The notes below the pieces were generated by a model. That model ran no database searches, was not told where the DNA came from, and saw only the letters and a list, made by a program, of their open reading frames with translations. DNA of 49,721 nucleotides, filler included, from Jimgerdemannia flammicorona (taxonomy: Eukaryota): the NCBI GenBank assembly GCA_003990765.1. It is 2 parts of 2 records of this genome, joined end to end, with 100 filler letters (N's around TTAATTAATTAA, not from the genome) between each part and the next. Parts side by side here need not be neighbours in the genome. Positions count along the whole stretch, not along the records: positions 1 to 24,819 come from RBNJ01000922.1; positions 24,920 to 49,721 come from RBNJ01000923.1. One strand, given 5' to 3'. How positions within the stretch are numbered: the stretch's first letter is position 1; every line of letters begins with the position of its first letter. The position numbers and the translations under genes were made by a program. Shown here in pieces: positions 1 to 49,721 of the stretch.

Positions 1-479
1 TGAGAAGTTCTACTAGTTGTTGCTGTTGTTGAGGTGTCAATTCTTCTCCAATGTTGGTGGAAGGCTTCACTGTCTCCTGGGTCGCAGAGGGGCCTTTCCT
101 TTCTTCTGGGACCTTTTGCCGTTTCCCAATAGGTTTAGTTCATAAACTTCCCTATGAGTTCGGTTGAGAAAAGGCACCAGATGTCCTATGATGGTTCCTT
201 TTGGCAGGATGATGGTCTCCCAACTTTGGTTGGTTGCTCGGGAGTGTACTGGGTTCATCTTGTCAGGGAATGTGTGTCCCTCTATATCTAGGTGTGGGAT
301 ATCTTCCTTAGGTTCAAAGAAAAGGTTTCTGGGATCGAGTAGTGCAAAGATTTCTAAAGTGGTTTGTTCTCCAGGCTCCAGGATGAGATTCTTGTGCAGT
401 CTGACTGATTGGCAGTATACTTGCTGGGGAACATTCCTCTTGAGGTGGTTGACTTGAAGGAGATGTACCTCTTTTCTAT

Positions 480-880
480 CTGAACTTCCAAATCCCTTGG
501 CTTGTCATGTTCCTTCAGTTAGTTCAGAGACTTTCTGTAACTGTGGGGTCTTGACCTTCATGAAGACTGCTTGGGCAATCTTCTGTCCTCTAATGATTTG
601 GTGCCATTCTGCACTGCTGTTGTGTAGGATGACCTTGATTTCGCCTGTATATCCAGGGTCAATGGTTCCTCCTTCTACAGTTATCCCTTGTCTGCAAGTC
701 CAGACCTTGAGGTCAGTTGAATATAAGCTCCTTGGGGTGGCTGTATGGCTAATCTAGTTCTGACCATGAAGGTTTTTCCAGGCTTGATGGATTCATCCTC
801 CAGGCTATAAAGATCATATCCCATATCCTCTGGGTGGGCTTTGGTCGGGGGTTTGGCCTTGGGGTGCAGCAGGGCATACT
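480..880 (-). pseudogene. dut: dUTPase domain, family A
   Basis: GYDL, SRSGLA, GTIDPGYTGEIKV, KIAQ, KGFGSS; one frameshift near 690. Confidence 0.92.
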
Positions 881-1241
881 GGGCAATATCCTTGCTGAGT
901 TCAGGCTTTTCTAAGGCTGAAGCTCCACTAGCAGAAAGCCTCCAAGCTCTAAGGTTGAGGTGTGGCCATCTGGCTCCAGTAGAGGGGTCTTGGAGGTAAT
1001 TGATTCCCCTCCTTCCTGTAGGGTCAAGGGCTTCCATGAAGTTGGTGGTATCTTCTGCCCATCCTTAGTAGGTTACATGTCTGATGAGAGCTAGGATGTC
1101 TTCTCCCAAATCATAAATCTTGAGGATTCTTTTTCCAGGCTTCTTGGTCTGGCTTTTTCGAATCTGACCTTTTCGGATCTGGCTTCAGTTATCTCCTTTC
1201 TTCAAGGTGTGCACTGCAACATCATGGCTGAAATGAATCTT

Positions 1242-2057
1242 CTAGTGTCTGCAGTCTCGGCAATCAGGATGTCTCCTATGGTTGCAATACTCCATTGCTC
1301 GGAAATGATGTTCCTGGTTATTTATCTCTTGTTGTCTTGGGAATCTGTACCCATCTTGATCATAGGTTGGCAGAAGGGTAGACAAGGAGTATATTTCTGT
1401 TCGGGTAAAGAAGCCTTGTCTCCTAAATCGACTTTGTAACCTTGTGGTGACTTCTTGGAAGGTGGTAGACTGTGCAAGAGTAGTTGGGGGTTCTGGTCTC
1501 TGGGGTCTCTGTCTTTCTTGTTGGTCCAATAGATGACACTGATAGCAGTAGTCTCGGGGGGAGTGGAAGATCATTTGATGTGGACATCTTCCTAGCCAGA
1601 AAGCTTTCTCTTGGTGTGTTTCTTTCTTGGAGATAATGGTGATGGTACTGGGTCCTTCCTCTGTATTCCAGGGGTCATTGCCTTCAGGTGGTGTCCAGCA
1701 AGGGTCATCCCAGGGGATGAGTTCAGGGACTTCTTCTTCATCAGGTGCTTCTTGTTCAGGAACTTCTTGGTCAGAAGTTTCTTCTTCCTCAGATGATTCT
1801 TGACCCCAAATTGCTTGTACATCTGCAGCTTCAGTTGCAGGTGTTTCTGGAACATGTCTGCATTTCTTCTTCTTTCTTCTGCATTCTAGGCAGGCTGTGC
1901 CAGGCGACTTCCTTGTTCCCATGATCTTGGATGAGTGCTTGGGACACTTGTGTCTCTTGAGGCATGTGGGGCATCCTTTGGCTTCTCCTGCAATGGCTCC
2001 AATAGTGATGGGGATGGTGTTCTTAGCCCACACATTGTCTTCTGTTCTGTCATCCAC
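1242..2057 (-). pseudogene. Cys/His-rich and acidic insert between protease and dUTPase
   Basis: CPTCLKRHKCPKH, ACLECRRKKKKC, GRCPHQMIFHSPRDYCYQC, CNHRRHPDCRDC within the polyprotein region. Confidence 0.65.
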
Positions 2058-2066
2058 CAGGTTAAT

Positions 2067-2651
2067 TCAGGGATTCAGTCTGGGATCATTTCTATCTTCG
2101 GATTCTTCTTCTTCTTCAGTGGTAGATTCTTCACTGCTGGCATACTCTTCCTGAATAGTGACCTTCTTTCTCTTCTTTGATTGCTCATAGCTAGTCACCT
2201 TAACTCTGTACTTCTTGTCTCGGTAGTCAAACTTGAGTACTTGTTGGCCAATGTCAACAACTGCATTCATCTCCTTCATCCAATTGGTGCCAAGAATCAT
2301 GTCATAGGTGACAGCTTCGGTGACAACAGCTTTGAGAATGGAGAACTGAATGTGTCCAAGGGAGATAGTGATATTTCATACTTCTCCAAGGGGTTGAGTT
2401 CGGGCTCCATCTGCTACTATGATGCTGAGGTTGGATGGTCCATCAATGGGCCATTGGAGGGTGTCCAAGAATCGTTTGGCAATGACACAGACAGCTGCTC
2501 CTGTATCTATGAGGATTTTCGCTTTTTGTCCTCCAATATCTCCATATAAGTAGGTGCTGATATGTCTTTCAGCTGCTTGAACTGGGATGGAAGCTGGTTC
2601 TTGTTGTGGGATTGGAACTCGGCCAGTGCTAGACCTGGTGGTTCTCAGCAA
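2067..2651 (-). pseudogene. Retropepsin-type aspartic protease, family A
   Basis: KILIDTGAAVCVI, IIVADG, MILGTNW motifs; in-frame stop at 2376. Confidence 0.9.
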
Positions 2652-3159
2652 TTTGTTTCAGACTCCAGCTGGTATCAATTGCAAGAACTGCAGAAGAGGA
2701 ACTTCCATCTTGGCTTCTTGGATCTTCTGCCAGGCTTCATTGTAAATATCTCTAGGCATGGTCTTTGGGGTATACTTTTTCTTAGGCCTTGAAGCAACAG
2801 GTTCCCATTCTTCTTGTTCCATTTCTTCATCTTCTGGTGGCAACTCATTTGTCTCAGGCACAAAAGGTGAGGGGGTTTGGGGAGGTGTTTCAACTTGTTC
2901 CTCCTCATGTTCTTCATCTTCTTCTTGAATGATTCTCCTGCTGATGTTCCTTGATGATCTTCCCACAGGTCTCTTTCTTTTTTCTGCTGGGTAGACTGTC
3001 TTTTGGGTGGTAACCTTGGTAGGATACAAGTCTAGGTCACTGTAGTCTTCACTGTTGCTTGCTTCCTCGAAATCTTCAACAGGATGGGCTTCAGTCTTCT
3101 TGTACTGAGTGTCATTCCTTCAGTTTGGTAGTTCTGAGTCCCTTTGGTCACTCCTTTTG

Positions 3160-4600
3160 TTGTCATACATATTCAGTGGCATAATGTCTGAATTGTCCAC
3201 AGTAGAAGTATTGGACTTGGGCTCTGTCTTAGGCAGGGTACCTTCTTTCTTCTTGCTGGTAATTTCTGTTATCTCTTGGTGGATAACCTTGGCTCCTCTG
3301 TGGTGGGTACCCTCTGTTGTCTTGGTAGCTCCGATTTTCGTGTGTAGTGAGTTTTTCAATCTGGCCAACCAATCGATCTAACTTAGAGCTGAGGTCTTGG
3401 ATTTCACTTCTGTCCTTCTTTTCTTCCTTGGCTGGTCTTCTTTCTTCAGATCTTTCTTGTCCTTGAAGGAGTCCTTGCAGGGCTTTGACCAGGATATCTT
3501 CTTTATCTTCCTTCTTATCATGATCACTCCAGGTAGTTCCTTGCCTGATATCAAAGAATCCTTGGGCTGCATCTACTTGCTCTTCAGACCTTCTGATGCC
3601 TAAGGTACAGACATGCTGGGCAATATTCAGGGGAATTCCATTCATGAAGGTCATTGGGCCTATAATGTCTTGGTTGGTGATATTGAACCTGGCAGAATGC
3701 ATTCTCTTCTGGATTCTTGTGAATAAGGCCCTGGGTGATTCTCCAAGTTTCATCTTCATCCCCATGATAGATTCCTGAGCCTTGTGGTGGGTTTCATTTC
3801 CTGCATACTTTTCGATGAGCCAGTGGACCATAGCCTCATATTCTAGCTTATAAGACACTGCTGCTTGTATCTGTCTTGCTAGTTCTGAATCTCGGTTGTT
3901 TGCTGTTCGATGGAAAATTCCTCTGGCTGGTTCTCTGAGCTGGGCTTTGTAGATGGCTATTTTTCTTTCATCTTAGAGGTTTCTCAAGACTGCAATTCCT
4001 TTAATTCTGTCAAGGAATTCTCTGGGGTCCTCCTCCAGGTATCCTGCAAAGGATGGTAATGAGGTGGCCATTTCATCATCACTTTCTTCTGATTCTGGTT
4101 CAGGTTTGAATTCTGATTCTGATTCACTTTCTGAACTGTCACTAGAGGCGGGGGAGCTTGGGTATCCTGAAGATGGTGTTCTGGTCCTTGGGTGAGGTGG
4201 AATAGGCCTAGGTATTCTTGTAGGAGCTACTTCTGGTTCTGCAAGAGGTTGTTGTAGGGGTTCTATTGGTGAGATTGGTGGGACTGGTGTGGGGTGTCTG
4301 GCTGTAAAGTGCTGGGTCCAGGTAATAAAATCTTCTAGTTCTTGTACAAGTTCTCCAAAATCTCTAGCAGGGCTGCCTGTATTGTCTGGTTGATCTGGTT
4401 GAGGATTTCGGGCTGTACTGCCTCCTGCTTCTGGTTGGGATCCTTCTGATACTGGGTAGTTGGCAAGTCTTAAGGTGATTACTTCTCTTTCTGTCCAAAT
4501 GCTAGTGATAACTGGTTCTCCTGTAGTGGCAGACGTTGGTGTTGTATCAAATGTATCCAGTTTGACTGTGGGTTCTTGTGAGCTGAAAAGTCACGTTGAT
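3160..4600 (-). pseudogene. gag: gag of family A (stop-interrupted)
   Basis: MATSLPSFAGYLEEDPREFL..., ORF 3229-3858, and a decayed knuckle VQYFYCGQFRHYATE near 3165-3215. Confidence 0.8.
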
Positions 4601-4609
4601 TTTGAAATC

Positions 4610-4627
4610 TTCCCAGTTGAGCCCCCA
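4610..4627 (-). promoter_or_regulatory. Primer-binding site, tRNA-Pro type
   Basis: Minus strand TGGGGGCTCAACTGGGAA lies 2 nt after the LTR end. TGGGGGCTC is the start of the tRNA-Pro PBS known from MLV. Confidence 0.8.
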
Positions 4628-4629
4628 AA

Positions 4630-6082
4630 TGTAATGTGCCAGCTCAATGGAGGCAAATTACAAGGTTGGGGGTTGATGTAGTTTGGCTTGAGCCCCCAGT
4701 TACTTTGTCAAAAAGCAACAAAATGTTCTAAGATTCTTGAGGTCCTTGGTATTTAGTGGTATAAAAGTCAAAGCTGGATATCTGCAAGCAATTTCCTTAT
4801 TGGGACAGTTCTCTGGGTGTAGTGGCAATTTGTATGTCTTTTCCTTCTTGGGTCAACTGGGAATGGCACAATTTCTGTATAGCATGATGATCTCCTTGTG
4901 CGTGACAGTCTGGCAATTTAGCGGTTCTCCTTATGCAATTTCTGCATGATGATCTCTGTGTAGCGCGACAATTTCTTGTGTAGCGTGGTGGGTTCCTTAT
5001 GCGGGACATTCTGATAATTTGGCAGGTAACTCAATTTGGCTCACTGGGAATTGTATGGCATGGATTCTTCCTGAAATGGCGGGGTTCTCGGGGAATGCGG
5101 ATAACTTGGAAATGGTGGCTTCAACTGGGAATTATCTTGGGAGGCGGATAACTCGATAACTCGGGCTCACTGGGAATGACAAACAACTCAGATGTTGTGG
5201 TTTCGGCTTCAACTGAGAATACAGCGGATAACTTGGAAATGGCGGATGATGTGGATTCTCCTGAATCAGCGGGTTTCTTGAAAACAGCGGCTTAACTGGG
5301 AATTAACTCGGATGGCATGGATTCTTCCTGAATCGGCAGGGTTCTTCTGGAAAATGGGATGGCAGCTTTGGAAAGGGTCTCTTGGCAAAGTTGCGTTAAG
5401 GACTGGCTTTGTTTGTGCGATGGATCACTGCAAAGTTGTGTCAGAAACTGGCTTGGGCAAGGCAGCTTTCTTGGGAAGGCAGAGTAAAAAGCGGAAAAGG
5501 CGGAAATCTTCAGGCTTATCTGGCAAGCGAACCAATAACAAGAATTCTCAAAGGCGGTGAAGTTCTCCTTGAACTTAGGTGGCAAATCTTCAGGCTTATC
5601 TGGCAAGCAAACTAATAGTTCCAAAGGCAGCGAAGTTCTTCCTTGAACTTGGCAGCAAAATCAGCTTTGTATCGGAAAGTGGACTGGAGTAGAAAGGGGA
5701 CTAATGCTCAATCTTTAGAGGCTTCTTTGGTATTTGTATTTCGGACTGAGGCTTTATTCACTCTCATCTCTGGGGTAATTTATACAAGTTGATTGCTATC
5801 TGGTTACTATGTGGCTAACTATAGATTTGCTATCTTTGGTAATGTTTAGGTGTGTCCTCTGGGTACAGGTATGTCCACAGGACATGAGTGTGTCTGCAGG
5901 ACATGAGTGTGTCCTCAGGATATAGGTAAACAATCCTGATCTGGTGTCTTGGCTAATTATAAGTGTGGCGGGCATAAGTAACTATGATACACTGGAAGTC
6001 ACATCATGCTGAGTAAGTATGCTAATTGTTCACATCATCTGGTTAAGTTATAATTCAGGTAGTACATTTTTGGTCTATTACA
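4630..6082 (-). repeat. 5' LTR of family A (~1.45 kb)
   Basis: Minus strand begins TGTAATAG and ends CATTACA; colinear with the LTR at 19748-21277; followed by the PBS. Confidence 0.92.
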
Positions 6083-6560
6083 ATATATATCTCTCTTATT
6101 TTATAATATAGCTAAATTTAACTTTAAAAATAAAAGTTCAAAATAAAAATCAAAAAATAAAAAATAAAAAATAAAATAGAAATCAAAAAGTTAAATTTGC
6201 TATTATTATTTTTTTATTACAATTTTATAATAAAAATTGAGTTAAAAAAAAAATAAAAAAAATTTGTAATCAAATTTAGCTACAAAATACATAATTATAG
6301 AATAATAAATATATATTACTATATTATATTTTTAATATTATTTTTTATTTTTATTATAATAATAATAATAATATTTATTATATATTATCTATGATTTTAC
6401 TTTATTATTTGAATCAATTAATGAAAAGATTATTGAGATTTATAAATATAGTTATAATCTTAATATAATATATTAAATTATTTGATACTATTGTTTGTAA
6501 TTATATAATAATAATTAAATATATATCAATTAAGATTACATTTTTAATTTATAGTTACTT
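6083..6560. repeat. AT-rich low-complexity tract
   Basis: Almost entirely A/T, with AAAATA and TAA runs. Confidence 0.8.
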
Positions 6561-8241
6561 GGAGTCTATAATTATTACCAAACCTATCTATATCAATATA
6601 ATATATAAAATCCTACGCTCTATCTAATTCTTTTAAGAGGTCTACCTATAATCTCTTTTCTCTAAAATACTATCAGATTATGAACTACTATAACTCTCTT
6701 ACTACTCTGCTTACAAATTTTCTCTACTAGATAATATTGACAAATGTTCTATGGTCTCTACCCCTTCTACTAGCTGGATATAATATCTACTATCAAGTCT
6801 TTCTACCTTGTCATCTACTCATCTAAGCTCATTTGCCTCTCTTTCTCAAACATATATAGCCAATGTTCAGCTAATTCTATCTATACTACTAAGACTCATC
6901 TAATAGTAAGCTGTTTGTTATCAACATAACTTACTAATAATATTCTCTAATCATCCTAATAGCCTTTCTCTCTGTCCTCCTTAATATTTGAAAATTATTA
7001 ACATACTAATGATTTTCTATTAAATATATATTATTATACTATAGATATCTCTTTCCCTACTCATATTTTATAAAATCAATTTTGGTACTTCATACTATAA
7101 ATCTAATTCTCATTATCTTGGACACCATAGTGTACACTCCTAATTCTAGAAGAACTAGGTAAATTTTGTGCTCTACTATATATTCTTTCTATTAATTAAT
7201 ATACTGCTATCTGCTGGAGTGATAGGAGTGTTAGAATTTAATATAATTGTAGTATTACAGATATGAGATCTATGATGGAAGACATGAGTTCCAGTATAGA
7301 CAGAAGTCTGTAGCTATTGAGAGATTCATGGCCAGTCACTAGTATGATAGTAATTTGTACTCAGACCTGATCAATATACTAGATAAAGCTGTCAGTATCA
7401 ATATACTATTTTCTCTTATTCCAGTCATTGAGAATGAAAAAGATTAAATAGCAGTTATATAAAAAGAAGAGTTGGATAGTAATATGACCTGATCAGATAG
7501 ATAGAGATATAAAAAAAAAAAATTATATAAGAAATTATAAGATAGCAGCTCAGAACATCTCTAATTATCCTATTAAATAAATCATTATTGCTAAACTTAA
7601 CAGTGCTAAGCCCAAAACATACTCTAGTGATCCTTATAAATAGATTGCAAATTTGATAACCTTTAAAATTTTTGTCAAATATACTAGAATAGAACTTATG
7701 GTAATATTTATTCTCTATATAATATATTCTCTATTGAGTCTCCCAGACTCTAATACTCACCTATATATATATATACTCCTTGGTTTAACAGATTCTAAAC
7801 ATTATCTGACTTTCAAATCTGCTAATATTTCCACCAATATGAATATTAACTCTCTTCTCTCTCTTGCTAAGTTTTTTGACAATGTGAAGAACTCCTTTTC
7901 TTTCAAAACATCTAAATTCTCATCATATCTATTATCTCTATACTTGCTATAGAATATAGTGGTTTTGTTATAGGCTATCAGTATATTGATAGAGACTGTC
8001 TTATTGGTCATTAATGACTCTATAATGACTATTTTACAGACAACCCAACTTACTCAGAGAAGTACTTTTGATACTATTTTTATATATGCTACTATCTTTT
8101 TCTCTAACTCATCAATGCTCTCTAAGAACATAATATCTATTTTATCCAAAGATAGGATACAGTGAAGGTTCTCAGTCTGTTATCATTATAGAAGATCACT
8201 ACTGCCATCTGTATGCTTGTATATAGTACATTTGCTGATAA

Positions 8242-8757
8242 TGTAGGAGGGGGTACAATGGGAGCTAGGAGAGGACTGAAAGGACTAATAAGAGGGCCAA
8301 GGTCTGAGCTATAGTTGAAGGAGAAGAAAATAGAGAGAAGGTGAGATATGAAGAAGGTAGGAGATAAGGATAGATAAAGAATAGAGTAGAAATTGCATCT
8401 GTTGTTTATTGCTATACAAAAGTATAGTCCTTATATATATATAAATATGAAGTTCTAAAAATAAATAATATATCACAATATAGAGATAACCAAATTAAGA
8501 ACCTCATATTATATAAAGATAGATAGGAGAGAATTCCAGAGTAAGTATATAAATCAGAAACAAACAAATCCAAATTGAGATTAAAAAATATCTGCAGACC
8601 CCGGAGAGATGAATATAAGTAAGAGATGAGGTTAAGTAGAGTAAGCTATAGTGAGCCCAAGGTAAAGCCAAGGGGCTGAAGGTAGTTGAGGAAAGCAGAG
8701 AAAAAACCAAGACCTCAGAGTGAGTACAAGACCCTAGAAGAGACCAAGATATTTTTT
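8242..8757. repeat. Pseudo-LTR copy 1 (direct repeat of 11909-12420)
   Basis: Colinear from TAGGAGGGG.TACAATG to GACCTCAGAGTGAGTA...TTTTT. Confidence 0.88.
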
Positions 8758-8759
8758 AA

Positions 8760-10850
8760 TCTTCTCTGATAAAGTCAGAGATAATCAAAGATAATGAAAA
8801 TATAAAATAAGATCAATAGATAAGTGAAGAAACTGAAGAAAGATACAAACAAGTAATAAGAGAGTATTGAGAAAATAAAAACAGTCTATTGTAGAAAAGA
8901 GAAGAGTGCAGAACAGTATCAGGACATTGTATAGTCCAGCAAGCTTGATCAAATAATATAACAAGAATCAGGAGAGAGAAAATAGAGGGAGTATGGAGAG
9001 AGTAAAAAGTGAGAGAGGGAAAGAAGAGGGAATAAGTAAGAGAGAGAAGGGTGGAGTAAATAACAGATCATTCAATATAGGTAAGTAGGCTACAAATAAT
9101 AAAAATAAGGTAAGCACAGTGATGGACTACAAAGGTACTAGAATCTGAAGAGCAGACACCTAGTCAGAATAATGAGAGTAGTATAAAGTAAGATAAAGAA
9201 TCTCACCATAAATATACTCATAAAGAGTATGATATAGATAATTTAAACAATAGTCAGAGAACTGTTGAGAATGGGGGAATTTGGAATTAACAATAGTTCA
9301 AAAAGAGAAAAGAGAAATAAAAAGGTCCAAAAAGAGAACACCAGTCATACTGAGTATCTAGATAATAGAATGATGGAGAGAGTAGATATTATAAAACATA
9401 CTAGATATATTGACACCAGTAATAGCAAGGACAAAAGTTATTAATATATTAGTAAAAGAAGATATCTCCAGTCCTGAAGGCAATGGCAAGAGATGAAAAG
9501 AATCATGTATTATATAAAGTTCATAGGCCAGGCCAATAAGGTTAGCAAGGGTTGAAATATAATTCATTTCCATAGTTATGTCAGAAGACTGACAAAGAGA
9601 GCCAAGGGCTGACTTAAAGTAATTGGAGTAATAGATGAGGAGTATGAGCTCAATAATCAAAGTTAACAAAATCAGAAGGTCTAAAGAAAAGATAATGAAA
9701 TCTAAGAAGCAAAGATAATTATATACTTATCAAAATAAATAGTAGTATAGAAGAAAGAAAAATCACTAGAGATTAAGTAGAAATAATGATAAATGGGCAC
9801 AATGGTAGAACAGAGAGGTGCAAGCTTCTAAGTATAATAAAGAATAGTATACTTAGACCCAAGACAGTGCTGAAGAAGTATCATCTAAAAGAGAAAGAAA
9901 CAGAACAACTATTTCAAGATCTCAGTAAAAGGTGAATAATAGATAGCTATAATAGAATGCCAAGCCAAAGTGGACTTGTGAACTGTAGGAAGAATATAAA
10001 AAACTAGAATATAAACATCTGGTAAGAATAAAGATTTCTAGAAGATATGAAAAATGAGAGATGCAAATGGAGAATTCAAAAGTGAGGAAATATGAGCCAG
10101 ATCAACCAGAAGAAGAGAGAGTATCTCATTCAATTTAAGAGCATATCACTCACAAGCAGTGGTACAGAGAAGGACAGTAAGGCTACTAAGGTAAAGTAAT
10201 TAAGAAATGAGAGCAAAACCTTAGTTCTTATCAGTGACTATAAGTAAATACAAAGGCAATACTTGTATAGTATAGCCAGAAATTAAACAAGAGCCATCAT
10301 GATCAAGAAGAGTTAGTATGCTAGCCATATTAAGGAATATATAGTTTAAAGAGATATTGGGAGGAGAGACTTACTCACTGAGAATAAAGTAGTAAGAGAG
10401 TGACTCAGCATGATCTTCAAAGAAGATAGTAAGATCAAGTATATAATAAAAACACTTGAGATGAGCTAGGTCAACAAAAGAGAATTAAGAATGAGTTATA
10501 AGAAAGATGAAATAAGGAATCAAAGAAAGTGCAAAAGTATAAAGGAGAGAAAATAAGCAGTCAGCCCAAGAGAAAGAGAGAGACAGAAGAGCTCTAAAAG
10601 AAGAATGAATCTGAAAGTTTAGAACAAGCAACTGGAAAAGATAAAGAGGGGACAATATAAGAAAATATATACTCAAGTATATCAGAAGTAATAATGGAAT
10701 CTGAGAAGAGACAGAGATACTGGAGAGAACCAGACCAGAGGGAAGTTTAAGAGTGAGAGAACTTTCCCTTTACTCAGACTTTTTTTGAGAAAGGCAAGAT
10801 AGATGACTTTGAACAGACTTTATCTGAATGTCAGATCTATAGCCATAGGT
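8760..10850 (-). pseudogene. Penelope-type reverse transcriptase relic
   Basis: TDKN ~10220-10240, LPTVHK ~9975-10000, decayed QxxGxAMG ~9565-9595, FLDL ~9320-9340; many stops. Confidence 0.72.
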
Positions 10851-10852
10851 CT

Positions 10853-11900
10853 TTATGCAGCCTTTGCACTTGGGGGCATAGAGGGAATAGGACCTGAAGG
10901 AGGCAGCAGAAGAGATAGAGGAGGAGCAGGAGTATAATAGTGTCTTGGAGGAGGAGGAGAGGGTGGTGGCAGAGGCAGAAGCAGTAGTAGGAGGAGAAAC
11001 ACCACCATACAGATAAGTAGACTTGACAGGGTACTAATAAGTCCAGTAGAGGTAGCCAGAGCAGATAGAGTAGAACCAGGACCCCACAGAGTGAATACTA
11101 AGAGTGCAATTATGGCAAGAGGCAGTCTTAGTAACAGGAGAAGAAGAGTGGGAAGAAGCTGAAGACTCCTTAATAGAAGGGATCTTGGTGGACTTGAGAT
11201 CTTTAGAAATAGTAGCAGTGATATAAGATCAAACCTCAGTATAGACAGTAGCCTGAGCTTTAGCCTGAATGGCCTCAGAGACTGAAATCTCAGAAGAAGT
11301 AGAAGAAGAAGCAGTGGCAGCAGTGTGGGCAGCAGTAGTAGTATGATTGGCCTCAGCTTTATAAAGATGAGACAGAAAGGAGTAGTCAGCAATAAGAAAA
11401 TAGTAAATAATATTGACATCTGTAGTAGTAGATAGAACTTCATTGGCTTGGAAATCATAGAAGAGAGTAGTATTAGCTAGGTGAGAGATAGCAAGGGCTA
11501 TGAAGATGATACAGTTTTGACAAAATTAATAAGAGGCCATAGTGGTGACATTATATATAGCATTAGTAGTAGCAAGCTTGGCAGCAATAGAAGCTTTCTG
11601 AACCTCCTTAGAGAAGGCTTAATAATATTCCTTAGGAAGAATAGAGAACTTAATAGCAGGTGAAACCACAGTATTAATATTATATAAAGGTGAGCCTCCT
11701 TGGTAGAAAGAACCAGAACTTAGTAGAACTGAGTAAGAAGTAGATGGCCCAACAAGTGAAGATTGAGGGAGAGAGAGAGAATAGTAGAAGATATATAGGT
11801 ATTAAAAAACATATTGGTAGAGAGGAAGCAGGTAAAGAAAGAAACAGAAAGAGTATCTTCTATAGCTATATCAGTATTGGGGGCCCTGAAGGCAGAAGTA
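10853..11900 (-). pseudogene. Putative ORF1 relic of the Penelope-like element
   Basis: Ser/Pro/Ala-rich frame with a Cys/His cluster (TASCHNCTL...ICSGY) near 11030-11125, upstream of the RT. Confidence 0.45.
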
Positions 11901-11908
11901 GTAGTAGA

Positions 11909-12420
11909 TATAGGAGGGGATACAATGAGAGCTAGCAGAGGACCAGAAGGACTAGCAAGAGGGCCAAAGTCTGAGCTATAGTTAAAGGAGAAGAAAATGG
12001 AAAGAAGGTGAGATATAAAGAAGATGAGAAATAAGAACAAATAAAGAATAGAACAGAAATTGTATCTGTTGTTTATTACTATACAAAAGTACAGTCCTTA
12101 TATATAAATACAAAGTTTCAAAAAGGAATAATGCACCATAACATAGAGATAACTAAATTAAAAATTTTATATTATATGAAGATAAGGGGGGGCCAATCTC
12201 AGAGTAAGTATAAAAATAAAAAATAAACAAATTCAAATTGAGATTAAAAATCATTTGCAGATCCTGGAGGGGTGAGCATAAGTAAGGAATGAGGTCAAGT
12301 AGAGTAAGCTACAGTGAGCCTAAGATAAAGTCAAGGGGTCAAAGATAGCAAAGGAGAGCAGAGTAAAGCCTGAGACCTCAGAGTGAGTATGAGACCCCAG
12401 AGGGGACCAGAATGTTTTTT
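11909..12420. repeat. Pseudo-LTR copy 2
   Basis: Direct repeat of 8242-8757. Confidence 0.88.
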
Positions 12421-13102
12421 AAGATTTGGATTTATTTGTTTCTGATTTTTATACTTGCTCTGAGATTGACTTTCTTTTTATCTTTATATAATATAAGATT
12501 CTTAATTTAGTTATCTTTATATTGTAGTATATTGTTCCTTTTTGAGACTTTTTAATTATATATAAAAACTGCACTTTTATATAGCAATAAACAACAGATG
12601 TAATTTCCATTCTGTTCTTTATTCATTCTTATCTTTTGTTTTCATCATATTTTACCTTCTCTCTATTTTCTTCTCTTTTGACTATGGTTCAGACTTTGGC
12701 CCTCTCACTGATTCTTTTAGTCCTCTCTTGGCTCCTATTGCACTCCCTCCTATATCTGTATCTTAATCTCAATTTGGATTTATTTATTTCTGATTTTTAT
12801 GCTTACTCTGGAATTGGCTCACACCTTATCTTTATATAATATAAGATTCTTAATTTAGTTATCTCTATATTATAGTATATTGTTACTTTTTAGAACTTTA
12901 TATTTATATATAAGGACCATATTTTTGTATAGAAATAAATAATAGATATAATTTTCACCCTATTCATTATCTATTCTTATCTCTTACCTTCTTTATATCT
13001 CATCTTTTCTCCATTTTCTTATTCTTTGACCATGGCTCAGGCTTTGGCTCTCTCACTGATCCTTTAAGTCCTTTTTTAGCTTCCATTGCACTCTCTCCTA
13101 TA
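12421..13102. repeat. Two tandem inverted partial pseudo-LTR copies (~12421-12753 and ~12760-13102)
   Basis: Each is the reverse complement of the left ~340 bp of the pseudo-LTR. Confidence 0.85.
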
Positions 13103-14545
13103 TTTGCTATTTATATAATTATAGTATAGTCTAGACATCTCTATATCACTAGTAGGCTAGCAGTATGCTATAATAGATATGGTGACAGTTATACATATTG
13201 CTGAAGATGAGACTGGTGCTGACAGATACTGAGAACTGATAGAGATATGACAATATTATTTGCAGAAATACTTATAGATGTAACAATAGTAATATACAAC
13301 TTGTATAATGATGATAATAAGTAATATTTCAATTATACCTATATCAAATAGTGTACTGGCAGATAGAGGTATTATAAAGAGATATTCTGAAATATAAGCT
13401 ATCTTTCAAAACAGCAACAATAGCAGTGATAGTAATAGATATAATCCCCAATATAATAGAGTTGATCAAGATGCTGGATGTTATACTTTTATTATTTAAA
13501 GATATAAATACAATAATGTAACTATTGGTAATAGTCCTAATGATGATGATTATTTTATCTCTATAGTATTATATATATCAAATTCTTATAAATATATAGT
13601 AGTCTACTGGAAATTATAGTGAATTTGTAGGACTAGTTTATACTTATCTATCTCAGTATAAAGTTAACTATAATATTAATATAGTTTCTATAAATAATCT
13701 GATTTTATATAGTTATAATATTTTACATATAAATAACTAAAAAAAAAAACAAATTAAGAGTTTCTGTCCTTCTGTATAATCCTCCTCTACTTGACCAGAA
13801 CTATCTTCCTCTATAGACTATAGAATTCTTTTTGATCTTTATCCATCTTAAAGGTATATATTCTTTAATATAATTAACATATTTATAGCCTGATCTAGAG
13901 TCTTATTTTTGGAACAGATCTCCTTTATCATCAAATCTCCATTTTTCACTACCCTCTATAATGCTTCCTCTAACCTCTCTCTCTTTCTCTTATTCTCCTC
14001 TTTTATAGCCTTTCTACTTATTGAGTACTCTTTCCTTTTCTCATCTATTGCTGCAGAATTATCAGCCCCATCTGTGAGGAGTTTCAAACCCTTTGTAGTT
14101 CTGGAGGACCTCTTTATAGTACAGAAGTCTTGCTACTTCTTAGTGTCCTTGAGGATATTCTAGCAATAGTTAAGTAAGACGACAGAATTGATAATAGTAA
14201 GATAGAGGCACTTCATATTTTAGTTCTTCTGATGAAACAAAAATGGTTAAAAAATTAAATAAGTTATGCTCTCATTTTGAACTATCTCTCCACTACTCCT
14301 TGCACTCCCCTCTTGCCCTCCTCCTTACAAACAAAGTACCTTATTCTGAATTATCTCTCCACTTTTCTCATGGAATTAGGGTCATGGTATAAAGTAGAGA
14401 AAATTTATTTTGCAGAAGATGGGTTAGAGAAAAAAGGGGCGTCATTGTTGATGTAGTTATCAAAATTCGGCAAAGTGGCCGAAGCTGCTTAAAACTTCAT
14501 GCAGAACAATTGTGTAACTCAGTTTCAATCGGTACCTCTGCACCC

Positions 14546-15583
14546 GCTTAGTTCCGATTCAGATTCACGCCAGTTTCAGTATCAGTAATCAGTCGGCTCA
14601 CCCAGCAACCTAGTAGTTAATTACAATTAGTTGCATACTATGTCCATCCAGTTAGAAATCAGATGTTAACATCTACGCAACTACAATCCAGTTAGCAATT
14701 AGCCGTTAGCATACTAGCGGGAATGGCAGACTTTAGAAGCGTATATACTTCCATAACTAACAACATACGATATGAACTTTACACCAAAAAACACTTTGTA
14801 ATTATATTCGGCAGGAAATCATTAACGCGTCAACAATGTTCGAATGTTGATAACGCCATCTTGTTCTACACGTCTGACGATTGTACAGTTTTTGTTGTGT
14901 GGTTGCAAACAACATTGTCAAAATAATGCCACCAATTGTGCCATAACTACTAGTGTGTTTACAAGCATTCCGGCAAAATCTACGTGATCAATTGACACGA
15001 TCTGCACATCTTCCAGAAACGGTTGCCGCAATTGTATTTGGGATAAGATCAACCGAGGCGGAAAAATACACTAGAAACCTCCCTAAACATGAACGATTTT
15101 GGGTTAAATTAATATTTTCAATAAAACCCTTATCATAGGCAAACCCCTCATGCGGAATCCTAACATATATAGGCTTTCATAGTTTCTCACCATACCATCT
15201 CTCACACGAAATCCGACGGCGGCAAACCGTGCATCATAAAGTAAACTCATTCCTTTGTATTACGCAAAGTGTTCTTTCGCGTAAAGTTCTAATCATATGT
15301 CGTAAAATAATGTAAATATAAGTGAATTGGGTTTGGATGTATAGAAGCATACGCGCTTCCAAGGTCCGCCATTCGTGAAGGGACGATTTATTCCACAAGG
15401 AGTGGGCAAGAGGGATGTGTAAACAGATTGTAGCTGCGAAGTTGCTAACTACTAATTACATTACCAAGTTTGCTAGTGAATGTGACTAATTACAAAGTTG
15501 CTGAGTGGGCGAACGAAATCTTGCAATGAAACGGCTCCAACTTTTGATACTGAAACTGGCGTAAATCTGAATCGGAATTAAGC
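14546..15583. repeat. Inverted repeat pair in a CpG-rich island; possible non-autonomous DNA transposon
   Basis: 14546-14584 is the reverse complement of 15545-15583 at 37 of 39 positions; a weaker second pair lies just inside. Confidence 0.55.
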
Positions 15584-15735
15584 CAAACTGACTCGGGCGC
15601 AGGGGCCGTATGAATGTTAAGCGGCTCACATTGATCAACCAATCGCCTCTAATAAATACACAATGGAGAACCGAGGAAATAATTATATGGAAAGATGACA
15701 ATGATATATTTTAATTATATAAATATCGACCTAGT

Positions 15736-18126
15736 TACAAGATGCCAGATATTTCAGCAGTATGGACCTCTTTGCAGGATTCCATGAGATTCCCATGGAC
15801 CCCAAGGACATTCAAAAGACAGCCTTCCTTGCTCTAGGAAAACTGTTTGAATACCTCCAAATGCCCTTTGGACTTTGCTTTTTTTTTTTTTTTTTTTTAA
15901 CAGACTCTATGTCCTGCAGAATTTTATTGGAAGGGAACCTAGACTGTATAGGCCAAAACCCTCCCCCACCACCCACCAAGCACTGCCCCCCCCTTAACCT
16001 AGGCTAGCTATTGTCCAGCAGCTCAACCATGCCAGGTGCAGCAGGGCAAAAAAAGCCCGCATCTCATTAACAGACTCTATGTCCTGCAGAATTTTATTGG
16101 AAGGGAACCTAGACTGTATAGGCCAAAACCCTCCCCCACCACCCACCAAGCACTGCCCCCCCATTAACCTAGGCTAGCTATTGTCCAGCAGCTCGACCAT
16201 ACCAGGCGCAGCAGGGCAAATAAGCCCGCACCTCGTTCTGTGCACCATGCTCTCCCTACCACCAGGGGAAACCCAGCCATATACCAATGACCAAAAGCGC
16301 ATGCCCGAGAACCCAACGTATGTACAAGGCCACACCCGAGCCAAATAGAATAGCCCCTGCCACCCTAAAGAGAATGACAGGCAAAGAAAAACCCTCATCA
16401 AAGCACAACACGGTGGGTAGGGCCTAGTTCTCCCAGTCGAGGTGAGTAAAGGACTTATACGTGAGGCAGGAGGAAACCCCCAATACCCCACTACTCAAGC
16501 CTGTGGGCCTCGATCACGTTGCCATGTCAGCTCCCAGTTCCAGTTGAGTGCAGCCAAGATGCCTGAAATGGGTAGCCTCAGGCCCCCCGACCCCCCCTGA
16601 CGACTGGGGCCTCACCCCGCTACCCGCCAAAAGAAGCCAAGAGTGTCACCTACCACCTAACCATACCACACCAATCAAAAGGCCCCACCGAAGCAGCACC
16701 TGCCCCAGCCCCGATGACCACCCCCAGCCTGGCACCCTACTGGTCCACCGTAATTGCCCTTCCTCCTATCTGTGATGGCCATCTCCTCTCCCAACCTGAC
16801 AACACCCAAAAAGCAGTCACCTACGCCAGAACCACGCTCGCCGGGAAGCTCGCCAAAGCCAGAGGGCCCCACCACAGGCACTGAAGACCTGCAGGTAACC
16901 TACACTGAGCACTTGACGCCCAAGGTCGGCCGACTCCCTACGTAGCCCAAGACACACCGAGACAACTCCTTGTTGGTGACGGCAAAAGGAAGAAGGCGCC
17001 GCACCAAAACGGGTACACCCCAGATGCAGCTGAAGGCACCAGAATCTGCGAAAAAGTAGAGGAAGCACCGATCCGACACCGATAAAGGGACAACTCAACA
17101 CCATTGCCCTCCTCCCACCATGCCCCTACAGGCACAGCAAACCAACCTGAGGTAGAGGGGGTAATATTAGGGGAAAGGGGACTTGGAAGGTCACCTACCA
17201 AACCTTGTGACTGGTAAGGTAGCAGAGAAAGAAGCATGCCCTTTGGACTTTGCAATGCACCCCCCACCTTCCAGAGGATGATGAATTCAGTCTACGCCCC
17301 CTTAATCCACCACTGTCTGATTGTATACATGGATGATTCCAACATCTATTCAGCAAATTTTGAAGAATACCTGCACCACCTAGAGGAGTTCTTCAAGCTC
17401 ACCCACAAGAATCACTTGAGACTGAATGCAAAGAAATGCTACTTTGGAAAACAGAAACTCAAATTCCTAGGATTTGTGGTTTCAAAAGAAGGAACTCATA
17501 CAGACCCAAAGAAAACCGAGAAGATCAACAATTGGCCAGTACCCAAGACTCCAAAGGAAACACTATCATTCCTGATACTAGTATCCTACTACAGAAGATT
17601 CATCAAGGATTTTGCCCAAATTGCTGCCCCAATCCGAATCCTTCTCAAGAAAGGAATGACATTCAAGTGGACAGAATCACAGGAAAAAGCCTTCAGAGAA
17701 CTCAAGAACCACATGACTACAGCACCAATCCTTGTGCACCCCAATCTGCAGAAGCCATTCATCTTGTATACAGATGCTTCCAAAGATGGCCTCGGAGCAG
17801 TTCTGGCCCAAGAAGGACCTGACCAACAGCACCATGTGATAGCTTATACAAGCAGGGCTACCAATCAGCAGCAGATGAACTATGGTAGTACCAAACTGGA
17901 ATGCCTTGCAGTCATATGGGCGGTCACCCTGTTCAAGCATTACCTTATCGGAAAAAGGTTCACTCTGATTACAGACCATGCAGCCCTCAAATGGCTATTC
18001 AACCACAAGGAACCTGCTGGAATTCTAGCCCGCTGGATCCTTATCCTTCAGGATTACAAAATCACTATCATTCACAAAGCAGGGAAAGCCCACAACAATG
18101 TTGATGTACTTTCCCACCAGCCCTAA
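15736..18126 (+). pseudogene. pol: RT-RNase H, interrupted by a poly(A) retroposon
   Basis: RT reads to MPFGLC at 15878 and resumes with a duplicated MPFGLC at 17236; ORF 17236-18126. Confidence 0.93.
15879..17235 (-). mobile_element. Non-coding poly(A) retroposon, copy 1
   Basis: T-run 15879-15898, minus-strand AATAAA at 15923-15928, exact 18-bp TSD ATGCCCTTTGGACTTTGC at 15861-15878 and 17236-17253. Confidence 0.92.
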
Positions 18127-19190
18127 TGAATCAGAGGAAGGGTGTCCCAAGGAACCACACCCTAAAGAAAGCTCCTCAGACCATCAAAGCACAGGAAGAT
18201 CTTATCCAAAAAGAACATCAGAAAGCCCACCAAGGACAGACAAGCATAGAAGACAGAATTCGAAAACAATATCAACATTGGCCCCACCTCAGAACTCAAG
18301 TTTGGGACATCATTCAGAAATGTGACACCTGCCAGAAGTACCAAGGAAAGAAGAACTATCAAGCCCCTCTGCAACCAATTCCCCCACCTACTCACATCTT
18401 TCAAAGATGGGGAGTAGATGTAATTGGACCTCTACCAGTTACACTAAGAAGAAACAAATACATCCTTGTATTTGTAGAACATCTGACCAAGTGGCCCGAG
18501 GCTTTCCCAATAGAAATCACAGATGCCTTAACCATTGTAGGCCTCCTCCATGGACTCACACTCAGATATGGACCTCCAGAAGAACTCATCTCTGACCAAG
18601 GCACAGAATTCATCAACAATATAATCACAAGTTATGCCCAAATTCACAAGATCCACCTCAAAAAGACCACATCATACCACCCCCAGACCAATGGCATGAC
18701 AGAAAGAATGAACCAGACCATTAAGAAAGGACTTGCCTGAGTCAACCCTACTAATTGGGACCTCTGCTTACCTGAGATCCTGTGGGAAATTCGAAATACC
18801 CCTGCTACATCCACCAAACAAAAGCCATTCAAAATGATGTTTGCCAAGAAAACCAGAACTGCTGACCATGAGAATCTCAGAGACCTCCTCAAGAAGGCAG
18901 AACAGTTGCGAAATCAAGCCCAAGGACAGATTATCAAAGCCCAGGAAAGACAAAAGAAGTACTATAACCAAAAACAGAAAGATCAGGAGATCAAGATTGG
19001 AGATCAAGTCCTTGTCTGGAGAAGCATGATTGAGACAAACTTTGCTGCCAAACTAGAACCGAAATGGGAAGGACCTTACCTTGTACACAACATCAGAGGA
19101 ACCAGCATCTATTTAAGAAGCATGGATGGATGAACCCTGAGAACACCAGTATACATCAATTACCTTAAACTATATTTCCCCTCCACACCA
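18126..19190 (+). pseudogene. Integrase (HHCC, DDE core, GPY/F), no chromodomain
   Basis: HQKAH...CDTC, GVDVIGPLP, SDQGTEF, YHPQTNGMTER, KWEGPY. Confidence 0.92.
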
Positions 19191-19705
19191 TGAGCCAAAG
19201 GATTGATCAGCGCCTCCAGACATTGGTCCTCAGCTCCTTCCAAGCCCTACCTGTTCCTCTACCCCAATTCGGCCAAGCCAATGGAAGCCCCCTTCAAAGG
19301 ATCCAAGCTCATCAAGAAAATCTCACCTTGGCCAGACGCCTACTACAAGTCCACCAACTGCAGGCCTATTATGCAATCGGTGAACAGTTACAGAACCTCC
19401 CAGCCCCAGAACAAACCTATATCAGAAATACTACAGGTCTGATCAGAAGAGACACTACTGCTGCAGACAGACTATACACCATTTATAAACGAAATGTCAC
19501 AGCCCTGACACAGGCACAATTCTCCCTGAATGATATTCAAGGAATGAACCCTGTTACTTATCTGAGCATCATCAACTCTGTCGAAATCCTATTCCCTGAA
19601 GAAGAAGAAGAGCCCCTAGAATGGAGTAACCCCAGTACAGACAATGAAGATGATGGAACAGGTATAGATGCAGAAGCAGCCTATGCTTATTGGGATGATG
19701 ACTGA
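19190..19705 (+). CDS. Intact 171-aa accessory ORF3 of family A, unknown function
   Basis: ATG-to-stop ORF between integrase and PPT; helical core with QLQAYYAIG and an acidic tail; homologous to ORFs in families C and D. Confidence 0.8.
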   Translation: MSQRIDQRLQTLVLSSFQALPVPLPQFGQANGSPLQRIQAHQENLTLARRLLQVHQLQAYYAIGEQLQNLPAPEQTYIRNTTGLIRRDTTAADRLYTIYKRNVTALTQAQFSLNDIQGMNPVTYLSIINSVEILFPEEEEEPLEWSNPSTDNEDDGTGIDAEAAYAYWDDD

Positions 19706-19747
19706 AGAATAGTCTGGGACAGACTACCCTTCAGTGGGGGCTGATGA

Positions 19748-21277
19748 TGTGACAAGCCAAGACGTACCACCCGAATCATATCTTAACCAGATGACATGAA
19801 CAAGATGATGTGAACACTCAGCTTAGTAACCAGAAATCCTTGCTGCGGAAACTGTATAAATAGCCAGACATACCAGAAAGGGTCTGTTTACCTGTACAGA
19901 CTCTGTACACCATACAGACTCTGTATACTGTACAGGTCCTATACACTGTACAGACTCTGTACACCTACCATAAGTAGCAGATCTATAGTTAGCCACATAG
20001 TAACCAGATAGCAACCAACTTATATAACTTACCCCAGAGGTAAGAGTGAATAAAAACCTCAGTCTGAATTGAAGTGCAAACCAAAGAAGCCTCTAAAGAT
20101 TGAGCAATTGGTCCTCTTATTCCCACTCCAGTCCACTTTCTGATACAAAGAAGAGTTTGTTATGTTTTTGGTTCGCTTGCCAGATAAGCCTGAAGATTTG
20201 CCACCTAAGTTCAAGAAGAACTTCGCCGCCTTTCGAAGAGTAACCTGCCGCTTAAGGAATAAGCCACCATTTCCAAGTTATCCTCCGCCTTCCCAAGAAA
20301 GCCGCCTTGCTCAAGCCAGTTTCTGATGCAACTTCGCAGTGATCTGTCATGCAAACGAAGCCAGTCCTTAATGCAACTTTGCCAAGAGACCCTTTCCGAG
20401 CCACCCTCCCGTTTCCCAGTCAGAGCCCGCTGATTCAGGAAGAATCTGCGTCATCTGCCATTTTCAAGTTATCCGCATTCCCAGAAGAGCCCGATTTGAA
20501 ACCACTCGCACCATTCGAGTAGTATTCCCAGTTGGAGCCGAATCCACGCCATCCAAGTTGATTCTCAGTTAAGCCACTGTTTTCAAGAAGCCCGCCAAAT
20601 CCACATTGTCTGCCACTTTTGCATCATCCACCGTATTCCCAGTTGAAGCCGCCAACTCAGGAAGAATCTGCAACATCCGAGTTGTTCATTATTCCCAGTG
20701 AGCCCATTGCAGAGGAATCCTTGCCATACAATTCCCAGTGAGCCTGTTACAGAAGAACTCGCTGCCAGCATAATTCCTAGTGAAGCCTGCTGCTTTTGGA
20801 GAATCTGCACCAAATCAAGTTATCCGCCAAATTATCAGAACATCTGCATAAGGAACCTGTCACGCTACACAAAGAAATCGCCCACCACCCAAGAAGGAGA
20901 ACTGCTAAATTACCAGACCATCACGCACAGAGATTGTCATGCTATACAGAGATTGTCATGCAGAAATCGCATAAGGAGAACTGCTAGATTGCCAGACCAT
21001 CACACCCAGAGATTGCATACTTTTGGAGATCGTTATGCTACACAAATTGTACCATTCCCAGTTGACCCAAGAAGGAAGTCCATTCACACACAAATCGCTG
21101 CTACACCCAGAGAACCGTCCCAAAAAGGAAACCGCTCGCACAGTATCCAGATCATGACTATTATACCGCTAAACACTAAGAATATTTTGTTGCTTTTAAC
21201 AAAGTAACTGGGGGCTCAAGCCAAACTACATCAACCCCCAACCTTGTAATTTGCCTCTATTGAGCCGGCACATTACA
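19748..21277 (+). repeat. 3' LTR of family A (1530 bp)
   Basis: TGTGACA...CATTACA, preceded by the G-rich tract AGTGGGGG; TATA-like at ~20021 and AATAAA at ~20049. Confidence 0.93.
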
Positions 21278-21548
21278 CTAGTCACTAAATGTTCTGGAAA
21301 CTTGTAGAACTTTATTTGTCATCATTTGTCATTCTTGTCAAGAACTTTCCTCTTGATATTTTTCTTTGATTTCTCAGATCCTTTTTTCAGATCTTATATA
21401 AATATCCCCTCTGTTCTTATGAATAAAGCTCAGAATATTTTCTCTCAGAAATCCTTCAAGAATACTTGAATCCTTAAGTATCTCTTTGAGCTACTTAGAA
21501 CTACCAGAACTAGTCGCTTCCTTATTTAGAAACTAGAACCATTACACT

Positions 21549-21560
21549 TGGTAGCAGCAG
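21549..21560 (+). promoter_or_regulatory. PBS, initiator tRNA-Met type (family B)
   Basis: TGGTAGCAGCAG 2 nt after the LTR end; same sequence as the family D PBS. Confidence 0.75.
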
Positions 21561-22639
21561 TTAAGTTACACCTAGCCTTATCAAGATACCACTCAAGATA
21601 TCAGTTACAATACTATGGAGGACAACAAGTAGAACCCTTCATACAGTATCTATGGCCCAGGCAATGTCTCATACAATTGGCAAGAAGAAGAGGAACAGCA
21701 AAACCCTACTCAGTCAACTGGGGCCATTGAGAGTCTTTTGCAGACTGCATTAGCTCAGATTGCCCAACTTAAAGAATATATAGAAAGAAAGAAAAGCAAG
21801 GCCCCTGCTTATATCTCCACACCTCTACTGACATCAATATATCCAACAGTAGTTACTATCAAGCCTCAGAAACCTGATACTTTTGATGGTCAAAGAGGAG
21901 GACAATCTACAAACACCTGGCTTTTCCAATTAGAGCAATATGGAGAACTGACCAATTTGGAAGAAGCAACACTAGTCCAATTCGCTGCCACACTTCTCCA
22001 AGGAAATACTGTAATCTGGTGGCAAAACCATATCCAGAATACTAGATTCTCTGACTGGATCAGGGCCTGGAATGAATTCTCTGATACCATTCAAGGTCAA
22101 TTCAAACCAGTTAACAGCACCAAGGCTATGCAAGACTGTCTGGCAAATATCAAATAACTCAAGTCTGTGTAAGCATACAATGCACAATTTCTGTCAATCC
22201 TGTTAGAATTACTACATGTTACTGAAGATGAGAAGATCAACAAGTACATCTGAGGCCTGAAAGGTCAAACCTGAGTTTGTATTGAACTAGAAGAACCCAA
22301 GGACCTAGATACAGCAATGAAGATTGCTGATAGGTTTGATGTCATCACTTATAGCTTATAGTCACTACTTTGAACAGAAGAGATGCCTTTCAATAACAAC
22401 CACAAAAGGGAGGAACCCAAAGTCAGAACTGTTGGACCTGCCCCCATGGACCTAGACACCATTAATAAGAACAGGAAAGGTAAGCTTACATCTAAGAAAA
22501 AGGAGTGCCTCAAGAAGGCTGAAGTCTGCTTCTTTTGCCATCAGCCTGGTCACATTGCAACCAAATGTCTCAAGAAAACTACCAAACCAAAGAGGATTCT
22601 GGTCCTGTCCAAAGACACCCAAGGTCAACCAGTTGAATA

Positions 22640-23057
22640 AGAAGTTGTACTCAATTTCATATGGGTCAACCTCAAGGCCCAGATCTCTCAAGTACAGTCA
22701 GGAGTCATTGGTTTAAACCTTCAAGCAGTACAACAAGTCACTATTCCTGCACATGAAAGAAGACTCATTCCAACTGGCCTTTCAGTTGAAATCCCCAAGG
22801 AATATTATGCAAGAATTGCACTAAGATCTGGCCTCAGTTTCAAGCACTCATTGGATATTGGTGCTGGAGTCATTGATCCTGACTTCTGAGATGAAATACA
22901 AGTCCTGCTAGTTAACTACAAGAACCAACCATATACCATCAATGAAGGTGACAGAATTGCACAGCTCATTCTGGAGTAAGCCACCCTACCAGTCATCAAA
23001 GAAGTCACCAAGCTGTCTTCAACCAAGTGAGATCAGAAAGGCTTTGGCAGTACTGAC
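22640..23057 (+). pseudogene. dut: dUTPase domain, family B (between CCHC knuckle and protease)
   Basis: LIPTGLSVEIP, RIALRSGL, AGVIDPDF, GDRIAQLI, KGFGSTD. Confidence 0.92.
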
Positions 23058-24819
23058 AAAGTTGCAAGCATAGCCAAGAACTGAGCCAATTCAATGCTCA
23101 TTTTCAAAGATCTAGTCAAGGGACAAGAGCTAGATGTTCTTATAGACAGTGGAGCTATTGAAAACTTCATCAATAAGAACCTCATTAATAAGCTCAAGAT
23201 TCTCACCAAACTAGCTAGCAAGAATGGTGGAGTTGTTACTGCAGACAGTACCATCTTACCAATTGACTCAATTGCTGCTAAACTCCCTCTCAAGATCCAG
23301 AAGTACTGGGAATGTTTAGATTTCAAAGTAGTACCACTAGGAGACCATGATCTGATCCTAGACAAACCCTGGCTTATATGACATAACCCTCAGATTGATT
23401 GGATCAAGAATGAAGTCACCTTGATTTAGGATGGAGCCAATATTACCATCAAGCCAGACAAGACTCAGACAAGAACCCCAATTGCTACCCTTTCAGCAAT
23501 TCAGTTCAAGAAGACCCTCAAGAAAGCTACCTGTGCCTTTGTGGTACTGATCCGACCAAAGAAAGAAGACAAGAAGCTATTAATTAGTAAAAGCATCAAA
23601 TTACTGCTAAACAAGTACAAAGATGTCTTCTCAGACAAACTACCTGGTCTACTACCTTCAAGAGACCATGACTATGAAATCAAGTTGGTATCTGATACAG
23701 CTATACCTAAGAAGAAAATGTACCACATATCCCTACTTAAAATTGAAGCAGTCAAGAAAGAACTCAATGAACTCATTGAGCAAGGAGCCATTTAGCCAAG
23801 CAAGTCACCCTTTGGCTCCCCAGTCCTATTTGTCAAGAAAAAGGATGATACTCTGCAAATGTACATAGACTACCAAGCACTCAACAAGATTACAGTCAAG
23901 AACCATTATCTGCTACTACTTATAGATCAAATCTTTGATACTCTCAAAAATGCAAAGTACTTCACCAAGATTGATCTCACCTCTGGGTATTACCAAATTC
24001 GAATCAAGTCAGAAGACATACCCAAGACTGCCTTCATGATACTCTTCAGACTCTATGAATTCCTAGTTATGGCCTTTGGTCTCACCAATATACCAGTAAC
24101 CTTTCAAGATCTCATGCAAACTGTCTTTAAGGATCAGCTCTATATCTTTGTACTTGTATATATTAATGATATCCTGATCTTCAGTAGCACTGAAGAAGAA
24201 CACCTCAAGCATATTAAACAAGTCCTCAAGATCCTCTGTGAGAACAAGCTCTACATATATTTAGTAAGTAATTCATCCAAATGCAACACAGATAACATTG
24301 CGATATTCTTTATCCCCTAAAAATCAGCCCAACCATGGAAGAACTGCAAGTTACTATATCACCAAACACTATTATAGTACGTGCATTCCTACGTCCGTAA
24401 ATTTCACATGAGTCGATGAGAGTTTCCGGGTGTCAGGCACACCAATTTGGGCTTACACTCAATCGTCTTCATACCAGGTTTCACTCCCTGTTTTGTACAC
24501 CTTGTGTATGTCAAGTTATGCGGGAATCCTCTGAGTGGCTTGCTCTAGATGTAAACGCCATCACTGGTGGCGTAAACAATCTTGCGTCATCAGAAAAATT
24601 TCCGGAATGCGATTTTACACCAGTGGCAGTTAATTAATAGAGGGTACGGGTTATCGGAGAAGGAAGACGGAGATTTAACAACTTTGTCGGCACCGCTGAT
24701 GGTGGGTGATGTCCCAAAAATGGCAAACTCATATTCGAGGCCACGTTGGCCAAGGCCGAGTAATACAACTGAAGCTTGAATGGGAACAAGTCGCTCTCTT
24801 TTTTTTTTTTTTTTTTTTT

Positions 24820-24919
24820 NNNNNNNNNNNNNNNNNNNNNNNNNNNNNNNNNNNNNNNNNNNNTTAATTAATTAANNNNNNNNNNNNNNNNNNNNNNNNN
24901 NNNNNNNNNNNNNNNNNNN
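24820..24919. other. Artificial scaffold gap or linker
   Basis: 44 N + TTAATTAATTAA (stops in all six frames) + 44 N, exactly 100 bp. Confidence 0.95.
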
Positions 24920-26103
24920 TTTATTTTACAGACTCAGAGTTCTGTAGATTTTATTAAAAGAGAACCTAGACTATATAGGTCAAAACCCTCCCTCACTACC
25001 TACCAGACATTACTCTTCCATTAACCTAGGCTACTAAATTGTCCTATAGTCCCACTATTCCTACTATGTATATCAGATATACCAACTCTCACTATATAGA
25101 CTAGACTTATCTGTTTATCAGAGCTAGATCATTTTGACTACATGTGAGAGCATACCTATATATTAGATCTAGCAATATTGAGACTGAATAAGGAATAGTT
25201 CTCTGAACTCCAAACAAAGGCTTGAGGCAAAGAAAAACCCCCCAACTAGCCAACAGAAGACAGAATAGATTCAGAGCAGATAAGTAAAAAACTTATATAT
25301 AGGACTCTCTCAAAAGGACTGATACATGAGCTAAGGCTTGAAAAAGTCCCACTCCCACTCCCTGAGCCTACAGGCCTCAATTATAATACTGTATCAGCTC
25401 CTGGTTCTAATCAGATACTGCTAAATAAGAGAGATCTCACTCTCCAAGCCTGTGGGCCTCAATTGTATTACTATGTCAGCTCCCAGTTCCAGTTAGATAT
25501 AGCCAGGATACTGGTCTCTGCACTACCCCACTCTCTACCAGCCAATCAAAAGGCCCTACTGAGATAATACTTACTCTAACCCTGATGACCCCTCAGCCTA
25601 ATACTCTACTGGTCTATCATTATTACTTTTCTGCCTATCTGTAATAGCCATCTTCTCTCTCATCCTAACTCTATCTGAAAAGTAATTACCTATGCTAGAA
25701 CTATGCTCACTAGAAAGCTCACCAAAGCATAGAGGGCCCCACTATAGGTACTAAGGACCTGCAGGTAACCTATACTAGTACTTGATGCCCAAGGTTGACT
25801 GACTCTATATATAGTCTGTGATATACCAGATAATATCTTGTTGATGATAACAAAAGGAATAAGGTGCCACACTAAAACAGATATACTCCAGATATAGTCA
25901 AAGATACTAGAAATATTGAAAAAGTAAAGAAGACACCAATCTGACACTGATAAAAGGGCAACTCATCACTATTATCTCTCTCCTATTATGCTCTTACAAG
26001 AACAGCAAACTAATCTAAGATAGAGAGGATAATAATAGGAGAAAGGAGACTTGGAAGGTCACCTACCAAATCTTATAACCAGTAAGATAGCAGAGAAAGG
26101 AGA
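24920..26103 (-). mobile_element. Non-coding poly(A) retroposon, copy 2 (more mutated)
   Basis: Colinear with copy 1 from ACAGACTC to AGCAGAGAAAG; abuts the family C integrase end. Confidence 0.85.
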
Positions 26104-29100
26104 ATCATGAAGCTTCTACTATATTCTGATATATATATTAGAACTTTGTCTCCTATCTTGATAATCTCTAGAGACTTGTGAACTTTTTCTATATTATTCT
26201 ATTATAGTGCCTATATCTTGGTTATATAATTCTCAGGCTTTTTTCTGATTTAGTATAGTCTCTGAATCTCTATATCCACACATTTCCATATAATATTACT
26301 ATTAGATAACAGAGTTCTTTGAAAACTTTCTTCTCTAAATAAGATTTCTTAAGAGATAAAATGAGTACTTTGTGATTGAATATCCTGAAGAGCAGATAAT
26401 ACTATTAGCAGATAGTAATCCCAATTTTCATAGTTATCACAGATCTTAGTAATAACATTTTTGAGAGTCTTATTGATTCTTTCTACTTGTCTATTTTCTT
26501 GAGAGTGATAGGCTATAGTCTGAATATACTAAATCTTGTACTTCTTGCAGAGAATCTTAAAGAACTGGTTTACAAATTCTATTTCTCTATTTGTGATTAC
26601 TTGCAATGGGGTCTTGAATTGGCAGATGATTTTTTTATAAAAGAAATTGATAATTAACTATATATTGACTCCTTTGAGAGATTCTGCCTATATCTATTTC
26701 ATAAAAGGTCTACAATGATAATGATGTATCAGTTACCAGTCAAAGTCAAAAGTAGAGAACTGATTACATCTATTACTATATAGGCAAAGGATATTAGTTC
26801 TATGTATACTAATTCTGGAGTCTGATTTCATTGATCTTATTTCTGTTTTTAGTATTTATCACAGATCTTAACAAATTGTCTGACATCTTTCTCTATTCCT
26901 GGCCACTACATTATTCTTCTTGCTTTTTTATAAATATTTATTTCTCCTAAATAGCCAAGTTCATATATTGATTTTATTGCTTACTTCTTCTTATATTTAG
27001 ATATAACTAGTAGCTTTCCTTTCTTCAATGTTTCTCTATTGATTTTGAATTGTTTCTATATTCTGTTGATAATTATTTATATTTATTCTTCCAGATATTG
27101 GAGTATATTTTGCTATCTCAGATAGGTGATAATTCTATAGTAAAGCTCCTTATTCATTGTTGATTTATTGGTTGAAGATTCTTCAGAATATCTGTAAGAG
27201 GACATCTGTATTAGCATTGATTCTTCTAGAGCAGTATATAATAGTTGTCATAGGTCTGTAACTTCATAATCCATCTGATATAGATTTCTTTGGATTGTCT
27301 AGTAGTTAGTAGCTAAGTGAGAGCTGAGTGGTCTGTCTGAATGGTGAAGTATTTTCCAGTAAGGTAGTAGTGGAACTTTTCTATAGCTCAGATGACTACA
27401 AGATATTCTAATATATAGAATTCATATTCCTTTTTAGCTCCTTGGATTCCTTAGCTAAGATATATAATAATATATTCTACTTTGTCTTTCTTCTGAGCCA
27501 GGACTGCTCTTAGTCCTTATACATATACTTATGTTTATCTATAGGATAAATTCTTGAGTCCAATCAGATCTTCTGAGAATAGATGCCTGAGTCAGTCTGA
27601 TCTTGAGCTCATCATGTACTTTTTGTTGCCTGCCAGTCTATTGAAACTTAATATTCTTCTTGTTGAGTTTATAGATTGAGTCTATAATATTGGAGAATCC
27701 TTTAATAAATCTATAGTAGTATGAGATAAGTCCCATGAAGGCTTGAGCTTCAGTAACAGTGGTGGGCCTTAGATATACTACTACTACTTGAATTTTGAGA
27801 GGGTCTATGTGTGTTCTATCTTAGTTGATAATATGGCCAAAATAGGAGATCTCAATTTCTGTGAACTTGTACTTCTTGGGCTTAATGTATAGACTATACT
27901 TCCTTAGCTTCTCTATTATCTATTAGATGTACTGCAGATATTCTTCAGCTGTTTTATTATAGATAATAATATCATCCATATAAACCATTATCTATCTTTC
28001 TATATTATAGTAGAAGATTTTATTCATTATTCATTAAAAGCTTACTAATATATTATATATTCTGAATAGTATTTTCAGATAGACATAGGTTCTATCTGAA
28101 GTGATAAAGGCTGACTTCTCACTTACTGCTTCTATGAGACTAATTTGATAGAATCCCAAGTATAAATCCAAAGTACTGTAATTCTATACTTTATCTCTCA
28201 GATTACAAGAATATCACTGATGAGGAGCAGTAGTTAGTAATCTTTTTTGATAGTCAGATTAAGCTTCCTGTAATCAGTACAGAGTTTTGAACAAATTCTC
28301 CTGATTTGCTTTCTTTTTTTGGAGCCAGTACAACTAGTGAAGCCCAAGAACTATTGACTTCTTTGATGATACTAGCTTCTTCCATCTGCTTGATTTCTTC
28401 TCTGAGCCATTTATGATAAACTGGTGGAATTGATCTTGCTTTTTGATAAATTGGTTCAGTATTCCTTATATCTATATCATAGTAGTAATGTGGTGACTTT
28501 CTTTTAATATTCTAGAGTATTTTCTTGAGTTCCTTCTTGAGTGAGAATTTATTTCTAATAGTATAGCTATACTTGTTTGTAGTTTCCTCTTTTTTGTGGT
28601 CCAGTTCAGTGATCTTAGTACTAGCAAATACTTCTTTTCTTATAGATCTGAATCCCTTTCTTCCTCTCTCTATTTCTTCTAACTTCTTAACTTCTATAAT
28701 CTTTGGCTGAAGAACTGAGAAGATTAATATCTATACTAGTTGGTCCTTCTTCTTAATTAGAAATGAAATCATAGGGTCATGATTCTTAACAATAAGTAGT
28801 AATTCTCTAATATAATCTGAATTAATGACTTCTCCTTTAATAGTAATCTCACTCTTGATCAGACTACTTCTTGTCTTGAGGATTCTGATATTGTCTTTTA
28901 GAATAGTCATCTCTAGACCAGTTATAAGTAGGGTAGTTGTCTGGGACTCAAGTACAGTTTCTTTTACTATAGTGATATCCATTCCAGCTATATTCTCTGA
29001 TTTGTATTCTGGTAGAACTACATTAGGGTGGATTTTTCAAATCTTGACCTTGATTTCTTCTTCATCATCACTATCCTCCAGAAGGGCTAGTGGTTTGTCA

Positions 29101-31664
29101 TCCTCTTTCTCCTCCTTCTCTTCTCTTATTTGTTTCTCAAGAGCCTTTTATCTTCTTTTATAGTAGATCTTCTTGATTATACTAGTATATTGATAGCAAT
29201 TATTGATATACTCTATATAGTATATCTTGATTCTATAGAGACAGACTCCTTATAATACATATTCTTCAATAATCCTCTTACACCATTCTTCTTTACTTAT
29301 CCATTAAACTTTCTTCTTCTTTTTTTAAGTAGTCATCATATAAGCTTCTTTTTGCTTACTTTCTTCTTTCTTCATTTTAGGAAGTACTTCTTTGTTGATA
29401 TTGATGGGAATCTACATCTTCTGTCCTCAGTAGATAATCTGCATCTTCTAGACATTTAGATAAATTATTATCCTAGCTTTATAAAGCCATTAGTTGCTGA
29501 TAAGAATATTATAGTTGATTATATTAGTTTAAATGATGTCTACTGAGATAGTTGCTCCTCCAAACTTGATAGAGATATCTCAGATCTTTTCTAGAGATAT
29601 GGTCTTATTCTATCTACTGTAACAAATATCAACTTGGTTGCTTCTTCAATCTCCCAGTCTAGATAGCCTACTGCTTTCTTGCTGAGGAGGCATTTTTCTG
29701 CTCTAGTATCAATGATGGCCTCAAAGATTCTACCTTTGATTTAATAGATTGTATAGGCAGAGATCTTATAATTGTCTTTACTTTCTTCTCCTAAGTCTTC
29801 TTGAACATTGTTGATCTCAGTTATCTTCCAACCTTGCTCCTTAGTTGTCTTGGTAAGTTCATATCTTATTTTCTATCTGAATGTGAGAATTTCTGCTAGC
29901 TGGCCAAAGGTTGTATTGACCTTTTGTTGACTAAGGTCCTTGAAGATATCATACTTGAAGGTCTTGGTTTTGCAAAGCTTTTTTTTCTTTTTTCCTTTGC
30001 TGGCTAGAACTGGAGTAGTTTCTTAGATAATATCTTAAACTACTTGCTCAAGCTTTATATCTTGATCTATTTCTTCAGCTTAGCTTTCTGTAGTAGTTTC
30101 CATCTGTTTCTCTACTGGGTTTTTTTTGGGTCTCTCTGATGGTCTCTTGTATGGTTTCTTATAAATATCCTTCTTAATAGTCTGTATAGGGTAGGCCTCT
30201 CATTCTTCTTCATCAGATTCTCCAATTTCTTCAAAGATAATAGTATTGGTCTGTTCTTTATTCTAAGTAGTATTACATAACTATATCTTGTACTTAGTTT
30301 CACTTATGCATTTATATGAATAATGGTCTTCTTCTCTACAAGTATAGCAGATACCTCTCTTCTTATCTGAGGTATTAGCAACTTCTGAACTAGATAATAA
30401 TCTCTTTCTCTAATTTTCTTTATTATATCTCCTAAGTGAACAGTTATTTCAGCAAACTTCTTAGCTAGTTCCTTCATGGGGTCACTGTTTCTTTACTGCT
30501 CTATAGCTCTTAATTGAGGTATATTTCAATTGATTACTATGGTAGAGATTATTCTAGTTACCTTAGGTGCTTCAATTCTAACTCCAGTAACTCTTTCTAT
30601 TGTAAAGTCTTGTAGATATCTGGCTATCTAGTATTACTGAACATAGGTGACCTTTTATACTAGATCTAAGACTACTAGTGATGAGCAGATGATCATAACT
30701 ATCTCTGAGTAGACTCTCTTTATAAAGATTGTCTCAGTTACTTGATCTCAGATAGCAGTATCATAGTCTATAAGAATTATCTAATATTGAATTCTGGTAT
30801 AGAATATATTTGGATCCTTGTTCATTTCTTAGTATATTATATTGAGCTGATCCTTTAGGGCTTGCTTGATCTTATCTATATAGTAAGTAGCTCTAAGTCA
30901 GACCTTCTGTGCTATCAGTACAGTATTGTCATCATTTCTATATAAATTGCAGCTGTAAATACTACTCTTGCTAGATCTCAGAGCCTGAAGAGTATAAGAA
31001 CTACTTGCTATCTTGCTGTCAGAGTTCTTATAGTAGCATATTATTCAAAATCATCAATGAAGGTAATGATTGATTTATCTGAAGTATATCTATGGAATAC
31101 TAGTGATCTTATATCTATCTTGTTTAGATATCATGATTTGATTTATATAGTTATTGATATGGTAGTAGTTATTCATTATTTAGCTTAAAAGTGAGAGATT
31201 TATCTTAAATCACCAACTAATAGATACTAAGTTGTAATATAGTAGATATATAACTATATAAGTATGTTAGATTTCTATATCTTAAAAACTTAATTTTCTT
31301 TGACTCTGCAGAGTCCTCAAGATATAAGGGTAGATAAGTTCAAAGTATATCTATCTATAGACTTATTAGTTCTCTTACTTTCTCTTTGCTTTGAACTATT
31401 TCAATCTGAGGTTTATTCACTCTAAATACTGAGAATATTTATATAAGTTTGCTAGCTATAAAGTGGCTAAGTTATAACTATATTTCCTGTGAGTTACTTT
31501 TCATAAGGATTAAGTCTTAACATCTGTTAAATCTTTGATAATTATTAAAATTTAACATTTGTAAAATCTCAATATTTGTAAAACTTTAATATTTATCAAA
31601 ACTTTAATATTTGTGAAATAACTATTTCTCTGATTCATATTTCTAATTTAGATTAACTATCACA
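26104..31664 (-). mobile_element. Ty3/Gypsy family C, copy 1 (heavily mutated; 3' end missing)
   Basis: Reverse complement of 32318-37770; LTR 31233-31664; YMDD at ~27971-27982; dUTPase relic in ORF 28731-28982. Confidence 0.9.
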
Positions 31665-32317
31665 ATAGATAAATATATTTAAATTAAAAAAATAATAATA
31701 ATTAAAAATATATATTATAATTTAAACTCTCTTTATTATCTTTTATTTTATTATTTTTATACTTTTTACTATTTTTATAAAGTTTTTTTTTATTATTTTT
31801 CTTTACTATCTTTACTATTTTTATCTTTTTACTATTTTCAAATTAAAAAAATAATAATAATTTTATAATTTAAACTTTTATTAAAATCTTCTTTATTATC
31901 TTTATTAAGATCTCTTTTCTCTATTTACTTTTTACTATCTTTATCTTCTTTATTATCTTTACTCTATTTATTATCTTTTTTTTACTATCTTTACTCTCTT
32001 TATAATTTCTTTACTATCCTTATTCTATCTTTATTAAGATACTTTTTTATAATTATAATTAATTTTTTTAAAAAATATATATATATTTAATATAAAATTA
32101 TCTAATATTATTTAAAAATCTCCATTATCTCTATAAAAATATATATAGAAATTTTATGTAATTTAATATAGAGCTTTACATACTAAAGATAAATAGATTT
32201 TTAAATTTAGAAGTTTTTATATTCAAGTTTCTATAGTGACTGCTTTTCTTTATCTTAGTTTCAATTTCTTCTAATATATCTAAAATGTGTCCAACTTTAA
32301 AAGAATAGAACTCTTAT
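31665..32317. repeat. AT-rich low-complexity spacer between the two family C copies
   Basis: Degenerate TTTACTATC/TTTATTATC repeats. Confidence 0.75.
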
Positions 32318-34849
32318 TGTGATGGTTAATCTGAATTAGGAATATAAATCAGAGGAATAGATATTTGATTATAATATATGAATCTAATTTCTAAATATAG
32401 TATAACCTTATAAATAGTAGTCATATTTTTATAAATATAGAAACTTTACAAATATAGAAATTCTACAGATATAAAATCTTTATAATTATAGAGATTTCAC
32501 AGATGTAGAGAATCTATACTTATAGAAAATGACTTACAGAAAATGTAGTTATAACTAGCCATCTTATAGCTAGAAAAATTATATAAATATTTCTAGTATC
32601 TAGAGTAAATAAACCTCAGATCAAAATAATTCAAAGTAAAGAGAAAGTAAGAGAACTAGTAAGCCTGCAGGCAGATATACTTTGAACTTATTTATCTCTA
32701 TATCCTAAGGACTCTGTAGAGTTAAAGAAGATCAAGTTTTTAAGATATAGAAATTCAATATACTTATATAATTATGCATCTACTATGTTATAACTTAGTG
32801 CCCATTAACTAGTAATTTAAGATAAATCTCTCACTTTCAAGCTAAACAATAAATAACTACTATTATCTAAATAACTATACAAATTGAATCAAGATATTCA
32901 GATAAGATAGATATGAGACTACTAGTATTCTATGGATATATCTCAGATAAGTTGATCATTATCTTTATTGATGATTTTGAATAGTATGCTGCTATAAGGA
33001 CTCTGACAGCAATACAACAAGTAGTTCTTATGCTCTTTAGTCTCTGAGAATCAGCAAGAGTAATATTCACAGTTATAACTTATATAGGAAATAATGACAA
33101 TACTATACTAGCAGTATAGAAGGCTTGGCTCTGAATCACCTACTATATAGATGAGATCAAGTAAGCTCTAAAGAATCAGCTCAATATAACATATCAAGAA
33201 ATGAGTGAGGATCCAAATATATTCTACATTAGAATCTAATATTAAATCATTCTTGCAGATTATACTGCTACCATCTGAGATCAAATAGTCAAGACAATCT
33301 TTATAAAAAGAGTCCACCTAGAGATAGCTCTGGCTATCTACTTATCATAAGTAGTCCTGGATCTAGTACAAAAGATTACCTATGCTCAGTGATATTAGAT
33401 AGTCAGACATCTATAAGATCATATAATAGAAAGAGTTACTGGAGTTAAAATTGAAGCACCAAAGATAACCAATATGATCTCTATCACAGTAATTAATCAA
33501 AACACACTTCAGCCAAGAGCTACTGAATAGCAGAGAAATAGTGACTCAATGGAGAAACTTGTCAAAAGGTTTGCTGAAATAACAGCCCACCTAAGAGATA
33601 TGGTAAAAGAAATTAAAGGAAGAGACTACCACTCAGTTTAGAAGTTTACTATTACTATAGACAAAAAGAGAGATATCTGCTATACCTGTGGAGAAGACAG
33701 CTACTACTTATATAAATGTATGAGTGAGACCAAGCACAAAGCTCAGCCAAGCAATGCTATAAAGAATAAGGAATAGACCAATACTATTACCTTCAAAGAA
33801 ATCAGAGAATCAGATAAAGAAGAATAGAAAGCCTACACCACTGAGACTATTAAGAAGAATGTTCACAAGCAACTCTATAAGAGACCACCAGAGAGACTCA
33901 AGAAGAACTCAGTAGAAAAATAGATAGAAACTGCTAGAACAGACTGTTTAAGATATTATTTGAGGAACTACTCCAGCCAGTAAAGGAGAAAAGGAGAAGA
34001 GACTTTACAAGACTAAGACTTTCAAGTATGATATCTTCAAGAACCTCAGTCAATAAAAGATCAATGCAACCTTTGGCCAGTTGGCAGAAATACTCACATT
34101 TAGATAGCAAATGAGATATAGACTTGCTGAGATAACCAAGAAACAAGAATAGAAGATAACTGAGACCAACAATGTTCAAGAAGACTCTGGAGAAGAGAAT
34201 GAAGATAATCACAAGATATCTGCCTATACAATCTGTCAAATTGAAGATAGAATCTTTGAGACCATTATTGATACTGAAGCAAAAGGATGTCTCCTCAGTA
34301 AAAAAGCAGCAGACTGCCTAGGTTGGAAGGTTGAAGAAGCAACCATCTCAGTAGATGTGATTATAACTAATGCTACTAACTATGATATCCTTATTGGCAA
34401 CCAGTGGCTTTATAAAGTCAGAGCAATAATTGATCTCAATGCTCAGAAGATGCAGATAATCTATCAAGGTCAGAAGATGTGAATTTCTATCAATATTAAC
34501 AAAGGAGTACTACTTAAAATAGAGGAAAAAGAAAGCAATCAAGAAGCCTATATAGTGACTATTTAGAAAAAAAAGAAGAAAGTTGGATGGATTAGTAAAA
34601 AAGAATGTTATAAAAAGATCATTGAAGGATATATACCACAAAAAGTCTGCTCTCATGGAATCAAGATATACTATATAAAACATATTGATGATTGCTACTA
34701 GTATATTAGTAGAATTAAGAAAATCTATCATAAAAGAAGACAGAAGACTCTTGAGAAACAGGCAAGATAAGAAAGGAAGAGGAAGAGAATGATGAACCAC
34801 CAGTCCTCCTAGAGGACAGTAATGATGATGAAGAAATCAAGATCAAGAT

Positions 34850-35245
34850 TTGGAAAATCTACTTTAATATAGTTCTACCAGAATATAAGTCAGAAAATAC
34901 ATATCACTATAGTAGAAGAAACTATACTAGAGCCCCAGACAACTATCCTGCTTGTAACTAGTTTAGAAATAACCATTCAAAGGACTATATCAAGATCCTC
35001 AAGATAAGAAGCAGTCTGGCTAAGAGTGAGATTACTATTGAAGGGGAAGTTATTGATTCAGACTATATTGGAGAAATACTACTTATTGCTAGAAACTACA
35101 ACTCTATGATTCTATTTCCAATCAAGAAGAAAGACTGATTGGTGCAGATATTGATCTTCTTAGTTCTTTAGCCAAGGATCATAGAAGTTAAGAAGTTGGA
35201 AAAAATGGAAAGAGAAAGAAAAGAATTCAGATCTACTAGAAGAGG
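34850..35245 (+). pseudogene. dut: dUTPase relic, family C (between protease and RT)
   Basis: RSSLAKSEITIEGEVIDSDYIGEI and LVQI; the matching copy lies at ~28640-29040 (-). Confidence 0.8.
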
Positions 35246-38131
35246 AGTATTTGTCAATATCAAGATTATAGAACTAGATTACAAGAAGGAGGAAACTACA
35301 AATAAGCATAGCTACACTATCAGAAATGAATTCCTACTCAAGAAAGAACTTAAGAAGATACTCTGTAAATTTAAAAATATTAAGAGAAAGACTCCACACT
35401 ACTATTATGATATAGATATAGGAGATACCAAATCAATCTATCAAAAAGTAAGACCAATTCTGCCAGCCTATCACAAATAGCTTAGAGAAGAAATCAAGCA
35501 GATAGAAGAAGCTGGTATCATTAAAGAAGTAAGTAGTTCTTGGGCTTCACTAGTCATATTGACTTCTAAAAAAGAAAGCAAACTAGAAGAATTTACTCCA
35601 AGGCTCTATACCAATTACAGGAAGCTCAATCTGGCTACAAAGAAGAATTACCAACTACTGCCCCTTATCAGTGACATTCTTATAACTCTGAGAGATAAAG
35701 TACAATACTACAGTACCTTGGATTTATATATAAGATTCTACCAAATTGGTCTCACTGAAGCAGTAAGTAAAAAATCAGCCTTCATTACTCCAGATAGAAC
35801 CTATGTCTATCTATAAATAATATTTAGAATATACAATATACTAGCAAGCTTTCAGTAAATGATAAACAAAATCTTTTACTATAATATAGAAAGATGGATA
35901 ATAGTTTATATAGATAATATTATCATCTGTAGTAAGATAGTCAAAGAACATCTGCAGCATATCTAGCAGATGATGAAAAGGCTAAAAAAGCATAGTTTAT
36001 ATATCAAGTCCAAGAAGTGTAAGTTTGTAGAAATTGAGATCTCCTATCTTGATCACATCATTAACTGAGATAGAATACATATAGACCTACTCAAGATCTA
36101 AACAGTAGCAGTATATCCAAGGCCCACCACTATCACTGAAGTCTAAGCCTTCATGAGACTTACCTCATACTACTGTAGATTTATCAGAGAATTCTCTAAT
36201 ATTGCAGGCCCAATCTATAAACTCAACAAAAAAAATATCAAGTTCTAATAAACTAATAAACAATAGAAAGTATTTGATGAGCTCAAGATTAGACTAACCT
36301 AAGCACCTATCCTTAGAAGACCTAATTGGACTCAAGAATTCATCCTGTAGACAGATATAAGTACTCAAGAACTAGGAGCTATCCTGGCTCAAAAGAAAGA
36401 TAAAGTAGAATATATCATTATATATCTTAGCCAAGGAATCTGAGGAGCTGAAAAGGAGTATGAATTCTATAAGTTAGAATGTCTTGTAGTTATCTGGGCT
36501 ATAGAGAAGTTTTACTACTATCTTGCAGAAAGATACTTCACTATTCAGACAGACTACTTCACTCTTACTTAGCTGCTAACCACTGAATAACCTAAAGGAA
36601 TTTATACTAGATGGATTATGAAGTTGTAAGCCTATGATATAACTATTATATACTGCTCTGAAAGAACTAATATTAATATAAATACTCTCTTACAGATATT
36701 TTAAAGGACTCTCAACCAATAAATCAATTATGAATATAGAACTCTACTATAGAATTATCACCTATCTGAGACAGCAAAATATGTCTCAATATCTAGAAGA
36801 ATGAATACAAATAATTATCAATAGAATATAAAAACAATTTAAGATCAATAGAGAAATACTAAAGAAAGAAAAGCTACTAGTTATACCTGAATATAAGAAG
36901 GAGCAAGCAATGAAATCAATATATGAACTCAGCTATCTAGAAGAAACAAATACCTATAATAAAACAAGAAGAACAATGTGGTAGTCAGAAATAGAGAAAG
37001 ACATTCAAGACCTGTAATAAATATCAGAAACAGAAACAAGACCAGCAAAATCAGACCTTAGGATCAGTATATATAGAACTAGTACTCTTTGTATACATTA
37101 TAATAGATGTAATTAGCCCTCTACTCTTGACTTTGACTGACAACTAATATATCATTATTATTGTAGACCTTTTTATAAAATAGATAGAGATAGAATCTCT
37201 CAAAGAAACCAATGCACAGTTAATCACCAATTTCTTTTATAAAGAAATCATCTGCTGATTCAAGATCTCAGTATAAGTAACTACAGATAGAGGAATAGAA
37301 TTTATAAACCAGTTCTTCAAGATTCTCTACAAGAAGTACAAGATCCAGTATATTTGGACTACAGCCTATCACTCTCAGAGAAATGAATAAGCAGAAAGAA
37401 CAAACAAGACTCTTAAGAATATCATCACTAAGATCTGTAATAACTATAAAAACTAGGAACACTATCAGCTAATAGTATTATCTGCTCTTCAGGATATTCA
37501 ATTACCAAGTACCTATTTTATCTCTCAAGAGATGCTGTTCAGAGAAGAAAGTTCTCAAGGAATCTTATTATCTAATAGAGATACTGTATGAAAACATATA
37601 GATATAAAGATATGGAGACTATACTAAATCAGAAAAAAGGCTGAGGATTATATAATCAAAGTACAGATACTATAACAGAATAATATAGAAAAGACTCACA
37701 AGCCTCTGGAGATTATTAGGATAGGAGACAAAGTCCTAGTATATCAGAATATGGTAGAAGCTTCATGGTTATGAAAACTGAGATCTAAGTAGGAAGGACC
37801 TTACCTTGTGTAAGATATAAAAGGAATTACCTTTTGGCTATAAAAACTCTCAGATATAATCATCTCCACTATCATTTACTAAAACTGACTTAAGAAGTAT
37901 CATGACTAGTCAATGAAATATAGCCATAGCCCTCAAGATTACTGGTACTATACAATAAGTCATAGAAAGACAATAGTATACTATCAAGCCACTCATGATA
38001 GAGAAATTCTTCAACAGCATCCAAAGTATAGTACAGATATATCTGTCATAAATTTCATACTTCAAGATCTACCAGAATTAGACCGAGCTTCAAGAATACT
38101 TTAAATTAGGATAGCTACTGAATTCACAGCC

Positions 38132-40201
38132 TGTAAGTGCACAACCTCCAAGCCACTGAAATTACATGTCACCCTCTGAACAAGCTACTTAAATTACACG
38201 CGACCTCTGAACAAATCTGGAAATCACCTGCTTGATCACAAAGCTGAGTCAAACCGAAGTCACAGCATACAAAGCTGAGTCAATATGAAGTCATGGAACA
38301 CAAGATTTACACAAACAGAATCTTACCAATCAGGACCAAATGTATATACCGAGCACCGAGATGCGTCGAATCAGAGAATCAAAACAAACAACAACTATAA
38401 CTTCCAAACACACAAACATGATCACTGAGATCTACAACTATATCTGCATGGACATTTGGAATGCCATTGTCAACCGAGCCACACCCCCTCTGCCCCTCAT
38501 GAATATCCATAGCCTGGCACCCCTCTACTTCATGGAAGCCTGATGGAACGCCCTGAACATGCTTAGCGAGGCCCACCGAATCAGACAAATCTCAAGCTAC
38601 TACCAGATCAGCCACCTCCTGGAAGACATGGTCGAACACTACCATGATATAGACATTACCCAGATGTCTCAACACCAGAAGCTCATCGCCCGCAAACATC
38701 GAGAACTCTTCTACAAGTACAGTACCTTTATTCCCCACCTCTGAGTCACTACCAGTGAAATGGTTGCTACCCTGTCCTATGGCCAAATCAATGACATGAT
38801 ATAAGAACTCAACCACAAGTGCCTTGAATACATCTAGACCACAGACAGAACCTTTCCGTACCCTGATGACTATATCCTGCAAATGCCTCAAGTCAGATAT
38901 GCCATGAAGGATATCTACGATATAATCCACTTCGACGAAGATGAAGCAGAAGACAATGATTCCTCTGACGCCAACATGACCTCTAGCCAAGGATCTCTGC
39001 CAACCCTGATCACACTGCCAAACTTGCCGATGAACTTGCAACAGTTCATAACTACATACGAGACTTATTGGGACAATGACCACTGACATGAATACAAACC
39101 TGTGTTCACTCCTGATTACTTCAACTACAATGAAGAGACCAGAGAACACAACCTGTACCTCCAGACAACTCTTGAGATTGAACCAACCACTCCACCACCT
39201 GAGTATGAGTGATATGAACCACAGCCACCAGCTTACTATAATCCTGCAACTCATAGTGCTGTAACCTATAGAAGGTATGCAAACAGTGAATCCGATGAAA
39301 GTGAAGACAATACACCCATCCTTCACCCACCAACACCTTATCCAGCCTACGAGACAGACGATGCTATCCTGTGGGATGGAGATGAAGTTCCAATGTACTA
39401 TTACCTCAGCAAATAAGGAGAAGTAATCCGCGAACCATTATTCCTAGATAACTACTTCATCAGAGATGATGCAATCAATGGTGATGTCATCGAGGACTAC
39501 CCAGACAGTGTCTAAACCCATAAATAACCTAGCAGTCATAGTATAGTTAGATTAGCCTTGTACAACGTGACTGTAAACTAACTCAGCTGTCAGACGATCT
39601 CTTGACATATCAGATCACACTTGTACTATGTGACTGCATTCTGACTCAGCAAAGCATTTAGTGCTACATCCATATCTAGCATAGTCCAGATAGCCCCTCA
39701 CTAGTATAAATACCCCCTCCCCCAGACCTCAGAATCTTAGACTGGAACAGACTCAAACACACAAGAACATTCCTGAATACTTCCCCATAATACCCCTTCA
39801 CACAACTACTCCTAGTATAGCAATATCATGAATAGCGAATAAACCTATTTGATAACCTACAAATCACTCTTAAGTAAACCCACTCCCTGTTAGGTCCCAC
39901 TCCTAACTCTGTCACAAAATTTCCTAATTGGGTATTGTCTGCAGTGATATACCAATTCAACTAAGCTGGTCTTAGTTTCTTGAACTTCCTGAAATATGGA
40001 AAATCCTGAACATCCAGAACTAGTCCAAAAAGGGACTTTGGTTGAGACATCAATCTGATCTTGAAATCAATAAGCATAGTGGATATACTCTATACGAAAT
40101 TGATCTTAACCATAAAAAAATAGTCTTCCAGAATATCCAGAACTTCCAGAAAACCCTTCCAGAACTACGTAACAGTTACTCTAAAAAGTAACCCTCTTAC
40201 A
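38132..40201 (+). repeat. 5' LTR of family D (2070 bp)
   Basis: Direct repeat of 46720-48791; TATAAA 39705-39710, AATAAA 39838-39843. Confidence 0.96.
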
Positions 40202-40204
40202 ACT

Positions 40205-40216
40205 TGGTAGCAGCAG
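40205..40216 (+). promoter_or_regulatory. PBS, initiator tRNA-Met type (family D)
   Basis: TGGTAGCAGCAG 3 nt after the LTR end. Confidence 0.75.
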
Positions 40217-42229
40217 TTTACAATCCAATTCCGCTTCAAGACACTTCCTCACCTCACTACAAACCCTTCTGAGAATTCCTACAAGTTGGTATAAAGCCCA
40301 ACCTCTGAACTGGAATTTATCCTGAACCATCTGACAATCTAGAGAGAATTGAACCTGACGTACAAGGACAATTTGACCTCCACACCTGCAACAAGTGGGA
40401 CAAACTTCATTCAAAGAAAGAAATACTCCAGTTAAATCAGCAAATAGGCGAAACCCTATTCACTGAACTCCTTGCACTACACCCAGCAAGTCAAGACAAA
40501 GAAGGTCTTATTGAAGCCTTCTTTACTCTTCTCAATAAGAGTTTTGTCAGCTCCACAAATCCGAGCAACCTAGGACAACCAGCAGCAGTCTTTCTAGCCT
40601 TAGTTTCTCATGAAGCCCAAGCCTCTGTAGCCAAGTGGCTCAACTCTACCGACTTTCACTGCACCAGGACCAAGACTGCCTTATACTACCGATTCCAGAA
40701 CAGCAAGGCCCGCCATATCCTTAAAGAAGAAGCAAGAGAAACCCTTCATCAACTACCTGACCCTGAACCTGAAGCAGGCCCTGCTACAGCCCTACCTGAA
40801 TCTGAAACCAACACTGAACCTGAACTTGACTTTGAATTAAGTCCATCTGAAATCAGATATACAACTGATTCTGTCTACTTTGACACCGAGCAAACCCAAT
40901 TACACGGGGACCAAACCAAAGAAGAGGAGGAGTATCTTACCAAATTCAATCCCGGATACACTACTGAAGGAGACACACGTCCATCAGGACAGAATACACC
41001 TATATAGCAACAAACAGCTATCTATCAAGCCCTCACTCCAGACCCACAACTACTACTCCAGCAGCTTACATAGACCCAAAGAACTCCATTACACTCTGCA
41101 CCAGTACCTCAAGTAGTACCAGTAACACTACTACTAGCAGTCCAACTGCCTCCAGCAATCAACATGGTGAACCAACAGATTCTTGATCTCACAGCCCAAG
41201 TAGCTATAATGGCAGCAACTATCACTGCCTTAGCTAAACAGACCCGACCTACCAAAAATCTAAGCCTACCTACCTTCAATGGCACTGCACAAGAAGTCCA
41301 AAGCTTTATTAGTGTAGTTGACACCAACTTCAAAGCCAATCAATGGACTAATGAGCAAGTTGCTGACCATATTCTGACAAACAATCAAGACCACACCCTG
41401 GAACAACTCTTTGCTACCACTACAGCCTATGTCTGCCGAGTTGTCACATTCTTCCGAGGACCTGCCGAAGAATGGTGGTGAACCCTTCCTGAAAAACCCC
41501 TCACATGGGATACCTGACCTATAGTAGTTGCTCAGAATGCAGCAAACAATGCCCCAGGATACAGAGCCCATCCTGCAGCCCCTGGACTCAAACAACTCAT
41601 GATTGCTCAATATCGCAGCAAAATAATAATTGCCGAATCTCGAGTAAAACTCCACAACCTCAAATTTGATATACATGGCAAGGAAGAATTCGAAACCTTC
41701 TGTACAAAACTCAAGTCACTCCTGAACACTGTTGGCCTAGGATACATTGCCAATGATGAAGCACGAAATGGTACAAGAGCAGACCACTTATTTGATGCCC
41801 TGCCTGAATGGCTTACTAGAAAAATCTGAGAACAAGGCCGCCCAGTTAGTTGTAATCACCAACAATGGTGCCTGGTAAGAATCAAGACCATGGTTAAGCG
41901 AATCCTAACAGCTGGACCAATTCTGCTCTGAAGACAATTTAAACAAGGAAAGGACTTGGACCAAGAAAGAAGAACCCAAGCATGAAGCATTCCAAGCTCC
42001 CTCCACATCCACCTCTTGGACACCCAGAAATCATGAACCCACCCAGCCAAGTACCTTCAAGAAACTTACTGAAGGCGAAAGAAATGAACTTTGAAGAAGC
42101 AGAGCATGCTTCTATTGCCGAAAGACAGGATACATGGCCAGTGCCTGCCCTAACCGGAAACCCTGAACAGCAACCCAAGCAACTGTCACCACTCTGCACC
42201 ACCTCAACAACCTGACCACCAGAACACTA

Positions 42230-42635
42230 GACTTTGTCAAGTTAAGACAAACTGCTAAGGCCCCAACCAAAGAAAGTCAAAAAGCAGCTGGATATGACCT
42301 GTATACAGCCAAAGAAGCTACAGTTTCTAACCGAGAAGTCAAACAAGTCTATATAGGAATCAGTATCCAAATCCCTGAAGGACATGTTGGAAGAATATGC
42401 TGTCACAGCAGCCTAGCACTGAAAGGACTCTCAGTAGAAGGAGGAGTCATTGACAAAGATTATACAAGTGAAATCATTGTCCTCATTCGAAACCACAGTT
42501 GGACACCCTTCAAGATCCCTATTGGTTTCTGCATTGCCCAGATCCTATTCGAAAAAATCGAGTCAACCCTGACAGTCAAGGAAGTCCCTGAACTACTGCC
42601 CACCATCCAAGGATCCAAAGGATTTGGCTCATCAA
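42230..42635 (+). pseudogene. dut: dUTPase domain, family D (between CCHC knuckle and protease)
   Basis: AAGYDL, SSLALKG, GGVIDKDYTSEI, IAQI, GSKGFGSS; in frame with gag and protease. Confidence 0.93.
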
Positions 42636-45600
42636 ACAAGGCCCCAGCCCAACCTATCATGAGCAAAGAAGAACAATTCTACAAGAAGATAGAAGATGGA
42701 TATGTACCAAGTGGCCAATGCCCTCATAGTATTGGAATGTACTCTTCCCGAATGATTGATAATTGCTTCTCTTGTGTCAACGAACTGGCTCAAAGAAGAA
42801 CCAACAGAAGAAAGACTCCTACAACTGAAATCACCAGCATTGGATCAGACAAACTGCTCACCCTTAAGGCTTTTGTCAATGGAGCACCTGTCAAGATTAT
42901 GATAGACAGTGGTGCCTCAGGCAACTTCATCAATGAAGAGACAGCCAACAGACTCAAGGTCTTCACCTCTCCAGTACAGCAAACTCAAGCAGTTGTCACA
43001 GCTGATGGAACCTCACATGTCATCAGCAAAGAAGTCCGCAATCTACTCTTCCGAATTGGTGACTACCAAGTACATATTACCCTCCAGATCGTACCACTCC
43101 CTGACAATGAAATCATCCTTGGGACTCCATGGTTAAAGCAAGAGAACCCCATGATTGATTGGGTAAACCATTCTCTGACCATCAAGAAAGGATGCCATAA
43201 CTTCAAACTACAAGGCAAAAAGGACTCACTCAACTCTGGTAACTCTGGACCAAAGATCACCCACATCAACAAGCTACAACTCAAGAAATTGGCCAAGAAA
43301 TACCCTCTCTTTGCCATCTCCATCCGACCATCCAAAGAAGAACCCGAGAACTCTGAAGAAGATTTTTCCAAAGTTGACAGCCATGTCAGACCACTACTCC
43401 AGAAATTCCAAGACATATTTCCAAAAAAGCTCCCGAAAGGCCTACCTCCCAAACAAGCAGTAGACCATGCAATCAAGACTATCCCAGATGCCAAACCAGC
43501 CTTCAAGTCAATCTACCACATGTCTCTGAGAGAAATCGATGTACTCAAGAAAGAAATCGACGAACTCCTAGAATAAGGATTCATCAGACCCAGTGTATCA
43601 CCCTATGGTGCACCCATCCTCTTTGTTGTTAAGAAAGGAGGAGACCTGCGAATGTGCATTGACTACTGAGATCTCAATGAACAGACCATCAAGAACTGTT
43701 GCCCACTATCGAGGATTGATGAAATATTCGATAGGCTCACCAACCCACAATTTATGAGCTCTTTTGACCTGTGAAATGGTTACTGGCAAATTGCCATGAA
43801 AGAAGAAGACATTTACAAGACAGCTTTCCAAACTCGCTATGGACACTTTGAGTTCCTGGTTATGCCCTTTGGCTTAACTAATGCTCCAGCAACCTTCCAG
43901 ACATTGATGAATATCATTCTGCATCCATACCTGGATAAATTTGTTGTTGTCTATATTGACGACATCCTAGTCTTCAGCAAAACCCTGGAGGAACATCTTG
44001 AACACCTTGAACTAGTACTACTGAAACTCCGAAAAAACCGACTCTTTGCAAAACTCAGCAAGTGCGAATTTCTTCTGAAAGAAATTCAATTCCTTGGACA
44101 CATTGTCACTCCAAATAGAATCAAAGTAGACCCTAGTAAAATCTCTGCAATCAAAGATTGGCCTAGACCAAAGAAGCTGAAAGACCTCCAGTCATTCCTA
44201 GGATTAGCAAACTATTACAGGCGATTTGTTGCCAACTTTGCTAAAATCGCTACCGCCCTCACCCAAATGACCAAGCACAGCAAGAAACAAGAACAACCTT
44301 GGACCATGAAACAAGAGAAAGACTTCAACAATCTTGTAAATTGGGGAAACGAACAAGATACTACCTTTCAAGTACTGAAAGATGCCCTGATAACCACTCC
44401 AGTACTTCAAGCGGCAAACCCTGCCCTACCATATGAAGTCACCACTGATGTCTCTGATCTAGCTCTTGGAGCAGTGCTCATGCAAGAAGAACACCCTGTG
44501 GCCTATCACTCCCATAAGTTCAATGATGCCAAAATCAACTATGCAACTCATGAGAAGGAAATGCTAGCCATCGTAGATACTCTGATCAAATGGCGACCAT
44601 ATCTAGAAGAAGTATACTTCACTGTATTGACCGACCACAAGTCATTAGTCAACATCAAGGCACAGGCTACCCTTTCCTGAAAGCAAGCTAGATAGATAAA
44701 AGTCCTCACCAACTTTGACTACGAAATCCAATACTGCCCTGGCAAGGAAAATATTGTTGCTGATGCAATCTCCAGACCACCAATCGAAGAGGTTATCCAA
44801 ACTCTGACCTTGGTTACCAACACTATCATGGAACAAATCATTGCAGCATGTGTTGATAATAAAGAAGCTCAAGCACTCCAAGAAATCCTGAACAATGGTG
44901 ATACTGACAAGCATACCCGGTACAATCAATACCAACTTAAGGACAATGCTATCTACTACAAGGACAGATTGTATGTTCCAAACAACTGAGACCTCTGAAG
45001 GACCATCCTATTCGAATGTCATGATGCCCCTACAGCTGGATATTTAGGATTTGATAAATGTTATAAAGTTATCTCTCAAAACTTCTATTGGCCCCGCATA
45101 GCAGATCAGCTCAAAACCTACATCACTTTCTGTAATGCCTGCCAACGAAACAAGTCCTCAACACTAGCAAAACCTGGCTTACTTCACCCTATCCCAGTAC
45201 CATCCGCAAATTGGGAACAAATCTCTATGGACTTCATTATACAACTACCCCAAACCAAGAATGGAAAAGATACAATTGTTGTCTTTGTGGACTATCTCAG
45301 CAAACAAGCCCACTTTGTACCTACTACCACTACTGCAACAGCACCAGATATAGCCACACTCTTGTTTGACAATATCTTTCGCTATCATGGTCTTCCTAAG
45401 ATCATTATTAGTGACCAAGATCTGAAGTTCACCAGCCATTTTTGGAAAGCCCTCTATGCACACCTTGGAACGAAACTTGCACTATCCACAGCCTTTCACC
45501 CTGAAACTGATGGCCAAACCGAAAGAATGAACTGAACTCTGGAACAAATGCTAAGGAACTATGTCTCCTACAGACAAGATGATTGGCATGAACATCTCAC

Positions 45601-46124
45601 CACAGTTGAGTTTGCCTACAACAATAGCAAGCAAGCCTCTCTTAGAATGACCCCATTCTTCGCCAACACTGGACAAAATCCAAACACCCCATTGACACTT
45701 ATCTGAACCACTGAAGAACTCTCCACAGTCGAAGCTATTGAAGAATTCTTACTCCAAATGTGCAATTTAAGCCAGATTGCTATTGAGAATTTATCGTGAG
45801 CTCAGGAACAACAATCACAGTATGTTAACCAACATCACCGAGAAGAAACTTTTGATATTGGAGAAAAAGTCCTACTAGACATCAGAGGATACCGAGTTGA
45901 CAACCTCAAGCACAGACTATCTACTAAGCTGAACAGCAAGTTCATTGGACCATTTGAAGTCATTGCACAAGTCTCTCCAATCTCCTACAAACTGGCACTA
46001 CCAGACACCATTAAGATTCACCCAGTCTTTAATGTTCAATGTCTCAAGCAATACAATGAGAATGATGATGAGCTATTTCCAAACCGGACCACCAAACCAC
46101 CTGCACCTATCATTATTAATAACC

Positions 46125-46294
46125 AAGAAGAGTATGAAGTTGAACAAATCCTCAACAAATGTGGCAACAAGAACCATCCTGAGTACCTTGTCAAATGGAA
46201 AGGTTACCTGATCCATAATGCAACCTGGGAACCCAAGACCAATCTCCAGAATGCTACCGACCTAGTTCAGAAATATGATTCCTTGAACAACTAG
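46125..46294 (+). other. Chromodomain at the integrase C-terminus
   Basis: EEYEVEQILNK...EYLVKWKGY..NATWEPKTNL. Confidence 0.92.
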
Positions 46295-46719
46295 AGCCAA
46301 ATACTCTGCACCTATCCATACATACTATATATTACCCTTCTGAACATTATAACTATCACAAACCAAGTCAAGAACTCAGCAAAATAAGATAAGAATACCG
46401 AATCTCTGGAAAAATAGCAAAACTGAAAGCAAGCCTATTCTCTCTGTACCACTGGTGGGAAATAAGACATAGACATTTAAGAAGATTCCTTAGAGGAAAT
46501 TCTCCAGCAGTGAATGACGTCAGAATCACTTCTGATGCATAGCATTGAACACATGACCCTTTAACATGTGAATCCAATGCATTAGGCAACTGTACCACGA
46601 GCATACCACTTTCTGAGAAAATGGACCTTACCAGACTTTTGACCTCCCAAATGGTATAACAACACTAGAACAAATTAGAAGGCCCCGATGAGGATGTTGA
46701 AAGCTAAGAAGGGGAGAGT

Positions 46720-48791
46720 TGTAAGCACACAACCTCCAAGCCACCGAAATTACATGTTACCCTCTGAACAAGCCACTGAAATCACATGTGACCTCTGAAC
46801 AAATCTGGAAATCACCTGCTTGATTATAAAGCTGAGTCAAACCGAAGTCACAGCACACAAAGCTGAGTCAATACGAAGTCATAGAACACAAGATTTACAT
46901 AAATGGAATCTTACCAATCAGGACCAAATGCATATATACCGAGCACTGAGATGCATCGAATCAGAGAACCAAAACAAATAATAACTACAACTTCCAAACA
47001 CACAAATATGACTACTGAGATCTACAACCATATCCACGTGGACATTTGGAATGCCATTGTCAACCGAGCCACATCTCCTCTGCCCCTCATGAATATCCAT
47101 AGCCTGGTACCCCTCTACTTCGTGGAAGCCCGATGGAATGCCCTGAACATGCTTAGCGAGGCCCACCGAATCAGACAAATCTCAAGCTACTATCAGATTG
47201 GCCGCCTCCTGGAAGACATGGTCGAACACCACCATAATACAGACATTACCCAGATGTCTCAACACCAGAAGCTCATCGCCTGCAAACATCGAGAACTCTT
47301 CTATGAGTACAGTACCTTTATTCCCTGCCTCCGAGTCACTACCAGCGAAATGGTTGCTACCCTGTCCTACGGCCAAATCAATGATATGATACAAGAACTC
47401 AACCACAAGTACCTCAAATACATCCAGACTACAGACAGAACCTTCCCACACCCTGATGACCATATCCTGCAAATGCCTCAAGTCAGATATGCCATGAAGG
47501 ACATCTACAATATAATCCACTTTGATGAAAATGAAGCAGAAGACAATGATCCCTCTGACACCAACATGACCTCTAGCCAAGGATCTCTGCCAACCCTGAT
47601 CACACCGCCAAACTTGCTAATAAACTTGCAACAATTCATAACTGCATACGAGACTTATTGGGACAATGACTACTGGTATGAATACAAACCCGCGTTCACC
47701 TCTGATTACTTCAACTACAATGAAGAGACCGAAGAACACAACCTGTACCTCCAGACAACCCTCGAGATTGAACCAACCACTCCACCACCTGAGTACGAGT
47801 GATATGAACCACAGCCGCCAGCTTACTACAATCCTGTAACTCATAGTGCTGTAACCTATAGAAGGTATGCAGATAGTGAATCTGATGAAAGCGAAGACAA
47901 TACACCCATCCTTCGCCCACCAACACCTTATCCAGCCTACAAGACAGACAATGCTATCCTGTGGGATAGAGACGAAGTTCCAATGTACTATTACCTCAGT
48001 GAACAAGGAGAAGTAATCTGCGAACTATTATTCCTAGACGACTACTTTATCAGAGATGATGCAATCAATGGTGATGTCATCGAGGACTACCCAGACAGCG
48101 CCTAAACCCATAAATAGCCTAGCAGTCATAGTATAGTTAGATTAGCCTTGTACAATGTGACTGTGAACTGACTCAGCAGTCAGACGATCTCTTGACATGT
48201 CAGATCACACTTGTACTACGTGACTGCATTCCGACTCAGCAAAGCATTTAGTGCTACATCCATATCTAGCATAGTCCAGATAGTCCCTCACTAGTATAAA
48301 TACCCCCTCCCCCAGACCTCAGAATCTCAGACTGGAACAGACTCGAACACACAAGAACATTCCTGAATACTTCCCCACAATACCCCTTCACACAACTACT
48401 CCTAGTATAGCAATATCATAAATAGCAAATAAACCTATTTGATAACCTACAAACCACTCTTAAGTAAACCCACTCCCTGTTAGGTCCCACTCCTAACCCT
48501 ATCACGAAATTTCCTAATTGGGTATTGTCTGTAGTGATACACCAATTCAACTAAGCTGGTCTTAGTTTCTTGAACTTCCTGAAATATGGAAAATCCTGAA
48601 CATCCAGAACTAGTCCAAAAAGAGACTTTGGTTGAGACATCAACCTGATCTTGAAATCAATAAGCGTAGAGGACGTACTCTATACAAAATTGATCGTGAC
48701 CATAAAAAAATAGTCTTCCAGAATATCCAGAACATCCAGAAAACCCTTCCAGAACTACGTAATGGTTATCCTAAAAAGTAACCCTCTTACA
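46720..48791 (+). repeat. 3' LTR of family D (2072 bp)
   Basis: Preceded by PPT AAGAAGGGGAGAG (46706-46718); TATAAA 48295-48300, AATAAA 48428-48433. Confidence 0.96.
46903..48105 (+). CDS. LTR(U3)-encoded accessory ORF of family D; 299 aa to TGA at 47802, then 100 more open codons
   Basis: Lies inside the LTR, upstream of the TATA box; a stop-interrupted duplicate is at ~38310-39515. ATG 46951 is shared by both LTRs and is the likelier start. Confidence 0.8.
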
Positions 48792-49721
48792 CAGCCAGTG
48801 ATGGGAAAAGAAGATTGGATCAGAGAGTATTAGCTCTTTCACACTCAGATTACTATTGTGAAATAAGTATATAAGTTATTTAAGGAGAATGAACCAGCCC
48901 TAGCTCACTTTTGAGAAGTAGTTTCAGGAGACTTTGCATAAGTCAGAAGATATTATTGGGAGAATATGATGATATAGATTGCATAGTATAAGAAGATACA
49001 GCTTATAGAGGCTTAAAAGTTTGAGTGAATAGGATATTTCAGAGATGAATCACTTATTCAGAAGAAAGTTGTCATGAATCAGAGGAATAGACATTTGATT
49101 ATAGCACAAATGTAGAAACTTTACATTCTACAGATGTAGAATCTTAATGATCATAGAGATTTCACAGATATAGAAAATCTATACTTATAGAAAATAACTC
49201 ACAGAAAACATAATCATAACTTAACTACCTTATAGCTAGCAAACTTGTATAAATATCTCCAATATCTAGAGTGAATAAACCTTAGATTGAAATAGTTTAA
49301 AGCAAAGAGAAAGCAAGAGAACTAGTAAGCCTGTGGGCAGATACACTTTGAACTCATCCACTCCTGTATCCTGAGAACTCTGTGGAGTTAAAGAAGATCA
49401 AGTTTTCAAGATACAGAAATCCAATGCACTTACACAGTATGCAGTGTATAAATAAAAAAAGGAAATTGTAACTTTGTATAAAAGAACTATAAAACATAGT
49501 TACAACGGAATTTTGCAAATATCTTTTCTTGTTTCTATATCAATCGTGGCGCAGCGTAGCAGTGTTGTCAACTCGATGCTGTCAAATTGTGTGATAGAAG
49601 CCATAAGCTAGCGGCCTGCGGACCTAACTATTGAACACATATTCGATGCATTGCGTATGTGCAAATTTCGAGATGCATGGCCGATCAAGGGAGTGAATTG
49701 CAGAGCGTCCAACGCAACACA

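Follow-up and report, generated by a model that had tools for sequence, protein, structure and literature searches.

LTR retrotransposons are known to carry extra genes; to our knowledge, few of these outside env have an assigned function, and in fungi they have barely been described. The locus analysed here raised the question of whether a single accessory protein, here termed ORF3, lies at the 3' end of several Gypsy families of Jimgerdemannia flammicorona. The window (the whole stretch of DNA analysed, 49,721 nucleotides) is repeat-rich and, taken as a whole, a graveyard of transition-mutated copies. An earlier note on this DNA had proposed that families A, C and D share one protein family, a selected and exchangeable retroelement accessory factor such as a transactivator or an anti-silencing protein.

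Elements and ORFs at the 3' ends

The features are given below with the evidence used for each. L001 designates one metagenome A-like element locus, obtained from a locus scan with an A-type alignment.

1-6090, minus strand: 5' part of a second family A copy, which leaves the window (tblastn with L001 pieces, 60-87% identity; Pfam)
17218-19193, plus strand: 3' part of family A pol, RT-RNase H-integrase without chromodomain (Pfam; comparison with L001 pol; sequence)
19190-19705, plus strand: family A ORF3, intact, 171 aa plus stop (stop-to-stop frame 19169-19705)
19741-21277, plus strand: family A 3' LTR, about 1.54 kb (match to the 5' LTR of the second A copy; sequence)
37902-38131, plus strand: family C ORF3 remnant, part 1, decayed, with stops (profile match)
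38132-48791, plus strand: family D, a complete chromovirus inside the ORF3 of C (LTRs, target duplication, Pfam)
38418-39515, plus strand: D LTR ORF, 5' LTR copy, with 7 internal stops including a TGA shared with the 3' copy
47008-48105, plus strand: D LTR ORF, 3' LTR copy, 365 codons from a conserved Met (stop-to-stop frame opens at 46903)
48295-48302, plus strand: TATAAATA in the D LTR, 190 bp past the ORF stop (sequence)
48797-49069, plus strand: family C ORF3 remnant, part 2, beyond the D insertion (profile match)

Family A pol contains a premature TGA at 19131, and its own stop (TGA, 19191-19193) overlaps the ATG of ORF3 (19190-19192) as ATGA. ORF3 ends 36 bp short of the 3' LTR and is therefore internal to the element; a purine-rich AGTGGGGG lies just ahead of that LTR. 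The second A copy comprises the 5' LTR (4630 to about 6065, minus strand), gag, PR (2654-2376) and dUTPase (1061-681). The interval 19966-21277 had been considered as a family B LTR and was rejected, being part of the family A 3' LTR.

The ORF3 of family C is decayed, with 9 stops in the first 120 codons, and is split by the D element. ELQEYFKLG*LL was found at 38085-38111, directly before the 5' LTR of D and at the place where the earlier note had put it; VYKLFKENEPAL follows at 48867-48902, directly after the 3' LTR of D. When D was removed by coordinates, both blocks aligned to A in a single register and nearly without gaps. The A-family profile scored 17.4 bits against C, a value equalled by none of 5000 shuffles, and the A-C Smith-Waterman score was equalled by 1 of 2000. 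By these comparisons family C ORF3 is judged a clear relative of A ORF3. Its ATG (37902) overlaps the pol stop (TAG, 37907-37909), so a stop/start overlap with pol is found in both families, in differing form, and the C 3' LTR lies downstream of the second remnant at about 49108-49438.

Family D has 2072-bp LTRs (38132-40201 and 46720-48791) that are 93% identical, begin and end with TG..CA and are flanked by the target duplication CAGCC. The PBS was placed at about 40204-40216 and the PPT at about 46706-46718, and the pol order is dUTPase-PR-RT-RH-IN-chromodomain. The three carriers had been described as differing in domain order and chromodomain, which holds for D (and for B); families A and C have the PR-dUTPase order in common and neither has a chromodomain, so that the "three different families" are really about two architectures.

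The ORF3 protein and its history in the family A lineage

The first 135 or so residues of family A ORF3 are helical, and the remaining 36 form an acidic tail (15 D/E, 0 K/R). Behind the start Met come a short helix and, near residue 23, a PLP-like turn; a long helix then ends, near residue 60, in the motif Q-[LI]-x-x-Y-[YF]-x-[IL]-G. Further helices reach to about residue 135, and after them comes the acidic, aromatic-bearing and probably disordered tail. Helices were modelled at residues 7-18, 34-68, 86-117 and 121-134; one of five models was confident (73.9, as against 43-48 for the others), so the model is shaky. The sequence of Met, PLP-like turn, Y-[YF]-x-[IL]-G and acidic tail is present in A, in the database relative P0013 and in D from Met 36, and was seen in C as far as decay allows.

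Eleven relatives with open frames were found in the databases, all of them unnamed metagenome proteins: seven at 60-82% identity, and four added by an exhaustive profile search. P0013 (168 aa) is 25% identical to A ORF3 and alike in length and layout, and was matched by the A profile at E 2.5e-4 in a search of 1.84 billion proteins. The A profile had no match in IMG/VR; in the ESM Atlas nothing usable was found for A, and D had matches at 0.85 or below only. For the D protein, JGI metagenome contigs and IMG/VR yielded pattern matches only and no relative.

Domain searches bore out the earlier statement that no domain is recognised. Pfam families at E 0.1 or better were inspected, and none met the cut-off for A, D, P0001, P0005, P0010, P0013 or P0002. 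The best PDB sequence match of the A profile had an E of 0.25 and D had none. The A ORF3 model, itself moderately confident, gave no Foldseek match in PDB at E 0.001 or better and none in BFVD. The maximum 19-residue Kyte-Doolittle mean was 0.91 (A) and 1.03 (D); with no membrane segment and no match to a Pfam Env family, the view that the protein is not Env stands. Catalytic domains of the GDSL esterase or DEDDy exonuclease type had no Pfam match, and the near-invariant residues (D6, Q10, P21, P25, G32, I38, N44, L45, Q53, L57, R79) appear, in our reading, to form no recognisable catalytic motif.

In the A lineage, ORF3 is a genuine gene that is subject to purifying selection. Between A ORF3 and L001, 51 of 86 residues are identical, whereas permuted sequences averaged 30.3 with a maximum of 41, and 0 of 5000 permutations attained the observed identity. 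Differences by codon position were 32/16/51, with a dN of 0.32 and a saturated dS. Together with the 11 open relatives these tests upheld the claim of selection for the A-type ORF3.

ORF3 has also been swapped as a module among A-like elements. In DNA identity between window A and L001, ORF3 (about 0.6) lies well below the integrase (about 0.9), and the break falls at 19130-19180, i.e. at the start of ORF3; dS in pol is 0.67-1.0 and ORF3 is much more diverged. L001 and P0006 likewise have 37 of 41 residues in common just upstream of ORF3 and 48 of 83 within it. The claim that the gene is exchangeable is thus supported within the A lineage only.

Probable relationship of the D LTR ORF to ORF3

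The D LTR ORF does not overlap the end of pol: it begins within the LTR, 714 bp past the stop codon of pol. Since TATAAATA lies downstream of it, the ORF was placed in U3, upstream of the TATA box. Lying wholly inside U3 it is copied into both LTRs, and it is the 3'-most ORF of the genomic RNA. Contig depth climbs some 100-fold from about 48330 onwards in two runs that were guessed to be RNA, a weak hint that R may start there. Among the four sequencing runs, one soil-metagenome run contained thousands of related contigs; no RNA run was listed as carrying the D LTR.

The 3' copy has a single in-frame TGA (47800), common to both LTRs; the element was therefore inserted with a shortened ORF, and the last 100 residues were dispensable in cis. 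The database relative P0001, 67% identical to the D LTR ORF, is open over 247 codons, also across the position of this TGA. The tail is acidic and aromatic-rich (44 D/E and 32 W/Y/F in 214 residues). Codon-position counts of the D ORF (9/3/15 over 27 listed variant sites) were not accepted as a sign of selection, since the two LTR copies of this element, which serve as a neutral control, themselves show a second-codon-position deficit (35/15/35).

The gapless A-D alignment with 13 identities described in the earlier note was recovered by BLASTP (A ORF3 against 46903-47802) as a single ungapped match of 48 aa (19256-19399 and 47077-47220; 27.3 bits, E 1e-4 for this pair alone); tblastx on the six-frame translation of the window gave E 0.004-0.006. 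The string that had been quoted for D is that of the relative P0009: the 3' copy of D has C for R, and the 5' copy has R but K for E. A second aligned block fits C and A, and fits D only after a shift of 2 residues. The A-D Smith-Waterman score was equalled by 2 of 2000 shuffles, and the A-family profile score against D (8.8 bits) by 2 of 5000. Among 325 window ORFs of at least 50 aa, D was the top non-self match of the A profile (9.4 bits, E 0.013). When C was added to the profile, D rose to 12.8 bits (E 0.0012), and the 400-residue read-through of D scored 12.1 bits, equalled by 1 of 5000 shuffles. Profile position 1 falls on Met 36 of D, which is the start of P0009, and the spacing from Met to PLP to YYxIG agrees between A and D within one residue. 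Helices of D counted from Met 36 (1-21, 34-54, 61-76, 85-115, 121-140), in a pattern taken from a poor model, parallel those of A. From these sequence comparisons the D LTR ORF probably belongs to the ORF3 family, so that the claim of one family in three Gypsy families is clear for A and C and probable for D.

A candidate fourth relative at 25250-25567 (tblastx E 0.52) was rejected: its profile score of 1.7 bits was equalled by 102 of 5000 shuffles, and it falls within an LTR-like unit of 1.2-1.35 kb, whose better-kept copy has no such ORF. The same unit also interrupts the family A RT.

How the gene came to lie in A, C and D may be explained by vertical descent from an old ORF3-bearing Gypsy ancestor, with no exchange between families; the chance of this is somewhat below even. 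In the D lineage the polypurine tract would have moved upstream of the gene, so that the gene joined U3. The identity of the ORF3 cores (13/48 for A-D, about 13/50 for A-C, or 26-27%) is close to that of the integrases (27-28%) and a little under that of RT (31-37%), which fits plain vertical descent, and the position after pol is retained. Against this, recombination at the ORF3 border does occur among A-like elements, so that transfer is mechanistically easy, and family B, the sister of D (RT 52-53% identical), has its 3' end lost in the N gap. This account overlaps the best explanation given below, the sole difference being exchange between families.

It is rather unlikely, though by no means negligible, that ORF3 is an accessory gene of one lineage (A and C) and the D LTR ORF is unrelated to it, the 48-aa likeness being due to chance and to a common helical and acidic composition. 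By database standards the A-D link is judged weak: the profile-profile comparison put forward in the earlier note went against it, with hhalign probabilities of 7.6% and 3.9% (under 8% in both cases), the C-D Smith-Waterman score was not significant (401 of 2000 shuffles equalled it), and the A profile, run against 1.84 billion proteins, gave 6 matches at E 0.001 or better, none of them D-like. The ORF is also in U3, is twice as long and lacks the overlap with pol. The D structure model (AlphaFold pLDDT 33.6) is too poor for a comparison of its fold with that of A. Chance would, however, have to account for D outranking the 324 other window ORFs in the A profile search with its second copy as the next match, for the higher score once C was added, for an alignment that begins at a conserved Met with matching spacing, and for the low shuffle counts.

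Synthesis of ORF3 as a C-terminal extension of Pol by -1 ribosomal frameshift is improbable. Relative to pol, ORF3 lies in the -1 frame, which in L001 and P0006 stays open over some 45 codons across the pol end; however, the start M-x-Q-R-I-D is present in 8 of the 11 sequences that cover the N terminus (the window and 7 of 10 database relatives), the upstream frame in the window is closed by a stop 7 codons ahead of the ATG, and the overlap differs in C. That the ORFs are remnants in decay, with no function today, is very improbable and for family A largely refuted: the stops in C, the TGA that D carried at insertion, the 7 stops of its 5' copy and the graveyard character of the window favour it, but neutrality was rejected for A ORF3 by permutation and open frames persist in the 11 relatives, one at 25% identity, and in P0001.

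Taken as a whole, the best explanation, towards which we lean slightly, is that ORF3 is a previously undescribed, non-enzymatic accessory protein of fungal-type Ty3/Gypsy elements.

Possible role and relation to known systems

ORF3 of families A and C, placed directly after pol on the sense strand and upstream of the polypurine tract, would be expressed by termination-reinitiation or from a subgenomic RNA. Binding to nucleic acid or to a partner may fall to the helical part, and recruitment of host machinery to the acidic tail. ORF3 would then be a regulatory adaptor, and most likely one that acts like a transactivator on the LTR of its own element; this is a tentative and on balance doubtful assignment, drawn from composition (the acidic, aromatic-rich tail). 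Less probable still is the wider proposal of an ancient regulatory gene, common to fungal Gypsy lineages that diverged deeply (RT 31-37% identical), swappable and taken into the U3 of D, that would serve as the element's own transactivator or anti-silencing factor and as a fungal counterpart of foamy-virus Tas.

In retroviruses, MMTV sag, foamy-virus bel/tas and lentiviral nef lie in, or run into, the U3 of the 3' LTR. The D LTR ORF resembles them in being the last gene towards the 3' end of the genomic RNA and in lying inside U3. Tas has a C-terminal acidic activation region, to which the acidic tail may be likened. Sag is a membrane glycoprotein, whereas ORF3 has no membrane segment. No sequence or fold similarity between ORF3 and retroviral accessory proteins was found in the Pfam, PDB and fold searches, and neither Pfam nor PDB gave sequence membership in the curated families of Bel/Tas or other named retroviral transactivators.

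ORF3 genes after pol have been described in LTR retrotransposons of bdelloid rotifers, where the same ORF3 type occurs in different retroelement lineages and was read as modular gene sharing (Rodriguez, Kenefick and Arkhipova 2017, PMC5408684). The present elements are like those in having an extra ORF after pol and a dUTPase in the carriers. According to the passages of that paper considered here, the rotifer ORF3s encode a paramyxovirus-like fusion protein, a GDSL esterase/lipase, a DEDDy exonuclease or membrane segments, none of which is found in the present ORF3; unlike in rotifers, the host is fungus-like and one carrier holds the gene inside its LTR (PMC5408684). An 'add. ORF' of unknown function is drawn for fungal Gypsy elements in the Figure 3 legend of Novikova et al. 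(2010, PMC2864245) and is not discussed further in that paper's passages. Those elements, too, are fungal Ty3/Gypsy with dUTPase at varying positions and an additional ORF, the comparison with the present ORF3 being by legend and not by sequence (PMC2864245). Another additional gene on a fungal Gypsy element is brtn of the Boty-like elements of Botrytis cinerea (Zhao et al. 2011, cited in PMC8365987); compared by description, it is antisense according to the paper title, whereas ORF3 is on the sense strand. No paper describing this ORF3 protein was found in the literature searched. ORF3 is thus a new family within an already known phenomenon.

If the membership of D should fail, the remainder would be a lineage-specific ORF3 of modest interest. 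As it stands, ORF3 offers a clean case of a small family without known domain, under purifying selection and with a recombination breakpoint at its border. A second mode of carriage is probable, inside U3, whereby each new LTR takes a copy. If ORF3 regulates transcription or counters silencing, fungal retrotransposons would carry regulatory genes like those of complex retroviruses, which, if true, would give a handle on element survival in genomes that heavily mutate repeats.

Nested elements and their decay

The window is composed of Ty3/Gypsy LTR retrotransposons nested in one another; the DNA is AT-rich and mutated by transitions. The parts assigned to families A to D are listed below.

Elements, gaps and dUTPase/protease regions in the window
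1 to about 6090, minus strand: family A copy 2, 5' half, running off the window
15735-16004: family A copy 1, RT piece
17218-19133: family A copy 1, RT-RH-IN
19190-19705: family A copy 1, ORF3
about 19741-21277: family A copy 1, 3' LTR (about 1.54 kb)
21633-24819: family B, order dUTPase-PR, 3' end lost in N gap, LTR not seen
24820-24863 and 24876-24919: N gaps
26103-31601, inverted: family C second copy, truncated before ORF3
about 32433-32766: family C 5' LTR (about 0.33 kb)
about 49108-49438: family C 3' LTR (about 0.33 kb)
38132-48791: family D, complete, dUTPase-PR-RT-RH-IN-chromodomain
681-2654 (minus), 22641-23378 (plus), 42167-43573 (plus), 28731-29033 (minus) and 34153-34479 (plus): dUTPase/protease regions

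Both copies of family A have the pol order PR-dUTPase-RT-RH-IN and no chromodomain; the heavily decayed family C has the same order. Only the 3' half of copy 1 is present, and the 5' LTR of copy 2 matches 19966-21277. The RT of copy 1 is split by a 1.35-kb LTR-like unit (about 15880-17236), with MPFGLC codons duplicated at both ends. A decayed, AT-rich copy of this unit lies at 24920-26105, directly 3' of the two N gaps. Family D is inserted within the ORF3 of C and carries TG..CA LTR ends, a CAGCC target duplication, a polypurine tract, a tRNA-type primer-binding site, and LTRs of 2072 bp that are 93% identical to each other. Its LTR is highly repeated among the contigs of one soil-metagenome run, of which 3510 were matched. 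RT identity was 52-53% between B and D and 31-37% for all other family pairs, by which B and D are sisters.

The dUTPase lies 3' of the protease in A and C and 5' of it in B and D. PMC2864245 notes that the placement of dUTPase varies among fungal Gypsy elements, and Gypsy elements with a dUTPase are reported from basidiomycetes and Tuber in PMC5408684 and PMC2864245. Long open frames at 40309-41007 (plus) in D and 3973-4590 (minus) in A, the latter proline-rich and acidic, are situated between the 5' LTR and recognisable gag. Neither had a Pfam match; they are possibly N-terminal gag extensions.

Transitions accounted for 138 of the 143 differences between the D LTRs (38132-40201 and 46720-48791) and for 586 of the 640 between the two C copies (26103-29567 and 34327-37770). 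The base following the affected C was mostly G (43) or A (47) in the D LTRs; in the C copies no CpG context was left and CpA predominated (251). This decay is a RIP-like or methylation-driven pattern. RIP-like decay, a dUTPase within pol and the chromodomain of one family together suggest a fungal host, perhaps a basidiomycete.

ORF3 of families A and C

ORF3, the extra gene after pol, was found with its frame open in seven relatives of the A type at 60-82% identity; four more, likewise open, emerged when a profile was run exhaustively against 1.84 billion proteins. All relatives of the window's genes in the protein collections were metagenome proteins. The most distant A-type relative (P0013; 168 aa, 25% identical, E 2.5e-4) is equal in length to the A protein and retains the proline-rich turn, the QLKQYFAIG motif and the acidic tail. 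An intact A-like element from a metagenome (L001) contains dUTPase, RT, integrase and the first 82 codons of ORF3. Between the window's element and L001, dN and dS were 0.096 and 1.01 for RT and 0.070 and 0.67 for integrase. ORF3 differed at 32, 16 and 51 sites in codon positions 1, 2 and 3, respectively, over 86 codons, with a dN of 0.32 and dS saturated. When the observed substitutions were placed anew on random sites of the same base (n=5000), identical residues averaged 30.3 with a maximum of 41; the observed 51 were reached in 0/5000 permutations. ORF3 of the A type is a genuine gene under selection, located on the sense strand downstream of pol.

Across the final 420 bases of integrase, the window's A and L001 had a DNA identity of 0.73-0.95; from the start of ORF3 onward it fell to 0.48-0.67. 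L001 and the A-type relative P0006 had 37 of 41 residues in common just upstream and 48 of 83 inside ORF3, while the window and P0006 were identical at 90 of 116 residues, and L001 and another relative, P0005, at 81 of 83. Near-identical pol ends are thus joined to two subtypes of ORF3 that share about 60% identity, and ORF3 recombines as a module between A-like elements.

The earlier note had also placed ORF3 in family C. With D excised by coordinates, both C blocks stood in register with A, and the rebuilt C frame scored 17.4 bits against the A-family profile, a value reached by 0/5000 shuffles (reversed sequence, 0.4 bits). The C ORF3 is a relative of that of A. In A the ATG at 19190 overlaps the family's pol stop at 19191-19193 (the window's premature stop at 19131 set aside), and in C the ATG at 37902 overlaps the pol stop at 37907-37909. 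This like organisation, together with the like order of pol domains, is consistent with common descent of A and C. In both families ORF3 would be translated either by reinitiation where stop and start overlap or from an RNA of shorter length.

In L001 (3699-3855) and P0006 the final ~45 codons of pol also carry an open -1 frame, which starts with an ATG (MGRTIPC...); in the window (19046-19168) one stop closes it. The open frame may represent a longer ORF3 isoform or be a mere by-product of pol conservation.

The ORF within the LTR of family D

The strings cited in the earlier note were located in the window, and BLASTP recovered the resemblance of A to the D LTR ORF as a single gap-free alignment of 48 aa (13 identities, 27.3 bits, E 1e-4). 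When the A ORF3 region was compared with the whole window by tblastx, D was the top match apart from trivial ones (E 0.006). In three shuffle tests the score of D was reached by 2/2000, 2/5000 and 1/5000 shuffles. Among 325 window ORFs the two D copies were the first and second non-self matches of the A profile (9.4 bits, E 0.013; 7.0 bits, E 0.073). Addition of C to the profile raised the D score to 12.8 bits (E 0.0012), with the alignment beginning at profile position 1 and D Met 36, the start of the D relative P0009 (89% identical). The Met-to-PLP-to-YYxIG spacing is equal to within one residue in A and D, both have an acidic, aromatic-bearing C-terminal tail, and the predicted helices of D, counted from Met 36, run parallel to those of A, albeit in a model too poor to be usable for a fold comparison (pLDDT 33.6). 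Against this, hhalign gave probabilities of only 7.6% and 3.9%, direct comparison of C with D was not significant, and the exhaustive A-profile search of 1.84 billion proteins found no D-type protein. Taken together, these comparisons make it fairly likely that the D LTR ORF belongs to the ORF3 family.

From its conserved Met the D ORF (47008-48105) lies entirely within the LTR, starting 288 bp past the LTR start and ending 190 bp upstream of TATAAATA (48295-48302); it is therefore in U3. In contigs of two runs guessed to be RNA, depth rose about 100-fold from about 48330, a weak hint. No ORF follows the D ORF in the genomic RNA, as is also true of ORF3 in A and C, but the D ORF is copied into both LTRs at each insertion. 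In the D lineage the polypurine tract would have moved upstream of the gene, leaving it within U3. An in-frame TGA (47800-47802) is common to both LTR copies (5' copy within 38418-39515) and so predates insertion; the element inserted with a shortened ORF. The D relative P0001 has a sense codon at this place and reads on to the same C-terminus. A list of variable sites in the D ORF was rejected as a sign of selection, being confounded by mutational bias.

Just upstream of the D ORF lie TATAAAG (46825-46831) and a twice-repeated GCTGAGTCAA..CGAAGTCA unit (region 46825-46882) with TGAGTCA cores at 46833-46839 and 46864-46870, which we take to resemble AP-1/Gcn4-type sites. The region could serve the LTR as an enhancer or drive the ORF as its own promoter.

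Protein features and relation to known accessory genes

The ORF3 protein had no match to any Pfam family, PDB sequence, solved fold, viral model or Atlas cluster. It contains no membrane segment and is therefore not Env, in agreement with the earlier note. D6, Q10, P21, P25, G32, I38, N44, L45, Q53, L57 and R79 are nearly invariant in the alignment, and no motif that would suggest catalysis is seen among them. The best model of the A protein (pLDDT 73.9; the other four, 43-48) is helical to residue 134 and then disordered. With a pI of 9.6 the N-terminal part is basic, and the tail has 15 acidic and 0 basic residues in 36. Possible roles are the binding of a partner or of nucleic acid for the helical part and the recruitment of host machinery for the acidic, aromatic tail. 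A transactivator-like or chromatin-adaptor role is favoured as a tentative guess of rather low probability; an anti-silencing role is possible, with a probability lower still. Retroviral accessory genes located in or reaching into U3 include foamy-virus tas/bel, MMTV sag and nef, which may be the nearest functional analogues.

Literature searches found no paper describing the ORF3 protein. The closest printed phenomenon, in PMC5408684, is that of ORF3 types common to several lineages of rotifer retroelements; next comes PMC2864245 on fungal Gypsy elements, where a figure legend names an "add. ORF of unknown function". The observation made in the earlier note was confirmed, with D as a probable member of the family; its interpretation as a selected, exchangeable factor is partly supported. 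Accessory genes are already known from LTR retrotransposons, and ORF3 adds to them a new protein family, probably with a U3-borne variant.

Follow-up and report, generated by a model that had tools for sequence, protein, structure and literature searches.

Among the closest described systems, the sag gene of MMTV encodes a superantigen, lies in the U3 part of the LTR upstream of the LTR promoter, and is duplicated in both LTRs. The accessory genes bel2/bet and tas of foamy viruses and nef of HIV and SIV are located at the 3′ end and run past the polypurine tract (PPT) into U3; foamy viruses possess, in addition, an internal promoter and an acidic transactivator. To our knowledge, U3-overlapping ORFs such as MMTV sag and HIV nef are not standard in fungal chromoviruses. 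Retrotransposon LTRs are regarded as control regions without coding content and masked by annotation pipelines, and a solo LTR counts as a dead remnant.

LTR retrotransposons are described as carrying aORF or ORF3 genes, located 3′ of pol, lineage-restricted and of unknown function (PMC7264820, partial text), and an 'add. ORF' is drawn for fungal chromoviruses (PMC2864245, partial text). The env-like genes of Athila and SIRE, Grande gene23, Retand, Boty (Botrytis) and the fungal chromovirus 'add. ORF' are all, like the gene considered here, extra element-borne genes 3′ of pol; however, in the portions of the sources available, those of Athila/SIRE, Grande, Retand and Boty are placed internally, after pol and before the 3′ LTR, whereas the present gene is inside the LTR. 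The literature on ORFs inside LTRs, in the parts accessible, contained only retroviral cases or off-topic uses of the term, and the figures or supplement of PMC2864245 may place its 'add. ORF'. A few retroviruses are known to have a protein gene wholly inside the LTR, a location that is apparently undescribed for LTR retrotransposons.

The DNA analyzed here (the window, 49,721 nucleotides of Jimgerdemannia flammicorona) contains a real, decayed Ty3/Gypsy chromovirus (Metaviridae). All the features given below are on the + strand unless otherwise stated. Self-BLAST delimited a 5′ LTR at 38132-40201 (2070 nt) and a 3′ LTR at 46720-48791 (2072 nt), 93.0% identical over 2072 columns, with TG...CA ends and flanked by identical target-site duplications, CAGCC, at 38127-38131 and 48792-48796. 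When both LTRs were aligned, 145 differences were found, 138 of them transitions. A PBS-like sequence, TGGTAGCAGCAG (40205-40216), which we take to match the 3′ end of initiator tRNA-Met, is located 3 nt past the 5′ LTR, and the polypurine tract AAAGCTAAGAAGGGGAGAG (46700-46718) adjoins the 3′ LTR. The leader/gag region (40309-42160) shows frame changes, stops and a CCHC knuckle near 42100; three pieces of it gave no Pfam match. The pol region (42167-46294), interrupted by 10 in-frame stops, encodes dUTPase, aspartic protease, RT, RNase H, integrase, SH3_Tf2-1 and chromodomain. Its Pfam matches follow one another over 42167-46291 in the order PR-RT-RNaseH-IN (PF00692, 9e-31; PF13975, 4e-13; PF00078, 4e-27; PF17919, 1e-29; PF17921, 5e-16; PF00665, 3e-8; PF24626, 4e-18; PF00385, 1e-15), the last one being the chromodomain at the integrase C-terminus, after SH3_Tf2-1 (E 1.1e-15). 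From the pol stop to the PPT there is a non-coding spacer with stops in all frames (46295-46699), which varies among copies, as contigs omit 217 and 487 nt there. Contigs of the sequencing runs, which differ from the window at 1582 places in all, also include other copies in which the LTR end (48789/48791) is joined to 40202 (runs X1 and X2).

An earlier note on this DNA had claimed that more than half of the LTR was one reading frame, a gene of ~385-400 codons in U3, present in both LTRs and upstream of the TATA box and AATAAA. In the 3′ LTR the sense frame extends over 46903-48105 (400 codons, with a TGA at 47800 included) and takes up 58% of the LTR, or 56% from the first ATG common to both LTRs, so the extent claimed is confirmed, but the frame is not open. 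From that shared ATG, the 3′ copy of what will be called the LTR gene comprises 384 codons (46951-48105) up to a TAA at 48103-48105; it starts 232 nt inside the LTR and stops 686 nt before the LTR end, i.e., the coding sequence is 3′ of the PPT and inside the LTR, a position of the sag/nef/bel2 type. Only the 3′ LTR has the ATG at 46903 (ACA in the 5′ LTR), and a second shared ATG, at 47008, coincides with the start of one of the protein relatives described below. The 5′ copy (38361-39515), with a 2-nt deletion just upstream of it at 38342, is decayed; it contains the same in-frame TGA as the 3′ copy (47800-47802 in the latter) plus five further stop positions. The duplication asserted in the note is thus borne out by these two copies, and so is the location upstream of the TATA box TATAAATA (48295) and AATAAA (48428).

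Neither LTR copy of the element has an intact frame, the longest intact ORF being one of 299 codons (46903-47802), and the LTR gene copy here is a pseudogene. Since the TGA is shared by both LTRs, it was already present when the element copy inserted, and this insertion may stem from a parent that was itself defective. The LTR gene was shown to have decayed here by cytosine deamination. The 5′ copy accumulated 47 inferred changes, six of them stop-creating, so decay without constraint is fast. The post-insertion ratios of non-synonymous to synonymous changes were 25:16 and 26:18 (expected, 0.56:0.36), and both copies have changed since insertion as expected without constraint. No private stop occurs in the 3′ copy against 3.46 expected (P = 0.023), an absence that was taken as due to chance because the non-synonymous/synonymous ratio of that copy is neutral.

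The coding character of the frame was evaluated by comparison with shuffled sequences and with a codon model trained on the element's own pol. The real LTR contains a stop-free run of 299 codons, or 400 with one stop allowed, while the maxima in dinucleotide-preserving shuffles were 216 and 221 codons, respectively, and 0 of 2000 shuffles reached the observed lengths. The other five frames over the span of the LTR gene contain 5-31 stops. The codon model gave +0.16 bits per codon in the frame of the LTR gene, −0.52 in the two other sense frames, and −0.24 to −0.66 in every frame of the spacer and of the LTR tail, both non-coding. The LTR gene is enriched in G at codon position 1, as pol is, and its strand, like that of gag-pol, is skewed to A over T and to C over G.

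A protein search among 1.84 billion representatives yielded two true relatives of the LTR protein, P0001 and P0003; a near-length search gave P0001 alone, and a shorter-length search P0003 alone. P0003 has 128 aa, begins at the ATG of 47008 and is 89% identical. P0001 has 247 aa and is 66.7% identical, with 82.5% positives, over 246 aligned residues; its only two gaps are in frame, of 2 codons each, it has Gln at the position of the window's TGA, and it ends at the same point as the LTR gene. Both come from short metagenome contigs (998 and 1180 nt) and are known here as proteins only, whose genes may or may not lie inside an LTR; their open frames are subject to ascertainment bias, as gene callers record open frames. 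A neutral-drift simulation was run in which the window DNA drifted to 66% protein identity, with 3000 trials per spectrum: 250 codons stayed stop-free in only 0.3-3.9% of trials, and positives amounted to 76-78% (sd 2%) versus the 82.5% of P0001. That P0001 remains open to the same stop at 66% identity implies lasting constraint. A third match of the representative search (P0004) was excluded as a repetitive, unrelated protein, which aligned in six short stretches (E 1.5e-5). In scans of contig DNA, there were 0 relatives among 12 and 415 pattern matches for metagenomes (alignments A1 and A2) and 0 among 106 and 414 for viruses (alignments A2 and A3). Among prokaryote genome contigs, one of 69 pattern matches, in an archaeal MAG, showed 32% identity over 65 residues around the seeded word and was rejected as a chance match selected by the pattern. 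Taken together, the shuffles, the codon model and the two relatives support that a real, conserved coding sequence once occupied the LTR frame. The earlier claim holds as regards a real coding remnant inside the LTR, after the PPT and duplicated with the LTR; an intact gene of the stated size is not what the window contains.

Concerning the protein itself, its sequence suggests a helical N-terminal domain of ~175 residues followed by a strongly acidic, Tyr/Pro-rich half, with a net charge of about −34. The maximum Kyte-Doolittle 19-residue mean is 1.03 and GRAVY is −0.67, with no transmembrane-like segment; neither a signal peptide nor the transmembrane segments of env-like ORF3 proteins were found. 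The LTR protein matched no Pfam family at E 0.01 or below and (as P0002) no PDB chain at E 1 or below, thresholds at which it displays no sequence relationship to sag, nef or bet either. Alignment A3 gave only matches of E 0.058 or weaker against PDB sequences, the best ESM Atlas score for the LTR protein was 0.85 with low shared features, not counted as a match, and the structure models were unusable (mean pLDDT 31.9 for A1 and 44.1 for A4). From composition alone, the best guess is a regulatory or adaptor protein, e.g., a transcriptional activator or an antagonist of chromatin or silencing, rather than a structural or envelope protein.

Compared to MMTV, the locus has in common a complete sense-strand gene inside an unusually long LTR, but sag, from a vertebrate retrovirus, codes for a membrane glycoprotein, whereas the LTR protein has neither a membrane-like segment nor a Pfam family (E 0.01), and the host element is a chromovirus known here from sequence. 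Compared to bel2/bet, tas and nef, which overlap U3 in part, the LTR gene is located wholly after the PPT, and its protein has no sequence similarity to theirs. The internal promoter and acidic transactivator of foamy viruses resemble the model proposed below for the LTR gene, in which a transactivating role would be assigned by analogy only.

A second Gypsy lineage of the window contains an ORF3 of 171 codons (19190-19705), between the pol stop (19131-19133) and the PPT/LTR start (19748), i.e., in the internal position of an aORF/ORF3 that the LTR gene does not occupy. This ORF3 is conserved, with 7 metagenome relatives, and gave no match in Pfam and no usable match in the ESM Atlas. It has the same orientation as the LTR gene, comes after pol and likewise appears to combine a helical N-terminal part with an acidic tail. 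Its similarity to the LTR protein is weak and collinear, starting at Met: BLASTP against the N-terminal half gave E 1e-4 over 48 residues; hhalign gave E 0.004-0.015 with a probability of only 3-9%; and the profile score, 11.5 bits, exceeded the highest shuffled score (11.2 in 2000 shuffles) by only 0.3 bits. On the other hand, it has 171 codons versus 384 and is before the PPT, outside the LTR, and the second element has an RT only 37% identical to that of the main element, with no chromodomain found. The homology of ORF3 to the LTR gene is, on this basis, statistically weak. The earlier note had derived the LTR gene from an ORF3-type gene by a shift of the PPT. The second lineage, with its ORF3 before the PPT, the faint similarity and the same two-part build, gives some support to the first half of that proposal and modest support to a moved LTR boundary; the PPT may have shifted, but a gene inserted into a U3 that already existed would agree with the data just as well. 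The LTR gene would probably come from an ORF3 formerly placed after pol and before the PPT, like that of the second lineage, and would have become enclosed in the LTR as the 5′ boundary of the latter moved upstream.

The LTR sequences outside the gene bear on its expression. At the 5′ end there are two tandem repeats, one of 32 nt × 2.1 (46737-46802), whose repeat number differs in metagenome contigs (joints omit 31-32 and 66 nt), and another of 31 nt × 2.1 (46828-46891), kept in both LTRs, located 60-120 nt upstream of the LTR-gene ATG and containing in each unit a TGAGTCA, which presumably resembles a bZIP/AP-1/Gcn4 site. At 46825 the 3′ LTR alone has a TATAAAG, which reads CACAAAG in the 5′ LTR. 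Downstream of the gene are TATAAATA (48295-48302), a TATA box conserved in the 5′ LTR and candidate promoter of the genomic RNA; just past it, a 10-nt tandem repeat × 2.2 (48328-48349), of which a 10-nt deletion variant was found in other copies; and AATAAA (48428-48433), a candidate polyadenylation signal at the end of R. As a separate observation, in run X17, the RNA nature of which is a guess, summed depth was 3481.8 in 48322-48611 versus 0-13.5 in the five gene bins (46872-48321), and in run X1 the depth of 48032-48611 was about twofold that of the gene part. As all four sequencing runs are contigs, these depths cannot rank LTR parts, and neither the X17 peak nor the X1 difference was taken to mark a start site.

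Several explanations of the frame were weighed against these data. It is highly improbable, and already largely refuted, that it is no gene at all but a chance opening of a T-poor, G-poor strand (the sense strand has only 22.8% T and 15.6% G), or that the meaningful frame is the antisense one, which in the 5′ LTR is open for 281 codons (38592-39437). The shuffles that preserved composition never reached the observed length, the pol codon model fits the sense frame only, and two independent proteins match that frame at 66-89%; in the 3′ LTR, 5 stops interrupt the matching antisense frame, and coding in a sense frame commonly leaves an antisense frame open as a by-product. It is also improbable, if less so, that the LTR carries part of a captured host gene that does nothing for the element. 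The lack of similarity of the LTR protein to any retroelement protein family in Pfam would agree with such an origin, as would the fact that LTR retrotransposons pick up host sequences (PMC7264820, partial text). Yet there is no host-type homologue among the 1.84 billion representatives, the frame resembles the element's own genes in codon make-up and strand skew, the 66%-identical relative keeps its frame open to the same stop, and a similar two-part ORF3 exists in another Gypsy lineage.

Somewhat more credible, though still unlikely, is that the gene is real but outside U3. The genomic RNA would then start at ~46850-46950, R would be ~1.5 kb long, and the gene would be the first cistron, repeated at the RNA 3′ end; ORF1 of the plant Ogre elements, an upstream ORF, is a parallel. 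In its favour, the enhancer-like repeats with two TGAGTCA sites, kept by both LTRs, immediately precede the ATG and are 1.4 kb away from the downstream TATA. Against it, the conserved TATAAATA lies ~130 nt before AATAAA, a canonical promoter/R layout, and the TATAAAG near the supposed start is a private change of the 3′ LTR. Moreover, the AATAAA of the 5′ LTR would sit 1.5 kb into the RNA, before gag, and a first cistron of 384 codons would block scanning to gag. We know of no precedent for an R of 1.5 kb.

The explanation that we consider probable is that the frame is a pseudogenised, genuine accessory gene of the chromovirus family, of ~384 codons, located wholly in the LTR, 3′ of the PPT and 5′ of the TATA box and polyadenylation signal, i.e., in U3; we infer the assignment to U3 from the position of the TATA box alone. 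As U3 would be copied from the RNA 3′ end to both DNA ends, each new insertion would have two gene copies, and each solo LTR, one. If transcription starts past the TATA box at 48295, the genomic RNA would hold the 3′ copy only. Most likely, the protein would be translated from a short mRNA beginning in the 5′ tandem repeats (46737-46891) and ending at the LTR's own AATAAA, or alternatively from a subgenomic or spliced RNA. The proposed upstream promoter would lack a shared TATA box, as the TATAAAG at 46825 exists in the 3′ LTR only.

A bolder extension of this accessory-gene explanation, which we regard as unlikely, is that the LTR is a self-contained cassette made of a promoter in the 5′ tandem repeats, the 384-codon gene and the LTR's own polyadenylation signal, acquired as the LTR boundary moved upstream over an ORF3. 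Both LTRs and every solo LTR would then express, independently of gag-pol, a protein acting in trans to regulate either the element's downstream promoter or host silencing. If so, the element would be a 'complex' LTR retrotransposon with a foamy-virus-like, two-promoter logic.

If the LTR gene is truly a conserved U3 gene, LTR length could no longer be seen as regulatory padding only, and there would be two gene copies per insertion and one per solo LTR. The window would also offer a natural comparison for the movement of LTR boundaries, with an ORF3 before the PPT in one lineage and a possibly related gene after the PPT in another. Accessory genes in U3 have so far been characteristic of a few vertebrate retroviruses, and a chromovirus would represent an independent origin.

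The direct repeat found on comparing the window with itself (38132–40201 versus 46720–48791; 93.0% identity over 2072 columns) corresponds to the two LTRs of the main element. Both copies start with TGTAAG and end with CTTACA, and the pair is bordered on either outer side by the five bases CAGCC (38127–38131 and 48792–48796). TGGTAGCAGCAG lies at 40205, three bases past the 5′ LTR, while the purine run AAAGCTAAGAAGGGGAGAG (46700–46718) stops one base short of the 3′ LTR. Between the LTRs, Pfam recognized, in this order, dUTPase (9e-31), retroviral-type aspartic protease (4e-13), RT (4e-27), RNase H (1e-29), integrase zinc and core domains (5e-16 and 3e-8), a Tf2-type SH3 domain (4e-18) and a chromodomain (1e-15). 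The main element is a Ty3/Gypsy chromovirus whose Pol carries its dUTPase N-terminally (42254–42634); passages of PMC2864245 report dUTPase-bearing chromoviruses in the fungi Postia, Phanerochaete and Tuber. This copy is dead, since pol contains 10 in-frame stops (42167–46291) and gag changes frame. Soil metagenome runs and two coded organisms also contain parts of the element, and contigs of the coded runs X1 and X2 link 48789/48791 to 40202, the junction at which LTR end and PBS meet in other copies.

Several further observations concern the surroundings of these domains. A run of 232 stop-free codons without ATG (40309–41004, plus strand), in the frame of gag and upstream of its recognizable part, had no match in Pfam and may extend gag at its N-terminus or form another upstream ORF; the rest of the element around it is riddled with stops. 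The pol–PPT spacer (46295–46699) differs among copies, with contigs of runs X2 and X3 skipping 217 and 487 nt. At least three other Gypsy copies of the window have dUTPase-like stretches as well (475–878, minus; 22647–23069, plus; 28635–29012, minus). Just upstream of the main element there are two inverted, AT-rich (about 31% GC) and heavily mutated copies of a further Gypsy element of about 5.5 kb (26103–31601 versus 37770–32426; 78–80% identity). Repeats of about 520 nt and about 340 nt, both direct and inverted, form a cluster (8241–8759, 11908–12422 and 12424–13109; 79–82% identity) and look like LTRs that belong to a small nested element.

Concerning the gene within the LTR, the sense frame of the 3′ LTR runs from 46903 to a TAA at 48103–48105 (400 codons) and is interrupted by one in-frame TGA (47800–47802), so that its longest intact ORF has 299 codons (46903–47802). 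The 5′ LTR carries the same TGA, which therefore predates the insertion, being already in the inserting copy. The ATG at 46903 is present only in the 3′ LTR; the 5′ LTR has ACA at that site, and each is one deamination step away from ACG. The first ATG common to both LTRs is at 46951–46953, giving 384 codons, and the next one, at 47008, is the start point of the metagenome relative P0003. In the 5′ LTR, the gene copy (38361–39515) contains five additional stop positions, and there is a 2-nt deletion at 38342. Both TATAAATA (48295–48302) and AATAAA (48428–48433) are kept in the two LTRs, 3′ of the frame, and the gene is located 3′ of the PPT and 5′ of TATA and AATAAA. The earlier note had described one reading frame in both LTRs, upstream of the TATA box and AATAAA; this description is borne out, except that the TGA breaks the frame and that decay of the 5′ copy is severe. 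This copy of the LTR gene is a pseudogene.

The LTR strand is rich in A and C (A 34%, C 27%, G 16%, T 23%), a composition that favours open frames. Nevertheless, in 2000 dinucleotide-preserving shuffles of the LTR, the longest stop-free run was 216 codons, versus 299 observed, and 221 codons with one stop allowed, versus 400 observed (0/2000 in each case). Over the gene span, stops number 17 and 31 in the other sense frames and 5, 25 and 29 in the antisense frames. With a codon model trained on the element's own pol, the frame of the gene scored +0.16 bits per codon and both shifted frames −0.52, the scores being −0.24 to −0.66 for every frame of the LTR tail (48106–48789) and of the pol–PPT spacer. 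The G content of codon positions 1, 2 and 3 was 25%, 11% and 14%, as in pol. On the minus strand, 281 antisense codons are open in the 5′ gene copy (38592–39437), the same frame having 5 stops in the 3′ LTR; this open stretch was taken for a side effect that a coding sense frame usually has when its strand contains little T and G.

Searching exhaustively for relatives among 1.84 billion representatives with HMMER gave three matches in total, two of them real relatives, each the sole member of its 90% cluster: P0001 (247 aa, 998-nt ENA contig, E 2e-100) and P0003 (128 aa, 1180-nt JGI contig, E 3e-67). The third match, P0004, was dropped as a repetitive protein aligned in six short stretches only. 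P0003 is 89% identical to the LTR protein of the window and, since at sites where the window differs (e.g., 47036, 47039 and 47040) it shares the residues of nearly all soil contigs, it belongs to the same family and is less decayed. The more remote relative is P0001, with 66.7% of 246 aligned residues identical and 82.5% positive; its alignment has two gaps of exactly two codons each, it has Gln at the TGA site, and it ends where the window frame ends. When the corresponding 250 codons were mutated in silico down to 66% protein identity, the frame stayed stop-free in 0.27%, 0.80% or 3.9% of 3000 neutral trials (uniform, ts:tv 1:1 or 95%-transition substitutions, respectively), fractions for substitutions alone that indels would push lower still and that are to be read knowing that gene callers keep open frames only, so that a single open relative is a selected observation. 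The positives in these trials were 76–78% (sd 2%).

Concerning the decay since insertion, 138 of the 145 differences between the LTRs are transitions. Polarized as C-to-T or G-to-A changes, they affected 21–27% of CpG, 7–8% of CpA, 4–5% of CpC and 0.7% of CpT sites per LTR copy, a spectrum of methylation or deamination type. Its changes being almost exclusively C-to-T/G-to-A, in the order CpG > CpA > CpC >> CpT, it fits methylation-linked deamination and not classical CpA-only RIP. Of the changes inferred in the 5′ gene copy, 25 are non-synonymous, 16 are synonymous and 6 create stops; the 3′ copy has 26, 18 and 0, and the expected fractions are 0.56, 0.36 and 0.075. By these counts, neither copy has been under constraint after inserting, as a fixed insertion should show, and chance best explains why the 3′ copy gained no new stops (P = 0.023).

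A second Gypsy element (RT–RNase H–IN part at 17218–19133; RT 37% identical to that of the main element) carries an ORF3 of 171 codons (19190–19705, plus strand). Since its pol stop is at 19131–19133 and its 3′ LTR starts at 19748 (TGTGACAAGCC), ORF3 has the classical position, with pol on one side and the PPT on the other. The LTR start was set by aligning it to a third element, on the minus strand, whose 5′ LTR begins at 6070 beside unrelated AT-rich DNA. Seven metagenome relatives of ORF3 (60–82% identity in the BLASTP alignments of the search itself) have the frame open, and four of the seven are of 171–183 aa; in one relative, P0023, the frame reaches upstream across the pol end, in a different frame. 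Between ORF3 and the N-terminal half of the LTR protein there is a weak similarity that is collinear starting with the initiator Met. BLASTP gave 27% identity over 48 residues (E 1e-4), and the alignments had E 0.004 (50 columns, probability 9%) and 0.015 (140 columns, 3%) by hhalign. The ORF3-family profile scored 11.5 bits on residues 16–200 of the LTR protein versus a maximum of 11.2 in shuffles (0/2000), and a MAFFT alignment of the two families gave 15–22% identity. The N-terminal part of ORF3 is helical and basic (pI 9.9), and its tail is acidic (net −16.5 over 46 residues). Judging from these comparisons, homology of ORF3 and the LTR gene is likely but unproven.

Two routes to the LTR gene fit the data. 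In the one proposed by the earlier note, a new PPT would have shifted the 5′ boundary of the LTR upstream across an ORF3; in the other, the gene would have been inserted into a pre-existing U3, and the 5′ repeats would be old enhancers stranded 1.4 kb from TATA. A relic PPT 3′ of the stop codon of the LTR gene, which would decide between them, was sought and none was found. If the homology to ORF3 is real, the boundary shift is favoured, because it needs no new DNA.

In position, the LTR gene resembles MMTV sag and, in part, nef and the foamy virus bel genes, but by Pfam it has no sequence relationship to any of them. In contrast to its location inside the LTR, the additional ORFs of LTR retrotransposons described in passages of PMC7264820 sit in the internal region. 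For fungal chromoviruses, PMC2864245 draws an "add. ORF" of unknown function. Phrase searches of open-access text for an ORF inside an LTR returned retroviral cases or off-topic uses only.

The LTR protein had no match in Pfam, PDB sequences or the ESM Atlas, and no membrane-like segment was seen in it. AlphaFold models were unusable (mean pLDDT 31.9 and 44.1), yet consistently helical over about residues 33–176. In the numbering of the 400-residue reading, from the ATG at 46903, residues 16–190 are near neutral (pI 6.8), while residues 191–400 have a net charge of about −34 and consist to 10–11% each of Tyr, Glu, Asp and Pro. This composition suggests, as a guess, a regulator or adaptor with a helical binding domain and an acidic, aromatic-rich tail.

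With respect to expression, two tandem duplications are found just upstream of the ATG, at 46737–46802 (32 nt × 2.1) and 46828–46891 (31 nt × 2.1, with TGAGTCA in every unit), and other copies show copy-number variants of them. The most economical reading is that a second promoter lies just upstream of the ATG; from the 46737–46891 region it would produce an mRNA of about 1.5 kb ending at the LTR's own polyA signal. It is unlikely that this region is instead the sole promoter, with an R about 1.5 kb long, as the canonical spacing of about 130 nt from TATA to AATAAA would be fitted more poorly, and a polyA signal and a long cistron would precede gag. In the coded run X17, whose label "RNA?" is a guess, the summed contig depth was 3481.8 in 48322–48611, right after the TATA box, 0–13.5 in the five gene bins (46872–48321) and 365.5 in the bin after 48611, contig depths that cannot rank parts of a stretch and make this peak a pointer only.

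In the standard scheme of reverse transcription, U3 is present once in the RNA, at its 3′ end, and twice in the new DNA copy. Following this scheme, if genomic RNA starts past 48302, the LTR gene would lie in U3. There would then be one copy of the gene at the 3′ end of the RNA and two in every new DNA copy, and the 5′ gene copy would fall outside the transcript of the element's main promoter.
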